Source: a virus (taxonomy: Duplodnaviria > Caudoviricetes). From it: DNA of 57,749 bases. The notes under the pieces are model-generated. The model was not told the origin of the DNA. It ran no database searches and was given only the letters and a program-made list of their open reading frames with translations. Below are positions 1 through 57,749 of this stretch, one piece after another (position 1 is the first letter of the stretch; each line of letters begins with the position of its first letter). Made by a program: the position numbers and the translations under genes. The DNA is taken from the IMG/VR virus record IMGVR_UViG_3300030037_000004, positions 1-57,749 of that record; one strand, 5' to 3'.

Positions 1-127
1 TTGATAGGAACCTTAGCAGCCCTAGATATAGTTTCTGGGCCTGCACCGTATGTGGCTGAGTAGTTCGTTGACTTACCACCATGTCGTATTTGATCCACAC
101 GTTTGAACTCTTCCCACTGAGTAGGGG
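1..127. repeat. 127 bp terminal overlap identical to 57623-57749 (circular assembly)
   Basis: Exact match of the first and last 127 nt; lies inside the DNA polymerase ORF; length matches a common assembler k-mer. Confidence 0.97.
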
Positions 128-1592
128 TCAAGTCAGGGTCTTTCTTGTCGAAGCCCTTATGATATGTAATCTCAGCCGGTGTCACCAGCTTAGCCTCTGC
201 TGCCATGTCCAAGTGAGGATCGAAGTCAGGTGCCATCATGTCACGTACATAGTCTGGATCGTACTTCCACATGTAGTGTTGCTTAGTCCGATCTTCTAGC
301 GATTCCATATCAGAACCACACAGCTCGGTCTTGTTCACATCACGTACTGTTAGAAGTCCACGTAACTCTTTACCCCACGGCTTGCGGATACTAGGTATGT
401 TAACCAACTCTTTGTGCTTAAAGCGTAGAGTGTTAGTCAAGCCCTGTACTTGTGCCTTGAGGAAGCCAAACTTGTCAACGTTCTTGAGCCAGCCGATTAG
501 CATAGCACGACGATGTTTTGTCACGCCAACTGTACTTAGGTGCTGTAGAGCAGGAGTAGCCGCAACCATGCTCTGGATAGACGGGCAGAGTTCACCTGTA
601 TCCTTTAGCTTGATCTGAGGTATCTTGCGCTGATTACCCTCGTCATCTTTCTTGTACTCGAACGTCTCTGGTATCCAACCGAGATCGGTTATCCAGTTCT
701 TGATCTGTACTGGCGAGCCCACGTTCGGATCTTTGTAGCCTGTCACGACCGTAATAACATGATCGTCTTCTAGATCGCCTGGATCTAACCCTTCCTTTGC
801 GCATAGGTCGAACCACTTTTGTCCATGGGATGATAGATCTCCATTAACCTTGAAGCACACCTTAGGGCGGGTCTTCTTAGCTTTGACTGGAACACGCGGC
901 ATACCTTTGAACAGTGCAGCCTCGGCTATATCAATCTCGTCATTGAACACATCCAGCAACTTGTTAGCACCATCAACATCTAACTTCCAACGGGCTTTAG
1001 ACTGGAGTGCAGCAACTTCGAGCTTCCAAGACAGGTGTTGTAGGCAGCGGAACATATCCACTTGATTACCGTACAGCTTAAGTGCATCCTTGAATACTTT
1101 CTTGATCAGGTGGGTTTGTATCTTGACATCAGACTCACAACGATGTGTCACCTCAGTACGGGATATATTTACCCAGTCACATACAGGTGGCTTAGGTACA
1201 CCAAAGTCGTCACCCCAAGATTCTAGACCATGCCTAACGCGCTCAGGATATAGGTACCAAGAGAAGGCGAGACTATCCAGCAAATCACCACGCATAGGTA
1301 CACCAAGTAAGCGCTCAAGCTCAGGCTTGTCAAAACCATGTCCGTGGTGGAATATCCATGTGCAATCTTCTGCCAGTAGCTCTTTAATTTCTTCATAGTC
1401 ATAGACACTAAAGGATCGTTTAATATCAATCACACCATCCACTAGGTAGAACTCAGTGATTGACTTGACATGTATTAGGGAGCTAATGAAGCCATCAGTC
1501 TCGATGTCAGCCGAGCGGAATAACCGCCCAGCTATACCTTCATCAGTCCTAGCCCACTCGGAGTAGGGATTAGAGATCAGTGTCGGTATCAC
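1..1592 (-). CDS. Family A DNA polymerase, N-terminal part (continues across the contig join to 57220; ~664 aa in total)
   Basis: Not in the ORF track because it crosses the join. Hand translation gives ExoI DIETDG, ExoII HGHGFD, HGLESWG and motif A GSDMESLEDR. Probable GTG start at 1592 after GAGG; same frame as the 57220-57720 ORF. Confidence 0.93.
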   Translation of the reverse strand, partial: MIPTLISNPYSEWARTDEGIAGRLFRSADIETDGFISSLIHVKSITEFYLVDGVIDIKRSFSVYDYEEIKELLAEDCTWIFHHGHGFDKPELERLLGVPMRGDLLDSLAFSWYLYPERVRHGLESWGDDFGVPKPPVCDWVNISRTEVTHRCESDVKIQTHLIKKVFKDALKLYGNQVDMFRCLQHLSWKLEVAALQSKARWKLDVDGANKLLDVFNDEIDIAEAALFKGMPRVPVKAKKTRPKVCFKVNGDLSSHGQKWFDLCAKEGLDPGDLEDDHVITVVTGYKDPNVGSPVQIKNWITDLGWIPETFEYKKDDEGNQRKIPQIKLKDTGELCPSIQSMVAATPALQHLSTVGVTKHRRAMLIGWLKNVDKFGFLKAQVQGLTNTLRFKHKELVNIPSIRKPWGKELRGLLTVRDVNKTELCGSDMESLEDRTKQHYMWKYDPDYVRDMMAPDFDPHLDMAAEAKLVTPAEITYHKGFDKKDPDLTPTQWEEFKRVDQIRHGGKSTNYSATYGAGPETISRAAKVPI

Positions 1593-2028
1593 AACATGCA
1601 GCCTCTTTAATGCGTGTGTTTAGTATCGAGTCAGACTGCCCTACTAACCAAGCAACACGAGCCACGATAGTTGATCCAGACCAAGGCACACAAACTGTAT
1701 CCAGCATACTGCCAACACCATTTAGCTCTGTGTTAGCTTTGTCGGTTGCAGATTCAGCAACCTTAATACGAACCTCTGCTGCTTCTTTAGCGTGGCGCTG
1801 GTTACTAACGATGTTTAGTAGCTTCTTAACTTCAGCCTGTAGGTCATCAATTACACGCTTGGCACTGATGTTGTCATTTTCAGAGTGCTGTAGCATACCC
1901 TGAGCCAAGGTAAGGTCTTCATTAGCCTTTCCAGCAGCTAGGTCACCAGCTTCAGCCAGCTCTTTGTAGAACTTAACTTCACCAGTCAAGCGTTCGATTT
2001 GTGCATTCTTTGTTTCGGGTTTAGACAT
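1570..2028 (-). CDS. Hypothetical coiled-coil protein (152 aa)
   Basis: Fills the gap between primase/helicase and polymerase; heptad-like A/E/K/L-rich sequence. Confidence 0.75.
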   Translation of the reverse strand: MSKPETKNAQIERLTGEVKFYKELAEAGDLAAGKANEDLTLAQGMLQHSENDNISAKRVIDDLQAEVKKLLNIVSNQRHAKEAAEVRIKVAESATDKANTELNGVGSMLDTVCVPWSGSTIVARVAWLVGQSDSILNTRIKEAACCDTDTDL

Positions 2029-2030
2029 AG

Positions 2031-3758
2031 CTATCTTCTCTTCTGTTTAGGGTCTTCATCCATGAGTGTGCCATTAGGTGAAGTCCATTCGAATGGGTTT
2101 AGGATACCCGTTGTAGAGTCATAACGCATCTTGGTCTTCTCTTCGGAACCATACTTTCGGTTCTTTACAATGCCAAGGTACGAATTGCTCTTGTTCTCTG
2201 CTATCTCAGCAAACTTGTTACGTTCAAATATCGCCATCTTAGGGCACGCCCGCATCAGTCCTTTTGATCCAGTGAACTGGTTAGGAAAGATAGGCGCACC
2301 CTCTTCATGGCTTGGGCCGAACCTTGGTGCATTGACGTGGCTAAATACATTTATGAACAAGCCAAGCTGGGCAGCTAAGTTAGCTAACTCCGAACTCCAC
2401 TTATTGATAAACTCATTTGCCTCGCCAGTTCCTAAGTGATCGACCAAGCAGGTCATGTTATCCATGTTGACAAGACGGGTACCAAACTCAGCATGGTTGA
2501 ACCGGATAGCGCTGACTATTTCTTCCAAGTCAAATCGCAGTTTCAGGTCAGCATCACTCTCCCAGAGGAGAACCATACCATCCATACTCTCTAGCCTTGC
2601 CATGTACTGGTCTTGATCATACTCGACACGTGGGTTGTGATAGCAGATACCATCCTTCTTCCCAGCGATGTTACGCAAGCTCATGTCATTGTCTTCTTCA
2701 AGGAAGATGTTGAACACAGGTTCTTTATGGATAAAGATGTTATGTGCAGTACTTTGATGGGCTAGTAGGGTCTTACCCGAACCAGTTGCTCCTCCAGTAC
2801 TCATCACCTCGCCCCAGATCTGACCAAAGCTTATCCGGTCAAACTCCTCACCGAAGCCGAAGCTCAAACCTTCTTCTACCTTGATGCTGGCTTTGGCTAT
2901 GATGTCACGTACATGAACCACACCTTGTATCAGTGGCTTATGTGCACCAAACTGTGCCATCTGTGACATCTCTTTACCCTTACCTTTCATTAGGGCGTCA
3001 TTGGCATCCTTACAGCCGAATGGCTTGTCTGACACTAGCATTTTCGGGTACATACGCTGGAACGCTTTCTCCGCTGCCTTGCCAACATCGTCATCATCCA
3101 CAACAAAGACAAACTCTTTGAAGCGCATCTTCAGTACATCCCAGTTACTAGCCATAGCTTTCTTGGTACTGCCACCACCAGCCGGTAGAGACGCCACTGC
3201 GAACTTCATGTGTGACCACTTAGTTCCAGCTATAGATTGTTTGAATATGAACTCCAGAGCGATTGCATCGAATTCACCTTCTGTAATATATAGTCTCTTT
3301 CCCCCTTGCTTAAGTGCGCGTGATTGCCCGAAGAGTTCAGCATCTCTAACATTGCCGACACACCACATTGTCTTCCCTTTAAGAGTAACGACCTTGTACC
3401 CTGAGAGTTTTCCAGCCTCTGTATAAGGAAACGCAATTGCATACGGTGTCTTGCCATCATGAGTTGATACGAGAAGTCTGCATCCCCATGCTTTAAATAC
3501 ATTACCAGGGATGCCCCTGTGTTTGAGCTGGAAGTAGTCACAAGACTTGATTTCTGCGAGTTCCTGCTCAATTTCTTCTGGAGTTTTAACATGGACTTCT
3601 GGTGGTTCTTCACCGTCCTTGTATGGGTTGCCCTTAGGCTCAAGACACTGACTAAAGCAGTAGCTTGAAAACGTGAGTGAATCCTCATTCCAAAATACCT
3701 GTAGTGAGCCCCCACCGCAGTCAGGGCATTTCTTCATTTCTACGCAAGTACCACTCAT
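2031..3758 (-). CDS. T7 gp4-like primase/helicase
   Basis: N-terminal Zn finger CPDC...C, TOPRIM ITEGEFDA and DDDDVG, KDAND, Walker A GGATGSGKT, C-terminal KNR. Confidence 0.95.
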   Translation of the reverse strand: MSGTCVEMKKCPDCGGGSLQVFWNEDSLTFSSYCFSQCLEPKGNPYKDGEEPPEVHVKTPEEIEQELAEIKSCDYFQLKHRGIPGNVFKAWGCRLLVSTHDGKTPYAIAFPYTEAGKLSGYKVVTLKGKTMWCVGNVRDAELFGQSRALKQGGKRLYITEGEFDAIALEFIFKQSIAGTKWSHMKFAVASLPAGGGSTKKAMASNWDVLKMRFKEFVFVVDDDDVGKAAEKAFQRMYPKMLVSDKPFGCKDANDALMKGKGKEMSQMAQFGAHKPLIQGVVHVRDIIAKASIKVEEGLSFGFGEEFDRISFGQIWGEVMSTGGATGSGKTLLAHQSTAHNIFIHKEPVFNIFLEEDNDMSLRNIAGKKDGICYHNPRVEYDQDQYMARLESMDGMVLLWESDADLKLRFDLEEIVSAIRFNHAEFGTRLVNMDNMTCLVDHLGTGEANEFINKWSSELANLAAQLGLFINVFSHVNAPRFGPSHEEGAPIFPNQFTGSKGLMRACPKMAIFERNKFAEIAENKSNSYLGIVKNRKYGSEEKTKMRYDSTTGILNPFEWTSPNGTLMDEDPKQKRR

Positions 3759-4027
3759 AGCTTGCCTGCCTTACTAGCTGCAAGCCAGATACTATTCACG
3801 CGCTGTCGTTCCTTTGCCTCGGCCTCTAGCTTGTTGTAGAGAGCCCAGAATGGTTTGTTGCCTTCAATACGTGCTGCACACTCTTCCTCAGTCTCGTCAG
3901 GAGCTGGCCCAGTTAAGGTTGGCCCTCCATACAAGCGCTGGTGTGTCCTGATTGATTGTGGCATTCGTTCTAACTTGTGGAAAGTGGGGGCGTCATGTAC
4001 ATCCCCCACTCGGTAGCCTTCTGTCAT
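3755..4027 (-). CDS. Hypothetical protein (90 aa)
   Basis: ATGA overlaps with both neighbours. Confidence 0.7.
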   Translation of the reverse strand: MTEGYRVGDVHDAPTFHKLERMPQSIRTHQRLYGGPTLTGPAPDETEEECAARIEGNKPFWALYNKLEAEAKERQRVNSIWLAASKAGKL

Positions 4028-4749
4028 CTTAACTCCCCTGACACTACCCTAACCACGTACTGTAGCTCCTGGTAGGTCGGTTCAATAAGGTCACGCGGAT
4101 AAGCTGAGTGCTTCATCACTGCCTGTACCTTACTCTTGCCTTTCCAGATCCTATCTCGATCTAGCCTTAACCAGTAGTCGGAATCAACCAGCACACCCAT
4201 GAACAACTTATTGCGGGTGACTGAGCCGATAGCTGGCTCCTTTATAGACTGTAGGATCTCATTGAACACCTGAGTCACATCAGTATAGAGCAGCACATTC
4301 CAACCTTTTGAGTCGAACTGTCGCATCATACTGTGTATAACTTCGTGCATAACATCTACGTCAGCCTCGGCTGTGTAGTTGAAGATATGTTTCGCAACAT
4401 CACCTCGACTGTGTACAGCCCGTTCATACATACGTTCTTGCTCTTGCAGGACAGTAACTACATCACCCACACCAGCAACTTCAGGAGGTAACAGCTTAGT
4501 CATTGAAATGATTCTGGCTACCTGTGCGAGAGAAAGACGAACCCAAGCGTAGTCGCTTTTCCTGCCACTAGCTGAATCAAAGAATACTACTTTGTCCACG
4601 TCGATGACATATGCCGCCTTTCTCTCTACCACCCATTGTTCTATTACGTCTAGCTTGTCCATCTTTTTAACGCCAAGGTTACTAACTACTGTTGATAAAC
4701 CATCTGGCCCGAACTCACGCTCCCAGGCCATACCATCTGACAAGCGCAC
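4024..4749 (-). CDS. Hypothetical protein (up to 241 aa; start uncertain, may be 4662)
   Basis: Long ORF filling the space between lysozyme and the next gene. Confidence 0.7.
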   Translation of the reverse strand: MRLSDGMAWEREFGPDGLSTVVSNLGVKKMDKLDVIEQWVVERKAAYVIDVDKVVFFDSASGRKSDYAWVRLSLAQVARIISMTKLLPPEVAGVGDVVTVLQEQERMYERAVHSRGDVAKHIFNYTAEADVDVMHEVIHSMMRQFDSKGWNVLLYTDVTQVFNEILQSIKEPAIGSVTRNKLFMGVLVDSDYWLRLDRDRIWKGKSKVQAVMKHSAYPRDLIEPTYQELQYVVRVVSGELR

Positions 4750-5225
4750 TACAGGATGCCAGGTATCAGGTCTTTGTAGGGTGCCATACTGCGCTCACGT
4801 ATTACTGCTGCGTGGCGGTAAGCTCTTGCTGATGAATCCTCACGCGCCCACTTACTGTCAAGAGCGTGCTTGGCTGCTTCACCATAGTTAGACTTGTCCA
4901 ATGCTTTCCACATATTCTTGAATCCCAGTAAGCCTCTATAGCCCATTTGGTAACCCATAGATAGTAGGATGTGCTGAACAGCTAAGGGCTGGCCATTGAA
5001 TACATCAGCGTGCTTACCGCCTGCTATGTTCTCACGTAAGACGGCTAAGTCAGCCTCTAATAGCATGAGCGCCATTTCTTCCGTGATCTTGAATACAAAC
5101 TCATCAGGGTCTAGCCCTAGCTTGTAACTCATGAGTGTGCCGTAACCTACCGTCAGATAACCTTTGTCATCCAAGTAAGGAGACAGCCTCAAACCTTCTT
5201 CAAACTTTAAAATACTAGCAACCAT
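4749..5225 (-). CDS. Endolysin, T4-lysozyme-like (GH24)
   Basis: EEGLRLSPYLDDKGYLTVGYG matches the T4 lysozyme E-x8-D-x5-T triad, plus LDSKWA. ATG at 5225 follows AAGGAGG at 8 nt; the ORF is open upstream to 5399. Confidence 0.92.
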   Translation of the reverse strand: MVASILKFEEGLRLSPYLDDKGYLTVGYGTLMSYKLGLDPDEFVFKITEEMALMLLEADLAVLRENIAGGKHADVFNGQPLAVQHILLSMGYQMGYRGLLGFKNMWKALDKSNYGEAAKHALDSKWAREDSSARAYRHAAVIRERSMAPYKDLIPGIL

Positions 5226-5253
5226 GATGGTGGCCTCCTTAATTGGATCTTGT

Positions 5254-5646
5254 TTAGTTACTTCCTGTACTAGGATTAACTCTAGTGTGAGGTAATCGCC
5301 AGCCCTTGTGTTGCTTGGAATAGCCAGACAGAACAGCGCTAACATGACTACTACGCAAGTTATGCTCTCTGACAAAGTCTGCTTGTAGCGTGAATTCATG
5401 TATTACACCATCCTTTTTTAGTTGGTACTTGTCTTGGAATGCCTCTTTGGTATTGTTAGCTCTAGTATCAATTCTGACATTACCTATTTGGTATGGCCCC
5501 TTATCACCTGTCCTACACATAACAAGTCCACTTCGGTCGGGGTAGGGCTCCCACACAGACAACCACTCGTCAAAGGTTAGTAAGAAGGTAACGCCACGCG
5601 CCCTTGCACCACGCCTCTGTGTCGTGTACTTCGTCCTCAGGTTCAC
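5254..5646 (-). CDS. HNH-like homing endonuclease with C-terminal DNA-binding domain
   Basis: RGVTFLLTFDEW...MCRTGDKGPYQIGNV...N resembles phage HNH-like nucleases; C-terminal FVREHNL...VLSG..KQHKGW resembles a NUMOD/IENR-type module. Confidence 0.7.
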   Translation of the reverse strand: MNLRTKYTTQRRGARARGVTFLLTFDEWLSVWEPYPDRSGLVMCRTGDKGPYQIGNVRIDTRANNTKEAFQDKYQLKKDGVIHEFTLQADFVREHNLRSSHVSAVLSGYSKQHKGWRLPHTRVNPSTGSN

Positions 5647-6065
5647 TTCTTTATACGCCCCAACAATAGAGGAGTTATCAGGCGTTTATAGCCCCAAATA
5701 GAAGCAAGCATTAAACCAACACATACTTGATACTCTACAGGCATCCCTTCCAGGACTTCGAACCCCGCTGTTATGTGCGGTACTGCTGGTGGAAAGAAAG
5801 ACAGAGGCACGGGTGAGAACATAATATAAAAGCTTATGTCATCCATCCATCCCGCATAACCTCGTGCGTTTGTGTCTTGGATTATATCTGCCTCTTGACC
5901 AGACTCGATCAAGTGCAGGTCAGACTTTAGCTTGGTACTACGGTCGTCATCCTTTTGCTTCAGACGTGCAGCACCTCGCTTTTTGTTGTCAGACCAAGCA
6001 CCTATCAGTGACTTAATTGCGCCAAAGATAGGTGTGAATAAAAGCGGGCTCATATGTTTGACCAC
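5643..6065 (-). CDS. Putative holin (3TM/GTA-holin-like)
   Basis: GWMDD...P..L.F.P...MPVEYQ...SIWG pattern with hydrophobic segments; close to the endolysin. Confidence 0.55.
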   Translation of the reverse strand: MVKHMSPLLFTPIFGAIKSLIGAWSDNKKRGAARLKQKDDDRSTKLKSDLHLIESGQEADIIQDTNARGYAGWMDDISFYIMFSPVPLSFFPPAVPHITAGFEVLEGMPVEYQVCVGLMLASIWGYKRLITPLLLGRIKK

Positions 6066-6292
6066 TTACGGTACATCCAGCGCTTCTTAATTACACACCA
6101 ATACCAAGCCTTCTGGCACCACTCAACAGTCACGCAGAATATGTACAATAAGCCAGCACCTAGTATGGCAAGTGCCCCTATTAACATGCCCAAGACATAC
6201 CAGGCCAGTACTGCACAGACTAAACAGCCAAGTATGAACACTAGCCATGCAAACGGGTTAGTACCCAAGCTAGTAAATATAGTTTCTATCAT
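6050..6292 (-). CDS. Small membrane protein (80 aa), possibly lysis-related
   Basis: Long hydrophobic stretch and basic C-terminus. Confidence 0.6.
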   Translation of the reverse strand: MIETIFTSLGTNPFAWLVFILGCLVCAVLAWYVLGMLIGALAILGAGLLYIFCVTVEWCQKAWYWCVIKKRWMYRKWSNI

Positions 6293-6528
6293 TTTCGTTT
6301 CCTTCCTATACGTTTGTTACGGTTACGCCTGCGCCTCTGGCAGTCTATCCGATGTAGTTGTTGTCTTGCTGCTAAGTCCAGGTCCTCCGTTGGTGGGCTG
6401 GAGTGCTGGCTCGACCGCTTCATTGTACGAGATAGACTCGCCACAGCCAATACCGCTACTGCGCAGACCATAGCAAAAGCTATAGACAGCAAGCCTGCGT
6501 TTATTACATTGTTCGTATCTTCCCACAT
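6289..6528 (-). CDS. Small membrane protein (79 aa) with very basic tail
   Basis: GGAGG RBS, one TM segment, R/K-rich C-terminus. Confidence 0.65.
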   Translation of the reverse strand: MWEDTNNVINAGLLSIAFAMVCAVAVLAVASLSRTMKRSSQHSSPPTEDLDLAARQQLHRIDCQRRRRNRNKRIGRKRK

Positions 6529-6650
6529 TAGTTCCTCCTATGGGTGTTAGTTGGTTTCCAGCAAGCCCCTGTACGATGCAGTCTTCACCCGACCAAGGGA
6601 CTTTATTCCGCATCTGGCCATGTACAAGAGTTTGCTGGAAAGCAACTAGA

Positions 6651-6683
6651 GAAATAGCACCCATACTAGATAGGCGCTATTTC
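6651..6683 (-). terminator. 14 bp stem-loop (terminator or RNA processing/stability hairpin)
   Basis: GAAAUAGCGCCUAU-CUAGU-AUGGGUGCUAUUUC; G-U pairs form only on the minus-strand RNA. Confidence 0.55.
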
Positions 6684-6713
6684 GTGTCTAGGTATTAACC
6701 GTTAGTCGCTATC

Positions 6714-7040
6714 TTACACTTCTAGTGCAGGAGCGTCATCAGGCTTTTCTAGGTTGTCGTCAGCCGGTACGAATGCTGGGCATCCTTTAGCTTCATACGC
6801 TAAGAAGGCAGTGATCTGGTTGATCTTACCTTGTGCATTACGGCTGTCAACTTCAAGGCCAAGACCTTCAACGTAAACAACAGCACGCTGGTATGAAGCT
6901 TCTTCGCTACCTTTAACCGCTGCAAATGCTTTAGCTTCTTCATCAGTACCGAATAACTTAACTTCGCCACCAACTAATACGCCGAACTGACCGAAAATTT
7001 CTTGAACTTCTAGTGCTGCTACTTCTGTTACGATAGACAT
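6714..7040 (-). CDS. Hypothetical acidic protein (108 aa)
   Basis: GGAGAG RBS and clean ORF. Confidence 0.8.
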   Translation of the reverse strand: MSIVTEVAALEVQEIFGQFGVLVGGEVKLFGTDEEAKAFAAVKGSEEASYQRAVVYVEGLGLEVDSRNAQGKINQITAFLAYEAKGCPAFVPADDNLEKPDDAPALEV

Positions 7041-7148
7041 AGTTTCTCTCCAGAGAATTGTTTGTACAAAATTGTACGGGTATGGGTTGGACGTTTAACG
7101 CGTGTGCGTAAGGGTGTCCATCCTAGTCACTGTGCAGGTCGACTAATC

Positions 7149-7538
7149 CTACGCTGCCTTAGCGATGAACGGTTCTGGCTTACGGGATGGGACTGCACCC
7201 TTGATAGGCTTGGGGCATTGCTGCGCCGCTGCTAATCCGGTAATACCTTTACGTGAACCAAAGCCAGGCTTGGCATTTCTTTTAGCAAGGTGAGTTACAC
7301 TGTGGAAGCCTTCAGCTCGACGCTTGTTGGCATACAGGTTCTTCATCTGCTGTGTGTGATACTTCAACCCTGACGAGTTAATAACCGTGACTGTCTGGTG
7401 TGCGCCAATGATATTGCCTGCGTTATCCTTAATTGGATACTTACGCTCATTAACTGTTTCAGTTCCAGTCTGACGGGTCGCACTTGGGTGTAGCTTGGCT
7501 GATACTTTTCGTAGTCGCTTTTGTACGCGTCCATTCAT
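7149..7538 (-). CDS. Hypothetical basic protein (129 aa)
   Basis: K/R-rich ORF in the gene string. Confidence 0.7.
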   Translation of the reverse strand: MNGRVQKRLRKVSAKLHPSATRQTGTETVNERKYPIKDNAGNIIGAHQTVTVINSSGLKYHTQQMKNLYANKRRAEGFHSVTHLAKRNAKPGFGSRKGITGLAAAQQCPKPIKGAVPSRKPEPFIAKAA

Positions 7539-8052
7539 GAGATGTTACCCACTCTATGTTGATGGCGACCTCTTCCATTCTCTCCATGCGTAGCATAGAA
7601 GTAGTAACGGGAGTGATGCGGCCTTTGTTTGGTGTAAGTATACCGAAGCTATCACCCAAGAAGATAGGGTTCTGAGTACCGATATGTGTAGGTTGTAGCA
7701 TGTATTGAGACATGTTGCAGTCAAAGTCAAAGATAATGTCTGACCAGTGCTTGTACTGTGCTCCCCAGAATATCAGGTCAACATTACAACGGGTCTTGAT
7801 AACCCTAGCCACACGCTCAGTACCGTAGTTCTTGGGTAAGCTGTAGTTGGCTGGACACAAGTCTAGGTAAGACAAAGCGCTGTTTATCTCTAGCATCAAC
7901 TTCTCATCAGCACCCCAGATACACACATCAATGTCACGAGCAGTCAAGCCGTGGTACAAATCGCGTGCGTATCCTCCCATGATTCGGGACTAGGTAGTGA
8001 AGCGTCTCAACACCTGCATGACCTGTACTACTTCGTGGTCATCCAGGCGCAT
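7459..8052 (-). CDS. Nucleotidyltransferase (poly(A) polymerase/CCA-adding head domain-like), with in-frame TAG at 7990-7992
   Basis: GGYARD...RDIDV, VDLIF and FDCNM motifs. Frame reads MRLDDHEVVQVMQVLRRFTT*SRIMGGYARD from an ATG at 8052; the ORF track starts it at 7980. Confidence 0.75.
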
Positions 8053-9605
8053 GAGTTCTTACCTTGGCGTGCTTTAGAGTTAAGCTCTTTCAAGACAGCA
8101 GCCAAGCCAGTTTCTAGATCAGCTACCTTGTTCTCGATGTACGAGCCAGTACCAGCTAGATCATCAAAGGACTTGATTTCCTGCTTGATTCGACGAACGT
8201 ACACAGTCAACATCTCTGTGCTGGTGTCAGGGCCGATTTCTATACCGAAGATGCGGGTGAATTTTGCTACTGCTTTAGTTGAATAGTTCATGGTAGGTAT
8301 TTCCTTAGTTGGGTGTAAGCTTGTAGTGAGGGTTTCACTAGTGGCCTTACGGTTCTTCATGATTACAAATTTGTGTTCTGGCAACTCCATGGGCTCTAGG
8401 CTCATCTTGGTGCCGTCGGGGTGATGGAAATGGGCTAACAAGTCAATGTAGCGTGGCTTGCTAGATACTACCTTGCGTTCTGGTTCTGGGCTACAGGGCT
8501 GATCAAGCATGTGCTTATACAGAGACTTGAAGTCATTCTGGTACACCTTCACCTGTATTTCTTCTAGTTGGCGCGTGTACTCATCAACACTAGCCTTGTT
8601 CACGGTGTGGTTAGTACGGGTTAGCAATTCAATACGGTTACCATCTTCGTCCAAGGTTTCAAGCTCTTTGTGCAGTAATTGGTGGCACTTGTTCTCAGAC
8701 ACCGCAGATAGCGGCTTGTAAGGCTTACACATGTTATTCAGGACTTTACGTTCCTGACTCCCTAGGGCATCAAACTTGTGCTTACGTAGTAGGTTTTCCA
8801 AACGCGCGCTAGGGTAAGCTTCAGTGTACCGGATGATAGACTGAGCCACAGCCATGATAGCTTCATTCTCAGTCAAGATAGGTACAGCCATGATAGCTTC
8901 ATTCTCAGTCAAGACAGGTACAGGGGGTGCAGGAAAGAACTTGCCAGCTTCAACCAGTTCAGCTACGTGCTTGTCTAAAGCAGGCCAAAGTTTGCTAAAG
9001 TTGGTATTCTTTATCAGCTCGAAGTGCATAGCTATTGCTATCAAGCCGTCCTTCTCTAGTGGGTAGTCACCGGATGCAACATCCTTGTGTGCTCGGGGAG
9101 TACTAGCCCGCACCCATTGCTGAACCCAGGCGGTTAATTGCTCATCAAACTCGCCAGCCTTCTCAAGTTCAACACAAATGTCAGGGTTGCGCTCACGTAG
9201 CTTTATACGTACTCTTCGTGTGACATTCCCCAATGCTAGGCCATGTGGTGCCTTACGGGTAACTGCACACAAGCTAGCACGAGTCCGTACACAGAGTGCT
9301 CTTGTCTGACCACACAACTCTTGCAACATGCCGTGGTCGAAATCCGTCTCGCATTGTAGTGCAAACTGATTCACTAGTATGTCTACACTACTAGGAGACA
9401 ACATCACAGACATGACAGCACGTACTTCACGTGCCATTTCACGCTTGCTAACGGCACCACTGTGAGTCCCGTAAAGCTCATCTACTATCTCAGCAAGTAA
9501 ATCCAAGGTATTAGGTAGTGGGTTTGCCAGAGCGATAGATACATACTGGGCGTTACACATGGTTGTACGACACTTGTCGGCTATCATGGGGTAATTGTAC
9601 TGCAT
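8028..9605 (-). CDS. Large hypothetical protein (525 aa)
   Basis: Long ORF with GAGG RBS; no motif recognised. Confidence 0.8.
   Translation of the reverse strand: MQYNYPMIADKCRTTMCNAQYVSIALANPLPNTLDLLAEIVDELYGTHSGAVSKREMAREVRAVMSVMLSPSSVDILVNQFALQCETDFDHGMLQELCGQTRALCVRTRASLCAVTRKAPHGLALGNVTRRVRIKLRERNPDICVELEKAGEFDEQLTAWVQQWVRASTPRAHKDVASGDYPLEKDGLIAIAMHFELIKNTNFSKLWPALDKHVAELVEAGKFFPAPPVPVLTENEAIMAVPILTENEAIMAVAQSIIRYTEAYPSARLENLLRKHKFDALGSQERKVLNNMCKPYKPLSAVSENKCHQLLHKELETLDEDGNRIELLTRTNHTVNKASVDEYTRQLEEIQVKVYQNDFKSLYKHMLDQPCSPEPERKVVSSKPRYIDLLAHFHHPDGTKMSLEPMELPEHKFVIMKNRKATSETLTTSLHPTKEIPTMNYSTKAVAKFTRIFGIEIGPDTSTEMLTVYVRRIKQEIKSFDDLAGTGSYIENKVADLETGLAAVLKELNSKARQGKNSCAWMTTK
8848..8923. 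repeat. Tandem duplication, 36 bp unit x2 (P[VI]LTENEAIMAV)
   Basis: 8848-8883 and 8884-8919 differ at one base. Confidence 0.95.
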
Positions 9606-9617
9606 AAGTACCTCGAA

Positions 9618-9638
9618 AGCCCACCATAAAGGCAGGCT
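9618..9638 (-). promoter_or_regulatory. Intergenic hairpin, near-identical arms to 34201-34219
   Basis: AGCCUGCC-UUUAU-GGUGGGCU. Confidence 0.55.
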
Positions 9639-9646
9639 AGTTTAAG

Positions 9647-10060
9647 TTAAGCGCTAAGCTGGTTCATTTCCATCAAAACAACTTGTGCTAGTTCAATGTG
9701 GTGCTGGTTAGCTGGATCTGCACACCATGCTACGTACTCAGGATGTACTTGTGCTTTAGCTTTATCGTAAGAACCACGGCGTGCTTTGATGCCATAGACA
9801 GTTAAGCCAGCGATTGTACCCACGGCTGTTGCTGCATCTACATCAGTGAAGTCACCGAACTCGATAAATTCCTTGCCCTTCTTGATTGAAACATGAAAGG
9901 GTACTTGCACGTCAAACTGGTTAGGGTAAACATTGGCACGATTGCCTTCACGCAGCTCTAGCTTGAGTTTACGAACTTGTAGTTCAGACATCTTAACCTT
10001 AGCCTTGCCCGCTGGTACGTCTTGAATTGCTACTACGCTGTCTAATAATGATAAATCCAT
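9647..10060 (-). CDS. Hypothetical protein, possible AP2-like DNA-binding domain
   Basis: FHVSIKKGKEFIEFGDFTDVDAATAV resembles the AP2 pattern (weak). Confidence 0.6.
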   Translation of the reverse strand: MDLSLLDSVVAIQDVPAGKAKVKMSELQVRKLKLELREGNRANVYPNQFDVQVPFHVSIKKGKEFIEFGDFTDVDAATAVGTIAGLTVYGIKARRGSYDKAKAQVHPEYVAWCADPANQHHIELAQVVLMEMNQLSA

Positions 10061-10430
10061 GATATATACTCTTCAATTAGTTGATTGTTAGTTCAAACGA
10101 ACTAGATAGCACCCTCTCACTACTCGCGTTCACCACATTTGCAATCTGGTTACTAGTCGGAAGTCGAAGGCACTACATAGTTAGCTCGTTACCTAGTGCT
10201 GTTTTGTATCTAGGCTGTGGTTGGCACCCGAAGGTCAACTCTTGACGCTAGTTTCCATCAGTCATGTAGGTTCCGTTGCAGATACCGATAGGCTCTGTCT
10301 AGTGGTTAAGCTAGTTACTTATATTGGGGCACATCAGGCCAAGTTTTAAAGGATATTAACCCTTACATTAACATGATACTACCCTCCAGGTTGTTAAAGA
10401 ACGCTTGTATGTTTTGAATTAGCCGTAAGT

Positions 10431-10444
10431 AGACTCTACCTATA
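10431..10444 (-). promoter_or_regulatory. Candidate phage RNAP promoter/initiation motif TATAGGTAGAGTCT
   Basis: 13/14 identical to 14814-14827; intergenic; same orientation. Confidence 0.5.
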
Positions 10445-10449
10445 GCTCA

Positions 10450-10659
10450 TTAAATCGCTTGAACTTGAACCTTGCTTTTGCCCTTTTCATGCATCTTTAA
10501 CGCATTTAAAACACATTGCTCTATTACCATCGTTACCATGTAGAAGATGGTAAAGGCTAGAAACACGTTAGCACAAGTGTCAGGCGTATCAGCACCCATA
10601 GGCACTATGCCCAACCACAGCAAGACACAGGTTAGTATAAATAGGAGCCAGGTCTTCAT
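10450..10659 (-). CDS. Small membrane protein (69 aa)
   Basis: Two hydrophobic segments; ATGA overlap. Confidence 0.7.
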   Translation of the reverse strand: MKTWLLFILTCVLLWLGIVPMGADTPDTCANVFLAFTIFYMVTMVIEQCVLNALKMHEKGKSKVQVQAI

Positions 10660-10862
10660 ACCATTAAATCCTTTTTATGGGTAGCTAGGAACCACCCAGA
10701 ATACAAAGATACTGCCGCTAACTCTCCAGATTCAGACCCATAGGCCATAGCTGCCCAAGTACCGCCAATGCTGGCTAAGTCTGCTTGAAACGCCGCGTCT
10801 GCGGTACCCCTACTAATCACTTCCTTAGCTCCTGCATCTACCACTTCTTTACTTAAGCTCAT
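10656..10862 (-). CDS. Hypothetical protein (68 aa)
   Basis: ATGA overlaps on both sides. Confidence 0.7.
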   Translation of the reverse strand: MSLSKEVVDAGAKEVISRGTADAAFQADLASIGGTWAAMAYGSESGELAAVSLYSGWFLATHKKDLMV

Positions 10863-11596
10863 GACATCACCTTCTTACACGTGAATTGGATTGTCTCAAG
10901 ATCTGCAATCACACCTAAGTGGTCACAGTACGTTTGTACTCCTTCAGCACCGGCTAGGTACATGCTTGCTACAGGCACAAACCCATCGTGCGGGCCAGTT
11001 AATCCTAAGTTAGCGTACCAAGATAGTGGATTCCAGAAAGAGAATTGCTTTGTCGTGTACATGGTAGTCATGTTTGGACAAGCTGCAGCCTTACCTTTGT
11101 CGTACTCTTGCAGGTGAGTTTGCAGGCAAGGGCTCTCAAGGGACTCTATAATGGTACTACCAAACATCAAGGCAGCAGCTTTTCGGCCAAGCGGCAGGTC
11201 ATCTACCCAATTTACTCCTTCATTGGGAGAACCAAGCTGTACTATTTGTTGGAACTTGTAGAACAAGGAAAGGTCTAGGTTGCGTAGTATTAACCCGCCC
11301 AAGCTATGACCAATACCAGCGAACTCTACGTCAACGTAGTTCAGGTCTAGTGCGTCCATGCGTTCATCAACCTGATGATCCACTTGCTCGCACACGTCTA
11401 GGAAGCTCTTCCCACGCGCATTATAGCTAACGGATAGTATATCTTTTGCGGGTACGCCCATGTTTATCAGCGTGCCTCGGAAGGCGACCATTGTTGAAGG
11501 CATACCGAGGGGTGTCAGGCCGTGGACTAACAAGTACAGCCGTCTTTTTGAGTTTGAGGTAGTCATTGTAGTATCCTTGTAAGTCTGCATCAGCAC
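10859..11596 (-). CDS. Alpha/beta hydrolase (lipase/esterase, PGAP1-like)
   Basis: LLVHGL oxyanion region, GHSLGG nucleophile elbow, LGSPNEG, HDGFV (Asp), DHLG (His); start may be 11566. Confidence 0.88.
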   Translation of the reverse strand: MLMQTYKDTTMTTSNSKRRLYLLVHGLTPLGMPSTMVAFRGTLINMGVPAKDILSVSYNARGKSFLDVCEQVDHQVDERMDALDLNYVDVEFAGIGHSLGGLILRNLDLSLFYKFQQIVQLGSPNEGVNWVDDLPLGRKAAALMFGSTIIESLESPCLQTHLQEYDKGKAAACPNMTTMYTTKQFSFWNPLSWYANLGLTGPHDGFVPVASMYLAGAEGVQTYCDHLGVIADLETIQFTCKKVMS

Positions 11597-11789
11597 ACAC
11601 TCTTGACTCCATCTCCATTAGCCAGAGTATTGAAGAGTACGTAGCGTTGTTTAGGTGGGGTTGGTTGTGATACAAAAGGTCACGCTTGTACACTTGATAG
11701 TCTAGCCCGAGCTTCCAACTGGTTATCAAGTGTTTGAAAGCAGGAGTCTGTAAGTCGAGCAAGTCGTGCATGATTGGGCACTGGTTCAT
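11427..11789 (-). CDS. Hypothetical protein (120 aa)
   Basis: ATGA coupling to the upstream gene; 3' end overlaps the hydrolase ORF by up to 170 nt. Confidence 0.5.
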   Translation of the reverse strand: MNQCPIMHDLLDLQTPAFKHLITSWKLGLDYQVYKRDLLYHNQPHLNNATYSSILWLMEMESRVCADADLQGYYNDYLKLKKTAVLVSPRPDTPRYAFNNGRLPRHADKHGRTRKRYTIR

Positions 11790-12151
11790 ACGCTATCACC
11801 GTAAGTGTTGTTCATTTCACTTTCAAGTCTGGCCAACGAAGATTGAGTTACGGCTAATACAGGCTTGAGCCCGCCTGCGTTAACCATGCCACAATCACAA
11901 CTCTGTCTACGTATGGCAAGCTCTAGAGCGTTTACTGACAGCCGCAGTTGGCGACGCCTGTGTATAGCTATTTCTTTCTCTCGGGCCACAGCAGGATTTG
12001 GTTTCGCATCCTTTGTGGTACAAGTGTCCTGGGTAGCCTTTGTGTAATTTGGATGTTGTTTCACTAACCACACAAGTACTTTCTTTACTGCATTGCTTAC
12101 TACAGACATCACCATTAGAGCAGCGAGGTAGAACAGGTTTCTTATTCTCAT
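11786..12151 (-). CDS. Hypothetical protein with hydrophobic N-terminus (121 aa)
   Basis: AGGA RBS; ORF in the gene string. Confidence 0.65.
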   Translation of the reverse strand: MRIRNLFYLAALMVMSVVSNAVKKVLVWLVKQHPNYTKATQDTCTTKDAKPNPAVAREKEIAIHRRRQLRLSVNALELAIRRQSCDCGMVNAGGLKPVLAVTQSSLARLESEMNNTYGDSV

Positions 12152-12195
12152 CAGATTTTCCTAGTAACAGGTTAGTAATACGTTCATGAGGTTGA

Positions 12196-12405
12196 TCAAA
12201 GCGTTGATTCATGGATAACTCCACAGGCATAACGAAGGAATGGAAGACAAAGGATAGCAGCTATGCAACAAGGCACATTCCACCACCCAAGGTCACGTAT
12301 TAAGAAGGGCCATGCCATTACAAAGAACGCATAAAACATAGCGAACAAGCATAACAGGTAAGCCCTAAACTCACGCCAGGACATTATAGAACAGTCCAGC
12401 AACAA
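12196..12405 (-). CDS. Small membrane protein (start uncertain)
   Basis: Two hydrophobic segments. Confidence 0.5.
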   Translation of the reverse strand: MLLDCSIMSWREFRAYLLCLFAMFYAFFVMAWPFLIRDLGWWNVPCCIAAILCLPFLRYACGVIHESTL

Positions 12406-12504
12406 TGCAGATCATGGTGATTACTACAGTGGCGCAGACCCCACCCATAGGCTCAATGTTTGGAGCTTGGTAGTGATCTTTACCAGGTCGATAGTCGGGT
12501 AATT

Positions 12505-13023
12505 TCATACTAGTTCTTCCTTGTGCATCTTCTTAAGCGCGCCTTCTCTTTGTTGATAAGAACTGACACAGGATTGATGGTGCTGTCCTCTTGCAAGGTA
12601 CAGATGTTTTGTTTGACTTGATACAATGCGTCCTGGAAGCTGATCGACCTTTGCATCATGTAGTAACGCAATAGTATGCTCACTGTCTTGGTACCGCAAT
12701 TTGGTTGTTGATCCGGTTATATCGCAGGCTATAAGGCACTCGGTACTAGGGCGAAGCTGCTCATCAAGCTTGGCCATCCACTCCCTGAACTGTATCCAAC
12801 TAGTTTTAGCAGCGTTGTCTAGTGCTTGCTGGAAGTTATCGGCATCATGCTGGTTAATTTGATTGTCAAGGTAGTGCTTAGTAGTAGAAGTACAAGCTGG
12901 CAAAGACGGCGAGCCCAAAAGCCATAACCACAATGGGTACGATACAGCCAGAAGGATGACTATCCCCAGGAGCAAGCCTAGGACTATTTGTATTGGTTCC
13001 ATTATTAGTTTCCTCAGTTTCAC
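12505..13023 (-). CDS. Membrane-anchored hypothetical protein
   Basis: N-terminal TM helix; probable start at MEPIQ after GAGGA. Confidence 0.65.
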   Translation of the reverse strand: MKLRKLIMEPIQIVLGLLLGIVILLAVSYPLWLWLLGSPSLPACTSTTKHYLDNQINQHDADNFQQALDNAAKTSWIQFREWMAKLDEQLRPSTECLIACDITGSTTKLRYQDSEHTIALLHDAKVDQLPGRIVSSQTKHLYLARGQHHQSCVSSYQQREGALKKMHKEELV

Positions 13024-13306
13024 GGTAGGGTTTGCCAGGGTCTGTAAGGCTTAAGTCCTGCTCATACCTATCAGAATACAAGTCATTAAAATCTTTGAAG
13101 AACTTGCAGTACTGGGTATAGGTGACCTTAGGCAAGCTACCACCAGCCAGCACATAATCGTGATGGCTAGTGCCTTGGCAGTACGCCCTTAATACTTCAT
13201 CTTTAGCGGCAAATTGTATATGTGCATTACCGTTAAAGTGCGGTACTAGGAAGAAACCCATGAACGAGCCAGATTCATGGGTAAACTGCTTACCCATTGA
13301 GTGCAA
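12878..13306 (-). CDS. Hypothetical protein (142 aa)
   Basis: GGAG RBS; overlaps the downstream ORF. Confidence 0.55.
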   Translation of the reverse strand: MHSMGKQFTHESGSFMGFFLVPHFNGNAHIQFAAKDEVLRAYCQGTSHHDYVLAGGSLPKVTYTQYCKFFKDFNDLYSDRYEQDLSLTDPGKPYRETEETNNGTNTNSPRLAPGDSHPSGCIVPIVVMAFGLAVFASLYFYY

Positions 13307-13772
13307 GACCCACTCCAGGTGCTATAATAAAGCCAACTGGACTATTATCTGAGGGTTTCATAGCAGGTGCTATCGTGTCATATACGGACTCGCTAACCAT
13401 TTTACGGCCTCTGGAGTGCATATGTGACTTGTAATGCTCATACGTATCCTCAGTAGCTACCTTGAACTCTCGTGCAAGTGCGTACGCGTCATCGTTATCA
13501 AATACACACTCGTCATAGTATGAGTTGATTAGGTTATAGCCAGAACGAGACAGCTCATAGATAGACACATCACCCTTACGTAATAGGCGCAGGTCACCAA
13601 CAAGGGAGATATAAGTGTCATAGTCAAGACAATCAACAACATCAAGCACACCCTCGCTACACATTACCTTGTACTGGCCGTGTGTAATGGATTGTGCTTC
13701 ACAGTTAACGATTAAGCTGGTCTTACGAGGATTGCTTTTTAGTGCTAGGGTTAGTAGATCGAAGGTTATCAT
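13290..13772 (-). CDS. Hypothetical early protein (160 aa)
   Basis: TAAGGA RBS before the ATG at 13772. Confidence 0.8.
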   Translation of the reverse strand: MITFDLLTLALKSNPRKTSLIVNCEAQSITHGQYKVMCSEGVLDVVDCLDYDTYISLVGDLRLLRKGDVSIYELSRSGYNLINSYYDECVFDNDDAYALAREFKVATEDTYEHYKSHMHSRGRKMVSESVYDTIAPAMKPSDNSPVGFIIAPGVGLALNG

Positions 13773-13944
13773 ATGCTTTCCTTAGGGATAAGTAGGATAC
13801 TGGGGTGATCTGCAAGTGTGCAGGTAAGGTGCTGGTATACTCATTAAGGGTCTTGCCCTCTTTAGCGTACTCTCCAGCAAGTGTTTGTACTATCTGTGCC
13901 AGGTGACCAAGGGCGCGCCGTCTAGCTCTTTCAAGTGGCAACAC
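13723..13944 (-). CDS. Hypothetical early protein (73 aa)
   Basis: GGAGG RBS before GTG. Confidence 0.65.
   Translation of the reverse strand: MLPLERARRRALGHLAQIVQTLAGEYAKEGKTLNEYTSTLPAHLQITPVSYLSLRKAYDNLRSTNPSTKKQSS
13769..13794. repeat. 26 bp perfect inverted repeat, left copy (partner 14362-14387)
   Basis: TCATATGCTTTCCTTAGGGATAAGTA is the exact reverse complement of 14362-14387. Confidence 0.95.
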
Positions 13945-14233
13945 TGTTAACCTCCAGTATGTCTTGTCTTTCTACGATAGGGTGATTGGGCCATTTCTTG
14001 TCAATACTACCAAGTTTAACAGCCATAGGCTCTCGTGTCAGTGCCTTGTACTGTGCTTGGTTACGGATGACTAAGCTTGGGTCTACAAAGTCGTGGTAGT
14101 CACCATAGTCAAGCCCTAGCAAGCTACAGTGAGTAGCTACTTGGAGCTTAACCTGCATCATACTCTGACTTGCAGCGTGCTTTACCGTGTTAAGATCGTG
14201 CTGCTGCGTAGTTGATAGGTCATTGATACGCAT
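13931..14233 (-). CDS. Hypothetical early protein (~100 aa, MRIND...)
   Basis: GGAGG RBS before the ATG at 14233; the longer ORF-track start overlaps the upstream gene. Confidence 0.7.
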   Translation of the reverse strand: MRINDLSTTQQHDLNTVKHAASQSMMQVKLQVATHCSLLGLDYGDYHDFVDPSLVIRNQAQYKALTREPMAVKLGSIDKKWPNHPIVERQDILEVNSVAT

Positions 14234-14300
14234 TACATACCTCCAAGGTACATGATTGAACAGGTTAGGGTAGCCCAGCAACAGGCTTGGAATATGTAGT

Positions 14301-14576
14301 TTAGAATGGTACGTCTTCAGACTCATCACAAAGTATCTTGTAATCAGCTTCAAGTTTATTGTACTTATCCCTAAGGAAAGCATATGAGACGCCTTGGGCT
14401 ATAAAAGCTAGGGCTAGTTCTTCGGATAAAGCTTTGTTCAGGTCGGATCTATCCTTAACTTGCTGCTTCAGGTTATCACGAAACGACGCATCTCTAGTTA
14501 TAGCTTCGTTGCAGGCTTGTGATAGTGTGGGCTTGTCAGCTTCTGCTATACCTTCTAAGAATGTCTTAGTATTCAT
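14301..14576 (-). CDS. Hypothetical early protein (91 aa)
   Basis: TAAGGA RBS; first gene after the non-coding block; acidic DVPF C-terminus. Confidence 0.75.
   Translation of the reverse strand: MNTKTFLEGIAEADKPTLSQACNEAITRDASFRDNLKQQVKDRSDLNKALSEELALAFIAQGVSYAFLRDKYNKLEADYKILCDESEDVPF
14362..14387. repeat. 26 bp perfect inverted repeat, right copy
   Basis: TACTTATCCCTAAGGAAAGCATATGA. Confidence 0.95.
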
Positions 14577-14618
14577 GATAAGTCCTTAATAGTGGAGGAT
14601 AGGTTAGGATAGTACGTG

Positions 14619-14650
14619 GCCAGCTACCCTCTCGTGAGGATACAACTGGC
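14619..14650 (-). promoter_or_regulatory. Leader hairpin upstream of the first early gene
   Basis: GCCAGU-UG-UAUCCUC-ACGA-GAGGGUA-GCUGGC. Confidence 0.5.
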
Positions 14651-14813
14651 TATTCGCTCTGGTTTATGTACGCCCAATAGGGATATATCTAGTAGTCTGG
14701 TTTACTACTACCCGCTTCTAACGGCACAGCCCCTAGCCTGCTTAATGTTTTATAGTAATCACAAGGGAGGAGTTTGTGGCTACTTGGTACTGGATAGGGT
14801 TTGAGTCTTGTAC

Positions 14814-14827
14814 AGACTCCACCTATA
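14814..14827 (-). promoter_or_regulatory. Candidate phage RNAP promoter/initiation motif TATAGGTGGAGTCT
   Basis: Recurs at 10431-10444 and 18194-18206; its GAGTCT pairs with AGACTC (14803-14819). Confidence 0.5.
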
Positions 14828-14839
14828 TGTCTATCTATC

Positions 14840-14864
14840 TTTAAAGCAAGCGAAGCGCGGTAGC
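14840..14864. repeat. 25 bp element, exact inverted copy of 47181-47205
   Basis: TTTAAAGCAAGCGAAGCGCGGTAGC. Confidence 0.95.
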
Positions 14865-15029
14865 TTACCAGTATTTGCTTGTAATCTCTTGTACTTAGGA
14901 TGCAAGTCACCAGCTAGGAGCGACAGCGATACATCACATACTCTTTTAACCAACAGCAACCAAGGATAATACTGGATTGAGGCTGGATCACGGTGGATCG
15001 CAATGGATTGAATACTCATATGCACGCTC

Positions 15030-15400
15030 AGATTGGATATAATAGGGTTAGGGCGGGATTTCTCGGGATATTAAGGATAAGGGCAGGATAATCTAGATAA
15101 CACTCCCAATCTGGCTTAATCTGGCTCTCAGTGGTTAGCACTTAGATTGCACTAGATAGTACTAAGGGGTAAGAAGAGGGAAGATACTAAGATGCTATGG
15201 CTTTAGTCTGGCTTGCACTTGGCTAGGGTTAAGGATGTACTTGGTAGGGTTGGATAGTACTGTTATTAGCTTGCCGCCCTGGGCTGGCTAGGCTCTGGCT
15301 TGTTACTGGCTAAACTCAGGCTAGTTACTTGCTTGAACTGGCTTGTAGCTGGCTAGTGTGGCTAGGTCTGGCTTGTAGCTTGCTTGTACAGGCTTTAACT
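15030..15400. repeat. Degenerate helically phased repeat array (GGAT/AGAT then TGGCTWG units, ~10.5 bp period)
   Basis: GCT at 15287, 15298, 15309, 15320, 15331, 15341, 15352, 15361, 15371, 15382, 15392. Confidence 0.8.
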
Positions 15401-15577
15401 AGTGTGATCTACCTCCTTTACGATGAATTTGACTTTGACCCTGGCCTTTGCCCTGTTCACCTATCTTTTGACTTTGACTTTGGCACTTGCTTGTTTCACC
15501 GGAACGCTATAGAACTGTGGCTGCGCCTTCTCCTTTACTAGCTTTACCCTGGATATGACAGGATTGTACTAGAATGT

Positions 15578-15614
15578 AATGTACTACACCCTCAACATGA
15601 AGGTGCAGCGCATT
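15578..15614 (-). promoter_or_regulatory. Hairpin directly after the RNAP1 stop (processing or termination site)
   Basis: GCUGCACCUUCA-UGU-UGAGGGUGUAGU plus AAUG/CAUU; no U-tract. Confidence 0.5.
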
Positions 15615-15619
15615 CTACT

Positions 15620-17782
15620 CTACTTAGCAAAGAAGTAAGACTTGCCTGTGTTATCTAGCTTGTTCTCCAATTGGCCAACTAACTGTGCAAATGTGTGCTT
15701 TCCAACACCATCTAGGTCTCTATCACCATCTACATCGAACTGGCTCATCTTCTTGAGTATTGGAGTGGTTCTAGCACGTTCAACACCTTCAAAGTACAAC
15801 CCAACAATGTCTGTGCCTTGAGTCATATAACCTCTCTTTTCATTACACTCACTACCAAATATGGTCATGTATGCTGATTGTATGGCTCTGTGTAGCTTGC
15901 CGTCTATCATGTCATTGATGTTAACTCTAAAGCAGTCATGAACTGCAATGATATGTTGAGCACCTTCATCTTGTGCAAGATGGTTAATGATAAGTCTGGC
16001 TAGTAATGCATCCGTGGCTTGAATCAGGTTAACAAAGCCTGTTCTCATGTAATCACTCAAGCTATCCTTCTTAGTCCTGAATGTGATCTTCTTGAATGTG
16101 TGAGCCTTTGCAGCCCCAAATACTGTTACATCAGGTAGTTCAGTGTCGAATGTCACCAACTCACCATGCAGGTTAAGCTTAGTCTTGTAATTCATTGATA
16201 CATTGAAGCCATCAGGCATTAGGTGGCTAGTAGCTTGCTTAGTCATAAACATCAGGCCACCGTTCTCATCCTTACAAGCATGTGCTGCCTTGATACCCAC
16301 TCTCAAGTACTCCATCTTACCAAATGATGTCTCTATAGCTGCATGAAAGCGCTTGGCGTTCTTCTCCATTGACTTCATCGGGCCATTACTGATGATTTCT
16401 ATCAAGTGACGGAATGAATCAACAGCCATATCCTTCTCGCTAGGCAAGATAAACGCTTGATATGACTGACCATAGAAGATACCCATGTATGGCTTCTTGA
16501 TAACACTTCGAGGTATGTTGCCAAACCCTGCCGTAATACAAGCATCAGTAGCTAGTTTATAAGCGTCATCCAGTTGTTCTAATGTGAAGCCACAAGCAGC
16601 AGCAATACGTTGATCATTAGTCATTAATGCACCTAACTGAGGCCCACTACACTTAGCATCCAAGCCAAATGCCATGCCAATGTAAGGCTTAGCGAACTGT
16701 TCAGGTGCTTTCATGTGTCTAACTATTGCACGCCTGATATTGACTGCTTTCATCAATGACCATGGCTTCTTACACAAACTAGCCTGTCCAGCTAACAACT
16801 CACCAATGATAAACTGTGATGCTGATGTAACCTTGGCTAACTCTGCGTCCAAGTCCTTGAATGAGTGCATGTCCTCTATCTCAGCGTCTATGATTTGTAA
16901 CGCCTTAACACAGTTGTAATGCATCCCAACTCCATGTAAGTCCATCATTGCTCTTGCGAAGTCACTTGATTGCCCATTTGGCCCATGACATGCCGCTTGA
17001 TAGATACGACCTCTTGTATCACCAAAGAACTCACTAATACGTGCTACATTACCTTCAGCTATCAACACCTTACAGCCATCATACACGTATCTCTCGAACA
17101 CCTCATTACCCTTAACATTGGTAAGATCATGTGATACCTGCTCCTTGACCTTCTCAGCCACTTGCATCATGAACTCATCAACATTAAACACAGTTTGCTC
17201 TAGGTTATGTATTGCATCATCAAAGCACTTACTAGTCTTAGTACGAGTCTGCTTACGTCTAACTACCCAGCTAGCTTCATCAAACACTGCATCAGCACCT
17301 TGTAGCAAGCTATCGCCTTTGAACACACTTTGGTTCATCTTGACTATCTTGGCGGTGGCTAATGTTGGGTAATGTGGTAACTTCACCTTATCTAGTGATA
17401 GCAAGTACTCGCCTGCCTCTACCTCTTCACCATCTGTTACTATCAAGTCAGCACGTTCTAGTGCTTGTAACCAGTCTAGTGCCACTGCATCGTACTGCAT
17501 CTCACGGGGTACATCACCCTCTTGTAGCACGGTACCGCGTATGGCCTTATCCATCTTCTTGTGCCACCTAGCGTACCCGTACTCTATGTACTCTTGTGTA
17601 TCTAATAAAGCTGATGCTACTACTAAGCTGTCTGTTGTGCTCAAGCCTGCATTGAATAGCACTTGAACTATCGTGCTTATCTTACTGTCATCTGTTGTTA
17701 GTTGTGGCTTCATAGTTAAGATCTTATCAAGGTTAGTCATAGTTGTATTACTCTCGGTTGATGAAACATTAAGGTTAGACAT
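15620..17782 (-). CDS. Single-subunit DNA-dependent RNA polymerase 1 (divergent, 720 aa)
   Basis: DTRGRIY, motif A GLDAKCSGPQ, motif B RSVIKKPYMGIFYG, FVNLIQATDA, motif C VHDCF align by eye with T7 RNAP motifs; GGAG RBS. Confidence 0.88.
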   Translation of the reverse strand: MSNLNVSSTESNTTMTNLDKILTMKPQLTTDDSKISTIVQVLFNAGLSTTDSLVVASALLDTQEYIEYGYARWHKKMDKAIRGTVLQEGDVPREMQYDAVALDWLQALERADLIVTDGEEVEAGEYLLSLDKVKLPHYPTLATAKIVKMNQSVFKGDSLLQGADAVFDEASWVVRRKQTRTKTSKCFDDAIHNLEQTVFNVDEFMMQVAEKVKEQVSHDLTNVKGNEVFERYVYDGCKVLIAEGNVARISEFFGDTRGRIYQAACHGPNGQSSDFARAMMDLHGVGMHYNCVKALQIIDAEIEDMHSFKDLDAELAKVTSASQFIIGELLAGQASLCKKPWSLMKAVNIRRAIVRHMKAPEQFAKPYIGMAFGLDAKCSGPQLGALMTNDQRIAAACGFTLEQLDDAYKLATDACITAGFGNIPRSVIKKPYMGIFYGQSYQAFILPSEKDMAVDSFRHLIEIISNGPMKSMEKNAKRFHAAIETSFGKMEYLRVGIKAAHACKDENGGLMFMTKQATSHLMPDGFNVSMNYKTKLNLHGELVTFDTELPDVTVFGAAKAHTFKKITFRTKKDSLSDYMRTGFVNLIQATDALLARLIINHLAQDEGAQHIIAVHDCFRVNINDMIDGKLHRAIQSAYMTIFGSECNEKRGYMTQGTDIVGLYFEGVERARTTPILKKMSQFDVDGDRDLDGVGKHTFAQLVGQLENKLDNTGKSYFFAK

Positions 17783-17909
17783 TGTATTACTCCACTTAGT
17801 TAAGCAAGACCATTATTGATCATACTATTCGAAAGAACTCTAAAGTAAAAGAGACTCCTTTATACACCTGAATCCCTAAGCGTCTCGGGCTTATATATAT
17901 TTCTAAAAA

Positions 17910-18110
17910 TACAAGCCAATACTAGCCAACCCGACCTAATACTGGCTAATACAAGCCTTTACTACCTTGCCACTTCCTATAACTACCTAATACTACCCTG
18001 AACCTACCTTTCTTCTACCTTGTACCTACCTCGATCCTCCGCCTATGTTACCTCCTAGTACTACCTAGTTACTGCCTATAACTACCTAGAATAAACCTAG
18101 TACTAGCATA
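17910..18110. repeat. Degenerate helically phased repeat array (CWAGCC/CTACCT units, ~10-11 bp period) between AT-rich blocks
   Basis: Unit cores near 17916, 17926, 17935, 17946, 17956, 17965, 17976, 17986, 17996, 18007, 18018, 18029, 18039, then 18054-18107. Confidence 0.8.
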
Positions 18111-18160
18111 TATAATATATTTATAATCAGGTCAGTAGGGTATACACACTGTTACCTTTA

Positions 18161-18200
18161 GAGCCTACCCACCCTAGCTACAGCTAAGACAGGCAGACTC
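18161..18200 (-). terminator. 18 bp G-U-rich hairpin after the last late gene
   Basis: GAGUCUGCCUGUCUUAGC-UGUA-GCUAGGGUGGGUAGGCUC; 6 G-U pairs; no U-tract. Confidence 0.6.
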
Positions 18201-18209
18201 CACCTAATT

Positions 18210-20066
18210 CTAGTACTTAATGTACCACTTTGTATCCTCTGTACCAGCCGCAGACAGGCAATACCAGAGTTCGTTACTACCAGTATTAGTCTGTCTAGCT
18301 ATCCAGAGTGTGCCAGCGTCTTGATCAAACTCCAGACCATCCCAGCCCCAATCAGCAGCCGAGTCGAAGAATGTTGAGAAGGAAACAGTTGCAATGTCCA
18401 AATCATAGATCCTACGGTTAGCAGCCGAGTCTTGTACATACAGGATCTGCTTAGCCTCATCTAGCGCTATGTCGATAATGCTACCACCAAGGTAGTTCCC
18501 TGCCACAATCCAAGCTGTACCTGTACCAGAGAAGACACCACCAGGCAGGTATGAGACGGTATTATCATCAGCACACCAAACATTACTAGTAGTCTCATCA
18601 ATGGTTATAGCACGTGCTGTACCACCCAAGAAATTACCAGCCTGTACTACTGATCCTGCACCTGCATACTGTACCTTCACTAAGTCAGGGTTGGCTGAGG
18701 TGCCTTCCTCTGCTACATACCACAAGTTACCGTTACGGCTATCCACAGCTATGCACTTTATCTGTCGTAGGGACTCTACCAAGTGGGATGTAAACGTCAG
18801 CCCTTTGTCATAACTTACCCATATCGTGCTTAGGAAACCGGCAACAGTAAGGACGAGTAGTCGGTCATGAAACTCATCATAAGTTATGTGCTGGATAGTA
18901 CTGACTGATACATTGGCTTCAAAGTCACCCACCTCAGTCCACGTACTAACACCGCCTATGCTTCTGTGTATCCGGTTAGTCGAAGCAGCCTGTGCCCAGT
19001 ATAAGTCACCACTAACTTTATCTCTGGCCATATCCACTGTGGTACCTGGCTGTACAGGATCACCAATGGTAGGTACTATAAGTGGAGCACCTAACGCACC
19101 TTTCAGACCTTTAAGGATAGGGTCTAGTTTGGGTGGGTTGAATGTGGTTCCACCATTACCATCTCCGAAGTTGGTACCTATGTGTCCGAATAGTAGATCA
19201 AACGTAACAGTCCTGGATATAGGCAAGCCGTCACAGGGGTGATAACGACGAGCTGCCATTTGCACGTCAGTACTGGCACTTACTATCATGTCACCTACAG
19301 AGGCACCATCTTGGGCTGCTACCCATCCGGCATCTTGTCTAACATAAGGACTACCGTCAGAGGGAGCATCAGCCATGCCACCAGGAACTATTTCCCAGTT
19401 ATTGTCCCTACGTGCGTAGAAGCTGCCGTTAGCTGGTGAGTCAGGTATGGTACCTGCAACTTCAGACTGGATAGGTGGGTGAGCTTCATGGAAGAGCCTA
19501 CTAGCAGCGGCTGGTGTCATTGCTGAACCGTCTGGACTCGTCGTAGCTCCTGCGTTATACAACACCATCTCGCCGTTGCTGTTACCCATTACCCAGTTGT
19601 CGCTTCCGCCAGTTGTCCAGAAGAAGAGTTTGGGTAGTTGGCTACGAAGGGTTATGTCATTCTTGTTCCAAGCTGTGAGAGAGTCACTAGTGTGGTGAAT
19701 GTCATCAATCATCAAGCCGTAGTCAATCGTGTGATTAGCTGGTGCGTCACCCAAGTAGGTACCTTGTGACCAGCTATCGTTAGCAATAAGTGGCTCTACA
19801 CCTAATGCCCAGTTAACTGTAGCTGTCCACATTGACCCAGCATGGTAACAGCGTGCACCAGCAACGTATGTCACTTCTGCATCCCAAGAGCTATGTCCGC
19901 GCTCGGCTTGGTTTAGCATGTTACTGTCTAGTGCTGACAAGACATGGTTCATTTTCTGGAAAGTAGGTATCTCGGCTAACCAGCCTGTCTCGTAGAGGGT
20001 ATCACCAGGGTCTGTAGCGGTTCCAGTACTTGACCAGACTTTACTTAGTTGTATTGTATCTGTCAT
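18210..20066 (-). CDS. Tail fibre / receptor-binding protein
   Basis: Last gene after the baseplate; N-terminal GW..EIP...MN anchor, two D.P.[DN]G..Y.R....W repeats, tail-collar motif PCDG..ISR...LF..IG..FG.G.G.TTF..P, propeller-like C-terminus. Confidence 0.88.
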   Translation of the reverse strand: MTDTIQLSKVWSSTGTATDPGDTLYETGWLAEIPTFQKMNHVLSALDSNMLNQAERGHSSWDAEVTYVAGARCYHAGSMWTATVNWALGVEPLIANDSWSQGTYLGDAPANHTIDYGLMIDDIHHTSDSLTAWNKNDITLRSQLPKLFFWTTGGSDNWVMGNSNGEMVLYNAGATTSPDGSAMTPAAASRLFHEAHPPIQSEVAGTIPDSPANGSFYARRDNNWEIVPGGMADAPSDGSPYVRQDAGWVAAQDGASVGDMIVSASTDVQMAARRYHPCDGLPISRTVTFDLLFGHIGTNFGDGNGGTTFNPPKLDPILKGLKGALGAPLIVPTIGDPVQPGTTVDMARDKVSGDLYWAQAASTNRIHRSIGGVSTWTEVGDFEANVSVSTIQHITYDEFHDRLLVLTVAGFLSTIWVSYDKGLTFTSHLVESLRQIKCIAVDSRNGNLWYVAEEGTSANPDLVKVQYAGAGSVVQAGNFLGGTARAITIDETTSNVWCADDNTVSYLPGGVFSGTGTAWIVAGNYLGGSIIDIALDEAKQILYVQDSAANRRIYDLDIATVSFSTFFDSAADWGWDGLEFDQDAGTLWIARQTNTGSNELWYCLSAAGTEDTKWYIKY

Positions 20067-20072
20067 ATTTAT

Positions 20073-20663
20073 TTAAACTCTATTTATAGTGAATACTATA
20101 CCATTAGTCACGAACCACTTTGATGCGTACTGTATGATAGCTTCTTCAGGTGAGGTAACTTCAGTTAAGGCTAGGTTCAGAGTAAACTGTCTAGCAGCAG
20201 GATAAGTTACAGACATAGTTACAGGTGATCTGTTTAGTAATCTCCTTACTATCTCGTACACATCCTCTACACTACATTGATCCTTATTCATCACATATGC
20301 TTTAGCCCGTAAGAGGTTTTTATACACATAATCAGTTAAAGGGGTTACGGTGTACCCTAGCGAGTTCTCATCCTTGAACACACCATCACCAAAGCCTAGT
20401 GCTCCAGTGGCCCCTTGGAAACCAAAGAACTCTTCAGCGACCACAACATCCCGCTTCTGGTCTAGGATAAGGCCGATAATGTCTAGTGCCTCACCTTCAG
20501 CGTTGTCAAGGAATCGGCCCAGGTACGAGGCTTCAGAGTTAGCAAAGCAGATGTTCATCTCTTCGAAGTAACACATGAAGTATTCGCGTAAGATCGGCTT
20601 ACCTTGGAACTGCTCCAGCAACATGGCATCCATGATCTTCTCACCACGTTTTAAATCTACCAT
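20073..20663 (-). CDS. Baseplate wedge protein (DUF2612-like)
   Basis: LDNAEGEALDIIG, FFGF, LTD..Y..LLRAK; follows baseplate J. Confidence 0.8.
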   Translation of the reverse strand: MVDLKRGEKIMDAMLLEQFQGKPILREYFMCYFEEMNICFANSEASYLGRFLDNAEGEALDIIGLILDQKRDVVVAEEFFGFQGATGALGFGDGVFKDENSLGYTVTPLTDYVYKNLLRAKAYVMNKDQCSVEDVYEIVRRLLNRSPVTMSVTYPAARQFTLNLALTEVTSPEEAIIQYASKWFVTNGIVFTINRV

Positions 20664-20671
20664 GATACTCC

Positions 20672-21805
20672 TTAGGCTATAGTGATGTCAGTGGGGTCGA
20701 TTACAGCGAACTCGCCCTCAGCAATTACAAAGTTGGCTGCGGTCTGATTAGCTTGGCCCACTTCCCCGATAAGGAAAGAATCAACCTGTGCTTCGGCGTA
20801 GCCTGTGATTATGCCGTAGTAGTGGCTGTGTATAATGTCGCCACCTGCAAGCAAGGCATTAACCTTAGCTGCTATGTCTGTCTGTATACCCTCATCAGCA
20901 CCGGCAGTATCATCCGATAGATAGGTAAGGTTGACAGTCATCTCGATATTAACAGCAACTGCCTTATCGAAGTTGATTGTGACGTTTACGCCTTGGCTAT
21001 CCTGAACTACAACGCTCGTAGTACCAAAGGTAGGTGTACCAGTGTTTAGGGTGGCAAGGATTGTTCTAGCTATTTGCGCGTCAGTAACAGTACCGACTTC
21101 ACCTACAGTAACGTGGATGTTACCTACAGGAGTGCCATCGGCCAAAGGTGCAATGGTGTGGTTATCTGCAACAGTTACTTGCGGGATACCCAGCTCACGT
21201 ATGCGTGCTTCAGTTACGGCTGCCACTGACGTGTAGTTGCGTAGTACTGTCTTGTTTCGCAGGTTACGGAATGCTTCTTCTGTTTGTGCAGAGGAGCCAA
21301 CTGTACCGGCTGCGGTCTGAGTAACGCCTGTCCAGCCTGGGATAGCTGTAACTACATTGACTATCGTGCCAATGGGCATTGCAATAGCACCAGCGTTCTT
21401 AGCTATGACTTGTACGTTTCCGCCTACTGTGGCAGCAAGTACGGTAATGAACTCGTTGTCTAGAGCGTCACTCACGATACTACCACGAGGCACTGAGGTA
21501 CCGGCTGTACCAGTGAGGTTAACGAATGTCGCTGATCGTTCTGCAACGCCGTACTCTATGCCTGATATGAGTCCAAGATGCTGCAAGCCTAAGCCATTGG
21601 CAATAAGAGGGCTGTAGCTGTAGTGAGTCGTCTTTTGCTCTGACTGAAGCAAGGAAGCTTCAAAGCCGTAAATCCTAAGGAACTGCCCTTCGATGGACTC
21701 CACTGACAAGTCAATATTCGGATCGTAGGCAATTAGCCTTGCTGTGATACGCGCTACTATAGTTTCGTAGCTATCGGCTGTATAGCCGTCTCTAGTTAGT
21801 CCCAT
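20672..21805 (-). CDS. Baseplate J-like wedge protein
   Basis: MGLT.DG start, GTAGTSVP.GS, G...TEEAFR; synteny. Confidence 0.88.
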   Translation of the reverse strand: MGLTRDGYTADSYETIVARITARLIAYDPNIDLSVESIEGQFLRIYGFEASLLQSEQKTTHYSYSPLIANGLGLQHLGLISGIEYGVAERSATFVNLTGTAGTSVPRGSIVSDALDNEFITVLAATVGGNVQVIAKNAGAIAMPIGTIVNVVTAIPGWTGVTQTAAGTVGSSAQTEEAFRNLRNKTVLRNYTSVAAVTEARIRELGIPQVTVADNHTIAPLADGTPVGNIHVTVGEVGTVTDAQIARTILATLNTGTPTFGTTSVVVQDSQGVNVTINFDKAVAVNIEMTVNLTYLSDDTAGADEGIQTDIAAKVNALLAGGDIIHSHYYGIITGYAEAQVDSFLIGEVGQANQTAANFVIAEGEFAVIDPTDITIA

Positions 21806-21809
21806 GATA

Positions 21810-22145
21810 TTACCAAGGTATAGTTAGTGAGATAGTCCCGTATATAGTAGTGGCTTTGAAGTCTAGCTTCAGTGTCCGGTCACTCATGAGTTTTAAAGTC
21901 ATTTCGTCAACAGACAGCACACCTACAGTACTGAGGATGATATTTGTAGCCCGTAGTTCTAGGTCGAACAGGTCAGGGTTGGTTGTGTGTTCGGCCAGAC
22001 TTATCCAGCCTATGGTGGGGTCTAGTGACCACTCGCCCAGCTTAGCAAGTAACTTGCACTTAACTAGCTGGACTGTGTATCTACCCTCTGTAACAGTAGC
22101 GCCTCTGATTAGATCATGAGTGCTACTGTCTAGAGCTTTATACAT
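21810..22145 (-). CDS. Baseplate wedge / sheath initiator (gp25/W-like)
   Basis: LGEWSLDPTIG, IL.T.GV, TIYG; between spike and J. Confidence 0.75.
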   Translation of the reverse strand: MYKALDSSTHDLIRGATVTEGRYTVQLVKCKLLAKLGEWSLDPTIGWISLAEHTTNPDLFDLELRATNIILSTVGVLSVDEMTLKLMSDRTLKLDFKATTIYGTISLTIPW

Positions 22146-22154
22146 ATGGATTCC

Positions 22155-23051
22155 TTAAGAAGGTACGCTTGTAGGGTTACCAAGGTTACCAGAGTGTACG
22201 TGACCATCTAGTGTTTGAGTTGCACTAGCTACGGTTGTGGCAGTCAATGCGCCGGTAATAGCTGTGATGCCTGTAATTGTAACAGGCCCAACTATAGCCG
22301 CACCAGTAGCACCAGCAGGAGCACCACCAGCACCAATACCTTTAGCAACCAACAACGTCTCTGTGATAGACATAGCACCAGTCAGTGTAAAGAGAGGTGT
22401 TGTCATGTTCACAGCAGTGGCGGCTATGATGGCTAGGGTTGGTGTAGTTACTGTGGCGGATGTTGTTGCATCAACTGTCAGTGTCACACAGTCTGCATCT
22501 ATGCTATTGGTAGCGTTAACTACTGCATCATCGCACTGGACATCTACTAGCGGTGCCGTTATGAGTACCTTAGTAGTTGTCTCTATCTCGATGTCCTGGT
22601 CATCCTTAAGCCTAATGATTTGGTCGGCAGCAGCGTTCCTCCACTCTGAGTGAGTATCTGAATAGCTAGTGATAGCCAATGGCTCGGTATGGTAACCAAC
22701 AAGGCAGAAGCCGTCATTACGATTGAACTTACGTCTCAACCATGGCTTGGGTATCTCATCCAGCGTACCAGCACTTACCTTGTTCTCATACAACCAATGG
22801 TCATAGCCAACCTGACTAAAGCTAACCTGGCATGTATCTCCTACTGCAATAGGGTGAGTCTGAGCCCAGCCACCTCCAGAGTTGATATGCACAGGTATGC
22901 CTTTGATCGGCTTTGTTACCAGCATCTTGGCAGTTTCGCCTGAGTCGCTGTAAACTAGCTCGACACAAACTTGTACCGTAGCTTGCTGCTTGGCTGCATC
23001 GAATGTAACTATCTTGCCTGGTACGTTATAGAGTAGTTGGTTATTAAGCAT
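22155..23051 (-). CDS. Baseplate central spike (Gp138/gpV-like)
   Basis: PGKIVTFDA, P..GD.C...F, beta-helix-like T/A/V repeats, terminal HxH; start set at MLNNQ. Confidence 0.85.
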   Translation of the reverse strand: MLNNQLLYNVPGKIVTFDAAKQQATVQVCVELVYSDSGETAKMLVTKPIKGIPVHINSGGGWAQTHPIAVGDTCQVSFSQVGYDHWLYENKVSAGTLDEIPKPWLRRKFNRNDGFCLVGYHTEPLAITSYSDTHSEWRNAAADQIIRLKDDQDIEIETTTKVLITAPLVDVQCDDAVVNATNSIDADCVTLTVDATTSATVTTPTLAIIAATAVNMTTPLFTLTGAMSITETLLVAKGIGAGGAPAGATGAAIVGPVTITGITAITGALTATTVASATQTLDGHVHSGNLGNPTSVPS

Positions 23052-24228
23052 TCTTATCACCGAAGAAGGTTCTCGTATCCTCACTGGCTGATACTTTAAT
23101 GAGCTGGACAGGAGCAAGCTGGGGTGTGCCAGTTGCAGCCGCACCAACAGATCGTGCAGCCGTCAGAGCCTCTAGTGGCCCCAGGACAGTACCCACAACA
23201 GCCGATGCCGCTGACCTTGCCGTTCCTATTGATCCCGCGATAAAGTCGTCTACACCCAAAGCAGCGACGATCTGACCGAGGTGTGCATTAGAATTCAATT
23301 TAGTCAGGCCATATTTGCCACCGTAAATCGACTCCTCCAAATCACCTAAGGCCGTGTTGATGTAGCCCTTGGCAGCTCTGTCTATTACCCCCACGGAACC
23401 GGCCAGTAGTTCTTGCCCTAGAGTGGCAGCACCCTTGGGGTTACCTATTAAGGGGATCTCACTAGCTATGATGTCCGAGATAGAGTCAACTGTGGTTCGC
23501 CAGTCAAAGGTATCAATGATGGGAGCCACGGCCATTACTATGTCACTCGTGTGCATGTTAAAGCTATGGTCACCTGTAGCAGGATCGAAGCCTAAGTGCT
23601 CATACACAGTGGTCATGATAGTACCGGCAGGGTTCGCAGTCTGTAAAGAGAACGATCCAGCAAAGTCGGTAAGGCCAGTTTGTATCACAGCAGAGCCAGG
23701 AACGTTAATGCCAACACCAGCCAGTTCGGCTACCTTGGTTTCTCGCTCAGCTCCAGAGATACTATTGAAGACTACCAAGCTAGGTGTCTTGTTCGAGATA
23801 GTACTACCTATTTGGACTTGCTCACCCCGTAACTCAAACTTGGCGCTATCCATCATACCTGCACCTTGCTTTGTCTTTAGCTTGGTGAATATGACAGGAT
23901 CGTACGTACCAAGGTTGGTTTGTACTATACAGGGTACAGCCCGCTTGATTAGATCTCGCAATGAAGCAAAGACTATCTTGGAGTTGTTCACGCCGTACTG
24001 GTGGAATGTGTCTGTCCCGACCAGGGGAGTGTTGGATATAAGGCCAGTTAATGATATGACCTGGTTAGTAATGATAGCGTGCTTGCTTATCGTGAAGCCT
24101 TCCTGTGTAGGATACTTCGTTATAACACTACCTACCTCGTGCTCCTCAGCCTCAACAGAGTGAAAGCGAATCACTGAGTCTTGCCCGTTTACGGTGTGGG
24201 TAATCTGCGCCTTTGTAGGCTTAGGCAT
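23044..24228 (-). CDS. Baseplate/tail tube initiator (Dit-like) protein
   Basis: EEHE...ITKYP.Q.G..IS.H N-terminal pattern; synteny. Confidence 0.7.
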   Translation of the reverse strand: MPKPTKAQITHTVNGQDSVIRFHSVEAEEHEVGSVITKYPTQEGFTISKHAIITNQVISLTGLISNTPLVGTDTFHQYGVNNSKIVFASLRDLIKRAVPCIVQTNLGTYDPVIFTKLKTKQGAGMMDSAKFELRGEQVQIGSTISNKTPSLVVFNSISGAERETKVAELAGVGINVPGSAVIQTGLTDFAGSFSLQTANPAGTIMTTVYEHLGFDPATGDHSFNMHTSDIVMAVAPIIDTFDWRTTVDSISDIIASEIPLIGNPKGAATLGQELLAGSVGVIDRAAKGYINTALGDLEESIYGGKYGLTKLNSNAHLGQIVAALGVDDFIAGSIGTARSAASAVVGTVLGPLEALTAARSVGAAATGTPQLAPVQLIKVSASEDTRTFFGDKNA

Positions 24229-24236
24229 GATAGCTC

Positions 24237-25202
24237 CTATTTAAACCAAGCAGAGTCAGATGTTGGCATCGACAGTCCTGGCTGTGGTGAGGTTGCATTT
24301 GCTTTAGTTTGCCATAGCTTTGTCCAGTTTGATCCACGATGCTGTACACCGAGAGTCTGGTACTTGGCTGACCCTGCCACCTTTGAGGTAAGAAAGTCTT
24401 GGCTTAATTGTAGTATCTCGTCACCCTGTGCTGTATCAGCAAACAGTATGTTGGAGATGTCCAAGATAGAAGCAGGCTGTATATCACCGTTGAGTAGTGC
24501 CTCAATGGAGAGTGTGGCAGGCCCGATCTTGGGGTTGTTCAGCATCTGGGTAGTGGTAAGTTGTATCTGGCCAGGGGAGCTAAACAGGTTTGTGGAAGCT
24601 ACGTTCTTGGCGTTGGGGATACACATTAGATCCAGGTCATCACCCTTCGTGTAAATTTTGTAGCCATAGGCAGTACCTAGCGATTCCATGATGTCAAGGA
24701 ACGTACCTTGATAGTGCATCTGAGGGGTGGGTGGTATGTGGTCTACAGTATCAGCAGGGAAGTGGACGTAATTGACTTCACCATCGAAGCCTATCTCGTC
24801 TGTCATTTGCTGGACTGATCTACGTAGGGATGGCCTTAACACCTCAGTGTCGATAACCTTCTCTAGGAACTTCTTACGCATACCAGGAAAGCAGAACAGG
24901 GTTGTTACACTCTCAGGCAGGTCAGGCACTTCCAGCGCATTACTGACAAACATGTGGTTAGCTAGAACCTGTTCAGGCCCACCATGCATTGATACAGTGA
25001 GTGTCACGTAGTTCTCGCCATGGGTCAGCGACCTGACAGTCTCAGGGTTTAGGTTGTACAGGTCAAACTTGGCCCGACTGAAGCCAGGTATGTTACGTAT
25101 GTCAAAGTCGACGCGGAGGTTATCTGTTTCAAAGACAACTCCCCCGCTACCGTTCTGAACCTTGATACGCACGTATTGACCAAACGTATCTATCTTGGCC
25201 AT
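24237..25202 (-). CDS. Baseplate hub protein
   Basis: LRVDFDI...A..DLYNLN.ET, ALLN..I.P, H.G..W...W.T; follows the tape measure locus. Confidence 0.7.
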   Translation of the reverse strand: MAKIDTFGQYVRIKVQNGSGGVVFETDNLRVDFDIRNIPGFSRAKFDLYNLNPETVRSLTHGENYVTLTVSMHGGPEQVLANHMFVSNALEVPDLPESVTTLFCFPGMRKKFLEKVIDTEVLRPSLRRSVQQMTDEIGFDGEVNYVHFPADTVDHIPPTPQMHYQGTFLDIMESLGTAYGYKIYTKGDDLDLMCIPNAKNVASTNLFSSPGQIQLTTTQMLNNPKIGPATLSIEALLNGDIQPASILDISNILFADTAQGDEILQLSQDFLTSKVAGSAKYQTLGVQHRGSNWTKLWQTKANATSPQPGLSMPTSDSAWFK

Positions 25203-28200
25203 TTAGCCTCCAGTGTTTAGAGTATCAACTGACTCTTCAAAGTCACCATTGTTATCAACCGAAGTAGTCACCATATCTTCAGCCACGTTCACGTCTACAT
25301 TAATGTTATTGTCTACCTTCACGTTTGCCTTAGCTATGTTATCCATAACTGGAGTGACATCGGGAGATGGGTTAATGCGATTACTAAAGAACTCGTGCGT
25401 CTCATTAGCAACACCAGCACCTAGACCTAGCATGGCACCGGTAGCTATACCACGAGCACCACCAGGGATACCAGAGGCAGCACCAAGCCCAGTGAACTCA
25501 GCAACATCAAGAATGCTATCAGCCCATCCACCGTCGTCCTCTACACCTATCAATCCACGTAAAGCAGTAGGCATAGCAGCAATAGCCAGTGGCCCAGCCT
25601 TAGGGAACTTAGACATGGTACTAGAAGCAGCCCTGCCTATCGCAGCTCGACCCTTGGCAGTAGCCATAGAAGCTCCACCACCTATACCGAACCCAGCCAG
25701 AACCTTGGCAGCGGTTGACATAGTAGTGGCACCTTCAGCAGCGATACCAGCCTCATACCCAACAGTACCAGGAATCTCTAGTGCGTCTCGTGCTTCTTGT
25801 CTTACATCAGTAACACCTTCGTATTGAGAGCGAGCGCCTGAGGCATCTATGTCTCTATCGAAAGCTTCCCCGATTGCAGTAGAGCTTGCAGAGGTTACGG
25901 CCAGTTCAGGCATTCCCCACATCTTAGCAATGTAGGAACGCTCTTCCCTTGTCTTGCCATCCATCTGAGCCAAAGCTGTTGACATGAGAGCCTGAGCATC
26001 TTGGCCCTGCATGGAGGCGTAACCAGGCATTTGTAATGAACGAACACCAGGAAGGTTACTAGCACCTTGCATCCCAAGCATGTCAGTGTATCGACCAGGA
26101 GCTGTCAGTTCATTGTTCATAGTATTCTGGAGTTGGCCAGCCGCACCCATTACTGATGTAGCTCCACCTTCTGTCATACCACCATTTACAAGTATGTCAC
26201 GCATACCACGGATAGCTCCAGCTTCCAAGCCAGTGTTAGCGCCTAAGCGCTCATCAGCCATAGCCGTATCTGTACCACTCGTGGCAAGACTTCCCAGTGT
26301 ACCTAGGTTCTTGATAGCCTTAGCTAGGCCATTGCCAAACTCTCGGATCTTACCAGCAGACTCGTCCAGCGCATTGTTGAACTCATCAGGATCAACTGCA
26401 ACTTCTGTAGTGGTCGGAGGAGGAGTACCGCCTGATCCTTCGCCTGCACTTCCGCTTGCAACTGGTGAGCGCAAGACAGTACCGGCACCAACAGCACGAG
26501 GGCGGTAGGGTTCGGCAGCAGCAACAGGCTGGTTAGTCATAGTTTGGTACATTACTTCTTGACCAGCCAGGGTTGACTCAGCCTGAGAGGTTACTTTCTT
26601 TGGTCGCATACTGTGAGCCATAGCTTCGGCCTCCTCAGGTGTCATGTTGTTAGCGCGTAGTTGAGTTTCGATGATGTTAGCACGTAGCTGTTCCTGCATA
26701 TGAGGGTCGGCTTGTACTAGGTCGTACCTTGCTTTGATACCAGTGTCACTAGATCGTACAAAGTAGTGTGTCTGTGTCTCGCCTGTAATAAGCATCTGCA
26801 TTTGCATCTGTTTATTGTGCTTGGCGAAACTGGTCTTTGCACTCTTGTCTGTTAAGTACTTGAGTTCTAGTAGACCGGCTGAACTGCCATCTGGGTTATA
26901 AAGCCTGCCATCAGGAGAAACACCAGCCAGACCGGCCAGTTCTCCCTTACCTTCTTCAAAGTAAGCTTCTTCATATGATAATCCTTTTCCATCTGACCCC
27001 AAGAAGGAGGCAAGTGTTTCCCCTTCCGAGTCAGTACCATCCTTAGAGTACGAGTTACCTTTGAAGCTGGAACCATGTAGGACTGTGTTGACAGCCTTGT
27101 CTAGTGACTTCCGTAGTAACTCTTCAGCTACCGAGGCCGTTACCTTACCCTTGCGTTGGGCGTGCCACTCTGGACTACCCTGCTTATGGTTAGTACGCAT
27201 ACGAGTTTCGTACTGGTACCGTTGTTGGTCTGTCCTGTTACCAGCCATGATGGCTTGACTGCTACCACCTAGTCTAACTAGTGCAGGGTTGTACAGTTCC
27301 TCATCAGGGTCACTAGGGTCAAGCAACTCACGTACAAAATCTTCACGTTCTGAGGATTCCTTCTCACCGTAGATACCACCAGATTTCGTATCCAGCATTA
27401 CATTGGGGCCAAAGGACACTTCACTACCCTGCTCAAACAAGCCCTGGTATGTGTCCTTGTCTAGGATCGCACCTTCGTTTCTGGCATCCTGTGCCTCGGT
27501 CTGTTCACCATAGGGAGTGTCAAAGGCAGCGTGCCTGATCTGTCTTGCACTGTCATCCCTGTTAGTAGGGAACTGCTTTCTGAACACTGCGCTGGCAAAC
27601 TCTGCCTTCTCGTAGGCATCGGCAAGCAAGTTATAACTATCAGTCTTAGGCACATCGCCAAACAAAGACTTGCGCAAATTAGGAATATCTTTACCTGTGA
27701 CACCTTCATCATCCCGTATCATTGTGTAGTCACGATAGGTGAGGTCAGTACTCATGCCACCGTTGTTCATAGTAGGAACTAGGCCAGTGATTCTGCGCGT
27801 CCCCATAGAGACATCATTAGGCAGAGGAAGTAAAGCGCGGTCAGGCCCACGATCGTCAGGTCTTCGGAAGTGGCCTTGCATGAGTCTTTCTGTAAGGGCT
27901 TCGTTAACATCATAAAATCGTTGTTCATATGCTTGCGTATTATCCTTCGTAGCTTGACGGATGTATAGATCAGTAAGCTCTGCAACATTGTCAAAGGCTT
28001 GCTCAAGATCGTTCTCCTCTTTACGTCGGCGTTCCTCATTACCTACGTGGATACCTTGGAGTTTAGTTCCAGGCCCTTCAGCAAGATAGGAGCCAGAGGT
28101 GTTGCCCAGCATACTCAAGGCCATACTCATATCAGACTTAGATACGGTAGGCTGTATTGTTCTTGGTACTTTCAAGTCTCTACCCATAGCACGCAAGTGT

Positions 28201-28616
28201 GTTACAGGTGTTGCCTCGACAGCATGTATTTCATTATAGTAGTCAGCAGCAGGCAGGCCAGTTACAGAGTTGAACTCTACCGCAGCTTTAGCGAACGTAT
28301 CCTCAGCAAGCCCGTACTTAGTAGGGTCAAGCGAGCCGTCCAGTATCTTTCTGTGAGCAACCTTTTGTGAGTCGCCCATTCCTTCTAAGCGCCCTAGCAG
28401 CATGGTCTTAGTTGTTGCCATACCCTCGCCAGGGTTCTTGCTTAAAGGATCTTCCTTAGTAAAGCCAGCGAAGAAAGCATCAGCAGCCTCATCACCATCT
28501 TCAGAAAGGGAGCTAGCATCCTCTACAGAGAAGCCAGCCTTGTCCCAATCCTCACCGCTATAATCCGCGCTACCAGATGTATAGCTGTTGTAATCATCTT
28601 GATCATCGTAATCCAT
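25203..28616 (-). CDS. Tape measure-position protein with embedded YqaJ/lambda exonuclease domain (1137 aa)
   Basis: Lies between tail chaperones and baseplate; A/G-rich C-terminal third; internal QGSPEWHAQRKGKVTAS, SPDG, LELK, QMQMQM motifs. Confidence 0.8.
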   Translation of the reverse strand: MDYDDQDDYNSYTSGSADYSGEDWDKAGFSVEDASSLSEDGDEAADAFFAGFTKEDPLSKNPGEGMATTKTMLLGRLEGMGDSQKVAHRKILDGSLDPTKYGLAEDTFAKAAVEFNSVTGLPAADYYNEIHAVEATPVTHLRAMGRDLKVPRTIQPTVSKSDMSMALSMLGNTSGSYLAEGPGTKLQGIHVGNEERRRKEENDLEQAFDNVAELTDLYIRQATKDNTQAYEQRFYDVNEALTERLMQGHFRRPDDRGPDRALLPLPNDVSMGTRRITGLVPTMNNGGMSTDLTYRDYTMIRDDEGVTGKDIPNLRKSLFGDVPKTDSYNLLADAYEKAEFASAVFRKQFPTNRDDSARQIRHAAFDTPYGEQTEAQDARNEGAILDKDTYQGLFEQGSEVSFGPNVMLDTKSGGIYGEKESSEREDFVRELLDPSDPDEELYNPALVRLGGSSQAIMAGNRTDQQRYQYETRMRTNHKQGSPEWHAQRKGKVTASVAEELLRKSLDKAVNTVLHGSSFKGNSYSKDGTDSEGETLASFLGSDGKGLSYEEAYFEEGKGELAGLAGVSPDGRLYNPDGSSAGLLELKYLTDKSAKTSFAKHNKQMQMQMLITGETQTHYFVRSSDTGIKARYDLVQADPHMQEQLRANIIETQLRANNMTPEEAEAMAHSMRPKKVTSQAESTLAGQEVMYQTMTNQPVAAAEPYRPRAVGAGTVLRSPVASGSAGEGSGGTPPPTTTEVAVDPDEFNNALDESAGKIREFGNGLAKAIKNLGTLGSLATSGTDTAMADERLGANTGLEAGAIRGMRDILVNGGMTEGGATSVMGAAGQLQNTMNNELTAPGRYTDMLGMQGASNLPGVRSLQMPGYASMQGQDAQALMSTALAQMDGKTREERSYIAKMWGMPELAVTSASSTAIGEAFDRDIDASGARSQYEGVTDVRQEARDALEIPGTVGYEAGIAAEGATTMSTAAKVLAGFGIGGGASMATAKGRAAIGRAASSTMSKFPKAGPLAIAAMPTALRGLIGVEDDGGWADSILDVAEFTGLGAASGIPGGARGIATGAMLGLGAGVANETHEFFSNRINPSPDVTPVMDNIAKANVKVDNNINVDVNVAEDMVTTSVDNNGDFEESVDTLNTGG

Positions 28617-28623
28617 AACTTCC

Positions 28624-28911
28624 TCAGCCTTGTATGCCTCCGATTCCGGCCAGCGGAGGAGGTGGTTCTATGGTAGTACTGTGTTGCTTAATGTCTAATA
28701 TTTGGTGCATCATCTCTAATTGGTAGAGAGTATACGTACCATCCATCAGGTGCCTAAGCTCGCACATTGGAGGACTCACTAGCAGTGGCCTAACCATGTA
28801 GCCGTTCAGTTCAGGGAATACCTTATCATACTCGACAGGTACTATGGCTTGCTCGGCGGATTGGTTGAGGCTTGTGGGTAGAGATCCCCTGCTAAGCCTG
28901 ATGCGAAAAAA
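28624..28911 (-). CDS. Tail assembly chaperone frameshift extension (-1 frame from T TTT TTC)
   Basis: -1 frame open about 95 codons, reading RPLLVSPPMCELRHLMDGTYTLYQLEMMHQILDI, and ending just before the tape measure RBS. Confidence 0.8.
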   Translation of the reverse strand, partial: FFRIRLSRGSLPTSLNQSAEQAIVPVEYDKVFPELNGYMVRPLLVSPPMCELRHLMDGTYTLYQLEMMHQILDIKQHSTTIEPPPPLAGIGGIQG

Positions 28912-29279
28912 TCATCGTACTGGCTATGTATAACATGCATGAAGATTTCAATAGCTGTAATGGGTCTAGCTTCGAACAGGTGATTAAGGTCAGCTACATC
29001 CAAGGACTTGCCATCCAAGGTTACAGACTTAATCATGTGGAGGATAAGGTCAGCCCCTTCCTCACCAGCACCAGACTTTGTTGCACAGCGCATTGCTGCC
29101 TGCAAGTCTAGCTTGGCTACTGCTACTAACTCATCAGCTCCCCACAGTCGGGTTGCGTGACTAATGTTAGTCAGTAATGTATTGATAGGCCAGTTCTTAA
29201 TATAGATGGGCTTGCCTACAAACCCTTTAGTCTGAAGCTTGGCACGATAGCCTTCTACTCCAAAATCAAAATCACTCAT
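28842..29279 (-). CDS. Tail assembly chaperone
   Basis: Between tube and tape measure; AGGAG RBS at MSDFDF; DDFF slippery site. Confidence 0.8.
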   Translation of the reverse strand: MSDFDFGVEGYRAKLQTKGFVGKPIYIKNWPINTLLTNISHATRLWGADELVAVAKLDLQAAMRCATKSGAGEEGADLILHMIKSVTLDGKSLDVADLNHLFEARPITAIEIFMHVIHSQYDDFFASGLAGDLYPQASTNPPSKP

Positions 29280-29296
29280 TGTGTTTCTCCTAAGTT

Positions 29297-29318
29297 GGGG
29301 CCAGCACATGCCAGCCCC
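29297..29318 (-). promoter_or_regulatory. Hairpin after the tail tube gene
   Basis: GGGGCUGGC-AUGU-GCUGGCCCC. Confidence 0.55.
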
Positions 29319-29325
29319 TATTTAC

Positions 29326-29820
29326 TTACTGCCCGATACTATCGCCATCAACACCTTCACCACGACGGAATAATCCACGCTCGAAGGTTAGTACCCAAGG
29401 AACCGTACTCATGGTTTGACCACGAGACATCCCAGGAATAGCTAGGGTAATGCCGTTAACTAGAGTAACACTATCGTTACCCATGTTATCAGTGAGCTTC
29501 GCCTGAATAGGATAGATAGCTGCACCATCTGCATCAGCCTGAGCCTGCACATAGTTTACATAATCCTGAAGCAAGACGTTCTCAGGTGCGTTCATTAGTA
29601 ATGGGAATACTAAGTCAGTACCTTTAATGCGCTGAAGGTTAACAATCATGTCACCATAAGCTCCCCACTGCACATTGGCAATAGGTGCTCGACGCGTAAC
29701 GTTGATAAGGTTTTCCCCAGTAGGATAGCCTTCGACTTTGATTCGGCGGTAGTTACCAACTGAATCGGGGATAGCCAACACTAGGTCAGTGTTAGCAAAG
29801 CTGTATTGATACATAGCCAT
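29326..29820 (-). CDS. Tail tube protein
   Basis: Follows sheath; YSF start, GA.GD motif, P...RG....W. Confidence 0.8.
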   Translation of the reverse strand: MAMYQYSFANTDLVLAIPDSVGNYRRIKVEGYPTGENLINVTRRAPIANVQWGAYGDMIVNLQRIKGTDLVFPLLMNAPENVLLQDYVNYVQAQADADGAAIYPIQAKLTDNMGNDSVTLVNGITLAIPGMSRGQTMSTVPWVLTFERGLFRRGEGVDGDSIGQ

Positions 29821-29828
29821 GGTTCAAT

Positions 29829-31286
29829 TTACTCCGCGAATGTGCCAGAAACTTCAACCTGATGTAACGCGCCAGCGCCAACCATGTCAAATGAAAGACC
29901 CTTGTAGATACGTCCAGACTTATCAGCAGACGCTACGTCACCCAATAGTACAGCCTTGATACGGTATCCTTCAGGAAGGTAAGTTCCATCAGCAAGATAG
30001 CCAGGAGCAGACAAGCCATTACGGACAGCCGCTTGCAAGGAACGCTCTAACACTTCTTCAGTCATGTTAAGACCGGTCTGTGTATAAGGAACCTTGTCAG
30101 GATCTTGATAGATGAAGTTGAACATATCCACTTCGATACGGTTCTCTAACCACAATAGTCCGTGGGTAGTATCTAGCCAGGAGCCAGAAGCCATACGAGA
30201 GTTTACATAGGCGTTAACCTCAGAACCAATTTTCACAACCGCTGATCCGTACTTACCAGTTAAGGCAGCGTACTCAGCAGGGTTCAAGTCTTCAGCAGTG
30301 ATGCCAGGAAGTTGCTTGAGGTTCATGGTCATGGTCGTGCCAATACCAGAGAAGTTCACGCTAGCTACTCGACCGAACACGCCAGAACCAGGATAGAGTT
30401 CAGTGTTCTTACTAAAGCTAGATAGAGTGTGTCGCAGGGTAGCGGCTTTCATCTGGCTGATAGTGTCGGTAGTGATAAGGCTAGTCAATGATACCAATGA
30501 GTTAGAGGTATGCATGTGGATCTTCTTAGCAGCCTCACACCAGTTAGCTATATCAATAGTATCTTCGTTATCAGCATTACCAGTTTGGTCGCGCCAATCT
30601 TTATGATAGTCCAATCCAACGAACTTGATGCCCTGTGTAAGGGTTGCAGCAAGGGAGTCAATGGGAGTTTCAACAGCAACACCTTGGCTGATCTTACCTT
30701 GATGCTGGGCAAAGCCTAACAAGGAAGCAAGAGTTCCAGTACAGAAGGTAGTGTTACCAGTTCCACCAGTGTTGTTACCGCGAAGGATAAAGCCATAGGC
30801 CCCATACTCACAAGTAGCACCGCCAACAACAGCATCTACAGCCGCCTGGATAATAACAGCAACAGCCGCGAAATCAGCCGCGCCAGATAGATCTTGGTTA
30901 GTCAAGCTTACAGCAACGTTATCAACAGTTAAGGTAAGAGTACCAGTTGTGATAGCTTGAAGCTGTGCAATGGTTCCATGAGATCCACCAACAAGGGCAG
31001 CACTCTGGGCAACATCGTAGTTCATTAGAACAGTAAAGTCAGTTGGAGTAGGTGTCTGTGCATAGAAAGCTGTAGCAGCCTTGTATACTTCAGAGGCAGT
31101 ATTCCAATCAATACCTACAAAGGATAAACCTTTGTAAGCTCGCCCACGTTCAGCAGGCAGGATAGACGTGATAGAGTCGTCTGAGACTTTGGTTAGAAAG
31201 CCTAAGATACCGAAGTTCCCGCTAGACACACCAGTAGGTGATACCGCTATAGAAACATTCGCAAACTCGGTTGTTTCGATTGTCAT
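29829..31286 (-). CDS. Tail sheath protein (DUF3383-like)
   Basis: YKAATAFYAQTPTP, LKQLPGITA, G.WLD..G..WL, KVPYT..G, AGALH.V. Confidence 0.92.
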   Translation of the reverse strand: MTIETTEFANVSIAVSPTGVSSGNFGILGFLTKVSDDSITSILPAERGRAYKGLSFVGIDWNTASEVYKAATAFYAQTPTPTDFTVLMNYDVAQSAALVGGSHGTIAQLQAITTGTLTLTVDNVAVSLTNQDLSGAADFAAVAVIIQAAVDAVVGGATCEYGAYGFILRGNNTGGTGNTTFCTGTLASLLGFAQHQGKISQGVAVETPIDSLAATLTQGIKFVGLDYHKDWRDQTGNADNEDTIDIANWCEAAKKIHMHTSNSLVSLTSLITTDTISQMKAATLRHTLSSFSKNTELYPGSGVFGRVASVNFSGIGTTMTMNLKQLPGITAEDLNPAEYAALTGKYGSAVVKIGSEVNAYVNSRMASGSWLDTTHGLLWLENRIEVDMFNFIYQDPDKVPYTQTGLNMTEEVLERSLQAAVRNGLSAPGYLADGTYLPEGYRIKAVLLGDVASADKSGRIYKGLSFDMVGAGALHQVEVSGTFAE

Positions 31287-31298
31287 AGTGATTCCCTG

Positions 31299-31823
31299 TT
31301 AAGGATTTATATTTAGTTGTAAGGCTATCTTGTTACCATCAGGTTCATGGAAGTTCCCGTTGATTACCATGCCAGTAATGTTATTAACTACCTCACTATC
31401 CTTACGGACGGTGTACATATCAATAGACACACCTTGCCTTGCTTCCCAGAACTCTTCTAGTTTAGCATCCTCAAGAGCAATAGGATGGATAGATACAAAG
31501 CCGAAGCCTGTTTCCATCATGAGCTGTTTAACGCTTTCTCTATGCCAACCGCCTAGTATCTGAGTAGAAGCTATCCCATCAGTTTCAACAATGCCCACCC
31601 TAAACCGAAGTACGGTAGGTGTCACTGTTGTGTAGGTAGTCTCGTCAGTAGTCTGTTTAGTAATAACCTTGTTAGGCATACCAACAGGCTTCTCAGTAAG
31701 TAGGGAAATACTACAGAACTCACCCTCAGGTCTATCACCACCCGTCCTGGCTGGATGAGAGAACAAGGGAGTGCCGGTCAGCAGATCCATAAAGCGCTGC
31801 ATAGTTTGTATGTCACTTCGCAT
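31299..31823 (-). CDS. Neck / tail terminator protein
   Basis: Immediately before the sheath; typical size. Confidence 0.65.
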   Translation of the reverse strand: MRSDIQTMQRFMDLLTGTPLFSHPARTGGDRPEGEFCSISLLTEKPVGMPNKVITKQTTDETTYTTVTPTVLRFRVGIVETDGIASTQILGGWHRESVKQLMMETGFGFVSIHPIALEDAKLEEFWEARQGVSIDMYTVRKDSEVVNNITGMVINGNFHEPDGNKIALQLNINP

Positions 31824-32196
31824 TAGGCACCCATCCTTTAGCCTTCTCAATCATGAACCCGTCAAAGCCAAAGACTTCTTCATCCGAGTTCTGGAGTATG
31901 TGGTAGTACTCACCTTTGTGACCAAACTTGTCACCGATCTTAACCCCGTAGTGTGCCTTCACATATATCTGTCTATAGTCAGAGGTACGGATACCACCTT
32001 CCATGTTCTTGATAGATACACCTTCGTCAAACTGCGAGAACTTGTTACCACTGGACAGCACAACACGCACGTACTTGGAAGTGGTTCTACCCTCTATCCA
32101 GTCGTTAACTTCGTTGCGCCTTCCTTGGGCAATCGAGTACAAGGTAATACGTGTCATGAACTTGGCGTTAAAAGCCCGTCCCATATTCATCGCCAT
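31813..32196 (-). CDS. Head-tail joining / closure protein
   Basis: Synteny; EGG.R...YR.IY, GD.F...GE.Y.I. Confidence 0.65.
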   Translation of the reverse strand: MAMNMGRAFNAKFMTRITLYSIAQGRRNEVNDWIEGRTTSKYVRVVLSSGNKFSQFDEGVSIKNMEGGIRTSDYRQIYVKAHYGVKIGDKFGHKGEYYHILQNSDEEVFGFDGFMIEKAKGWVPNAK

Positions 32197-32198
32197 AC

Positions 32199-32558
32199 TT
32201 ATACTCCCACTGGCCCGCTAAAGTAACGCATCCTTATTAAGGCATACTGTTTACCATAAGCAGATGACCAGAAGTCTTCAGCGTCAGGGGCGATACTATC
32301 AACAGCAGCTTCGAACATTACGCCGTCAACTTCCTGTTTCTTGGTAGGAGCTATTGAACCTCCATCACCATCAAGGGTAGCAGTGGCGACGTACAGCAAG
32401 TGGGCAGCATGGTACTGGTGTGCTCTATCATAAGACAGGCTCCAGCGTCCAGGATCACCCATGCTCAGGGCAGCGTCATCTAAGAACATCTGTACCCTGG
32501 CATCATCCTCTGAGCAGAACTCAGGGAAGCGTGTTTGAAATTGTGATACAGTCGCCAT
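32199..32558 (-). CDS. Head-tail adaptor (DUF4054-like)
   Basis: F..RFPEF, AHLL, W.SS.YG.QY. Confidence 0.85.
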   Translation of the reverse strand: MATVSQFQTRFPEFCSEDDARVQMFLDDAALSMGDPGRWSLSYDRAHQYHAAHLLYVATATLDGDGGSIAPTKKQEVDGVMFEAAVDSIAPDAEDFWSSAYGKQYALIRMRYFSGPVGV

Positions 32559-32567
32559 AGCAACTCC

Positions 32568-32828
32568 TTACTTTGAATCGGCCTTAGCAATTAAGGCACG
32601 TGCTTCTTCTAACTTGACTCGTGCAAGCTCTGCCTTGTCTTCTTCAGACAATACAGGATCTACTGTGATCTCAACGTTGCCAGAGGCTAGCAAGTCTTCT
32701 GCATGAGGAGCATAGTCGTTCCATTCTTTATCGGATAGGGTCAGCTTGCCTTCGCCAGGAATAAGTAGTGTTGGCTTTCCAACTACGATAAGGCACTGGT
32801 TACATAATGTGTTGTTTGATAATTCCAT
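32568..32828 (-). CDS. Hypothetical protein, probably virion-associated (86 aa)
   Basis: In the head module. Confidence 0.7.
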   Translation of the reverse strand: MELSNNTLCNQCLIVVGKPTLLIPGEGKLTLSDKEWNDYAPHAEDLLASGNVEITVDPVLSEEDKAELARVKLEEARALIAKADSK

Positions 32829-32837
32829 GATGGTTCT

Positions 32838-33080
32838 CTATTTGGTTGGTATGAAGTGGAGCTTTAGATCAATTAAGTTCTGATCCATACGAATAAACAT
32901 CTCTTGGTTAAGATCTGCTTTTGCTTGGTAAGTCTCGCTGATTCTCTGCTCTTTGTCGATCACGGCCAAGGCTGTAGTGGTCGTACCAGCAATCCCACCC
33001 AAGGTGAATACACCAAGGCATAGGATCACTGTTACTGCATTACCAGGCTTGGCAATGATAAGCTTTATCAACTCAATCAT
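32838..33080 (-). CDS. Small membrane protein (80 aa)
   Basis: One TM segment plus short coiled coil; AAGGA RBS. Confidence 0.7.
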   Translation of the reverse strand: MIELIKLIIAKPGNAVTVILCLGVFTLGGIAGTTTTALAVIDKEQRISETYQAKADLNQEMFIRMDQNLIDLKLHFIPTK

Positions 33081-33096
33081 TGCCTTTCCTTAGATA

Positions 33097-34173
33097 TTAG
33101 ATACCGTAGAAGTGCTGGAATGCGGCTGGGCGGATACACTCTAGAGAAGCGAATCGACCGTAGCAGTTGGTTACAAACTCTAATCCCTCGTACTGGATAG
33201 GTAAGTGAACCATAGGGTAGGTTTCACGTACACGTGCATTATCCGCACCAGAGCAGATAGTTGTGAAGCCATTGCCAGCAGTACCAGCTTCAACGAATAC
33301 GCCACCGTCAGTCGCATAGATGCCATCTACTTCGTTAACGTCAATGAAGTCGTCAGCAGATTTGATGAACTGGTTGTTGGCTAAGAACCAAGACATAATG
33401 CTCATGTCTGACTGATCAGAACGAGGAGTGTTCATCAAATACAACTTCTTCTCAACAGAGATAAGGATCTTGTCAGGACGGAAGATCTTCAATGTCTGAG
33501 TGTAGTGCTGTGAGCAAGCGCCAGTTAGATCAGCGATTACTTCTGTAGGAGTCTTGTCAACACCCCAGACACGTGAGTTACCACCACCAGCAGCAGCAGC
33601 CGCTTGAGTCTTAGTGATAGTCAAAGCAGGTGCTCCAACTGGGCCAGAGAAGAAACCGTGTAGTGCATTTGGAATATCGCCAAACCAGATCAAGGCGTTA
33701 ACCTTCTCTTCGTATGACTTAGCAGCAGCGGCAGCTTTCTGTGCATCAAGAGGCATACCTACTAACTTAGCAGCAGCGATCTCCTGACGTGAGTAGCCGT
33801 AGCTAGTTCCAAGAGTCTTAACACCGATAGAGTATTCTCGACCAGAGATGTCAGCACGAGGTAAATCAGTTGCCTTACCAGCGATAACAGAAGTTTCGCC
33901 ACGCTTATCATAGCTACGGTAAGTCAGCGAGTTAACACCTTCTCCGCCTTCAGTGTTAGTAGTAAACACTTTACGAGCCATAAGCTCAGGGTACAATACA
34001 TCATAAGACTTAGCTTGGATGTGTTCTAACTGACGCTGGAAGAAGATACCTTCGTCATCGTTCATGAGGTGGCCAGCATCGACCAAGAAACACATGTTGT
34101 CATTCAATGTGAAATCACCGACTTCTGTATCGTTACCGGCTTCGTCATGTAGCATTGTTTGGATAATACGCAT
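33097..34173 (-). CDS. Major capsid protein (DUF2184-like, HK97 fold)
   Basis: FFQRQLEHI, YPEL.AR, DLPRADI, Y.YS.QEI.AA; start set at MRIIQ after AAGGA. Confidence 0.92.
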   Translation of the reverse strand: MRIIQTMLHDEAGNDTEVGDFTLNDNMCFLVDAGHLMNDDEGIFFQRQLEHIQAKSYDVLYPELMARKVFTTNTEGGEGVNSLTYRSYDKRGETSVIAGKATDLPRADISGREYSIGVKTLGTSYGYSRQEIAAAKLVGMPLDAQKAAAAAKSYEEKVNALIWFGDIPNALHGFFSGPVGAPALTITKTQAAAAAGGGNSRVWGVDKTPTEVIADLTGACSQHYTQTLKIFRPDKILISVEKKLYLMNTPRSDQSDMSIMSWFLANNQFIKSADDFIDVNEVDGIYATDGGVFVEAGTAGNGFTTICSGADNARVRETYPMVHLPIQYEGLEFVTNCYGRFASLECIRPAAFQHFYGI

Positions 34174-34200
34174 TCTAATATTTCCTTTAAGGGTTTTGTT

Positions 34201-34219
34201 AGCCCACCCTAGGCAGGCC
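34201..34219 (-). promoter_or_regulatory. Hairpin upstream of the capsid RBS
   Basis: GGCCUGCC-UAG-GGUGGGCU; arms shared with 9618-9638. Confidence 0.55.
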
Positions 34220-34238
34220 ATGTACTAGTTAACTACTA

Positions 34239-34745
34239 TTACGCAGTCTGAGTATAGCTAATGTCGATACGTGCTTTAAAGATCTCGTCAGTAACAGCAG
34301 GCTGCACCGCGTGAACGTTCAAGCAAGTAGATGTACCAGCCGCAGCCACGTTAGTGAACAAGCCAGTAGCTTCTACAACACGCAAAGCAGCATCACGAAT
34401 GATCGCAGTTGCACCAGTAAGCTTCAAGTAAATGAAACCTTGACGCAAGATAGATACAGACTCGTTAACTCGATACAGGAAGTCAGTACCAGTAGAAGGG
34501 CGAGTGCCAGCTTCATGGTTGTACTCACGCAAAGAGATGCCGTATACGTTAGTGAGAGATGATGCGCCAATCTCAGGAGAACCAACAGCGATACCCTGGT
34601 CAACACCAGAAGGCTGTACAGCAATACCGAAACCTAAAGTTCCAGCTAGTAATACACCAGTCTGCTTAACAGTTGCAGATGAAGCATCACAAAGATCTCC
34701 AGCGTAACCACGAGCTGTGTACAAGTTAAAGTTTTGGATAGTCAT
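34239..34745 (-). CDS. Head decoration/cement protein
   Basis: Between scaffold and MCP; GYAG, FG.AV, ILRQG.IY patterns. Confidence 0.75.
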   Translation of the reverse strand: MTIQNFNLYTARGYAGDLCDASSATVKQTGVLLAGTLGFGIAVQPSGVDQGIAVGSPEIGASSLTNVYGISLREYNHEAGTRPSTGTDFLYRVNESVSILRQGFIYLKLTGATAIIRDAALRVVEATGLFTNVAAAGTSTCLNVHAVQPAVTDEIFKARIDISYTQTA

Positions 34746-34766
34746 TTCTATTTCCTTAAAGGGTGA

Positions 34767-35876
34767 TTACGCGTTACGCGCTATTGCTTTCTGACGGGCT
34801 TCGTCAACTTTGCTGATTACAGGCTTTGCATCTTCAACAGTTGTCTTTAAGTGCTTCTTAAGCTCTCGACCCATCGGGGTATCCTTATCCGCATCTTCAA
34901 CACAGATCTTGTAACGCATACCAACATACGCTTCATCTTCTGCATCAAACTTTAGATCAGGCATTAGTTCGCTGATAACCTCAGCCTTGATAGCTGTAAG
35001 GCTCTTGTCTTCAAAGCCAGTCAAACCAACAAGGAAGCGTGCTTCATCAAGTACTTGACAGCGCTCGACAACACTTTCCTTACTAGCTGCAACTGCCTTG
35101 GCAACTTCAGCGTCTTTGGCATCAACAATAGCCTGGTGCTCAGATACAGCAGTGTTTAACTTCTCTACCTCAACTAAGGACTTATCGTGTACTGCCTTGA
35201 ATGTAACCAGCTCTTCGCGTGCATCTGACATGTGTTTAGCCATGACTAGAACCGCGTCCAACTCTTTATCTTCAACAGCAACATGTTTGGCTTTATCTTC
35301 GTCACCCATCTCATCAATAACAATTAATGCTTCATCAGAGATACGGCAGCTTGATCCAGCTCGGCCATGCTTAACAATTGCGATGTGGTTAGCTCGAATG
35401 TTTACTTGCTCGAACCGTCCATCTTCGACTTTAATGTCACAGGTGTATCCCGCAGACAATTCAACAACGCCTTCTTCTACTTCATCAAGCGCTTTCTGGT
35501 TAGACAATACCAAGACACCAGATAGAGTATCTTCTACACGGTGAGGTCGTCCTTCCAACATACCTACTTGTAACGCACCAGCATTGTCTACTGTGACAGC
35601 CATAGGCTTGCCTTCAGCAGTCTTAGGGTGTCCAATAGTTACAGGTACAGAGCGGAAACTATCCATAGATGCATCATCAAACACTTGGCTTTCGCTGCGG
35701 TGTACTGTAATGATCTTGGTAGGTTCTTCATCAACAAGGCCAAGCTGGGCAGCGGTGTACATCTGCTCGCCAGTTCTTGCAAAGGCACAAGGTACAATCA
35801 TCTGACCATTGTCAGTTACTATGCGCTTAGTCGGGACTGAGATTCTGTCCTCGAAATGAATGTTACTTAGGAGCAT
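34767..35876 (-). CDS. Prohead protease/scaffold (DUF2213-like)
   Basis: ARTG.Q.Y, PVTIGHP, ELSAGY, NHIAIV..GRAG; coiled-coil C-terminus. Confidence 0.9.
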   Translation of the reverse strand: MLLSNIHFEDRISVPTKRIVTDNGQMIVPCAFARTGEQMYTAAQLGLVDEEPTKIITVHRSESQVFDDASMDSFRSVPVTIGHPKTAEGKPMAVTVDNAGALQVGMLEGRPHRVEDTLSGVLVLSNQKALDEVEEGVVELSAGYTCDIKVEDGRFEQVNIRANHIAIVKHGRAGSSCRISDEALIVIDEMGDEDKAKHVAVEDKELDAVLVMAKHMSDAREELVTFKAVHDKSLVEVEKLNTAVSEHQAIVDAKDAEVAKAVAASKESVVERCQVLDEARFLVGLTGFEDKSLTAIKAEVISELMPDLKFDAEDEAYVGMRYKICVEDADKDTPMGRELKKHLKTTVEDAKPVISKVDEARQKAIARNA

Positions 35877-37179
35877 TGCTGCCTCCGATTGGTTTAGGTG
35901 GGTTAGGGTTGTCGCCTACCTTGGCTGTATCCTTAAAGATGTTAGCATCCTTTAGTTCTTCCAAGATAGATTCACGAGAGACTATGCCACTGTCTGCCCA
36001 GTTCTTGTGTGCCTCTGAAAGGTTTACAAGACGCTCGGCTTTCTGTGCGGCTGACTCAGGGAATATACAACTCCACTTATATTTGAACTCGTCTTCTCCG
36101 ATACCGAAGTGTGCAGCCATAAGCTGGTCAACAATGTCAACACGAGGATTGTATATACTCTTCTGAAGACCTACTAGCATCTCAATATAGTTAACTAGGT
36201 CAGACTCGCCCGTTGCATTCATGCCGTCAGGAGAAGCTGATAAGAATCTAGTAGCAGGTATCCCTACACTGGCTGCAACTATCTTGAGGTATTCCCAGAT
36301 TAAGTCCTTGACTCCTGAAAGCTGGACTGTCTTCTTTTCATAGATCTCATTCTGATCCAGTATACTCACGCCGAAGGTTGACTTGATGCTATTCCACTCT
36401 AAGAAGCGGTTAAGCATTGCAGACGTACCCTCTTGATCGGTTAGTATGTTCTGGAGTCCTTTGATACTTATGACATCAACGTTAGCTTCTTGCACCATTT
36501 GAGCGGCAGCATGAGAGGCTGTATGGAAGTTGTCAATCTGTTGGGTCAAAGGAATGAGTACAGAGTCAGAGTACCAGAGGTTTCTTTGCCGTTCATAGAT
36601 AGGAAGCTCTGTACCTTCGAAGCGGATCAACCGACTCTTATGTACTGGGCTGTTCGTATTTACAAACTGGTAAAGGTCTGGCATTCCAAAGGTAGGGGAC
36701 ATAGGTGTTTGATCTATGTCTCCTGTGGCAACTATACGAGTTCTATCTACCACTGTCATGGATCTAAGGCAACCAGGCTTGAGACGTTTCCAGTTAATTG
36801 GTTTGTCTAAAGCTCGCCCATCAGCGACATCTAGTACGATGAAGCTAGTCCCATACAGCCTTGCCCACTTGTAAGCCTCCCTGAAAAGGTTAGCAACATT
36901 GAAGTGCACGTCAGCCTCAGTGGCTAATGGTGAATCAAACTCGCGCCACTCTCTTGTCATGTCTTGAGGCACGATAGTACAGATCTTCTGGCTCAACCAA
37001 TCTTCACGGAAGCGAGCTGATAGAGTAGGGTGATCTGCATTACGGCCTGAGTGTGACCAGACATTATGAGAGGACTTATCCTTAGCACCACCAAGACCTG
37101 TTGCCAGGTTAGACAGCCCATCGAACAAGGATGCAGTTTTCACTTCTCCCCTTATGACTGTTTCTGTTTCTGAGGGCAT
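35863..37179 (-). CDS. Portal protein (DUF1073-like)
   Basis: DGL.N..TGLG, PQDMTREW, WARLYG, VH.SRLIRF.G, IPATR....P.GMNATGESD. Confidence 0.92.
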   Translation of the reverse strand: MPSETETVIRGEVKTASLFDGLSNLATGLGGAKDKSSHNVWSHSGRNADHPTLSARFREDWLSQKICTIVPQDMTREWREFDSPLATEADVHFNVANLFREAYKWARLYGTSFIVLDVADGRALDKPINWKRLKPGCLRSMTVVDRTRIVATGDIDQTPMSPTFGMPDLYQFVNTNSPVHKSRLIRFEGTELPIYERQRNLWYSDSVLIPLTQQIDNFHTASHAAAQMVQEANVDVISIKGLQNILTDQEGTSAMLNRFLEWNSIKSTFGVSILDQNEIYEKKTVQLSGVKDLIWEYLKIVAASVGIPATRFLSASPDGMNATGESDLVNYIEMLVGLQKSIYNPRVDIVDQLMAAHFGIGEDEFKYKWSCIFPESAAQKAERLVNLSEAHKNWADSGIVSRESILEELKDANIFKDTAKVGDNPNPPKPIGGSNAPK

Positions 37180-37253
37180 AGTGCCTCCTTAGTTATGAGA
37201 CTTCTGCCATATTTAGTGGCTCGTCCTGTTTAGGTTTCATCTTAAATACTATG

Positions 37254-39245
37254 TTATGGAACGTCGTTAACTATATTTGAAGCTGTCATGTTAAACATAG
37301 TCAGGTCTAAGCTACCTATATTGTCTTGTATAGTTGGGTAGGTGTCGCCATCTCCCATCCTCCAGTAGTTTACCGGAGGAGATGCCAACAGTTCTAAGTC
37401 ATGAGTTGATCCAGAGTTGTATATAGATGCAACATTAGAACCCTCGTCACCACTCCACAAGGCCAGCTCACTTATGTAGCAATCCCTTAGATGGTTGCCT
37501 CCACTAGCATCCTCACCAACTAAGAATAACTCATCGGGTATTTCACCAGAGAATCCATAGTTGCTCTCGGAGCCAGACAGTGTTTGTGCAACCCCATCCA
37601 CCCATATACCGAACCTACTATAGTATGCAGCTACAGACCCTGAAGAAGAGCCGGTCGTTCCTCCATCATAGGTAACTGTTATGTGTCTCCAAACCTCTTC
37701 TAGTAAGCTGGCGTCAGGAGTACTAAGTTCCAATAAGTTATTATCAGACCCATACAAGAGTGTTAACTTTTCATCGTTATTACTATTGTCCCACCTTAGC
37801 GTTACCCTACCTTCGTTACTACCATCGTTACCTCCAAAGGATACTATTGTCTGTCTAGAGTTACCATTAGTGCCACCCTTAAACCACAAAGATATAGTCC
37901 ACGCGTCACTTGCACCAGTCCCGTTTGCTGCACGGTATAGTGGGTTAGTAGTCAGAGCTTGTGCTGCTAGGTAGTCTCCACCTTCTGATAGTATAGACTT
38001 TGTATTGTTGTAGGGTGGGTTGCTGACAGTAATTACTAGTGTCTCTGCGTCTTGGCCATTTGAGTTTAATAGTACTATGGGTACGTTGTACACTCCTGGC
38101 GAGAGCAATGAGCCTCCCATTATATTCCAGTTGTTACCTGTTTTGGATACTACTCCTGCTGTTGCAGATAGATCCCATATAACCTCTGAGCCATAATCCC
38201 CAGTAACTGTGTAGTTGATGCTGTCACCAGCAGTTATACCTAAGGCTAAGCTAGACGTTATAACAGGTATGCTGCTAGTGGGTGTCCCTGTTTTTGAGAA
38301 CAAGCTATTTAACTCATTGATTGCTGTAGGCAGTACTTGGGTTACCTGACTACCACTAATAAAGGTAGTTGTAAGGTCTAGGGCATTGATGTAAGTCTTC
38401 AGTCCATCTTTTATATATACCCTTATACCACCGCTACCATTATCAACAGCTTTTAGTTCGTTGATGAAGAAAGGTTTTAGTGCCTCCGAGGTGTCTGGAT
38501 CTGTAAACAGTATGTGGTTGCCTGCAATATCCTCGCTAAAGTCCATACTAGTTAGTAGGTCATAGGGGGATATGTACTCTAGGTCTTTATCGGCAAAGGT
38601 TCTACCCTTAAGCTTGACATAGTGGTGTGTGTTGGGCACTGTACCAGGACGAACCTGTAACTTACTTCCGTCAGCCTTTGTAATCAAAGAGAAGACATCA
38701 GTTGGTGGATGTACCTCAAGTGGGTGTTCAAACCACCACTCAACTATGTCCCCAGCAACACCTACTGTTAACCTCTCTTGCTTGTATACCTCGTTACCCG
38801 TATCGTCAGTCCCGTAGTAGGCTCTGTAAGTAAGGGTTCCATTAACAGGTTCAGCCAACACCAATTCGATACCAAAGATAGATGCAGACTCTAGGGCAGA
38901 AGATGTAGTACCTGCATAGTCAACAGCACCAGCCGTGGCAGGCCCGTAGAACTCCACTTCTTGGTATGGGTTGTACACACGAGCAGAAGGGGCGATCACA
39001 CCAGTACTATCCCTATTGCCTACCACCTCGTGATCCCTAACGCCACCCCACATAGGGTACCAGTCAATATCCGAAGTCAGGTTAGTAAAGAATACGTTCT
39101 CGCCACCTGATGACATCTTATGCTGCTCCCCTAGGAAGAAGGAGTTCAACGTGGTTTGTACAGGCTTAGCTGCCTCTATCCTATCCGTCACTGGGTTGTA
39201 GTATAAGTGTGTTTCAAGGGGAATGTTTACGTCACTATAAGGCAT
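37254..39245 (-). CDS. Virion accessory protein with Ig-like and LamG/concanavalin-like domain (663 aa)
   Basis: WTISLWFK, WRHITVTYDG, IWVDG, ISELALW, YWRMGDG typical of LamG-type domains. Confidence 0.75.
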   Translation of the reverse strand: MPYSDVNIPLETHLYYNPVTDRIEAAKPVQTTLNSFFLGEQHKMSSGGENVFFTNLTSDIDWYPMWGGVRDHEVVGNRDSTGVIAPSARVYNPYQEVEFYGPATAGAVDYAGTTSSALESASIFGIELVLAEPVNGTLTYRAYYGTDDTGNEVYKQERLTVGVAGDIVEWWFEHPLEVHPPTDVFSLITKADGSKLQVRPGTVPNTHHYVKLKGRTFADKDLEYISPYDLLTSMDFSEDIAGNHILFTDPDTSEALKPFFINELKAVDNGSGGIRVYIKDGLKTYINALDLTTTFISGSQVTQVLPTAINELNSLFSKTGTPTSSIPVITSSLALGITAGDSINYTVTGDYGSEVIWDLSATAGVVSKTGNNWNIMGGSLLSPGVYNVPIVLLNSNGQDAETLVITVSNPPYNNTKSILSEGGDYLAAQALTTNPLYRAANGTGASDAWTISLWFKGGTNGNSRQTIVSFGGNDGSNEGRVTLRWDNSNNDEKLTLLYGSDNNLLELSTPDASLLEEVWRHITVTYDGGTTGSSSGSVAAYYSRFGIWVDGVAQTLSGSESNYGFSGEIPDELFLVGEDASGGNHLRDCYISELALWSGDEGSNVASIYNSGSTHDLELLASPPVNYWRMGDGDTYPTIQDNIGSLDLTMFNMTASNIVNDVP

Positions 39246-39247
39246 TG

Positions 39248-39739
39248 TTAACCCTCCACCACTATAACCACACCATCAGTTACTATATCAATAGTCCCTG
39301 TTGGTGCAATAAATGGCTCATAGAACCCTGGAACTGGTATTAAACCTGCGCCTCCACCTATAGCTAAAGTGGTTGTACCACTAATAGTTTTGATGAATAA
39401 GTAACTCCTGTCGGGGTTAGCAGCTAAGGTAGTGTTGCTTGTATACTCTGTACTTACTGCATCCACACCAGCTATTTGTGTGCTTAATGTACCTAAGGTA
39501 TCCACTAACTCTATAGTAAGTGTGCAGTTCTGATCAGGTACTGTAGTCCTAGCATACAACTTCCTACCAGGAACTACACTCGCTGGGAAGGGCTCGACCC
39601 TCCTTGTATCCAGACCGAAGGTACTCTCCACTGTCGGCGTTTGGTCTGCATAGCACAGGGACACCGAAGCCTTGTTGCTTTTCTGCACAAGGATGTTTCC
39701 ATCTGTAGCAATTACCTGCCACTGGTCTGTCAAAAGCAT
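39248..39739 (-). CDS. Hypothetical virion protein (163 aa)
   Basis: Beta-rich; ANPDR.YLFI pattern. Confidence 0.7.
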   Translation of the reverse strand: MLLTDQWQVIATDGNILVQKSNKASVSLCYADQTPTVESTFGLDTRRVEPFPASVVPGRKLYARTTVPDQNCTLTIELVDTLGTLSTQIAGVDAVSTEYTSNTTLAANPDRSYLFIKTISGTTTLAIGGGAGLIPVPGFYEPFIAPTGTIDIVTDGVVIVVEG

Positions 39740-39743
39740 TTTC

Positions 39744-40016
39744 TTAACCTTGCAGTATAAGTACTGCCGCTTCCAAGCTAGTTAGGCGAGCCTCTACAGA
39801 ATGTAGCGATACCTCCTTCCAACTTGCTATTATAAATAGGCCCACGACTGTATCTACTAAGGCTTTGTATTCCTTACCTTGGTAAGTTACTAGAGATCCT
39901 GCCAAGTAAACTATAGATCCATCGTAAGCTTCTGGCGCATCTGCACCACGTATTTCACTTGCATCTCCGACCGCTCCTTGAGGGCCAGGTACATCAATTT
40001 CAATTATGTCAGTCAT
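39744..40016 (-). CDS. Small fibre protein with CBM5/12-like module
   Basis: GPQG..GD, YLAGSLVTYQGKEYKA...W, C-terminal short coiled coil. Confidence 0.6.
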   Translation of the reverse strand: MTDIIEIDVPGPQGAVGDASEIRGADAPEAYDGSIVYLAGSLVTYQGKEYKALVDTVVGLFIIASWKEVSLHSVEARLTSLEAAVLILQG

Positions 40017-40342
40017 ACGAGTCCTTGCACTAGCTCTACCTTACCACTCATGAGTATTCTGTTAGGCCCACCAATACCCTCAGGGTGTATGATGATCTGA
40101 TACTTAAGGTTACGGCTAGCTAGTGATGTAGTCATTGAGGCAGGAAAGGCAAGCGTGAACTCACCAGACCTAGGAAACTCAATGACAGCGTTCTGGTTAA
40201 GAGCTGCGTTAGTACATACAAATTCTAGAACCATACCACCTAGATTAACGGGTGCGCCATCGGCTCGGTATCTAAAATTTACAGTCCTGTCACGGCCACG
40301 TCCTATACTAAAATCATAGGTGGGTATGTTTGTTCTAGACAA
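40013..40342 (-). CDS. Ig-like adaptor (BppU N-terminal-like)
   Basis: G.PVNL.G, G.F.L....T..L...YQI....L.G.V pattern. Confidence 0.55.
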   Translation of the reverse strand: MSRTNIPTYDFSIGRGRDRTVNFRYRADGAPVNLGGMVLEFVCTNAALNQNAVIEFPRSGEFTLAFPASMTTSLASRNLKYQIIIHPEGIGGPNRILMSGKVELVQGLV

Positions 40343-40634
40343 TAGAGTCTACCTCTAGATGGATAACTTCTTTAGTTGCTTGGGTAGTATTACCTTCTAC
40401 AGAGAAGATCGTTACAGGTATCTTGTATTGCCCTGTGTAGTCTAAGGACAGCTTTATGTAAGCCACGTTAAACTCGATCCGCTCATCCATAAGGGTAAGC
40501 CCATTTGGGATAGTCCAAACGACACCACTTAGGGTCTCTCCCTCTTTAGCAAGGAAGGACGCTAGGTTAATGCCGAAGTACTTTTCTGAACCTTGGTATG
40601 AACAAGGCCACTTATAAACAATCTCACAGCTCAT
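40335..40634 (-). CDS. Putative fibre adaptor protein (99 aa)
   Basis: FL..GETL..V.W....GLT pattern; beta-rich. Confidence 0.55.
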   Translation of the reverse strand: MSCEIVYKWPCSYQGSEKYFGINLASFLAKEGETLSGVVWTIPNGLTLMDERIEFNVAYIKLSLDYTGQYKIPVTIFSVEGNTTQATKEVIHLEVDSIV

Positions 40635-40637
40635 GTC

Positions 40638-40883
40638 TTACCTCGGGAATATATCAATTACATATGAGTCACGTTGTACTATAACCACATCCTCAGTAGT
40701 TACTACGTCAGCAATAAGTACTGGCACTATGGACTTACCAAAGACGTAAGCATCTCCGCGCTTGTTAGGGCCGAAGGTGTAACTGCCTTGGATAGGTGTG
40801 CCAGCACCAGGAGCGACGTAGAGGGAAGCACCAAATGTGAATCCCCCTGGTACTGAGTTAGGGCCAAAGGTGTAGTTGGCCAT
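40638..40883 (-). CDS. Small protein with duplicated YTFGPN-x5-[FY]xFG motif (81 aa)
   Basis: Internal two-fold repeat visible in the translation. Confidence 0.7.
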   Translation of the reverse strand: MANYTFGPNSVPGGFTFGASLYVAPGAGTPIQGSYTFGPNKRGDAYVFGKSIVPVLIADVVTTEDVVIVQRDSYVIDIFPR

Positions 40884-40886
40884 AGC

Positions 40887-43391
40887 TTAGGGTGCCTTTG
40901 CTGTCATTACATGAAGTTCTGTTATAGCACCGTCTGCACTAATGAATTCACAGAAGTACGGGGCACCCAAGGTTAGACCCAAGATAGCTACAGAGAACAA
41001 ACCGTTTGCATCAGTAGAGAACGTAGTCGGCACAGTTAGTTGAGTCCCACCAAAGGAACCTGACACTGTGATTCGTACGCCTGCTTTGTTTGCATAAGGT
41101 ACGCCAGTCACACCATCCACCAAAGTTTCAGATATAACAGGTGCGTTAGATGCAATCGTAACAGTCCAGCTAAACACGTTAGAAGAAGACGAACCATCAG
41201 CGTTAGTACCAGTAACAACTATGCCTGTGTTTACGCCAATAGCTTGGGTGGTGCCTACGAACTTGCCAGCAGCCGTTAAGGATATGCCAGCAGGTAAGGT
41301 CTCAGCAGTCACAGCATATGACGTTGGAAGCTTCTTAGGCTCTTCATCAGTAGACCAAGGCCCAGTGATGTCATAGTCAATAGCCGTACCTATCTCGTGT
41401 GTCTGGTCAGCAAGCGTACCACTGAACAAAGGAGGGAAGGTATCAACAACAGTCCAAGTAAACGCATTAGAGTCTGCAAAGCCATCAGCGTTAGTAGCCC
41501 GAATAACTATACCAGCACTAACTCCAACAGCCGTGGGCGTGCCAACTAAGTTGCCTGAGTTATCTAGAGTTACACCAGCAGGTAAAGTACTAGCCTGTAC
41601 AGCATAAGAAGTAGGTGCATTTGAGAAGAATGTAGATACACTCTCACCAGATAATGCAACCCCTATCTTCCCAGACTTAGCACCGATAGTACCAGCAAAC
41701 AAAGGAGGAGCCGCAGCCGCGCCAGTGTTGTTGATATTCAATGTACTTACTGGAGTCCACGCGTTAGCACTTGCATCCCATATCTTGTACGGTATAGAAA
41801 CACTTGCAGCAGGGACAACTTGTACACTACCGTCAGCGCCTATGGTAAGGCCAGTAGTTGTGGCAAAGGCAATACGATCGCCAACAGCTAAGGTAATACT
41901 ACCAATGGTTGTATCACTAGGTGTGTGCTCTTGTACTGTCTCGGTACCCGCCGTATCAGTAGGGATAGTTACATCCGTGAACTCAACAACAGACCAAGTA
42001 GCAGGCTTAGCAAGGGTTACTTGCGTACCAAAGGTTACGACACCAGCATCATCTTCAGCAGAGAATGTGTAAGGTCGATCCCAATCTAGTGCTATATGTA
42101 ACGGGATGGTTACTACAGGATCATCTGTAGACCAGTCAGTTACAGTAAGTGCTTGCCCACCAAGTAATATGTTCTGAGTGGTTGGGTTTACATCAAGGTC
42201 AGTACCATTAACTACTACCCCAACCTGTCCAGCTTCTACCGAGTTATCGCCGTCAACATCTACAATGATTGGGACAATAGCCGTGATCGTTATGTTGAAT
42301 GTATCAGACGCAGTAGGGCCAGCACCATCGGAAGCAGTAACAGTAATAGCTACAGCACCAGCAACACCTTCAGTACCCGCGCTTGTTAGGAAACCTGCGG
42401 AGGTCAGAGCCATGCCAGTTGGCATAGTACCACCAGTTACAGAGAAGGTTAATGTATCCCCTGCGTTAGGATCTGAGAAGTGTTGGCCAATGTCTATATT
42501 GATTACAGAGCCAGTGGCAAAAGATACATCAGGTACGGCAGAATCAAGCTGTGGGTTCTGGTCAACTACAGCCTGTATGAAAGCACCGGCAGTCGTACCT
42601 AGTAAGGCAGGAACCGATTCAGACTTTAGACGGTAGTCACGTGCAGCATAGTCCATGAAGTCGCCGGAAGTTACTCCAGCAGTTACAGCACCATAAGCAT
42701 TGAACGTGGCATCACTAGCAGCATTGTTGGCAGATCCAGTAGGAGCTGTGCCCGAGCTAAGTAGGAATGCAGGGTTAGTAGGCGAGTGCAGTACACAGCG
42801 GTTGAAGCTTGAAGCCCCAGTTGTTCGCAAGAATACACAAGCGTTTGCACTTGAAGTGCCACCAGCAGCATTGATGAACGAAGAACGCAGGCCAGTCATG
42901 CCAACCGCGCCTTGTAAATCTATCACCTTGTTAGCATTACCGTTTGCATCGCCAGGGTGCTGGACAGCTACAGAGTCAGTAAAGTTAACATTGGTCGAGT
43001 TGTTCGTCATGTTGAAGTAAGCATCTATGACTGAGGCTTCAAAGGTTAACTCGTTATAAGTATCGCCAGTTGTAGTGAAGTCAAAGTTGCGCACGTACAT
43101 GTTCAAGAACTTAACATTGTTCTCTCGGAAGTCTAAGTTGAACCCGCCAGCATCCAAGACAGCAATGCTAGGTAATGTTGCAGTACGAATATCACCGACG
43201 CATTCAGCACCAGGTGCAGCCGTTACCGTGATAGCAGCAGCCGAACCATATCTAAACTGGAAGTTACCAGTAAGGGTAGTCGTGCCCGCAGGCACCTGAA
43301 GGATTGCTCCCTCGGCGTCTACGGTATTTCTTTCTGCATCATGCCACGCCTGGATAGTAGCATAGTCAGTACCAAGTAAATGAGTAGCCAA
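40887..43391 (-). CDS. Large Ig-domain virion protein with N-terminal beta-helix-like region (834 aa)
   Basis: Three He_PIG/cadherin-like repeats (MPTGMALT, LPAGVTLD..G.L.GTPT, LPAGISLT); DYRLK..S closing motif; TTG start after AGGAG. Confidence 0.8.
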   Translation of the reverse strand: MATHLLGTDYATIQAWHDAERNTVDAEGAILQVPAGTTTLTGNFQFRYGSAAAITVTAAPGAECVGDIRTATLPSIAVLDAGGFNLDFRENNVKFLNMYVRNFDFTTTGDTYNELTFEASVIDAYFNMTNNSTNVNFTDSVAVQHPGDANGNANKVIDLQGAVGMTGLRSSFINAAGGTSSANACVFLRTTGASSFNRCVLHSPTNPAFLLSSGTAPTGSANNAASDATFNAYGAVTAGVTSGDFMDYAARDYRLKSESVPALLGTTAGAFIQAVVDQNPQLDSAVPDVSFATGSVINIDIGQHFSDPNAGDTLTFSVTGGTMPTGMALTSAGFLTSAGTEGVAGAVAITVTASDGAGPTASDTFNITITAIVPIIVDVDGDNSVEAGQVGVVVNGTDLDVNPTTQNILLGGQALTVTDWSTDDPVVTIPLHIALDWDRPYTFSAEDDAGVVTFGTQVTLAKPATWSVVEFTDVTIPTDTAGTETVQEHTPSDTTIGSITLAVGDRIAFATTTGLTIGADGSVQVVPAASVSIPYKIWDASANAWTPVSTLNINNTGAAAAPPLFAGTIGAKSGKIGVALSGESVSTFFSNAPTSYAVQASTLPAGVTLDNSGNLVGTPTAVGVSAGIVIRATNADGFADSNAFTWTVVDTFPPLFSGTLADQTHEIGTAIDYDITGPWSTDEEPKKLPTSYAVTAETLPAGISLTAAGKFVGTTQAIGVNTGIVVTGTNADGSSSSNVFSWTVTIASNAPVISETLVDGVTGVPYANKAGVRITVSGSFGGTQLTVPTTFSTDANGLFSVAILGLTLGAPYFCEFISADGAITELHVMTAKAP

Positions 43392-43395
43392 TTTC

Positions 43396-44715
43396 TTATG
43401 CTCCTAGTGTTGGGTAGCCAGCGGCTGTGATTGGTATACGGAACTCACGGAATGCCGTTGCTTCAGTGTTGCGCTTGACAGCCACGTAAACTACATCCTG
43501 TCCAACCAAAGGTATCTGGTCAGTCTGGTAATGTACCTTGTTGTGTCCGCCAGAGTTTACACCGACAACAGCATTCCAAGGATCTTGCTTCTTACTTGTA
43601 GGTGCTTCAGTACCATGAGCATCGAAGCCACCATTATCATAGAAGGAAGAGTACGCATACTTAACAGAATAGACTCCATCAGTCTTGCTTACTGTCTCGT
43701 TACGGCCCCACTGAACCCAAACTGTATTTTCATTGCCAGGGTCTTGGCGGATCGTATGCGCACAACCTTTAATGTTCTGGTAATCTACATCAGCATAAGG
43801 CTCAGTATAGAACTCAATGCCATCTACCCACCAAGTCGAAGGATAGTTGTCTACCCCGTACTTATCAGATATGTAGAAGTAAGTGATCATGTCGAAGTAG
43901 TTCTCAGCACGAGTATCGCCTGTGTAATCAGAGTAATCGTTGTTGCCGAAAGTGTTCTCCATTGGCCAGTACCAGTCACCTGGATCACCGTATGATTCTT
44001 TGTCAGAACGTTGAGCATCAGGCCACGCATCTACTTCTATGCAATGCCAGTTGTTAACATAGTCAAGGTTGTAGTAGTGGTATAGCTTGAAGTTATCAGT
44101 CTCTTTAGTACCAGTACCAGAGCCAGGACGACGTAGATAGATACCCATGTGATGGTTAGTTGCTCCATCAGGTTGCCCAGCGTTGTTTGCATAGACACCA
44201 CCTCCAGCAGCTTCACTCGCAGTTGTTGCAGCCACGACAGTGCTAGGTGGATTCCAGATCCAATAGCGCATCATGTTGTACGTCTTCTTCTGCCAAGTTG
44301 CGGCAGTCTCTTCACTTAACTGAGAGTACTTGCTTGCATTATCTTGGTTGTAGTAAGACAGAAACATGGAGCCAGCGTTACCAGGCGAGCCATTGCCACC
44401 GTTACGGATAGATCCAGTGTCACATATAATGCGCATGGACTTAGTACCGAACAAAGGCTTGTCACTTGTTATCTCGGCAGTACCATCACGTCGATCGCCC
44501 GAAGTGTCAGCATCCTTTTGGAAATACTTGCGTATGTCTCCCTCGGAACTGGTAGAGCGCTTGATAGGTATAACATCACCAGCATAGTTTTCGAAGCTGT
44601 CGAATGTGATGCTGTTTAGTTCTTGCGAAATCTCAGGAGCGTTACCGGCAGCATAGGCACCGTACATGCCATTACCTTGGTTCTTACTCTGAGCTATGTT
44701 CATTGTTATAGCCAT
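43396..44715 (-). CDS. Hypothetical beta-sandwich protein, possible carbohydrate-binding/lyase-like (~439 aa)
   Basis: Rich in W/Y/D/N/G; GTKSMRI, WHCIEV, WVDGIEF; start set at MAITM. Confidence 0.7.
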   Translation of the reverse strand: MAITMNIAQSKNQGNGMYGAYAAGNAPEISQELNSITFDSFENYAGDVIPIKRSTSSEGDIRKYFQKDADTSGDRRDGTAEITSDKPLFGTKSMRIICDTGSIRNGGNGSPGNAGSMFLSYYNQDNASKYSQLSEETAATWQKKTYNMMRYWIWNPPSTVVAATTASEAAGGGVYANNAGQPDGATNHHMGIYLRRPGSGTGTKETDNFKLYHYYNLDYVNNWHCIEVDAWPDAQRSDKESYGDPGDWYWPMENTFGNNDYSDYTGDTRAENYFDMITYFYISDKYGVDNYPSTWWVDGIEFYTEPYADVDYQNIKGCAHTIRQDPGNENTVWVQWGRNETVSKTDGVYSVKYAYSSFYDNGGFDAHGTEAPTSKKQDPWNAVVGVNSGGHNKVHYQTDQIPLVGQDVVYVAVKRNTEATAFREFRIPITAAGYPTLGA

Positions 44716-44716
44716 G

Positions 44717-44902
44717 TTATCCCTTGAGCGAGTTCCAGCCCGAAGGCTTTTCAATGTACAGGCCAGAGGCAGTATCAACATCTAATGTTACAGACGAACC
44801 GCTGACCAAAGTTATAGTAGCCAGGATACCACCTGACTCATCCTTAATATCGAATGACTTGTTCTTATCGGATCTTCCATCCAATCTAGTCTTGAGACTC
44901 AT
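44717..44902 (-). CDS. Hypothetical protein (61 aa)
   Basis: AGGAG RBS; fits exactly between neighbours. Confidence 0.7.
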   Translation of the reverse strand: MSLKTRLDGRSDKNKSFDIKDESGGILATITLVSGSSVTLDVDTASGLYIEKPSGWNSLKG

Positions 44903-44911
44903 TAGTAACTC

Positions 44912-46483
44912 CTAGCTCCAAGCCTCGTAGCTCATGCCACCTTCAGCGAAACCTATAATGGCAGCATCGGCAACATTGTCAGCAAAGTCATCATGTCCTG
45001 TTGAGGAACCAAACTCTGACTGACCTACAAGTTCAAGGATCATATGTTCTAAGTGTTCATGTACAGCCGGTAAGACAATCTCACCTGACTTTAGGTAGGG
45101 TATAGCATTAAGGAAGCGAGTGAACTTGTCATTGGCTGTTGTGCCATCTCTAGCTACTGGCTCGACTGTTACCGTACCATCTTCCATGAACTGTTGATTC
45201 AAGAACAAGCCAGAAGACTTATCCTCCATATGAAGTGCAGTAGGTCGTATCCTTGTTGCGTTTGGGTTCCACTTTTGATGCTTATCCCAGAAGTCTCTCA
45301 TCTGTCTAATAAGCTCAGGCACAGTCCACTTACCGAGTATTACATCTAATAGGTAAAGCCTTCCATCCTGGTGCATCCCCCATACGCAAGCTACTGTGTA
45401 ATCTGAGTAGGTCTTGGTAGTGGAGGCTGTATCAGCGGTCATGAAAGCAAACCTGATCTTGCTAAGGTCTAGCTTTTCATAGAGAGCAATGTCTTCCCTT
45501 GTGATAGAGACTTTACCTTTACCGATAGGACTCCCCATGTACTGGCTGTAGAATGTATAGGCATCCTTCATGCGCATGGTTTGCAGAGTCTTAATGTTCT
45601 TACGCTTAGGCCAGAAGCTAGACTCACCAAACTCATCGAAAGCTTCAGGTGGTCGCTCTAGGTCGTACAGGATAGGTTCGACATGTGTATAGCCAAACTT
45701 CTTTATCTCTGCATCGTAGTAAGCTTGACTGCCCGTTTCCTTGGTTATGATGCCAGGAATGTTCAGCCATTTATATATGGAGCCATCGCCGCCTTTCATG
45801 AGGTAGCCACATAGGTCATCTGCATTCAGTCGTTGCATGATAATCACTAGAGGTGTCTCTTCAGTAGCAAGACGGGACAGCAAAACGTTTTGGTAGCGGT
45901 TGTTACTCTTCTCACGTTCGGTCGGTGAGTTGGCATCATCTGGCTTGAGGTAATCATCAATACAGAATAGACCAGAGAAAGAACCTTCTACAAGCGTGCC
46001 AGCACCTTTACCAGTCATCTTACCTGTGGGTGGTATCGCATGTAGAACCCCTGCACTCTCGGTGCCAAGCTTCTCCACGGACTTCTTCATCTTATCAATG
46101 ACCACATCTGGGAAGACGCGTTCGAAGTCGGGGTCGCTCATTATGGCACGTATGTAGCCTGCACTCTCTGCAAGTACATCAGTGTTAAACCCAGTAAGGA
46201 TAGTCTGGGCACAGGGGTTGACGCACCAAGCATACAACGGAAGCATTTGGGAGACGATTAGTGTCTTGCCTGCTCGCGGTGGTATGTTTATTATCATTCT
46301 AGGTGTCTCTTGATCTATCAGCTCTTGTATGGCTGTGAACAGGACATCATAGTAATCGACATAAACAAGCTTGGCACCTGTTAGTACTCTGAAGCAAAAG
46401 GATGAAAACTTCTTGAAGTCACTTAGTAGCAACTCACGTAAAGCATCAACCTCATGGTTCTCTAATGAATCTATGTAGCTCAT
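44912..46483 (-). CDS. terL: Terminase large subunit
   Basis: Walker A IINIPPRAGKT, Walker B CIDD..KP, IMQRL, nuclease DTA...DYT and HDDFAD. Confidence 0.95.
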   Translation of the reverse strand: MSYIDSLENHEVDALRELLLSDFKKFSSFCFRVLTGAKLVYVDYYDVLFTAIQELIDQETPRMIINIPPRAGKTLIVSQMLPLYAWCVNPCAQTILTGFNTDVLAESAGYIRAIMSDPDFERVFPDVVIDKMKKSVEKLGTESAGVLHAIPPTGKMTGKGAGTLVEGSFSGLFCIDDYLKPDDANSPTEREKSNNRYQNVLLSRLATEETPLVIIMQRLNADDLCGYLMKGGDGSIYKWLNIPGIITKETGSQAYYDAEIKKFGYTHVEPILYDLERPPEAFDEFGESSFWPKRKNIKTLQTMRMKDAYTFYSQYMGSPIGKGKVSITREDIALYEKLDLSKIRFAFMTADTASTTKTYSDYTVACVWGMHQDGRLYLLDVILGKWTVPELIRQMRDFWDKHQKWNPNATRIRPTALHMEDKSSGLFLNQQFMEDGTVTVEPVARDGTTANDKFTRFLNAIPYLKSGEIVLPAVHEHLEHMILELVGQSEFGSSTGHDDFADNVADAAIIGFAEGGMSYEAWS

Positions 46484-46491
46484 GGTACTCC

Positions 46492-46938
46492 TTAGGAGTC
46501 CAAGAATGCTGATAGAATGTCATTAGCTCCTTCTTTGGACACCAGTATAATGGCAGCTTGGCCAGTGACTTGTTGTCCTTTGGCTTCAGCAATTAAGCGT
46601 GAAATTTCTTGCGAGATCTTGATAGCGGCATTTACATCAGGAAGTAGTTGTATCTCGTTACCTTCCTCATCTTCCTGTCCTCTACCTAAGGCTGTCTCTT
46701 GTAACTCAACCATCTGCAAGATACGTTCTGTAATGTGCAAGCCAGCCTCGCCTAACTTCTCTGCTAACAACTCAGTATACCTTGCACGTATGGCAGGGTC
46801 TTGCTGGATTGCTCGCTTGAGGCTCATTAGGTTATGGTTTAAGTGCTGGCGGGATACTAGCTTGAGGTTGCCGTTGTGAGCTGCCATCAGTTGAGCTATC
46901 TGCTCTGACTCGTGGCTTATGCTTATTAGGTCGGTCAA
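46492..46938 (-). CDS. Putative terminase small subunit
   Basis: Helical 148 aa protein directly upstream of terL. Confidence 0.6.
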   Translation of the reverse strand: MTDLISISHESEQIAQLMAAHNGNLKLVSRQHLNHNLMSLKRAIQQDPAIRARYTELLAEKLGEAGLHITERILQMVELQETALGRGQEDEEGNEIQLLPDVNAAIKISQEISRLIAEAKGQQVTGQAAIILVSKEGANDILSAFLDS

Positions 46939-47074
46939 GTATCTTCTCCAAGTTACTAAAGGTGCCTTGGCTCCTATGTGGGTTGTGTAGTGACTCTACA
47001 ATGTCGTCGATAGCATCAGGGTCGTCCTGGCGCTTACCAAACAGTTCGTGTATCTCTTCATCCCATGATGACAT
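46832..47074 (-). CDS. Hypothetical protein (80 aa)
   Basis: AGGAG RBS; first gene of the late region. Confidence 0.6.
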   Translation of the reverse strand: MSSWDEEIHELFGKRQDDPDAIDDIVESLHNPHRSQGTFSNLEKILDRPNKHKPRVRADSSTDGSSQRQPQASIPPALKP

Positions 47075-47090
47075 GAGTTTATTCTCCTAA

Positions 47091-47130
47091 ACTAAACAGT
47101 ACTAGATAGTACTAGATAGAACTAAACAGT
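47091..47130. repeat. Four tandem 10 bp units (ACTARAYAGW) next to an AT-rich tract
   Basis: actaaacagt actagatagt actagataga actaaacagt. Confidence 0.9.
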
Positions 47131-47180
47131 TAATAATAACTAATAATAAATAATTAAAGACAAATCCTAAGTACTGGAGT

Positions 47181-47205
47181 GCTACCGCGCTTCGCTTGCT
47201 TTAAA
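47181..47205. repeat. 25 bp element, exact inverted copy of 14840-14864
   Basis: GCTACCGCGCTTCGCTTGCTTTAAA. Confidence 0.95.
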
Positions 47206-47310
47206 AGACTTAAAGAAACCCCCCTTACCCCCCATGACTTTTGAGAGACCCTTATCAATAGCACAAGTCTCACATACATTTTTGGCAAATATCCACGGGG
47301 GACTAAGGCT

Positions 47311-49170
47311 CTAGACGAAAAACTTTTCTAGATTGACCATGCTCTCTGGAGTCCAATCTCCAAGCCCCGTTACAGGCCCTAAATCGACCTCATACTTGGC
47401 TTCCCAATAGACCTTTAGCTCCTGCATATAGTTCCTTGAGTACAGCTCTATGAAGCAATCAACGATCAGACGGTACAATTCGGGTCTGTAATTTACATGT
47501 GTGGCAAAGGAATCATGAATGAAAACCATGGGTATACCAAGCAAGTCCATCTTCCTGGCTACCATGCGCAGGTGAGTAGCATCCAAGCTGTGTATGATGT
47601 TAGGTGCTATGGCTGACCTGTGCTTACGTGAACAAGGTAGCCGCTCGCTAAAGTCTTTGATCTGCAATTGGAACTCTTCACCATTGCTTAGCTTACATGC
47701 TAGTACCTTCTTAACTCCAGCCACCTTACGCTGTACACAGTTGAAGCCATCAGGTGTTATCCACTCAATGTCAACATTGCCAGCTTTGGCTATGGTAGCA
47801 GCAGCATCACTCACCCAACCGACAGCCTCAGACAGTTCGCCCAAGGTCTCATTAAGACTCTCATAGACTTCCTTGCCTAACTGGAAAGTTTCAGCACGCT
47901 CCAGCCCATCATCCTTATACACATACTTCTCTTCATCTACATCCCAGTACGAGGTAGCACCAAACAAGCTGGCCATATGATCAGCACTGGTTACCATCTT
48001 GGCATTGTATCCCCAAGTCATGACAGGGATCTTAGCCGCCTTCCTTGTAGCATAGTGCTTCTTGTCATCAGGTAGGGTTTGCTTCCACTTGTCTGCAATG
48101 TACTCATAGATGTCTAGGTCGTGCGCTTCCTCATGCATCCCAATGTGGCGGGTAATGGCATTCGAACGGGTTAAAGCGCTCCAGTGTTGCAGCCCTGAAC
48201 AACGCCCGTCTAGCGGTATAAAGGCTGGCAGGGGGCGATTCTTATCAATGTGGTACTCAGCTATCAGTTTTGCATTAGCGAGGTAACAGAAGGGCTTATC
48301 AGCCGTGTGCCACTCGTCAACGTACTTGCCTGGTTCACTGGCGTGCATCCACATTTGCTCAACAGACCACTCCTGTTCTGAATAGCCTTCGGTAGCCTCC
48401 AGCAGAGCGGCATATCCCACTTCTGAGAGGACTTGGGCATAACTTGGTATCAATAGTGCTTTCTCGTGATCGGCACCCTGAGGGCTAACACCGCAAGTCG
48501 TAGTCACATACATACGAGAGCGGGAGTCTAGGAAGTAAGGGAAACGGAATGCCTCTTCCTCAAGTACCTTTGCACTAGCTATGGTTCGCTGGTACATGCA
48601 AGACTTTACAATGTCCTTGGTAGCCTTGGGATACTTCTCTAGGTTCTCTTGTACAAACCTGTTAACAGTAAATTGTTCCTGTGCCATACGCTTAACTACA
48701 GCCGAAGTACGGATATTCTCATGACTCCTTATGCCACCACGGACAGCTATGTACGTACTTAGGTAGTCCTTGCCTACTATACGAGGCATGGTTACGGCAG
48801 AATCTGGGCCTACTACCTCACAGATTTTGAGCTTAAGTAGCTTACGGGTAGCCTCTACAGTGCGTTTATTAAAACCTGTAATGATTCTAACGTATCCTTG
48901 TAGCTCTAACTCGCCCATGAAGCGTAACGCCACAAGCATAGGTTGGTCAGCCTCCAGCATCTTCTTAGCCATAGCTGGTACTAACGTGTGCAATTCTGTG
49001 CCAAACAAGGCATGGAGTGAGAACAAGCAGTGTGTATAACAGCGTTGCCAGACTTCCCACTTCATCTTATCCCAACGGCGCTGGTTAACATCATCAAATC
49101 TAGTAATACCAGCCGCCCTTGCTGGCCTGGGTAGCTCAATGCCACCCTCCAGCTCTATCATTCCTACCAT
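47311..49170 (-). CDS. Single-subunit DNA-dependent RNA polymerase 2 (T7-like, 619 aa)
   Basis: LDSRSRMY, motif A PLDGRCSGLQHW, motif B RKAAKIPVMTWGY, WITPDGF, APNIIHSLDATH, motif C IHDSF. Confidence 0.95.
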   Translation of the reverse strand: MVGMIELEGGIELPRPARAAGITRFDDVNQRRWDKMKWEVWQRCYTHCLFSLHALFGTELHTLVPAMAKKMLEADQPMLVALRFMGELELQGYVRIITGFNKRTVEATRKLLKLKICEVVGPDSAVTMPRIVGKDYLSTYIAVRGGIRSHENIRTSAVVKRMAQEQFTVNRFVQENLEKYPKATKDIVKSCMYQRTIASAKVLEEEAFRFPYFLDSRSRMYVTTTCGVSPQGADHEKALLIPSYAQVLSEVGYAALLEATEGYSEQEWSVEQMWMHASEPGKYVDEWHTADKPFCYLANAKLIAEYHIDKNRPLPAFIPLDGRCSGLQHWSALTRSNAITRHIGMHEEAHDLDIYEYIADKWKQTLPDDKKHYATRKAAKIPVMTWGYNAKMVTSADHMASLFGATSYWDVDEEKYVYKDDGLERAETFQLGKEVYESLNETLGELSEAVGWVSDAAATIAKAGNVDIEWITPDGFNCVQRKVAGVKKVLACKLSNGEEFQLQIKDFSERLPCSRKHRSAIAPNIIHSLDATHLRMVARKMDLLGIPMVFIHDSFATHVNYRPELYRLIVDCFIELYSRNYMQELKVYWEAKYEVDLGPVTGLGDWTPESMVNLEKFFV

Positions 49171-49916
49171 TACAATGCCTTAGTGTCGAATGCCTCCTCA
49201 TCCTTATCGGTACGGAAGTGCATGAATTTAACTGCATAACGGAACTTGCCCGTCTCATACAGTTCTTTATAGCTAACTTGCATGAGTTTGCCCACGTGCT
49301 GTTGTGGATTTACCCATAGCTCCTTACGCAAAGCCTCTGTGAAAGCGGTGACCTTACCATAAGCAGTATCGAAACCACCCAGTTGACCCTTGAGGTTGCC
49401 CTTAACATCCTTCTGCTCGAACCAACCAGTGACTCTAACATCAGCAGTCAGGGTAGGTTTATGCCTGTACCAGCGACCATTGTTGCGTATGATCAGACCT
49501 TCATAGCCTTTAGATACAGCGCCTTCCATCAACTGGTCAGCCTCTTCCTTGCCCAAGTCCCTGATCATAGCTAAAGTCAAGCGAGGATCTGCACCTTCAG
49601 GATGGTAGTTAAGAGGGAACACATCAGCAGTACCTACCAACATTTCAGGGTTGTGCTTGTTCAGGTTGCCATTAATGAAATGAAAGTTACAGCCACGTCT
49701 GTACAGCTCACAGTCACCAAAGTGCCGTATCTTGTTCAAACCCTCAGGAGTTACAAACTTTTCCAAGCCTGGTGGTACCTTGTTATTGCGGGTAACTATC
49801 TTGCCTTCTCTATGAAGCAAGCGCACACCGTCAATCTTCCGTTCGATGCGGGAAATCCCCTTTAGCTTTTGACCAGTGTAAGTTAGCGCCTTAGTGAAAT
49901 CAGTTCGACGGGACAC
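49170..49916 (-). CDS. Minimal ATP-dependent DNA ligase (~248 aa)
   Basis: KIDGVR, EGLIIR, C-terminal OB-fold F..FR.DK; GTG start at 49916 after GGAG. Confidence 0.88.
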   Translation of the reverse strand: MSRRTDFTKALTYTGQKLKGISRIERKIDGVRLLHREGKIVTRNNKVPPGLEKFVTPEGLNKIRHFGDCELYRRGCNFHFINGNLNKHNPEMLVGTADVFPLNYHPEGADPRLTLAMIRDLGKEEADQLMEGAVSKGYEGLIIRNNGRWYRHKPTLTADVRVTGWFEQKDVKGNLKGQLGGFDTAYGKVTAFTEALRKELWVNPQQHVGKLMQVSYKELYETGKFRYAVKFMHFRTDKDEEAFDTKAL

Positions 49917-50229
49917 GGCCTTTCTCCAGTTCGTTATCAAACTCAGCTTGCTTCTGTTCAACGACAAAAGCCTTGCCACGGTTAAAGAATACATTGGCGA
50001 TACCCAAGCAAGCAGCAGCCCCGATATGGATAACGTTCTTGGCAACACCATCTTCAGTAGTGAATATAGCCAAGCCTGTAGGAGTGCCGGCGATTTCTAG
50101 AGTGTTGGTTTGACCTTCTAGAATAGCTGTTTCTACCTTACCCATAAGATCTTCTTCGAACACATGCTCGCCTTGCAGATCAGTTAATGGTAGTACTTCT
50201 AAGTCGTCAAGGTTGATTGTCTTTGACAT
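49900..50229 (-). CDS. Hypothetical protein (109 aa)
   Basis: ORF in the gene string. Confidence 0.7.
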   Translation of the reverse strand: MSKTINLDDLEVLPLTDLQGEHVFEEDLMGKVETAILEGQTNTLEIAGTPTGLAIFTTEDGVAKNVIHIGAAACLGIANVFFNRGKAFVVEQKQAEFDNELEKGRVPSN

Positions 50230-50384
50230 AATTGTTTGTGCCTTGTTGCTGTAATGTACGATGAAGCGCCAGGATGAGCATCCATGACACCTTGTAATGT
50301 TTCGGAAACTTGATTGTATGAGACAGGTCTACTGGCCCCACCAGTACAAGCTTTACCGTTTTGATCTAGTGCGAGCCAGTACAT
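50199..50384 (-). CDS. Hypothetical protein (61 aa)
   Basis: AGGAG RBS. Confidence 0.6.
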   Translation of the reverse strand: MYWLALDQNGKACTGGASRPVSYNQVSETLQGVMDAHPGASSYITATRHKQLCQRQSTLTT

Positions 50385-50385
50385 C

Positions 50386-51153
50386 TTAATACTCCTGCAT
50401 TAATCTCTCAAGAGAGGTGAATAGTACGTCATGATCAAGGTAGCCATACCGATTAGTGAATGCTTTTAGATGTACAAAGCCTCTCTTCTCAGTGTTGTTA
50501 GCCCCTCGGTAGCCTTCATCATCAATATAGAAAGCGCCAGCACACACACCGAAGTGCGGTTTACCTAGAAGGTTCTGGCGTGTACCCATCTGATACTGTT
50601 GTTGATGCCCATGTACGAACGAGTGTGGGAATTTATTCAGTTTATTCTCTATGCTCCCACCTACTGGACGGCCTGACTGTGCGGCAGCTAGATAATGCAC
50701 AAAGCAAATATCATGAATGAACAAAGGTTTTAGGAAGTCATGCACTTCCCAACCCTCTCGCTCAATAAAGCCATCAATATCAATCAGTCCTTCCAGCACA
50801 GGGTTGTTCTCGATATACCTATCCAGCCTATTCTCATGGTTGCCCTTGATGAAATGTAGCTGGGGTCGGTACACGCTTGCCTTCTTGCTTTTACTATTAC
50901 GTTCTCTTGAGTAATCCATTATAAGTTGTAGTGCCCGCTCGCCTCCTGCAAGATCGTTGACAAGCCTTCTACCTTCAGACTCCAACACGCTGGCATAAGA
51001 GGATAAGGATTCAAAGTCCCAGTGATCACCTATGTGGATGATCGTACCTGGCTTATGTTTCCAGATATACCGAGCTAATGATTCCAGATGTCTTGTGTCA
51101 GATGTGTTGCTGACTTGGGTGTCTGCTATAACTAAAACGTCATACTCTTTCAT
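50386..51153 (-). CDS. Metallophosphoesterase (calcineurin-like)
   Basis: IADTQ, IGDHWD, GNHE, HGH motifs. Confidence 0.9.
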   Translation of the reverse strand: MKEYDVLVIADTQVSNTSDTRHLESLARYIWKHKPGTIIHIGDHWDFESLSSYASVLESEGRRLVNDLAGGERALQLIMDYSRERNSKSKKASVYRPQLHFIKGNHENRLDRYIENNPVLEGLIDIDGFIEREGWEVHDFLKPLFIHDICFVHYLAAAQSGRPVGGSIENKLNKFPHSFVHGHQQQYQMGTRQNLLGKPHFGVCAGAFYIDDEGYRGANNTEKRGFVHLKAFTNRYGYLDHDVLFTSLERLMQEY

Positions 51154-51154
51154 G

Positions 51155-51541
51155 CTATACCTTTTTCTTTCGACGAACTACACGCTTCTTAGGCTTTTGC
51201 TTGCCCTTCTCGTGATCGAAAGTTGGGTGAACGTAATTGGTAGGGTTTGCATCGTAGTGACGCAAGTAATCTACCAGACGGAGAAGCCACTCAGTTGTGT
51301 CTGTCTTGACCATGTGGTCTTTAGGAACACGCCTGCGTACTGCTTCCATCATTAAGCCCTCTGCTATGTTACAGAAATTACAGAGAACTCCTCTTAAACG
51401 ACCGTTCTTGTGGTCGTGGTCTAGAGTGGGGCGACCGATCGCCAGCCTTTCTTTACACAGCGCACATCTATGCTGTTGCTTGGCACCTATGGCGGCTCGG
51501 TATTGTGCTATTTGAGATGTCTTAACAAGTACTATGCTCAT
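51155..51541 (-). CDS. Endonuclease VII-family Holliday junction resolvase
   Basis: CALC, LDHDH..G.LRGVLC..CN..EG. Confidence 0.92.
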   Translation of the reverse strand: MSIVLVKTSQIAQYRAAIGAKQQHRCALCKERLAIGRPTLDHDHKNGRLRGVLCNFCNIAEGLMMEAVRRRVPKDHMVKTDTTEWLLRLVDYLRHYDANPTNYVHPTFDHEKGKQKPKKRVVRRKKKV

Positions 51542-52520
51542 CAGTGAAGATCTGCCCAGTCTTAATATTCATGTACTCGTCACGGCTATCACAAGTCCAG
51601 CGCTTTATCATGCCGGTTTCCTTGTCAAAGTCGCGTACCATGAATAGTAGGTTCGCTTGGTTCTCCCACATTTCTCTGAAGTTCTCTCCAAAGCGTGCTT
51701 GGTATTCTGATCCTACAGCTTGGTTCATTGCTGCAATCTTCTGCTCATCCGTGGCACTTGCTCCAGCACCCATCACAGCCGACGATATGATCTTGATAGC
51801 CTGTTTAGGCCCAACACCTTGTCGGAGGATACGTACATTGCCCTTGTTCGGCCCAGACTTAGTTACAACTGGCCCGCGTATACCACAACCAATAATGTTA
51901 TCAGCCCCGTCTCCAGTCAGCATTTGCAAGTAGAAGCCTGCTTCGCCTGTGAAGTATACCTTCTTGCCCATGTCCCAGAGTTCACCGATGCCAGAGATTT
52001 CTACCAACTGGCGAGTATGTTCATCCAAGTGAGTCCCAACTAGTTGTCGGAGATCCTTGTCAGTGCTCCAAAGAATTTTAGTCTCGTCAAAGTAAATGGC
52101 AAGCAGGTCATCCGCTTCCAAGAACTCTTCGTAGATAGCATTCAGGTTAACCTTACACCACTTCTTAATGAAGGTTAGGTTGACTGGTCTGTCCTCATCC
52201 TTACGGTTGGCCTTATAGTCATCAACAATGAAGTCTCTGAAGTTGGTCTTGGTAGTGATGAAGAATTGGTAAGATGTGCAGCCAGACTGTACTAGCATCT
52301 CATTGATATGGCGCTTGATTAGGCCGACAGTCTTAGCTCGTGCCACGTCAGTATCTTCATTGAATACACAGCATGGCTTGTACAAGAGTATATCGCCATC
52401 AATAAGTAGGGTCTTGCCATTACCAAACGGGTCATCCGCGTTCAGTTCTTCAAGCTCTACCTCAGGCTCGTGTATCCAGCCTGTATTATTTTGTTCTGGA
52501 TCTATTTCGTTATCAAACAT
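51522..52520 (-). CDS. 5'-3' exonuclease (T7 gp6-like)
   Basis: LIDGD, YKANR, EADD, DKDLRQ, GD..DNI.G. Confidence 0.92.
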   Translation of the reverse strand: MFDNEIDPEQNNTGWIHEPEVELEELNADDPFGNGKTLLIDGDILLYKPCCVFNEDTDVARAKTVGLIKRHINEMLVQSGCTSYQFFITTKTNFRDFIVDDYKANRKDEDRPVNLTFIKKWCKVNLNAIYEEFLEADDLLAIYFDETKILWSTDKDLRQLVGTHLDEHTRQLVEISGIGELWDMGKKVYFTGEAGFYLQMLTGDGADNIIGCGIRGPVVTKSGPNKGNVRILRQGVGPKQAIKIISSAVMGAGASATDEQKIAAMNQAVGSEYQARFGENFREMWENQANLLFMVRDFDKETGMIKRWTCDSRDEYMNIKTGQIFTDEHSTC

Positions 52521-52649
52521 TTAAACCTCGTCGAATGACAGTAAGTCACCCTCTGCAAAATCTTCAGCCTGTTGCCTAGCATCAGACTCAGTATAGGCAG
52601 TGATGTAAGTCATCTTCCCGCCATGTGTTACTACTCTCCATTGTCGCAT
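52521..52649 (-). CDS. Small hypothetical protein (42 aa, MRQWRVVTHGG...)
   Basis: Below the ORF-track cutoff; GAGG RBS; stop abuts the exonuclease ATG. Confidence 0.65.
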   Translation of the reverse strand: MRQWRVVTHGGKMTYITAYTESDARQQAEDFAEGDLLSFDEV

Positions 52650-52665
52650 GATACAAACCTCAGTT

Positions 52666-52688
52666 GCCTGCCCCATTACAGGACAGGC
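52666..52688 (-). promoter_or_regulatory. Hairpin after the SSB-like gene
   Basis: GCCUGUCCUG-UAA-UGGGGCAGGC. Confidence 0.55.
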
Positions 52689-52697
52689 TAGTACTAC

Positions 52698-53381
52698 TTA
52701 TAGATCAGGAATTTCATCATTGAACTCGGCATCAGCTTCAGTGTTAACTGCTTCTGGATCGACTTCTTGAAGTTCTTCTACGCCAAACGCTGACTCATCC
52801 ATCTCAGCACTTCCACCAACGAATGGTACAAGGTGAGTAACACAGATGCCTACAGGATAGCAGTATACGCCGTGATCGTTTTCGACAGGATTGAACTGGA
52901 AATGCCCACGTGTGCCATGGCCGATGTTGGTATCCATTGCGATAGTGTGTGCAGGAACTGACTTGTCCTGTACTCCACCCATGATGCCAATAACCTTGAT
53001 AGCTTTAGACGGCTTGCGAGTAGTTAGCTTGGGGTTGCGAGGATCTTCGAAAGCCTTACCAGACAATACAGACTGGGTAAACTTAATCATGATCATCTCT
53101 TCCTCAGGTAGAGGGATGCCCCACTGCTCAACGCAATCTTCAGGCTCAAACTCTTTAACGTTAGGGAAGTTCTTAGCAGTAGGAAACTGCTTCTTCAATG
53201 CCTTAAAGCGAGTACGTGAGATGAGTATCTTGACTTCATAGCCATGGAATTCATCAGCGTGGTCTGACTTGTGCGGCTTGTTTTCCTTGTTAAGCTGCTT
53301 CTTCTTGTACGTTGTAGATGTGTATACGAAGATAACATCTTTAAGAGTTTGTAACGTGCCTTTCTGTTCTGTATCTGACAT
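52698..53381 (-). CDS. Putative single-stranded DNA-binding protein (gp2.5-like)
   Basis: IGHGT.G (cf. IGNGS), acidic C-terminal tail, replication module, strong RBS. Confidence 0.65.
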   Translation of the reverse strand: MSDTEQKGTLQTLKDVIFVYTSTTYKKKQLNKENKPHKSDHADEFHGYEVKILISRTRFKALKKQFPTAKNFPNVKEFEPEDCVEQWGIPLPEEEMIMIKFTQSVLSGKAFEDPRNPKLTTRKPSKAIKVIGIMGGVQDKSVPAHTIAMDTNIGHGTRGHFQFNPVENDHGVYCYPVGICVTHLVPFVGGSAEMDESAFGVEELQEVDPEAVNTEADAEFNDEIPDL

Positions 53382-53451
53382 GGTATTTCCTTTATTTATA
53401 GGTGATTTATAGTGTGTGGTAGTCCACCAGCCAACATACGGTAGTGTATGA

Positions 53452-53883
53452 TTAGTTCAGGCTTGCTACACCTGTGCTTCCAAAGCCACCATCTCTAACA
53501 AGGGTAGGATCAACTTCGTGATCGGCCTTCTTGATAGGCATGATAACTCCTTGAGCGATACGTTCACCGGCTTCCCAGAAGAACACATCATTACCAGAGT
53601 TGTACAAGATAACTCCGATGTCGTGCCTGTAGTCTGAATCAATCAAACCAGCAAGCAAGATAAGGCCAAACTTGTTCGCATGTCCAGAGCGTGCAAATAA
53701 CTGCAAGCACTCGTCGTCACGCGCATAGTTTGGGTCTAGGGTGATGCCTGTCTTGATGAGTATGCGCCCACCAGCAACAAGACACCCTGCATTTAGTGCT
53801 TCGAAGTCATAGCCAGCACTGCCGTCAGTAGCTCTAACAGGTAATGCAGCTTTGGAATTCGGATCTAGCTTTATGAATCGCAT
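53452..53883 (-). CDS. dut: dUTPase (trimeric)
   Basis: SAGYD, RSG, GLIDSDYR, ERIAQ, RDGGFGSTG. Confidence 0.96.
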   Translation of the reverse strand: MRFIKLDPNSKAALPVRATDGSAGYDFEALNAGCLVAGGRILIKTGITLDPNYARDDECLQLFARSGHANKFGLILLAGLIDSDYRHDIGVILYNSGNDVFFWEAGERIAQGVIMPIKKADHEVDPTLVRDGGFGSTGVASLN

Positions 53884-54118
53884 CCCCTGTCTCCTCGGTC
53901 ATTGTCACAGGGAAGTAAGAACCAGCCCACTCCTCTACTGTGTCCTTGTCCAGCGTCATGCCAACCAGCATAGGAGCTACAAACAAGAACTCATTAGTGC
54001 AGCGCTCTACAGCTTCGGACTCGGTATGGTACAAGCCAATGAACGTCCAAGGGCCAACACCATCACGTGCCTGTGCTTCGATAGTTGTTTTACCAACAAA
54101 ATACATCATTATGAACAT
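53834..54118 (-). CDS. Hypothetical protein (94 aa)
   Basis: ORF between RNR and dUTPase. Confidence 0.6.
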   Translation of the reverse strand: MFIMMYFVGKTTIEAQARDGVGPWTFIGLYHTESEAVERCTNEFLFVAPMLVGMTLDKDTVEEWAGSYFPVTMTEETGDAIHKARSEFQSCITC

Positions 54119-55845
54119 TCCTTATGACCAGACTGTAGATCAATAAAACAGGCTTTAGCTACCTCTTCCACTTCTTCCTCAGGCTCGTCTTTCTCGACAA
54201 GTATGCCGTAGCGCTTGCCATCTTTGTTAAAGGTAGTACATCCTTTACAGCCCATCTTCCAGGCTTGCATATAGATGTCTTTAAAGTCTACCCAGGGTAG
54301 CGAGCCATCGACATTAATTGTCTTTGAACACGCTGAGTCGACATATTGCGTCGCAAGTGCCAGGACTGCAAGGTGCTCAGATGGTGTGCATTCGCCCGCT
54401 GTTTTACCTTTAACACCCCAAGTTCGGAATGCGTAGTCTTCAACCTTCTCAATACGAGCCACATCAGCCATAAACACAGTGCGTTCGAACCCATGACTAA
54501 AGCAAGGTTCAATCCCTCCGCTAATGTTATCTGCACTAAGGCTGATTGTACCCGTCGGAGCCATGGATAGAAGATGCGAATTACGCAAACCATACTCGCT
54601 AATTCCAGCACGTATAGTAGCAGGTAAAGTCTGTATAAACTTTCCCTTAACAAGAAGATCTTTCGCTTCCTGGCTTGCAAAGATTGGAGCACATCCTTTC
54701 TCCTTTGCCAGAGCAACTGATGCTTTGTAGGTTTCATCCCGATACACTCTAAAGATTTGCTCAGTGGTTTCCATGAACCGTTCAGATCCATAAGGAAAGC
54801 CAAGCGCCTCAACGGCATTAGCCAAGCCAGTAACACCTAGCCCCATTCTACGCTTAAGCGCTGACTCAGCAGCCTGCTCAGGTAAAGGGAAGATAGACCT
54901 ATCATGGATGTTATCCATCATACGAGTTACTTGTGGTATGTCTAACATGAACTGGGCAAAGTCAAAGCTACGCGTACCCTCATCATCAAAGATGACGTAC
55001 TTAGTCAGGTTATAACTACCCAGGAGACAAGCACCATATGGAGGTAGCGGCTGTTCACCACAAGGGTTAGTAGCTGCAATAGTTTCACACCAGTACAGGT
55101 TGTTCATCTCATTAATACGATCAATGTACAGGACACCAGGCTCAGCCCAATCCCAAGTACCACGCATGATCGTTTCCCACAAAGGACGTGCCTTGATGGT
55201 TTCGTACACAACACCTTCGAACACTAGATCAAACGATTCATCAGCTTCCACAGCTTCCATGAATTTGTCAGTTACTCCAACGCTAATGTTAAAGGCTGTC
55301 AGCTCAGTCTCATTGTTCTTGGCTGTGATGAACTTCATAATGTCAGGATGGTCTATACGCAGCACACCCATTTGGGCTCCACGTCGATGTCCAGCACTAG
55401 ATACAGTGCGACATATAGCATTATAGATGTCCATGAATGACACAGGCCCAGAAGCTTGAGAGCCTAAGGACTTGATCAAGGAACCACTAGGACGTAACAA
55501 GCTAAAGTCATAGCCGATGCCACCACCCTTACGCATTGTATGTCCAGCTTCACGAGCACGTTGCATGATCGTATCGAAGTCGTCCTCTACCAATCCAGAA
55601 ACGAAACAGTTAAAGGCCGTAACTTGCTTGGGGCTTCCAACTGCAAGCTGGGTTCTACCTCCGCCCATGAATCGTTGGTTAAGCAGGATGTCCTTGGTCG
55701 CTGCCCAGTGATGAACATTGTCAGCCAGCTCGTTAGCAAAACGATATTGCGCACCAACAAAGTCCTCTCCTTCAGACCGGTACTTGGCCTGGTGTAGTTC
55801 TTGTGAAAACGGCATCTGTGGGCCGTACTTTACTTCCCCTTGCAT
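54109..55845 (-). CDS. nrdJ: Ribonucleotide reductase, class II (adenosylcobalamin-dependent)
   Basis: FNCFV, RRGAQM, TNPCGEQPL, APTGTIS, C-terminal Cys pair; no small-subunit gene in the genome. Confidence 0.9.
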   Translation of the reverse strand: MQGEVKYGPQMPFSQELHQAKYRSEGEDFVGAQYRFANELADNVHHWAATKDILLNQRFMGGGRTQLAVGSPKQVTAFNCFVSGLVEDDFDTIMQRAREAGHTMRKGGGIGYDFSLLRPSGSLIKSLGSQASGPVSFMDIYNAICRTVSSAGHRRGAQMGVLRIDHPDIMKFITAKNNETELTAFNISVGVTDKFMEAVEADESFDLVFEGVVYETIKARPLWETIMRGTWDWAEPGVLYIDRINEMNNLYWCETIAATNPCGEQPLPPYGACLLGSYNLTKYVIFDDEGTRSFDFAQFMLDIPQVTRMMDNIHDRSIFPLPEQAAESALKRRMGLGVTGLANAVEALGFPYGSERFMETTEQIFRVYRDETYKASVALAKEKGCAPIFASQEAKDLLVKGKFIQTLPATIRAGISEYGLRNSHLLSMAPTGTISLSADNISGGIEPCFSHGFERTVFMADVARIEKVEDYAFRTWGVKGKTAGECTPSEHLAVLALATQYVDSACSKTINVDGSLPWVDFKDIYMQAWKMGCKGCTTFNKDGKRYGILVEKDEPEEEVEEVAKACFIDLQSGHKECS

Positions 55846-56276
55846 TTATTACACTCGCATTGTATATCTGATTTAATGAAGGCAGCTATATCATCTTCCG
55901 TGTATCCATACAGCCTACCTAGTTCGCGGTGATACTCCTTAAGGCCAAGCTCTGCAATGCCACACTCAAGCAACCAATCATAGAGCTTGAGTAGGTGGAT
56001 ATTACCAGGCTTGACAAAGGCAACTTCTGCTGCCCCATCTTCGGTATTGGTAAACTTACATAGGAGCATACCAGTTGCGGATAAAGAAACGGCGACGGCG
56101 TAACCTATAGGGTCTTTAGCTTTCTCAATCGTGCCTAAAGGCTTGGAGCCAGACATAACTAGTCTGTGCTCGCTTGCTTCATGAGGTGCTATTTTACCAT
56201 AGTGATCGCCATCATTGCCGTTCTGAGCAATAGCTTGCCTGCGCCTACTATCACTCTCTTGTACAGGCCAGAGCAT
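55830..56276 (-). CDS. Hypothetical protein (148 aa)
   Basis: QNGNDGDHY, IAPHE...KPL and GRLYGYTEDDI patterns seen in phage hypotheticals. Confidence 0.75.
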   Translation of the reverse strand: MLWPVQESDSRRRQAIAQNGNDGDHYGKIAPHEASEHRLVMSGSKPLGTIEKAKDPIGYAVAVSLSATGMLLCKFTNTEDGAAEVAFVKPGNIHLLKLYDWLLECGIAELGLKEYHRELGRLYGYTEDDIAAFIKSDIQCECNKCKGK

Positions 56277-57208
56277 TACTTGGCCTCCGGCTGGGTACGC
56301 TGGAATTCGGCTATGTCACAAGCGGAGTCCTTCAGCATACCTTCTACCAAGCCAGTTTTGCTACGGTTGTCGATGATGTTGCCATTCAGCTCTGCATCAA
56401 GCAGGATAGAGCAGCAAGCCATGATGTGTGCAAGGTGGTACTGGCGGGACTCAGGATCAAGATCTACACCATCTTCCATAAGCATACGGTGACGGTTGAT
56501 AGCGCCAATGTATGTTCGGTAGTCCACATTTGTGTCACGGTAGTTCATATAGCCGTACTTCCAAGCACCGCCGGCCATTACGTTCTGCATGGATATGATA
56601 GCCAGGTTACTAGCCGAGTCCATGGGAGCTTTGGCAGCACCATACTTGAGTTTAGGATTGTTTACGGTAGGTTCAGGCAAGGTAGCTATTTCGTTACCTT
56701 CATCGAACTGGCTAAACAAATCTTCAGCCTGCTCTTTAGACACCTTAATAACCGATGGAATATTGGGCAATTCAGCCGAGCGACGGTGACCACCTTCCAT
56801 ATACTTGCTAAGTGCAACTATGTCTTCTTCAGCCATGCCAGTCGCATCAATGATACCGCCTAACTTAGCCCGAGCCACAGCTTCAGATAAGGTTAGTACC
56901 TTAACATCTTCAGGCTTGGCGCTGTCTAGATCCGAGGCAGTAACACGGTCGTCAGGTGGTGTATTTACAAAAGCAACTACATCCTCTTCTATAGCCTTTT
57001 CCAGTATGGCATTGTTATCATGCACCTTCTTGGTGTACTTCTTACGCCAGCCATAGTGGTTAGACTCCCGCAAGGTGCCAGTGTCATCATAGAACTTACC
57101 ATCAACACGGATGGAATAGTCATTACCCAAAGTCACACCCAACATAGCACCATGGGATAGTGACGCTACAGTTTTCATTACGTACAGGCCAGCTTCTCTG
57201 TGGGCCAT
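56276..57208 (-). CDS. Protein with C-terminal dATP/dGTP diphosphohydrolase-like (DUF5664) domain
   Basis: NPK..YG..K, GAWKYG..NYR, RH...DLDPES...HLAH..AC..IL.DA; start set at MAHREA after AGGAG. Confidence 0.8.
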   Translation of the reverse strand: MAHREAGLYVMKTVASLSHGAMLGVTLGNDYSIRVDGKFYDDTGTLRESNHYGWRKKYTKKVHDNNAILEKAIEEDVVAFVNTPPDDRVTASDLDSAKPEDVKVLTLSEAVARAKLGGIIDATGMAEEDIVALSKYMEGGHRRSAELPNIPSVIKVSKEQAEDLFSQFDEGNEIATLPEPTVNNPKLKYGAAKAPMDSASNLAIISMQNVMAGGAWKYGYMNYRDTNVDYRTYIGAINRHRMLMEDGVDLDPESRQYHLAHIMACCSILLDAELNGNIIDNRSKTGLVEGMLKDSACDIAEFQRTQPEAK

Positions 57209-57219
57209 GTTGTTTCTCC

Positions 57220-57749
57220 TTAGTGAATGTCTGCGTATGTAAAGCCATAATCGACTGAACAACCCAGGTCACGGTTAAGTTGTAGCTCATCGTTGACAGA
57301 CTGGATAGCCTCTTTCAAGACTTTCTCGAATGCTTCACGATTGCCAAGTGGTAGCTCTATGATAACTTCATCATGGAACTGTCCGGTTATAAAACGTCGT
57401 CTTTCAAGAATATACCACACCCAACGATCGAATGCGTATGTGCCAGTCCCCTGATTGAGGGTGCTGAATCTATCCTTGTCAGTCTTGAGGAAGTACCACA
57501 GTTTTGCCACAGGGTTCCATAGCCACTTCTTGCCGTTGCATTGCTTAACCTTACAGTTTTCGGCAATAGCTTTGAGTGACCAGTTCCTGTCCCAGTAGGC
57601 TCGGTGTAGTGCTTCGGCAACCTTGATAGGAACCTTAGCAGCCCTAGATATAGTTTCTGGGCCTGCACCGTATGTGGCTGAGTAGTTCGTTGACTTACCA
57701 CCATGTCGTATTTGATCCACACGTTTGAACTCTTCCCACTGAGTAGGGG
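57220..57749 (-). CDS. Family A DNA polymerase, C-terminal part
   Basis: Motif B RHGGKSTNYSATYG, NQGTG, motif C FHDE, terminal YADIH. Confidence 0.95.
   Translation of the reverse strand, partial: PTQWEEFKRVDQIRHGGKSTNYSATYGAGPETISRAAKVPIKVAEALHRAYWDRNWSLKAIAENCKVKQCNGKKWLWNPVAKLWYFLKTDKDRFSTLNQGTGTYAFDRWVWYILERRRFITGQFHDEVIIELPLGNREAFEKVLKEAIQSVNDELQLNRDLGCSVDYGFTYADIH
57623..57749. repeat. 127 bp terminal overlap identical to 1-127
   Basis: Exact match. Confidence 0.97.

Follow-up and report, generated by a model that had tools for sequence, protein, structure and literature searches.

Why does a small phage gene carry within its coding sequence an exact reverse complement of the ribosome-binding site and start codon of another gene, a few hundred nucleotides downstream? 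The question is raised by the complete genome of a marine phage, here termed the window (57,749 nt, the whole of the stretch analysed). The original prediction was that the two segments could pair in the mRNA and silence the downstream gene or, alternatively, that they bound an invertible piece of DNA. Below, the repeat is described first, then its predicted effect on translation, its fate in related genomes and the ways in which it may have arisen.

The inverted repeat and the genes around it

The segments at positions 13769-13794 and 14362-14387 are reverse complements of each other at 26 of 26 positions, with 567 nt between them, just as first reported. Read on the minus strand, the upstream arm (14387 to 14362) is TCATATGCTTTCCTTAGGGATAAGTA and the downstream arm (13794 to 13769) is TACTTATCCCTAAGGAAAGCATATGA. 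A search of the window for this 26-mer, allowing up to 3 mismatches, returned only the two arms, a count of two being reached in none of 100 dinucleotide shuffles; in IMG/VR no copy was found outside the window. In random genomes of the same size generated by a first-order Markov model, the longest perfect inverted repeat measured 14-21 nt, with 22 nt or more in none of 20, and by our own arithmetic about 4e-7 pairs of 26 nt are expected by chance in 57.6 kb. Only three perfect inverted repeats of at least 16 nt exist in the whole genome, so that such repeats are not its general style. A second long inverted repeat joins two intergenic regions (14840-14876 and 47169-47205).

Alignment of the 26-nt repeat can be extended to 60 nt at 75%, a score reached by 4% of random position pairs, and complementarity in the inner flank amounts to 3/5. 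The possibility that the arms are remnants of a longer, ancient repeat was rejected, as the extension is not significant and rests on CTAG-containing words common in both genes. The edges of the repeat are therefore sharp.

Both arms fall within a group of four small genes on the minus strand, designated A to D. Gene A (14301-14576), an ORFan of 91 aa, has an AAGGA Shine-Dalgarno (SD) sequence and a codon score of 0.33. Gene B (13931-14233) encodes 100 aa from an ATG behind GGAGG and scores 0.15. Gene C (13723-13944; 73 codons) is a probable gene, with a GTG start behind GGAGG that overlaps the gene B stop; its codon score is -0.06 overall and positive in the 5' part only, and it overlaps the start of gene D by 50 nt. 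Gene D (13290-13772) is an ORFan of 160 aa; its codon score of 0.25 is gene-like, 18 long genes scoring 0.28-0.49. Directly 3' of its stop, a terminator-like hairpin with a T-tract (13256-13282, minus strand) may mark the end of an A-B-C-D unit; as a pattern match it is weak, such sites being found twice against 2.0 expected in shuffles, and the scan gave no such site between the arms on the minus strand. On the other side of the group, a non-coding leader of 1,043 nt (14577-15619, minus strand) containing degenerate short repeats separates gene A from the gene for RNA polymerase 1 (15620-17782). The genome encodes two T7-like RNA polymerases. Across the whole window, an Rfam search returned 0 matches and a tRNA search 0 genes.

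The upstream arm (14362-14387, minus strand), the reverse complement of the gene D translation-initiation region, had been placed inside the first early gene. It does lie in frame within gene A, where it makes up codons 64-71 and 2 nt of codon 72 (S-Y-A-F-L-R-D-K-Y); gene A, being the first ORF after the polymerase gene and the ~1-kb non-coding stretch, may be the first early gene. The downstream arm (13769-13794, minus strand) is, as claimed, the initiation region of the 160-aa gene: within it, 6 nt separate the SD (AAGGA, 13783-13779) from the ATG of gene D (13772-13770), one more base of gene D follows, and the arm at the same time forms codons 51-59 of gene C. Gene A ends within the 567-nt loop between the arms (13795-14361, minus strand), which takes in its final 20 codons; a 67-nt spacer, gene B and gene C as far as codon 50 follow.

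None of genes A-D matched a PHROG or a Pfam family. The AlphaFold model of gene D has a pLDDT of 36, and comparison with the Atlas gave only matches with TM < 0.4, on a model with a pLDDT of 0.38, none of them usable. The suggestion that gene D is a toxic host-takeover gene thus found no support in these searches.

Predicted pairing and its possible consequences for gene D

In RNA form, the arms are predicted to pair into a 26-bp duplex of -42.3 kcal/mol, which is part of both the MFE fold and the centroid fold calculated for a 751-nt transcript (z = -5.85; 0 of 20 shuffles fold as well). With both arms present, the unpaired probability is 0.00 for all 17 bases from the SD to the AUG of gene D. 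When the upstream arm is left out, these bases have unpaired probabilities of 0.04-0.91 in a transcript from 14300 to 13650 and of 0.02-0.93 in one from 13960 to 13650. In the predicted ensemble, then, the duplex fully occludes the gene D start site.

The two arms share one strand, and parts of the region are covered by RNA-library contigs, a type of sequence that cannot show transcript ends. Provided that the arms are co-transcribed, any transcript carrying both would be closed by the 26-bp duplex into a 567-nt loop, hiding the SD and AUG of gene D. For a 30S subunit, gene D would then be accessible only in the moment after one of the arms had been unwound, either the upstream arm by ribosomes translating gene A or the downstream arm by ribosomes translating gene C. 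The output of gene D would be lowered and coupled to upstream translation, in the manner of the Min Jou interaction of phage MS2. A perfect 26-bp helix would also be long enough to serve as a substrate for host RNase III: it exceeds the ~20 bp of an RNase III processing site, but is not a local intercistronic hairpin, its arms being 567 nt apart and inside ORFs. Of the original claim that the duplex could silence the 160-aa gene, the hiding of the start is reproduced in the folds; no sign was found of a selected device.

Helices acting on initiation or processing are familiar from other phages. A helix may hide the SD and AUG until they are released by another transcript or by cleavage; examples are RBS sequestration in T4 (gene e, soc and I-TevI, on early transcripts) and the RNase III sites of the T7 early mRNA, host RNase III cutting helices of about two turns. 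Those of T4 and T7 are local hairpins, conserved and mismatched, whereas here the arms are separated by 567 nt with no internal promoter found between them, and no RNase III gene was found in the present phage genome. An internal promoter between the arms, which would have allowed an early/late switch of the T4 type, was rejected when a sigma-70 scan gave 4 sites against 4.8 expected. A 16-nt word present three times in the early region and the word TAGTACTAYCTAGT, present in several gaps, were both unconvincing as promoters, and neither is placed so as to free the gene D ribosome-binding site (RBS).

In MS2, as set out in the sections of PMC11339067 that deal with this interaction, a segment of the coat gene (1427-1433) forms 7 pairs with the replicase RBS (1738-1744), and translation through the coat segment exposes the replicase start, the melting barrier being ~8.7 kcal/mol. 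The likeness to the present locus is that a coding segment of an upstream cistron pairs with a downstream RBS a few hundred nucleotides away. The differences are that the helix predicted here has 26 perfect pairs and -42 kcal/mol, would form in the mRNA of a dsDNA phage and has two further genes in its loop. Moreover, the MS2 interaction belongs to an RNA phage genome, is conserved and was proven by nonsense-polarity tests, while the present one is predicted from sequence and is not conserved.

Distant relatives and a nearly identical strain

In a blastn search, 13200-14900 matched none of 50,697 phage records. Genes A and D, searched among 5.8 billion proteins, returned only themselves, and gene D gave 6 pattern matches but 0 relatives in IMG/VR. 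Neither gene thus has a homologue to offer for the covariation check that had been suggested. RNA polymerase 1 led to relatives with identities of only 36-46%, and an equivalent RBS-covering repeat occurs in 0 of the 5 distant relatives examined. In relatives L005 and L010 a stem of 27 nt (93%) lies just upstream of the SD of the first small ORF. An I2-like repeat was looked for in relative G001 and not found.

A much closer comparison is afforded by a second strain, represented by RNA-library contigs from one sample of another study (one spanning contig for X3, two contigs with agreeing loose ends for X2). This strain is 99-100% identical to the window over 12000-14795, as judged from contigs that leave 13364-13800 (with the downstream arm) and 14869-16500 uncovered and in which cDNA chimeras are possible; upstream of 14795 its sequence diverges from the window. 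It retains 9 + 6 nt of the upstream arm, but the 11 central letters (14368-14378), which make up the anti-SD part, are replaced by 44 others, a net gain of 33 nt. By our own reading the replacement preserves the gene A frame and brings in no stop codon. Of its 44 letters, 28 are the reverse complement of a sequence that recurs right after 14795 in the strain's own leader; this 28-mer has no match in the window with 3 mismatches or fewer, and none in IMG/VR. From these sequences, the second strain looks to be derived from a copy-bearing state through a second inverted copy. Thus, the repeat was not conserved even at ~99% identity, and because the SD-pairing centre has been overwritten by a different inverted copy, the arrangement is best read as evolutionarily labile, not as a conserved switch.

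Origin of the repeat and competing explanations

In our view the best explanation, held with about equal measures of confidence and doubt, is that the upstream arm is a one-step template-switch copy, labile in evolution, which would couple translation of gene D to ribosome traffic. A single templated event (a template switch during replication or an inverted duplication) would have overwritten a few codons of gene A, the source being the gene D initiation region and the copy landing 593 nt upstream on the same strand. A templated copy is suggested because perfect identity and sharp edges are its signature, and the repeat shows both, with every pair matched and flanks that are not significantly complementary. 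Such an origin is most likely, in preference to gradual selection for pairing. Template switching can create perfect stems in one event, according to the relevant sections of Monttinen & Loytynoja 2022 (PMC8794818). The present repeat resembles the mutations described there in being a perfect, sharp-edged reverse-complement copy that would give an RNA helix instantly; it differs in that those sections concern the stems of RNA genes, whereas here the copy is in a protein-coding gene and the source RBS lies 593 nt off, a distance that counts against a template switch.

As for the direction of copying, the upstream arm is probably the copy, because the SD and ATG that it recreates on the plus strand precede just 6 codons, and the downstream arm the source, because its working SD-N6-ATG stands before a frame of 160 codons whose codon score is gene-like. 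Codon rarity was uninformative in this respect, mean synonymous-codon usage of each arm (0.44 in gene A, 0.29 in gene C) being near the mean of its gene (0.40 and 0.33, respectively). A search for a reverse transcriptase, made with a DGR-like process in mind, gave only one sub-threshold match of 11 bits.

It is possible, if somewhat doubtful, that the pairing has been maintained by selection however it arose, so that gene D would stay silent on naked early transcripts until ribosomes on gene A or C open the helix or RNase III cuts it; the pairing would by now serve as a timer or coupler. The duplex spans exactly the SD, spacer and AUG, something that a random 26-nt copy would do for the whole SD-AUG about 3% of the time by our own estimate (11 placements x 67 genes / 57.6 kb, for either arm); this low figure counts against accident and favours some selection for RBS pairing. 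The predicted occlusion is complete in the ensemble. Transcripts made by T7-like polymerases outrun ribosomes, and the phage's own polymerases of this kind would give long-range helices time to form. The placement of each arm inside a translated ORF is that of the Min Jou coupling, as described in the sections of PMC11339067 cited above. The second strain, too, counts against accident: along with the retained 9 + 6 nt, the same gene A codons hold one arm of another perfect inverted repeat, no shorter than 28 nt and able to form a perfect long-range helix of 28 bp or more. Pairing at this site could consequently be selected, not accidental, and the stem upstream of the first small ORF in L005 and L010 goes in the same direction. 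On the other hand, conservation and covariation are lacking, with no homologues of A and D and no RBS-covering repeat among the five relatives, and the anti-SD centre is lost in the near-identical strain. Furthermore, 26 perfect pairs go far beyond regulatory need if the 7 pairs and ~8.7 kcal/mol given for Min Jou in PMC11339067 are a guide, and for gene D no function was found that demands tight control.

The recurrence of inverted copies can be carried one step further by supposing that gene A holds, at codons 64-72, a re-writable cis-antisense slot. In strains otherwise ~99% identical, template switching would write into it perfect inverted copies, 26 nt or longer, of various stretches of one early transcript, and selection would keep those that rewire early gene expression. 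The present genome would then carry in its slot a copy of the gene D SD/AUG, the RNA-library strain a copy of the 5' leader, and the copies kept would act by RBS masking or by making RNase III-sized helices. We regard this as unlikely.

Improbable, though two identical 26-bp sites 593 bp apart might invite it, is the notion that the arms are bound by a protein at the DNA level, as an operator or looping pair or as promoter-like elements, or that they are the ends of a small mobile element. The other long inverted pair of the genome, which connects intergenic regions, could be a protein site; the present arms, however, are both within coding sequence, exist in only 2 copies, carry no sigma-70-like or recurring intergenic motif and are identical over 26 base pairs, which protein sites rarely need. 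With regard to a mobile element, the flanks differ, which means that there is no target-site duplication, and pieces of three ordinary small genes make up the interior, which has no transposase. Nor does the repeat behave as a miniature inverted-repeat element, given its differing flanks and its two arms, with none elsewhere in IMG/VR.

That the arms are recombination sites bounding an invertible 567-bp segment, the alternative raised in the original prediction, must be considered very improbable. Segments of the Hin/Gin/Cin type measure 0.5-3 kb and are flanked by inverted repeats of ~26-34 bp, the Hin and Gin sites having dyad symmetry. The present locus resembles them in having short, perfect inverted repeats around a segment of the 0.5-kb class. 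By our reading, gene A would, after an inversion, stop at a TAG directly behind the arm, and the 5' part of gene C would be joined to an open frame of 76 codons that runs antisense to gene A (plus-strand ORF 14359-14589). Yet the arms lie inside ORFs, inversion would move gene B to a strand with no other genes, and the 26-mer, read directly, lacks internal dyad symmetry (4/13 positions). The earlier impression that the genome has no recombinase was confirmed by searches for serine (PF00239) and tyrosine (PF00589) recombinases, which gave 0 matches at E <= 0.1 in the complete genome, with controls positive in 13 and 14 of 14 genomes. The DNA contig and an independent RNA-library contig (13801-14367, window orientation) agree in showing a single orientation. 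The joints listed in four runs amount to one, a collinear replacement, and none switches strand, in contigs that tend to drop rare forms.

Finally, an assembly artefact is hardly credible: the record is a metagenome assembly and the full 26-mer is seen only in the window's DNA contig, but the repeat is shorter than the k-mers involved (31 in Logan, with a 127-nt end overlap pointing to k = 127), that contig is one piece at a depth of 138, both arms are in frame in ORFs with normal codon scores, and independent RNA-library contigs confirm 14325-14367 and 14379-14796, including 6 + 9 nt of the upstream arm.

Should the duplex act as predicted, the early operon of a dsDNA phage would provide an unusually extreme case of long-range RBS occlusion, with 26 perfect pairs that bridge two genes and 567 nt, and a cis-antisense regulator would have been born by template switching in one mutational step. 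The near-identical strain, in which the anti-SD segment is overwritten, constitutes a natural control. If gene A does contain a re-writable slot, it would offer the phage a fast way to re-programme a host-takeover operon. Even if the duplex is without effect, the repeat would still be a clean templated inverted duplication, recurring at one site in a phage genome, and a caution for the reading of perfect stems as evidence of function.

Early region of the phage

The genome is a complete virus record of 57,749 bp from seawater, whose first and last 127 bases are the same (overlap of a circular assembly). Every long ORF is on the - strand, and the proteins encoded include tail sheath, baseplate wedge, portal, major head protein and large terminase, along with a primase/helicase and a ribonucleotide reductase. 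Two single-subunit, T7-like RNA polymerases are encoded. The divergent RNAP1 (15620-17782, - strand, 720 aa), recognized by phrog_414 (E = 1e-24) and without a match in a Pfam search, stands ahead of a row of small ORFan genes; the more typical RNAP2 (47311-49170, - strand, 619 aa; PF00940, E = 4e-48) immediately precedes the genes for terminase and structural proteins. A 52.5-kb relative (G001; loci L006, 6001-7977, and L013) likewise carries both. Among cultured phages, RNAP1 has its nearest counterparts in myophages of Erwinia, Pantoea and Escherichia, with 25-27% identity across 70% of its length; metagenomic relatives reach 36-46% identity at most.

Following RNAP1 on the - strand are 1,043 nt free of ORFs (15619-14577), then the small genes headed by gene A. 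This leader is rich in degenerate short direct repeats (AAGCCAG / TAGCCAG-like; families D1 and D2) and searches of it for Rfam families and tRNAs came back empty. In G001 and in the distant relative L005, RNAP1 is followed by a comparable gap (about 0.8-1 kb). Large intergenic gaps repeatedly contain the near-palindromic word TAGTACTAYCTAGT, with two tandem copies before the first late gene (47109-47126, - strand), one in the early leader (15151-15164, - strand) and two on the other strand upstream of RNAP1 (18056-18090, + strand); we regard it as a candidate regulatory element or promoter. Elsewhere in the early region, a 245-aa protein (10859-11596, - strand) matches Palm_thioest (PF02089) barely over the Pfam cut-off (28.1 vs 26.8 bits) and may have an alpha/beta-hydrolase-like fold. 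A 36-nt tandem duplication (8848-8919, copies 97% identical) lies in frame within a 525-aa ORF (8028-9605) that has no PHROG family.

Four small genes on the - strand concern us here. Codon scores, which express the gene-likeness of codon usage, are 0.28-0.49 in the 18 long training genes used as reference. Gene A (14576->14301, 91 aa) has the Shine-Dalgarno sequence (SD) AAGGA and scores 0.33; gene B (14233->13931, 100 aa) has the SD GGAGG and scores 0.15. Gene C (13944->13723, 73 codons) starts with GTG behind GGAGG, overlaps the stop of gene B and scores positively in its 5' part only. Gene D (13772->13290, 160 aa; SD AAGGA with a 6-nt spacer) scores 0.25, and its stop is followed by a terminator-like hairpin and T-tract. 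A 76-codon frame open antisense to all of gene A (14359-14589, + strand) has a codon score of about 0 and is probably not a gene. Genes A and D found no homologues except themselves among 5.8 billion proteins. Gene D has no PHROG or Pfam family, its AlphaFold model is unusable (pLDDT 36) and an Atlas structure comparison gave no lead, leaving the proposal that it is a toxic host-takeover gene without support.

The inverted repeat and its predicted duplex

On the - strand, 14387->14362 reads TCATATGCTTTCCTTAGGGATAAGTA (upstream arm) and 13794->13769 reads TACTTATCCCTAAGGAAAGCATATGA (downstream arm). The two are reverse complements without a single mismatch and stand 567 nt apart. At up to 3 mismatches, the 26-mer occurs in the window at the two arm sites only, and none of 100 shuffles yielded two matches. 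The genome contains just three perfect inverted repeats of at least 16 nt (26, 25 and 18 nt), and the longest in each of 20 random genomes measured 14-21 nt. Complementarity ends at the edges of the 26 nt: a 60-nt, 75% extension has a score that is also attained by 4% of random position pairs. The upstream arm corresponds to codons 64-72 of gene A, placing it inside a coding sequence as originally predicted. The downstream arm comprises the SD, spacer and ATG of gene D plus one further base, again as predicted; it doubles as codons 51-59 of gene C, a feature absent from the earlier account.

The 25-nt perfect repeat (14840-14864 / 47181-47205) is part of a second outlier of 37 nt and 89% identity, which includes the mini-hairpin word GCGAAGCGC. 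One arm (14840-14876) lies in the leader before gene A and the other (47169-47205) 32 kb away, in the 372-nt gap after RNAP2 and before the late genes. The repeat was not found in G001; the arms could represent a promoter or protein site present in opposite orientations.

Paired in RNA, the two arms would form a 26-bp helix with a computed energy of -42.3 kcal/mol. In a 751-nt fold the helix is present in both the MFE and centroid structures (z = -5.85; 0/20 shuffles fold as well), and no terminator-like site was found between the arms on the - strand. In a 971-nt transcript with both arms, the unpaired probability is 0.00 for every base from SD to AUG of gene D, against 0.04-0.91 in transcripts starting downstream of the upstream arm. 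The physical premise that a long-range duplex could hide this start is thus sound. Translation of gene A would open the upstream arm, and translation of gene C the downstream one. The predicted logic, a long-range pairing opened by ribosomes, is that of the Min Jou interaction of phage MS2, in which replicase translation depends on coat translation through 7 pairs about 300 nt apart (PMC11339067). By comparison, the helix predicted here has nearly four times the length and about five times the stability.

A second strain and distant relatives

RNA-library contigs from another study represent a second strain, 99-100% identical to the window over 12000-14795. Runs X2 and X3 derive from one sample, and X4 from another, without coverage of the upstream-arm site. 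In this strain the 11 letters 14368-14378 are swapped for 44 different letters. Within the upstream arm, the replaced segment coincides exactly with the partner of 13778-13788, where the SD of gene D lies. X3 has one contig running across this site; in X2, two contigs break off at it with overlapping loose ends that give the same 44 letters. The replacement adds 33 nt and, from our reading of the loose ends, leaves gene A in frame without a stop. Of the new letters, 28 recur as reverse complement immediately after 14795, where the strain's leader departs from the window; by eye, a further 8-9 letters are likewise similar to the shared leader, apart from one indel. This 28-mer is absent from the window at up to 3 mismatches and from IMG/VR. 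In these contigs, which come from one sample and leave the downstream arm outside coverage, the helix over the SD is broken by loss of the arm centre, and the same gene A codons take part in another long-range helix, perfect over at least 28 bp and with a loop of about 430 nt. Since 6 + 9 letters of the upstream arm are retained, the second strain most simply derives from a state with the full 26-mer. X2 also shows four differences from the window inside a 30-nt stretch of gene C (13844, 13862, 13867, 13873), near the downstream arm, against 0-3 differences per contig elsewhere; this is either a mutation cluster or a recombination patch.

DNA similar to the arm region was found in neither the phage collection nor IMG/VR, and a long repeat over a ribosome-binding site (RBS) is absent from the early region in all five distant relatives examined (L005, L010, L009, L011, and G001 via L014). 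L005 and L010 share a 27-nt leader inverted repeat (93%, 101-nt loop; 8818-8844 / 8946-8972 and 5857-5883 / 5985-6011, respectively). Its 3' arm stops 4 nt ahead of the SD of a 33-codon first ORF, read by eye, and a third, partial copy lies right behind the RNA polymerase stop.

Origin of the repeat

The perfect copy and abrupt ends point to a templated event, and template switching during replication makes perfect stems in one step (PMC8794818). We give about even chances to a templated copy that has a side effect at the RNA level, selection being unproven. Copying probably ran from the gene D RBS into gene A, because the downstream arm forms a functional start site whereas the same start site, read on the other strand of the upstream arm, leads to six codons only. 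Existing inverted repeats are known hotspots of template switching, so the second inverted copy, laid over the anti-SD part in the near-identical strain, fits a site prone to such events.

That the repeat is a selected control element seems possible, though distinctly less probable. By our estimate a random 26-nt copy would span an entire SD-AUG in only about 3% of cases, and a long perfect helix exists at this gene A site in both strains; both facts count against pure accident. The overwriting of the anti-SD part, on the other hand, argues against an indispensable switch.

Inversion, protein sites or a mobile element, and artefact are improbable even taken together. The original prediction had allowed that the repeats bound an invertible segment while seeing no recombinase; indeed, resolvase and phage-integrase families gave 0 matches at E <= 0.1 in the complete genome (both searches were positive in 13-14 of 14 control genomes), which also encodes no reverse transcriptase. 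The DNA contig of the probable source run and an independent RNA-library contig (13801-14367) both have the window orientation, the sole joint listed replaces sequence collinearly, without any change of strand (among contigs, which a rare form could escape), and the 26-mer lacks internal dyad symmetry (4/13 positions). A small mobile element was rejected, there being no target-site duplication and no further copy.

If the repeat arose by templated copying, the helix would be a by-product. It may offer an RNase III-sized target, the phage genome itself having no RNase III gene, and it would lower translation of gene D and couple it to translation upstream.

What the first reader, a model, noticed from the sequence alone, without database searches (positions are those of the whole stretch)
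15620..49170. Two separate, short single-subunit RNA polymerases in one myovirus: a candidate two-step transcription cascade
Seen: two ORFs each carry the full T7-type catalytic motif set. RNAP1 (15620-17782, 720 aa) has DAKCSG, RSVIKKPYMGIFYG and VHDCF; RNAP2 (47311-49170, 619 aa) has DGRCSG, RKAAKIPVMTWGY and IHDSF. Outside the motifs they look unalike, and RNAP1 has NLIQATD where T7 has NFVHSQD. RNAP1 sits alone between non-coding blocks ahead of the early genes; RNAP2 ends the replication module, just before terminase. Known: T7 RNAP is 883 aa; T7 places it early and phiKMV-like phages late; N4 has two phage RNAPs but with a different architecture. Inference: RNAP1 drives early/middle genes or genome entry and RNAP2 drives late genes, and their short N-termini imply non-T7 promoter recognition or cofactors. 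I cannot tell from sequence whether relatives with this pair are already described.
Basis: partly seen in the sequence, partly recalled or inferred. Interest (0 to 1): 0.85.

Follow-up and report, generated by a model that had tools for sequence, protein, structure and literature searches.

The report
Marine myovirus with two RNA polymerases
This uncultivated marine phage, and a whole group of its relatives, carries two very different T7-type RNA polymerase genes at fixed places in the genome, which suggests a two-step, phage-run transcription programme that has not been described for this kind of phage.

Summary
The window is a complete 57.6-kb uncultivated myovirus genome, and all its genes lie on the minus strand. 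Both ORFs are single-subunit RNA polymerases with every catalytic motif. Both give confident T7-RNAP-like models (VIA Z 27 and 31-33).

They are not recent duplicates:
- RNAP1 (720 aa) is the divergent counterpart of the single Chaseviridae RNAP and sits in the same place, alone, ahead of the early genes.
- RNAP2 (619 aa) groups with Autographiviridae RNAPs. It is the last gene of the replication module, its start overlaps the ligase stop, and the packaging genes follow directly.

The pair, in this same order, occurs in 8 of 8 near-complete relatives from IMG/VR. Some of these are as distant as cultured Chaseviridae. Five of 5 cultured Chaseviridae have only the RNAP1 type. Six full-text literature searches found no description of such a pair.

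The temporal cascade (RNAP1 early/middle, RNAP2 late) fits gene position but is not shown. I found no clear multi-copy promoter family, only leads: a T7-like TATAGGTrGAGTCTG motif in the early blocks and a TAGTACTATCTAGT repeat in the late leader.

Verdict: a real, conserved new variant of phage transcription architecture. Interest is moderately high.

The parts
15620..17782 (-). RNAP1, 720 aa. Divergent single-subunit RNA polymerase, counterpart of the Chaseviridae gp01 RNAP. It forms its own transcription unit.
   Evidence: PHROG_414 9.7e-25. tblastn best hits are Chaseviridae RNAPs at 25-27% identity. AF2 pLDDT 88.6. T7 RNAP elongation complex Z 27.4. In the tree it is sister to Chaseviridae, SH-aLRT 99. 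Residues invariant in 40 homologues: D375, R425, K429, Y437, H615, D616.
47311..49170 (-). RNAP2, 619 aa. Compact T7/Autographiviridae-type RNA polymerase and last gene of the replication module.
   Evidence: Pfam PF00940 4.1e-48. T7 RNAP by sequence 1.5e-19. AF2 pLDDT 91.5. Yeast mitochondrial RNAP Z 33.2 and T7 Z 31.5. In the tree it is sister to 7 Autographiviridae RNAPs, SH-aLRT 99. Residues invariant in 42 homologues: D321, R376, K380, Y388, H552, D553.
17783..18209 (-). Non-coding block upstream of RNAP1. It holds short GGTAGT/TAGTACTAGG repeats and one copy of TAGGTGGAGTCTG.
14577..15619 (-). Non-coding block of about 1 kb between RNAP1 and the first early genes. It is repeat-rich (AAGCCAG-type repeats).
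18194..18206 (-). Candidate promoter-like motif TAGGTGGAGTCTG, copy 1, upstream of RNAP1.
   Evidence: Exact copy.
14813..14825 (-). Candidate promoter-like motif, copy 2, preceded by TATA. It lies ahead of the early genes.
   Evidence: Exact copy. The same motif stands in the equivalent blocks of relatives G015 and G018.
10430..10442 (-). Candidate promoter-like motif, copy 3 (TAGGTAGAGTCTA), in the intergenic region 10061-10449.
47075..47310 (-). Leader between RNAP2 and the first late ORF. It holds a tandem TATCTAGTAC repeat (47101-47118) and one arm of a long-range inverted repeat.
49170..50051 (-). ATP-dependent DNA ligase. Its stop codon overlaps the RNAP2 start codon by one base.
   Evidence: PHROG_114 1.6e-27. 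Gap of -1.
44912..46483 (-). Terminase large subunit, at the start of the 29-kb, almost gap-free late gene run (47074 down to 18210).
   Evidence: PHROG_38 3.6e-76. Gene gaps.

Best explanation
The window is the complete genome of an uncultivated marine myovirus that is a distant relative of the Chaseviridae. It encodes two active, unrelated-looking T7-family RNA polymerases that divide transcription between them in time.

RNAP1 is the counterpart of the single Chaseviridae polymerase. It stands as its own unit at the head of the early region. It is made first and transcribes the early and middle (replication) genes.

RNAP2 is an Autographiviridae-type enzyme. It is the last, translationally coupled gene of the middle module, in the position phiKMV-like phages use. 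It then transcribes the long, almost gap-free late (packaging, head, tail) gene run that starts right after it.

Shown: both are intact polymerases of the T7 fold with conserved catalytic residues. They have separate evolutionary origins. The pair and its positions are conserved across a broad clade.

Inferred: which genes each one transcribes, the order of action, and the promoters.
For: Enzyme identity:
- Family and PDB sequence matches.
- Models with pLDDT 88.6 and 91.5.
- T7 and mitochondrial RNAPs are the top structural matches: Foldseek E 1.4e-15 for RNAP1; VIA Z 27.4 for RNAP1 and 31.5-33.2 for RNAP2.
- The T/DxxGR motif and the motif A, B and C residues are invariant in 40 and 42 homologues. 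They align to T7 D421/R425, D537, R627/K631/Y639 and H811/D812.

Separate origins:
- In the tree, the RNAP1 clade joins Chaseviridae and the RNAP2 clade joins Autographiviridae, each with SH-aLRT 99.
- Holding the two clades together is rejected, p-AU 5e-10.

Conservation of the pair:
- Of 19 IMG/VR records found with the RNAP1 profile, 7 hold an RNAP2 homologue, including 5 of the 5 that are at least 90% complete.
- Of 42 records found with the RNAP2 profile, 10 hold an RNAP1 homologue, including 8 of the 9 that are at least 90% complete.
- All 8 near-complete relatives have the order tail fibre, RNAP1, early genes, primase/helicase, DNA polymerase, exonuclease, (ligase), RNAP2, TerL, portal ... 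tail.

Position:
- The RNAP2 start overlaps the ligase stop.
- The late genes run from 47074 to 18210 with gaps of at most 130 nt.
- In Chaseviridae the RNAP is gene 1, inside the terminal repeat.
- In Pradovirus F5 and phiKMV the RNAP closes the DNA-metabolism module.

Promoter lead:
- A T7-initiation-like TATAGGTrGAGTCTG motif occurs only in the RNAP1, early and middle non-coding blocks of the window (3 sites).
- It also occurs in the equivalent blocks of relatives G015 and G018.
- The late leader carries a different repeat.
Against: - No expression timing, transcription start site or in vitro data exist.
- I found no multi-copy, T7-style conserved promoter family.
- The TAGGTrGAGTCTG motif is absent from 2 of the 5 close relatives (G011, G012) and only weakly present in G002.
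- An exact 13-mer pair alone is not rare in 57 kb.
- TAGTACTA occurs in early, middle and late non-coding regions alike, so it does not separate two promoter classes.
- The sigma-70 scan found fewer sites than shuffles and none in the block ahead of RNAP1, so how RNAP1 is first expressed is unexplained. The host is unknown, so the E. coli consensus may not apply.
- The tree is a 'quick' tree with long branches and only 7 Autographiviridae.
- The clade for the AU test was named after the tree was seen.
Confidence: 0.55

Rival explanations
1. The labour is divided, but not as an early-to-late relay. RNAP2 is the general phage transcriptase for middle and late genes, as T7 RNAP is. RNAP1 has a narrow role at the genome end, such as pulling the DNA into the cell, transcribing only the first block, or priming replication in the terminal repeat.
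For: RNAP2 is much the closer of the two to T7 and mitochondrial RNAPs. It is also the better conserved among relatives, at 49-60% against 34-42% identity. RNAP1 sits where Chaseviridae have their terminal repeat.
Against: Cultured Chaseviridae manage with the RNAP1 type alone: 5 of 5 genomes have a single RNAP locus. That enzyme type can therefore presumably run a whole programme. RNAP2 is encoded last in the middle module, which is late for an enzyme meant to transcribe that module.
Confidence: 0.2
2. RNAP1 is made late, since its gene follows the tail-fibre gene. It is packed into the virion and delivered with the DNA, like N4 vRNAP or phiKZ vRNAP. The programme would then be independent of host RNAP from the first minute.
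For: The RNAP1 gene lies directly downstream of the late operon, 427 nt after the tail-fibre stop. No sigma-70-like promoter was found ahead of it. A copy of the candidate phage motif stands right after the tail-fibre stop.
Against: At 720 aa it has none of the large N- and C-terminal domains of N4 vRNAP. The model is a plain T7-like core. No homologous Chaseviridae RNAP was annotated as a virion protein in the records I read. There are no proteomic data.
Confidence: 0.07
3. One of the two is not a transcriptase in vivo. Instead it primes DNA replication, as mitochondrial RNAP does and as T7 RNAP does at the T7 origin. RNAP2, which sits among replication genes, would be the candidate.
For: RNAP2 is embedded in the replication module and translationally coupled to the ligase. 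Its best structural matches include mitochondrial RNAPs.
Against: The phage has its own primase/helicase (PHROG_239 1.9e-108). phiKMV-like phages keep a true late transcriptase at the same position.
Confidence: 0.08
4. One copy is a decaying or recently acquired passenger with no function.
For: RNAP1 falls below Pfam's threshold.
Against: Both genes are intact. Both are conserved in position in 8 of 8 near-complete relatives. The catalytic residues are invariant in 40 and 42 homologues. The branching of the window and its two nearest relatives agrees between the two clades.
Confidence: 0.02

Closest known systems
Chaseviridae single-subunit RNAP (gp01 of Erwinia phage vB_EamM-Y2, Proteus phage Myduc, Pectobacterium phage PP101, phiEcoM-GJ1 group)
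   Same: RNAP1 groups with these enzymes. The RNAP1 family profile matches them at 1e-42 to 1e-46. It has the same position: first gene, standing alone ahead of small early genes. The rest of the virion and packaging module is also closest to Chaseviridae, with MCP and TerL at 45-46% identity.
   Different: Identity to the cultured enzymes is only 25-27%. The window's clade adds a second polymerase, which 5 of 5 cultured Chaseviridae lack. At 57.6 kb the genome is slightly above the family's 52-56 kb (ICTV profile, whole text read).
Autographiviridae RNAP in the phiKMV/Pradovirus arrangement
   Same: RNAP2 is sister to the 7 sampled Autographiviridae RNAPs. It sits at the end of the DNA-metabolism module, just before the structural genes, with a ligase upstream as in Xanthomonas phage F5.
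   Different: It has 619 aa against 805-883 aa for those enzymes (lengths) and 25-31% identity. It resides in a myovirus that already has another RNAP.
Phage N4 (Schitoviridae): virion RNAP followed by RNAPII
   Same: Two phage-encoded T7-family polymerases act in one genome, and in N4 they form a known temporal relay (abstract of PMC4496689 in the listing).
   Different: N4's first enzyme is a giant virion protein, and its second is a two-gene heterodimer, gp15 + gp16. Here both are single chains of ordinary size. No ORF exceeds 1137 aa. No third RNAP-like gene was found.
phiKZ-like jumbo phages: virion and non-virion RNAPs
   Same: The logic of two phage polymerases for successive gene classes (abstracts of PMC4666361 and 10.1101/2023.09.14.557509 in the listings).
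   Different: Those are multisubunit, beta/beta'-like enzymes, not T7-family single chains.
T7 RNA polymerase
   Same: Same fold and same catalytic residues. RNAP2 has a specificity-loop segment of identical length, 47 residues between PDGF and the NFVHSQD-type motif.
   Different: RNAP2 and RNAP1 are 264 and 163 residues shorter, mostly in the N-terminal third. In the HMMER alignment, T7's promoter-reading residues R746, N748 and R756 are not kept in RNAP2, so the promoter must differ (inference). RNAP1 has Q where T7 has H784.

Membership tests
T7-like single-subunit RNA polymerase (Pfam PF00940) | Pfam RNA_pol match above the gathering score | tested here: met
   RNAP2: 164.7 bits against a cut-off of 22.
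T7-like single-subunit RNA polymerase (Pfam PF00940) | Pfam RNA_pol match above the gathering score (RNAP1) | tested here: not met
   RNAP1: 15.1 bits against 22, E 0.011. It is recovered by PHROG_414 at 9.7e-25, by profile-profile comparison with the RNAP2 family at probability 98.5%, and by fold. The failure therefore reflects divergence, not a different fold.
T7-like single-subunit RNA polymerase | Catalytic residues: motif A Asp (T7 D537), motif C His-Asp (H811/D812), motif B Arg/Lys/Tyr (R627/K631/Y639), and the T/DxxGR motif | tested here: met
   RNAP1: D375, H615/D616, R425/K429/Y437, D255-R259. RNAP2: D321, H552/D553, R376/K380/Y388, D215-R219. All are aligned to T7 numbering. The D, K, Y, H-D and last-Arg positions are invariant in 40 and 42 homologues.
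T7-like single-subunit RNA polymerase | Right-hand polymerase fold with a T7-type N-terminal domain | tested here: met
   RNAP1: 8dh5_M Z 27.4, rmsd 3.8, 466 aligned, model 26-718 to T7 50-882. RNAP2: 1s76_D Z 31.5, rmsd 3.1, 480 aligned; 1cez_A Z 25.9, 584 aligned, model 7-619 to T7 73-883.
T7-like single-subunit RNA polymerase | Promoter-specificity loop, and sequence-specific initiation at a conserved phage promoter | tested here: inconclusive
   The loop segment has T7's length in RNAP2 (47 aa) and is 11 aa longer in RNAP1. No multi-copy promoter family was found, only leads.
Chaseviridae | Myovirus structural module related to the family's | tested here: met
   Sheath, baseplate, MCP, portal and TerL are present. 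The best cultured matches for MCP and TerL are Chaseviridae at 45-46% identity.
Chaseviridae | One large single-subunit RNAP; genome of 52-56 kb (ICTV profile) | tested here: not met
   There are two RNAPs and 57,622 unique bases. The RNAP1 counterpart is present.
Chaseviridae | Long terminal repeats of about 3 kb that include the RNAP gene; gammaproteobacterial host | not testable with these tools
   The assembly shows only a 127-nt end overlap. The runs available were contigs, not raw reads. The host is unknown.
N4-like (Schitoviridae) transcription system | Giant virion RNAP plus a heterodimeric RNAPII | tested here: not met
   The largest ORF is 1137 aa and is not RNAP-like. Both RNAPs are single chains. 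N4 gp16 is only a distant structural match to RNAP2, Z 20.1.
Autographiviridae | Podovirus of about 40 kb with one RNAP | tested here: not met
   A tail sheath and baseplate are present, the genome is 57.6 kb, and there are two RNAPs. Only RNAP2 is related to the family's enzyme.

The most novel reading that the evidence does not exclude
These phages run a transcription programme that is independent of host RNA polymerase, using two naturally orthogonal, unusually compact T7-family enzymes. RNAP1 would be delivered with the virion, or expressed at once from a terminal repeat, and would read TATAGGTrGAG-type promoters in the early and middle blocks, including one ahead of its own gene. RNAP2 would read a different promoter in the late leader. 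That would be an N4-like relay rebuilt from two ordinary-sized single-chain polymerases, in a myovirus lineage abundant in the sea.
Probability: 0.15. Interest if true: 0.8.

Novelty: new variant of a known kind. Interest (0 to 1): 0.65.

Why it matters
Single-subunit phage RNAPs are the workhorses of in vitro transcription and of orthogonal gene circuits. Phages with two of them that are not N4-like have not, as far as my searches show, been described.

A conserved natural pair would have three uses:
- It would be a new model for how phages time their genes. The pair is 619 and 720 aa, 18% identical, and presumably reads different promoters.
- It would give a ready-made pair of compact, mutually orthogonal polymerases.
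- It bears on Chaseviridae biology. Their promoters are still unidentified (ICTV profile), and their single RNAP now appears as one half of a wider ancestral or derived two-enzyme design.

The group is diverse, with over 100 homologues of each enzyme in metagenomes. The sources I could see are seawater and marine samples.

Tried and rejected
Promoter hunting
- Exact 11-mers present three or more times, 16-mers with up to 3 mismatches among intergenic regions, and intergenic 8-mer enrichment in six genomes gave no T7-style multi-copy promoter.
- The sigma-70 and terminator scans found fewer sites than shuffles: 11 against 16.7 and 8 against 14.0 promoter-like sites.

T7-lysozyme idea
- PHROG labelled the C-terminus of 56276-57262 'endolysin; inhibits RNA polymerase'.
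- Pfam shows it is a dATP/dGTP diphosphohydrolase domain, so I dropped the idea of a T7-lysozyme-like RNAP regulator.

Third or virion RNAP
- The three large unknown ORFs between TerL and portal carry Ig-like or lectin-like domains, or nothing. None is RNAP-like.

Long-range inverted repeat
- The repeat 14840-14876 / 47169-47205 links the two post-RNAP non-coding regions.
- No counterpart of 13 or more exact bases exists in the 5 close relatives. I treat it as window-specific.

Metatranscriptomes
- Four marine RNA runs, from at most 3 samples in 2 studies, gave contigs at mostly 99% or more identity on early genes (about 8,384-9,795 and 10,800-14,795) and on the tail-fibre and neighbouring tail genes (about 18,174-19,025 and 20,257-20,905).
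- Nothing was laid on 15,005-17,806, the RNAP1 gene and its downstream block.
- These are contigs, so the hole proves nothing. I draw no conclusion about expression of either polymerase.

Other negatives and gaps
- Rfam and tRNA scans found nothing.
- Megablast of 25 kb against 50,697 phage records found no match.
- Literature: six full-text searches found no paper describing two T7-type RNAPs in a Chaseviridae-like or other non-N4 phage. The passages I read in three candidate papers were irrelevant. Subscription-only papers and supplementary files were not searchable.
- I did not use complex prediction, the protein atlas or the representative-protein search.

Full report
WHAT THE WINDOW IS

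The window is a whole IMG/VR virus record of 57,749 bases, rated 100% complete. Its first and last 127 bases are identical. That is the signature of a circular assembly, so the unique genome is 57,622 bp and the physical ends are unknown.

Every plausible gene lies on the minus strand. PHROG and Pfam searches give the layout, read in the direction of transcription:
- RNAP1 (17782-15620).
- About 1 kb of non-coding DNA.
- Many small ORFs, then a 525-aa unknown protein, a lysozyme (5399-4749), primase/helicase (3758-2031), and a DNA polymerase that runs across the assembly junction.
- A dATP/dGTP diphosphohydrolase-domain protein, ribonucleotide reductase, exonuclease, a metallophosphoesterase and an ATP-dependent ligase (50051-49170).
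- RNAP2 (49170-47311).
- A 236-nt leader, then a small ORF, a TerS-like ORF and TerL.
- Three large Ig/lectin-domain or unknown proteins, then portal, protease, major capsid protein, sheath, a 1137-aa protein, baseplate and tail fibre (20066-18210).
- 427 nt of non-coding DNA, which leads back to RNAP1.

The sheath and baseplate make it a myovirus. Its closest cultured relatives by major capsid protein and TerL are Chaseviridae, at 45-46% identity. Nothing in 50,697 phage records matches it at the DNA level.

THE OBSERVATION

Both ORFs and all quoted motifs are there.

Family matches:
- RNAP2 is an unambiguous Pfam RNA_pol protein (4.1e-48). It matches T7 RNAP chains in the PDB at 1.5e-19.
- RNAP1 is below Pfam's threshold (15.1 bits against 22). 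It matches PHROG_414 at 9.7e-25. A profile of 40 homologues reaches N4 RNAPII (3.7e-7) and T7 RNAP (2e-3) in the PDB.

Structure, from AlphaFold models built on alignments of 40 and 42 homologues:
- Both models are confident, with pLDDT 88.6 and 91.5 and pTM 0.87 for each.
- For RNAP1, Foldseek's best PDB matches are T7 RNAP elongation complexes (E 1.4e-15). VIA-align gives Z 27.4 (rmsd 3.8, 466 aligned, model 26-718 on T7 50-882).
- For RNAP2, the best matches are yeast mitochondrial RNAP (Z 33.2) and T7 RNAP (Z 31.5, rmsd 3.1, 480 aligned). The T7 promoter complex 1cez aligns 584 of the 619 residues onto T7 73-883.

Catalytic positions align to T7 and are invariant in each family:
- T/DxxGR motif: RNAP1 D255-R259; RNAP2 D215-R219.
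- Motif A Asp: RNAP1 D375; RNAP2 D321 (T7 D537).
- Motif B Arg/Lys/Tyr: RNAP1 R425/K429/Y437; RNAP2 R376/K380/Y388 (T7 R627/K631/Y639).
- Motif C His-Asp: RNAP1 H615/D616; RNAP2 H552/D553 (T7 H811/D812).

TWO ORIGINS, NOT A DUPLICATION

The two proteins barely recognise each other by BLASTP (E 0.011). Their family profiles align at 18% identity.

Against cultured phages:
- RNAP1 hits 83 records. The 40 listed are 52-56-kb Chaseviridae-type genomes at 25-27% identity.
- RNAP2 hits 2,608 records. The 40 listed are 40-47-kb podophages of the Autographiviridae type at 25-31% identity.

A 32-row maximum-likelihood tree was built with N4 gp16 as outgroup (quick search, LG+C20). It joins the RNAP1 clade to 5 Chaseviridae RNAPs and the RNAP2 clade to 7 Autographiviridae RNAPs, each with SH-aLRT 99. 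Forcing the two clades of the window's group together costs 83.8 log-likelihood units (p-AU 5e-10).

Caveats: the branches are long, the sampling is small, and the constraint was named after the tree was seen.

Within both clades the window's nearest relatives are proteins from contigs of the same lengths (55,557 and 55,515 bases). This fits joint vertical descent.

THE PAIR IS A CLADE TRAIT

Both enzymes have large metagenomic families: 231 and 141 proteins at E 0.001 or better among the 8,000 candidates scored in each search. None has an informative name.

In IMG/VR:
- The RNAP1 profile found 20 loci in 19 records. An RNAP2 homologue is present in 7 of the 19, including 5 of the 5 rated at least 90% complete. 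The other 12 are fragments of 24-59% completeness.
- Conversely, the RNAP2 profile found 42 records. An RNAP1 homologue is present in 10 of the 42, including 8 of the 9 that are at least 90% complete.
- The exception is a 46-kb record whose polymerase is only 28% identical to RNAP2. It is most likely an ordinary podophage.

All eight near-complete relatives keep the same order: tail fibre, RNAP1, early genes, primase/helicase, DNA polymerase, exonuclease, RNAP2, TerL, portal ... tail. Three of them (G045, G047, G050) are as far from the window as cultured Chaseviridae are, with MCP at 41-44% and RNAP2 at 34-40% identity.

Cultured Chaseviridae have one RNAP locus only. This holds for Y2, Myduc, pAh6-C, SppYZU05 and VPs20, that is 5 of 5, covering both subfamilies. 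In Y2 and Myduc that locus lies in the terminal repeat. The locus matches the RNAP1 profile at 1e-42 to 1e-46 (tested in three of them) and the RNAP2 profile only weakly, at 2e-9 to 6e-14.

The ICTV profile of the family, which I read in full, speaks of one large single-subunit RNAP and says its promoters are unidentified.

HOW IT PROBABLY WORKS

Shown:
- RNAP1 is a stand-alone unit flanked by non-coding DNA, in the place where Chaseviridae keep gene 1.
- RNAP2 is the last gene of the replication module. Its ATG shares a base with the ligase stop codon, so it is made with the middle genes.
- The late genes form a 29-kb run with gaps of at most 130 nt, starting 236 nt after RNAP2.
- This is the T7/Chaseviridae arrangement (polymerase first) and the phiKMV/Pradovirus arrangement (polymerase last in the DNA-metabolism module) combined in one genome.

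Inferred:
- RNAP1 transcribes the early and middle genes. RNAP2 transcribes the late run.

Leads on promoters:
- The 13-mer TAGGTGGAGTCTG occurs exactly twice, and once more with one or two changes depending on whether A is allowed at position 6. All three copies are on the coding strand and inside the three largest early/middle non-coding blocks: 18206, 14825 and 10442.
- Two of the copies are preceded by TATA, giving TATAGGTrGAG. This resembles the initiation region of T7-group promoters. That resemblance is recalled, not tested.
- The same motif stands several times in the block downstream of RNAP1 in G015 and once in G018. It is absent from G011 and G012.
- The late leader instead carries a tandem TATCTAGTAC repeat.
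- The palindrome TAGTACTA is over-represented: 7 copies against 2.2 expected, reached by 1 of 100 shuffles. Five of the 7 copies are intergenic. They lie in early, middle and late regions alike.
- None of this assigns a promoter to an enzyme.

On the 'short N-terminus' point:
- RNAP2 has a segment of exactly T7's length (47 residues) between its PDGF and NIIHSLD motifs. This is where T7's specificity loop lies. The residues there differ from T7's R746, N748 and R756.
- The corresponding segment of RNAP1 is 11 residues longer.
- Both models have beta-hairpins ahead of the position that aligns with T7 residue 265. They could correspond to the intercalating hairpin, but I could not inspect coordinates.

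WHAT IS KNOWN, AND NOVELTY

Two phage polymerases acting in turn are known from two systems:
- N4, with a giant virion RNAP followed by a heterodimeric RNAPII (abstract; gene layout).
- phiKZ-like phages, with two multisubunit enzymes (abstracts).

I did not find a phage with two ordinary-sized, single-chain T7-family polymerases of different lineages in six full-text searches. Subscription journals and supplementary files could not be searched.

I rate this a new variant of a known kind. The finding is real and conserved, and it is interesting for phage transcription and for enzyme engineering. Its mechanism is still inferred.

Noticed in passing
window 14840-14876 and 47169-47205: A 37-nt inverted repeat, 89% complementary with a 25-nt exact core that contains GCGAAGCGC. 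It links the non-coding block after RNAP1 with the leader after RNAP2. On the coding strand the two RNAs would be complementary. No counterpart of 13 or more exact bases exists in 5 relatives.
   Followed up: partly
window 56276-57262 (-): A 328-aa protein whose C-terminal half is a dATP/dGTP diphosphohydrolase N-terminal domain (PF18909, 1.3e-19). The best PHROG label, 'endolysin; inhibits RNA polymerase', is misleading here. phiKMV has a similarly named gene just before its RNAP.
   Followed up: partly
window 37254-44781 (-): Three large ORFs of 461, 834 and 663 aa lie between TerL and portal. Their only matches are He_PIG Ig domains (834 aa), a Laminin_G_3 lectin domain (663 aa) or nothing (461 aa). 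This region varies among relatives, with only partial tblastn matches.
   Followed up: partly
window 8848-8919 (-), inside the 525-aa ORF 8028-9605: A 36-nt tandem repeat of two copies, 97% identical. RNA-library contigs from two runs of one sample carry only one copy (a joint that skips 36 nt), so the repeat number varies between strains. The 525-aa protein has no family match.
   Followed up: no
window 14367-14379 and 14795: In two marine RNA-library runs of one sample, the contig over 14379-14795 is flanked by 28 or more letters that do not match the window. The two flanks are reverse complements of each other, so a strain variant has an inverted repeat around this 417-nt stretch just upstream of the first early genes.
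   Followed up: no
G011 (loci L042, L044): about 1229, 55148, 55519: This relative has its own repeated element, CTAATACAAACTA. Three copies lie 24-39 nt ahead of gene starts around RNAP1 and the early genes. It also has hairpins of the GCCCTATC...GGTAGGGCTTTT type after several genes. These are possible clade-specific promoter and terminator signals.
   Followed up: partly
L030-L032 (G015, G011, G012), about 40-100 nt after the RNAP2 stop: A conserved, probably structured element (GTTACTACCCCGC ... GGGAGAGG) lies between RNAP2 and the TerS-like gene in three relatives. It is not obvious in the window.
   Followed up: no
window 10859-11596 (-): An early-region 245-aa protein with a weak palmitoyl-protein-thioesterase (alpha/beta hydrolase) match, PF02089 at 2e-6 and just above the cut-off. 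This is unusual for a phage early gene.
   Followed up: no

Follow-up and report, generated by a model that had tools for sequence, protein, structure and literature searches.

A lambda-exonuclease-type nuclease domain within the tape-measure-slot protein of a marine Chaseviridae-like phage

The tail module and its long gene

The window analysed here, a 57,749-nucleotide stretch that makes up the whole of IMG/VR record IMGVR_UViG_3300030037_000004, is the complete genome of a marine, uncultured, Chaseviridae-like myophage. In a PHROG search of the window the tail genes run in the order sheath, tube, chaperone, P0001 and hub, as follows.

29829-31286, minus strand: tail sheath (phrog_205, E 9.1e-87)
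29326-29820, minus strand: tail tube (phrog_280, E 2.9e-17)
28842-29309, minus strand: tail assembly chaperone-like ORF (G-like), from the ORF and its sequence and a same-size ORF at the same place in related loci
28624-28911, minus strand: -1 frame extension (GT-like), the frame being open from stop to stop
25203-28616, minus strand: P0001, the tape-measure-slot gene, 1137 aa, from the ORF and its translation, a homologue alignment and AlphaFold domain parsing
24237-25202, minus strand: baseplate hub homologue, directly abutting P0001 downstream (phrog_196 'baseplate hub', E 1.9e-19)

The sheath shares 35-39% identity with Chaseviridae sheaths. The chaperone-like ORF gave no match in the PHROG search; it probably starts at an ATG at 29279, preceded by AGGAG, and in phage ZPAH14 the ORF at this position bears the annotation 'tail assembly chaperone'. 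A slippery heptamer, T_TTT_TTC, lies in the zero-frame register at 28905-28911 and opens the -1 extension. When the window is taken together with 14 other loci, a -1 ORF of 79-115 codons fills the gap before the long gene in all 15, and TTTTTTC is in register in 14 of them. An ORF of about 320 aa follows the long gene in related loci, and the tail gene order is kept in 18 of 18 related IMG/VR loci, to the extent of each contig. Neither the ORF list nor the PHROG search offers an alternative tape measure candidate among the tail module ORFs besides P0001.

P0001 reads without interruption from an ATG start through 1137 codons, and aligns end to end with 28 homologues of 1048-1469 aa. A preliminary description of this DNA had correctly placed a gene of 1137 aa between the frameshifted chaperone and the baseplate hub, while omitting that it lies on the minus strand. 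No missed stop is indicated: positions 25100-28900 are identical (0 differences, 0 gaps) in a second assembly, a Logan contig of run X1, which is not independent because X1 is probably the source sample, and three further marine runs contain short contigs that agree exactly with parts of the gene, among them 26747-27254 in the nuclease domain.

Domains of the slot protein and its relatives

An AlphaFold model divides P0001 into an acidic tail, an N-domain, the nuclease, a Pro/Thr/Gly linker, a helical C-terminal region and C-terminal beta strands, in that order; these parts and the nuclease motifs are located as follows.

28491-28616, minus strand: acidic disordered N-terminal tail, residues 1-42, MDYDDQDDY... 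(pLDDT under 50)
27567-28439, minus strand: N-terminal helical domain or domains, residues ~60-350 (pLDDT 70-95 over 65-130 and 160-350; family-conserved)
26607-27239, minus strand: lambda-exonuclease/YqaJ-type PD-(D/E)XK nuclease domain, residues ~460-670 (profile, Foldseek and structure alignment)
27153-27167, minus strand: W484...R488 of the N-terminal Q-x4-W-x3-R-x-G-x2-T-A-S motif (family-invariant)
26859-26912, minus strand: catalytic core D569 ... E584-x-K586, DGRLYNPDGSSAGLLELK (translation and family alignment)
26382-26600, minus strand: low-complexity Pro/Thr/Gly/Ala-rich linker, residues 673-745 (pLDDT under 50, without secondary structure)
25377-26381, minus strand: tape-measure-like alpha-helical region, residues 746-1080 (AlphaFold helices and hydropathy)
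25206-25304, minus strand: C-terminal beta strands and ...TGG end, residues 1105-1137 (strands E1105-1131, low model confidence)

As a single sequence P0001 misses the curated cut-offs of Pfam and NCBIfam, scoring 14.6 bits against Pfam YqaJ (E 0.04; cut-off 22) and 19.1 bits against TIGR03033 (cut-off 68), and this counts against the reading that we prefer below. It matches phrog_149 'exonuclease' with an E value of 5.5e-8, and a profile of the 28 homologues, searched against the PDB, matches the LHK-Exo exonuclease 3syy with an E value of 7.4e-22 and with the SPDG, E-x-K and QMQ motifs aligned. The model of the domain (pLDDT about 85-95) aligns with LHK-Exo (3syy_A) at Z 17.0 and an rmsd of 2.9 A over 175 residues, and with lambda exonuclease (3slp_A) at Z 16.4 (VIA-align), and each of the best ten Foldseek matches in the PDB is lambda Exo, LHK-Exo or a related phage exonuclease. 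The motifs from which the domain was originally recognised are all present in the translation, QGSPEWHAQRKGKVTAS at residues 479-495, GVSPDGRL at 565-572, LLELKY at 582-587 and QMQMQMLITG at 603-612; residues 475-655 correspond to nucleotides 26652-27194, in agreement with the ~26640-27200 first reported.

In the family profile the D569...E584-x-K586 core aligns with SPDG...E-I-K of LHK-Exo, and the lambda exonuclease residues matched to W484 and R488 are W24 and R28, the latter of which we take to form the 5'-phosphate pocket. D569, E584 and K586 do not vary among the 28 aligned homologues, and together with E531 they are kept in all 108 relatives of at least 1000 aa. The nuclease domain surpasses the rest of the protein in conservation, with a top-residue frequency of 0.57-0.68 over residues 481-640 versus 0.25-0.56 elsewhere, and it is the one YqaJ-type domain of the complete genome; Pfam, PHROG and NCBIfam searches found no endonuclease domain in P0001. 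The proposal of a YqaJ/lambda exonuclease domain with an intact-looking active site is thus upheld by the family profile, by Foldseek, by the PD-(D/E)XK fold of the model and by the conserved residues, and judged from its sequence the enzyme is apparently a working one. That P0001 joins a nuclease of this type to the tape-measure slot is, we believe, very probable.

The remainder of the protein is less readily classified. The long acidic N-terminal region previously pointed out is present, with a net charge of -12 over residues 1-40 and a total of about -36 over 1-440 when summed in 40-residue blocks, and similarly acidic starts are found in most related loci. The N-terminal helical domain, folded alone, has no PDB match at Z of at least 5 (best Z 4.8) and no Pfam, PHROG or NCBIfam match; as modelled, the N-terminal ~450 residues match no known fold. 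The linker is the most gapped and least conserved of the C-terminal stretches. Beyond it, and as had been noted, only the C-terminal third (~35%) looks like a tape measure: the model has long helices between 743 and 1080 (H743-795 ... H1054-1077), hydropathy is positive over 961-1080 with 20-28% Gly/Ala, Gly/Ala-rich hydrophobic helices lie at ~1010-1080, and residues 1012-1081 bear a weak likeness to two-helix membrane hairpins (Z 5-6.6). One BFVD match to the helical region (E 3.9e-4) carries the name 'lambda GpH tail tape measure C-terminal', and the C-terminal consensus is kept across the family alignment. None of the 28 family members matches a tape-measure family of Pfam or PHROGs, and the assignment of P0001 as a tape measure therefore rests on its position, its shape and the annotation of its relatives.

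Cultured Chaseviridae of both subfamilies have the same combination of tape-measure slot and nuclease. The slot proteins of Escherichia phage vB_EcoM_4HA13 ('tail tape measure protein', QEM43042.1, 1204 aa), Aeromonas phage ZPAH14 ('exonuclease', YP_010656754.1) and Vibrio phage VPs20 (UYD72124.1) are encoded, like P0001, after the tube, the chaperone and a gap of about 200 nt and before the hub; they are 1204-1276 aa long with YqaJ centrally placed, above the Pfam cut-off in 4HA13 and ZPAH14 and below it in VPs20. Sequence likeness between P0001 and these isolates is nearly lost (BLASTP against ZPAH14, E 0.19), and a tblastn search with P0001 among 50,697 phage records gave no match. In a library clustered at 50% identity, 119 representatives match at E of 1e-30 or below, and 80 phage records cover at least 80% of the 4HA13 homologue. 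The fusion, described at first as a singular find, is in fact shared throughout Chaseviridae and by environmental relatives that form about a hundred clusters at 50% identity, and while that part of the preliminary description falls, its nuclease type, tape-measure slot, C-terminal third and usual hydrolase cargo all stand. Peptidoglycan hydrolases are indeed the usual enzymatic cargo of tape measures, and the 4HA13 slot protein has an extra SLT lytic transglycosylase domain beside YqaJ, which is not detectable in P0001 (Pfam, NCBIfam). The present phage differs from the cultured isolates: it is a marine relative that is uncultured, its genome measures 57.6 kb, and it encodes two RNA polymerase homologues.

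Delivery with the DNA and its alternatives

The explanation that we prefer overall, with a probability of roughly 0.55, is that P0001 is a tape measure, a protein of the tail lumen that is ejected, and that its nuclease is delivered with the DNA. The C-terminal ~390 residues would play the usual tape-measure part at the baseplate hub and, after contraction, probably insert into the membrane, with the flexible Pro/Thr/Gly linker connecting them to a predicted catalytically competent nuclease. Such a Mg-dependent PD-(D/E)XK enzyme should act on a double-stranded DNA end and degrade its 5'-phosphorylated strand 5'->3'. The tail lumen would take up the whole of P0001, which would exit the tail before the DNA, and the ready-made nuclease would encounter the first genome end to enter the cell. 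By resecting the 5' strands within the long direct terminal repeats that Chaseviridae typically have, the nuclease would allow the ends to anneal, and the genome to circularise or concatemerise and cease to be a free RecBCD substrate, before phage gene expression. Both delivery with the DNA and resection of terminally redundant ends are what we infer; presence of the nuclease part in the virion and its ejection seem somewhat probable, and processing of the phage's own ends is a tentative and rather doubtful suggestion.

In Chaseviridae the genome is a linear, non-permuted molecule that carries terminal repeats of about 3 kb (ICTV profile, PMC12842549); the terminal overlap in the present record is a 127-nt assembly overlap only. 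Among ORFs of at least 100 aa the genome shows no single-strand annealing protein (PHROGs, E of 1e-5 or below). Apart from P0001 it encodes a 5'-3' exonuclease (phrog_107, 51522-52520) as well as an endonuclease VII, which serve replication and recombination, and this, like the missing annealing protein, counts against delivery for end processing.

As the one piece of experimental support for delivery, and an indirect one, the accessible part of a report on 4HA13 (PMC9699118) has the 1204-aa homologue, named tape measure, detected by LC-MS/MS of a phage preparation and second in the ion-chromatogram legend (Figure 7) of the top twelve proteins; the preparation contained non-structural proteins too, and 15 proteins had at least 50% coverage. 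The 1204-aa protein of 4HA13 is nevertheless accompanied by a tail of 116.5 nm, and the ST32 homologue of about 1237 aa by one of 132 nm. At the 0.15 nm per residue of the tape-measure rule, proteins of this length are expected to give about 180 nm. These slot proteins are thus too long for the measured tails, so a part of each measures no length and may be outside the tube altogether. The tail tube lumen is about 4 nm, and a folded nuclease domain of ~24 kDa, and certainly a toroidal trimer like that of lambda Exo, is too large for it, implying storage in a single or partly unfolded form.

The short tails suit the alternative that survives best, although we think it unlikely, in which the nuclease is made as part of a tape-measure precursor and is not delivered. 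Its N-terminal two thirds would be cleaved off during tail assembly, or never be in the tube, and would act late inside the producing cell, in tasks such as recombination-dependent replication, the processing of concatemers or the breakdown of host DNA, the fusion merely tying nuclease synthesis to late gene expression. Tape measures of other phages are proteolytically processed (lambda gpH, T5 pb2), and in the model of P0001 the N-terminal and nuclease domains are globular and confidently folded while the disordered linker of ~70 residues forms a natural cleavage site. The library matches also include N-terminal-only and C-terminal-only proteins that break near the linker, but 7 of the 10 short forms looked up sit on contigs of 1.8-4.2 kb and are therefore probably contig-edge fragments, and the gene is split in 0 of 18 related loci. 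Further against this alternative, a replication-type 5'-3' exonuclease is already present in the genome, the 4HA13 homologue ranks second among the twelve proteins of the LC-MS/MS legend, and coverage of at least 50%, if that homologue is one of the 15 proteins in the accessible part of the report, is beyond the reach of the C-terminal third.

The same evidence for delivery, together with the conserved active site, would serve a nuclease that is ejected but directed at something other than the phage genome, as an injected weapon or counter-defence that attacks host, plasmid or competing-phage DNA ends, or the nucleic acids of defence systems, at the onset of infection. Injected proteins that disarm host defences occur in other phages and provide a precedent. 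However, enzymes of the lambda Exo type require a double-stranded end, which an intact chromosome does not offer, and Pfam, PHROG and NCBIfam searches show no endonuclease domain in P0001; a few copies per virion would be a weak weapon against a whole chromosome, and at entry the nearest double-stranded end is the phage's own. We regard this alternative as distinctly improbable.

We give still less credence to a module that binds the DNA end with little or no digestion, holding or piloting the leading end in the tail or neck, or capping it against RecBCD. In the accessible part of a siphophage preprint (bioRxiv 10.1101/2024.12.10.627806), the tape measure and the DNA end reportedly interact in the neck, and the P0001 residues aligned with the 5'-phosphate pocket of lambda Exo are invariant, but retention of all metal-binding and catalytic residues in the 108 long relatives is unexpected for a binding-only role, and the nuclease domain lies in mid-protein rather than at the head-proximal N-terminus. 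That P0001 is no tape measure but another virion or non-virion protein in the slot (a tail fibre, an internal protein or a stand-alone exonuclease) would fit the lack of a tape-measure family match and the varied annotations of homologues (tail fiber, tail tube initiator, putative endonuclease, exonuclease, virion structural protein, hypothetical), but is scarcely credible given that no other tail-module ORF fits a tape measure, that a conserved G/GT-type -1 frameshift lies directly upstream, that the C-terminal region combines helices and a Gly/Ala-rich composition with a conserved end that adjoins the hub gene, and that the 4HA13, PYps23T and SSEM1 records carry tape measure annotations.

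Comparison with known nucleases and tape measures

The fold of the P0001 domain is common to lambda exonuclease (Red-alpha), LHK-Exo of Laribacter hongkongensis and YqaJ (Pfam PF09588, TIGR03033; PD-(D/E)XK superfamily), and the Q..W...R.G..TAS motif, the PD...E-x-K core and the QMQ motif are all shared with lambda exonuclease and LHK-Exo. Enzymes of this type are free-standing proteins of about 200-230 aa that form toroidal trimers and are encoded beside an annealing protein in recombination modules, whereas the P0001 domain is embedded at 40-60% of an 1137-aa tail protein, falls under the curated YqaJ family cut-offs, and is encoded in a genome in which no annealing protein was detected.

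Our literature search turned up no account of a tape measure that includes a nuclease domain, and an exonuclease within a tape measure is undiscussed in the searchable papers, as is a Chaseviridae-wide tape-measure-slot protein with a built-in enzyme of the lambda exonuclease type. The accessible part of a report on T4 gp29 (bioRxiv 10.64898/2026.03.06.709160) describes a helical part, then a proline-rich stretch, then a membrane-active part, and reports channel formation after contraction. T4 gp29 and P0001 both belong to contractile tails and, so far as that part of the report extends, have a similar order of parts, with the channel role reported for T4 and only presumed for P0001, and there is no detectable sequence relationship between the two. 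To our knowledge T4 gp29 has no enzymatic domain.

Tape measures with cargo provide a parallel in modular logic. Tape-measure-related Sle1-type effectors are described, in the accessible part of the source, for actinobacterial contractile injection systems (PMC13277306). These effectors and the tape measures that carry peptidoglycan hydrolases would have in common with P0001 a tail-lumen scaffold joined to a domain that leaves on firing, but they carry a wall hydrolase or an effector directed at the membrane or the ribosome, whereas P0001 carries a DNA exonuclease in mid-protein. If the preferred reading of a nuclease delivered with the DNA is true, the ends of this phage might be processed ahead of any phage gene expression, by an enzyme that arrives ready-made.

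Gene order and integrity around P0001

The gene for P0001 occupies 25203-28616 on the minus strand as a single ATG-started open frame of 1137 codons, and its neighbours, assigned by PHROG scans, form a standard contractile-tail module.

Genes around P0001, from PHROG scans
35863-37179 (-), portal
34767-35876 (-), protease
33097-34221 (-), major head protein
31299-31850 (-), tail completion
29829-31286 (-), sheath
29326-29820 (-), tube
28842-29309 (-), 155-aa ORF without PHROG assignment
25203-28616 (-), P0001 gene, 1137 aa
24237-25202 (-), baseplate hub (phrog_196)
downstream of the hub gene, further baseplate, wedge and fibre genes

The gap of 225 nt before the P0001 gene contains a -1 frame open from 28911 to 28624, and a T_TTT_TTC heptamer at 28905-28911 (-) marks the exact start of this frame and is in register with the upstream ORF. 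A -1 ORF of 79-115 codons fills the gap in all 15 genomes compared (the window and 14 related loci), with TTTTTTC in register in 14 of them. The -1 ORF and heptamer correspond to the G/GT chaperone arrangement that generally lies upstream of tape measure genes, so the preliminary description was correct in placing P0001 between frameshifted chaperones and the hub. The recurrence of T_TTT_TTC in 14 of 15 genomes is unusually uniform given the divergence of these phages; at one related locus (L014) the -1 ORF is present and an XXXYYYZ heptamer in register is absent.

A missed stop splitting the gene had been raised as a concern, and the gene appears intact. A 3.8-kb stretch is identical (0 differences, 0 gaps) in another assembly, made from the run that is probably the source, and short contigs from three other marine runs exactly match parts of the gene, the nuclease region included; neither these contigs nor the second assembly give any sign of a missed stop or chimeric gene. 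Short exact contigs of the gene are present in two marine runs labelled metatranscriptomic (X3 and X4), from which expression is not inferable because DNA can occur in such libraries. The record is complete and repeats 127 bases at both ends, giving a genome of 57,622 bp. This repeat is an assembly overlap, and the true termini and any terminal repeat of ~3 kb are therefore invisible in the record. The DNA polymerase gene (phrog_17; 3-1592 and 57220-57720, both minus strand) is interrupted by the record ends.

The genome also encodes a primase/helicase, ligase, ribonucleotide reductase, dUTPase and large terminase in addition to the DNA polymerase, together with a separate 5'-3' exonuclease (phrog_107), endonuclease VII and two single-subunit RNA polymerase homologues. 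The latter are T7-type and lie at 15620-17782 (-) and 47311-49170 (-) of the 57.6-kb genome; the 619-aa homologue matches phrog_414 at E 1.8e-76, and the 720-aa homologue, directly after the tail fibre genes, matches it only at E 9.7e-25. Four large ORFs have no PHROG family at E <= 1e-5, at 40887-43391 (-; 834 aa), 43396-44781 (-; 461 aa), 37254-39245 (-; 663 aa) and 8028-9605 (-; 525 aa), and the 663-aa ORF, lying between the terminase and portal genes, shows nothing beyond a weak match of 38 residues at its C-terminal end to a 'tail terminator' family. An endolysin-like ORF at 4749-5399 (-; phrog_7) overlaps an ORF at 5254-5646 (-) matching an HNH endonuclease (phrog_2081), possibly a homing endonuclease next to the gene for lysis. 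The spike/baseplate ORF at 22155-23147 (-), with a TTG start, overlaps the preceding 394-aa gene (23044-24228, -) by ~100 nt, and its true start is probably further downstream.

Chaseviridae are recognised by a myovirus tail module, a single-subunit RNA polymerase, a linear 52-56 kb genome and genes on one strand. The window has sheath, tube and baseplate genes and the two polymerase homologues, with all assigned genes on the minus strand, and its genome is slightly above the 52-56 kb of the family (PMC12842549). Chaseviridae are described with one large RNA polymerase, compared with the two homologues here. Judging from its sequence, the phage is a distant, uncultured, marine Chaseviridae-like myophage, because the sheaths of Aeromonas, Vibrio and Shewanella phages share 35-39% identity with its own, and both phages whose records were examined are Chaseviridae. 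The genomes of this family are linear and non-permuted with terminal repeats of ~3 kb, and uncontracted tails measure 116-166 nm (ICTV profile, PMC12842549).

The nuclease domain and the remainder of P0001

An AlphaFold model divides P0001 into a series of folded and disordered segments, with the nuclease near the middle of the chain.

Segments of P0001 in the AlphaFold model
residues 1-42, disordered acidic tail
residues ~60-350, N-terminal helical domain(s) reaching pLDDT 95
residues ~390-458, disordered stretch
residues 460-670, nuclease
residues 673-745, disordered Pro/Thr/Gly-rich linker
residues 743-1077, long helices; 780-935 form a confident helical block, and those near 1010-1080 are hydrophobic and Gly/Ala-rich
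residues 1105-1131, three short C-terminal strands

The motifs from which a lambda-exonuclease/YqaJ domain of the PD-(D/E)XK family had been proposed are found at residues 479-495 (QGSPEWHAQRKGKVTAS), 565-572 (GVSPDGRL), 582-587 (LLELKY) and 603-612 (QMQMQMLITG). Taken alone, P0001 falls below the curated Pfam and NCBIfam cut-offs, which are operational thresholds rather than biological features: Pfam YqaJ (PF09588) scores 14.6 bits where the cut-off is 22 (E 0.04, spanning profile positions 1-148 of 150) and 18.8 bits in a six-frame search, and TIGR03033 reaches 19.1 bits where 68.05 are required. The 'exonuclease' family phrog_149 matches at E 5.5e-8. A phmmer search of P0001 against PDB sequences returned 0 matches, and the family profile alone succeeded. 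The weak single-sequence scores are resolved by the homologues, since their profile and matches settle the identity. We found 28 further proteins of 810-1469 aa homologous to P0001, and in an alignment of P0001 with 27 homologues (A1) PF09588 is matched at E <= 0.01 by 27 of the 28 members (best 1.7e-15), P0001 being the sole exception. Compared with PDB sequences, the A1 profile finds the alkaline exonuclease LHK-Exo (3syy_A) with E 7.4e-22; the match covers profile positions 463-633 and brings the motifs SPDG, E-x-K and QMQ into register. W484 and R488, both invariant in A1, are aligned by this profile with W24 and R28 of lambda Exo (6m9k_A, 1avq_A), where R28 belongs to the 5'-phosphate pocket.

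The model agrees with this assignment, and the check for a PD-(D/E)XK fold recovers the lambda-Exo topology by both structural methods used. Residues 460-670 have a pLDDT of ~85-95, and VIA-align places LHK-Exo (3syy_A; Z 17.0, rmsd 2.9 A, 175 aa) and lambda Exo (3slp_A; Z 16.4, 3.3 A, 188 aa) well above the next families. The ten top-ranking PDB structures in Foldseek comprise only lambda Exo, LHK-Exo and a related phage exonuclease, with probability 1.00 and TM(target) 0.61-0.71 for those of lambda Exo and LHK-Exo. The active-site residues E531, D569, E584 and K586, along with Q603, Q605 and Q607, are invariant in all 28 sequences of A1. The domain is present in all 108 collected relatives of at least 1000 aa, each with the same E531, D569, E584 and K586 intact, and the D and an E-x-K, either EHK or EVK, can also be seen in the alignment of three cultured phages, where MAFFT misplaces them. 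This is the best conserved stretch of P0001 and the single copy of a YqaJ-type domain in the genome. The domain is thus a divergent member of the lambda exonuclease/YqaJ group, predicted from its alignment and model to be catalytically competent.

Outside the nuclease, an acidic N-terminus had been noted, and residues 1-40 carry a net charge of -12. Residues 1-460, folded alone (15 sequences, mean pLDDT 59.6) and compared with 48,161 PDB representatives, gave a best Z of 4.8, and whole-model Foldseek found only nuclease-type or chance matches, with nothing for the N-terminal region; such a null match does not demonstrate a new fold. The suggestion that only the C-terminal third resembles a tape measure fits the long helices of residues 743-1077 and their Gly/Ala-rich hydrophobic segments. 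Hydropathy is +0.3 and Gly/Ala content 20-28% over residues 961-1080, one family member matches a Pfam Gly-zipper, and the hydrophobic helices bear a weak likeness to two-helix membrane hairpins (Z 5-6.6). BFVD yields one weak structural match (E 3.9e-4), a protein that carries the name 'GpH tail tape measure C-terminal', after lambda GpH. The helical block at 780-935 (pLDDT 80-90) has only weak helical matches, all with Z < 6, and a degenerate lytic transglycosylase considered there found no support. No wall-hydrolase domain is detectable in P0001 with Pfam or NCBIfam.

Relatives of the slot protein

The preliminary description called for a survey of the fusion in relatives, and the same architecture recurs throughout. 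In each of 18 related IMG/VR loci the sheath gene is followed by tube, chaperone, gap, long protein and hub as far as the contig extends, the long protein having 1136-1723 aa where complete and the hub gene encoding ~320 aa. When 1.84 billion representatives were searched exhaustively with a profile, 119 proteins scored E <= 1e-30, mostly of 1100-1500 aa and matching end to end. Among cultured Chaseviridae, the 'tail tape measure protein' of Escherichia phage 4HA13 (Cleopatravirinae) is 1204 aa long and has YqaJ at 453-589, Aeromonas phage ZPAH14 has a 1205-aa 'exonuclease' in the same slot, and Vibrio phage VPs20 (Nefertitivirinae) has a hypothetical protein of 1276 aa whose YqaJ match lies below threshold. 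The 4HA13 protein also carries an SLT lytic transglycosylase at 1025-1117, whereas none is detectable in P0001. At least 80% of the 4HA13 protein is present in 80 phage records, under names including tape measure, tail fiber, tube initiator, putative endonuclease, virion structural and hypothetical protein.

P0001 has diverged from the proteins of these isolates beyond BLAST detection in either direction. Searches of 50,697 phage records with P0001 by tblastn and megablast found nothing, the relatives being reached via the sheath, and BLASTP against the ZPAH14 slot protein was not significant (E 0.19). The nuclease is the module surviving across the whole span of relatives, because it is kept in P0001 even though that protein is too diverged for BLAST and lacks a wall hydrolase.

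Shorter relatives were considered individually. The 810-aa P0020, a candidate nuclease-less or split relative, is actually a 5'-truncated copy beginning within the nuclease domain. Seven of ten short library matches examined come from contigs only 1.8-4.2 kb long and are therefore probable fragments. The other three, P0113 (596 aa), P0125 (623 aa) and P0107 (673 aa), on contigs of 12.1, 19.3 and 6.7 kb respectively, are C-terminal-only or N-terminal-only relatives broken near the linker, and may represent split or nuclease-less forms, or else fragments from contig edges. For P0125, neither tblastn against phage records nor a scan of viral contigs found anything.

Proposed delivery of the nuclease and its alternatives

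P0001 is a tape-measure-slot protein with a strongly conserved lambda-Exo-type active site, in an architecture that is family-wide. From this domain and slot, which are solid, we infer delivery and function. P0001 would be assembled within the lumen of the tail, its C-terminus lying at the hub, and contraction would expel it, the C-terminal hydrophobic helices engaging the membrane; C-terminal membrane engagement is reported for T4 gp29 (bioRxiv 10.64898/2026.03.06.709160). The linker would allow the nuclease to reach the incoming DNA end. Resection of the terminal repeats on their 5' strands would follow, and the resected ends could then anneal, or would no longer be free RecBCD substrates. 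We give roughly a one-in-four chance to a more far-reaching reading, namely a lineage-wide, tape-measure-delivered lambda-type exonuclease whose copies, held together by the tape measure oligomer, close outside the tail into a ring on the entering end, which leads, through 5' resection of ~3-kb repeats, to circularisation or concatemerisation and to RecBCD escape before gene expression.

The main rival is that the linker is cleaved and the nuclease has a late intracellular function, and two difficulties for delivery bear on it. Tape measure length is proportional to tail length at ~0.15 nm per residue, and by this rule of thumb full-length homologues over-predict their tails, at ~180 nm versus 116-132 nm measured. 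The lumen of a contractile tube is ~4 nm, and a folded nuclease domain or trimeric ring is too large for it, so the N-terminal two thirds would have to be stored unfolded or singly, located elsewhere, or removed. The tail is 116.5 nm in 4HA13 (PMC9699118), whose slot protein has 1204 aa, and 132 nm in ST32 (PMC6266442), whose homologue has ~1237 aa; tails of such lengths would fit if no more than some two thirds of the protein served as the ruler. The 4HA13 paper also describes LC-MS/MS detection of 15 proteins at >= 50% coverage, with the tape measure protein second in the ion-chromatogram legend for the top twelve, in a sample that also contained non-structural proteins (PMC9699118).

Three further explanations are less likely. 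One is that the nuclease is a weapon against foreign DNA, a reading that the conserved active site would also fit. Another is that the domain is a non-catalytic DNA-end binder, which the invariant W484 and R488 would suit and the equally invariant catalytic residues argue against. The third is that P0001 is not a tape measure; no tape-measure family matches P0001 in Pfam, PHROGs or NCBIfam, or any of the 28 aligned members in Pfam or PHROGs, which lowers the tape-measure claim and does not exclude it, because tape measure proteins are notoriously divergent in sequence.

Full-text searches, with the GJ1 and Y2 genome papers (PMC2223254, PMC3165370) and the 4HA13 Supplementary Table S2 outside their scope, found no paper discussing a tape measure protein with a nuclease domain. 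P0001 adds a highly divergent member to a protein family that Chaseviridae records already contain under inconsistent names; for annotation, this means that the same protein appears variously as tail fiber, endonuclease, exonuclease, tube initiator or hypothetical. The nuclease is kept from phages of E. coli, Erwinia, Aeromonas and Vibrio to a very distant marine relative, and its retention across hosts while no wall-cutting domain is detectable in P0001 argues that it is a core function of the lineage. The question can be tested directly in phages growing on E. coli K-12.

Recent T4 work describes a tape measure that forms a channel for DNA entry (bioRxiv 10.64898/2026.03.06.709160). An active exonuclease in the tape measure would, if true, add DNA-end processing to the functions that phages deliver as protein, at the time when the genome is most exposed to host nucleases. 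Ring closure and resection would amount to a protein-primed 'pre-expression' recombination step, which to our knowledge is known for no tailed phage. Tape measure proteins set tail length and carry wall-degrading domains, and a nuclease, a cargo of which we found no description, would extend the known set of cargo-carrying tape measures.
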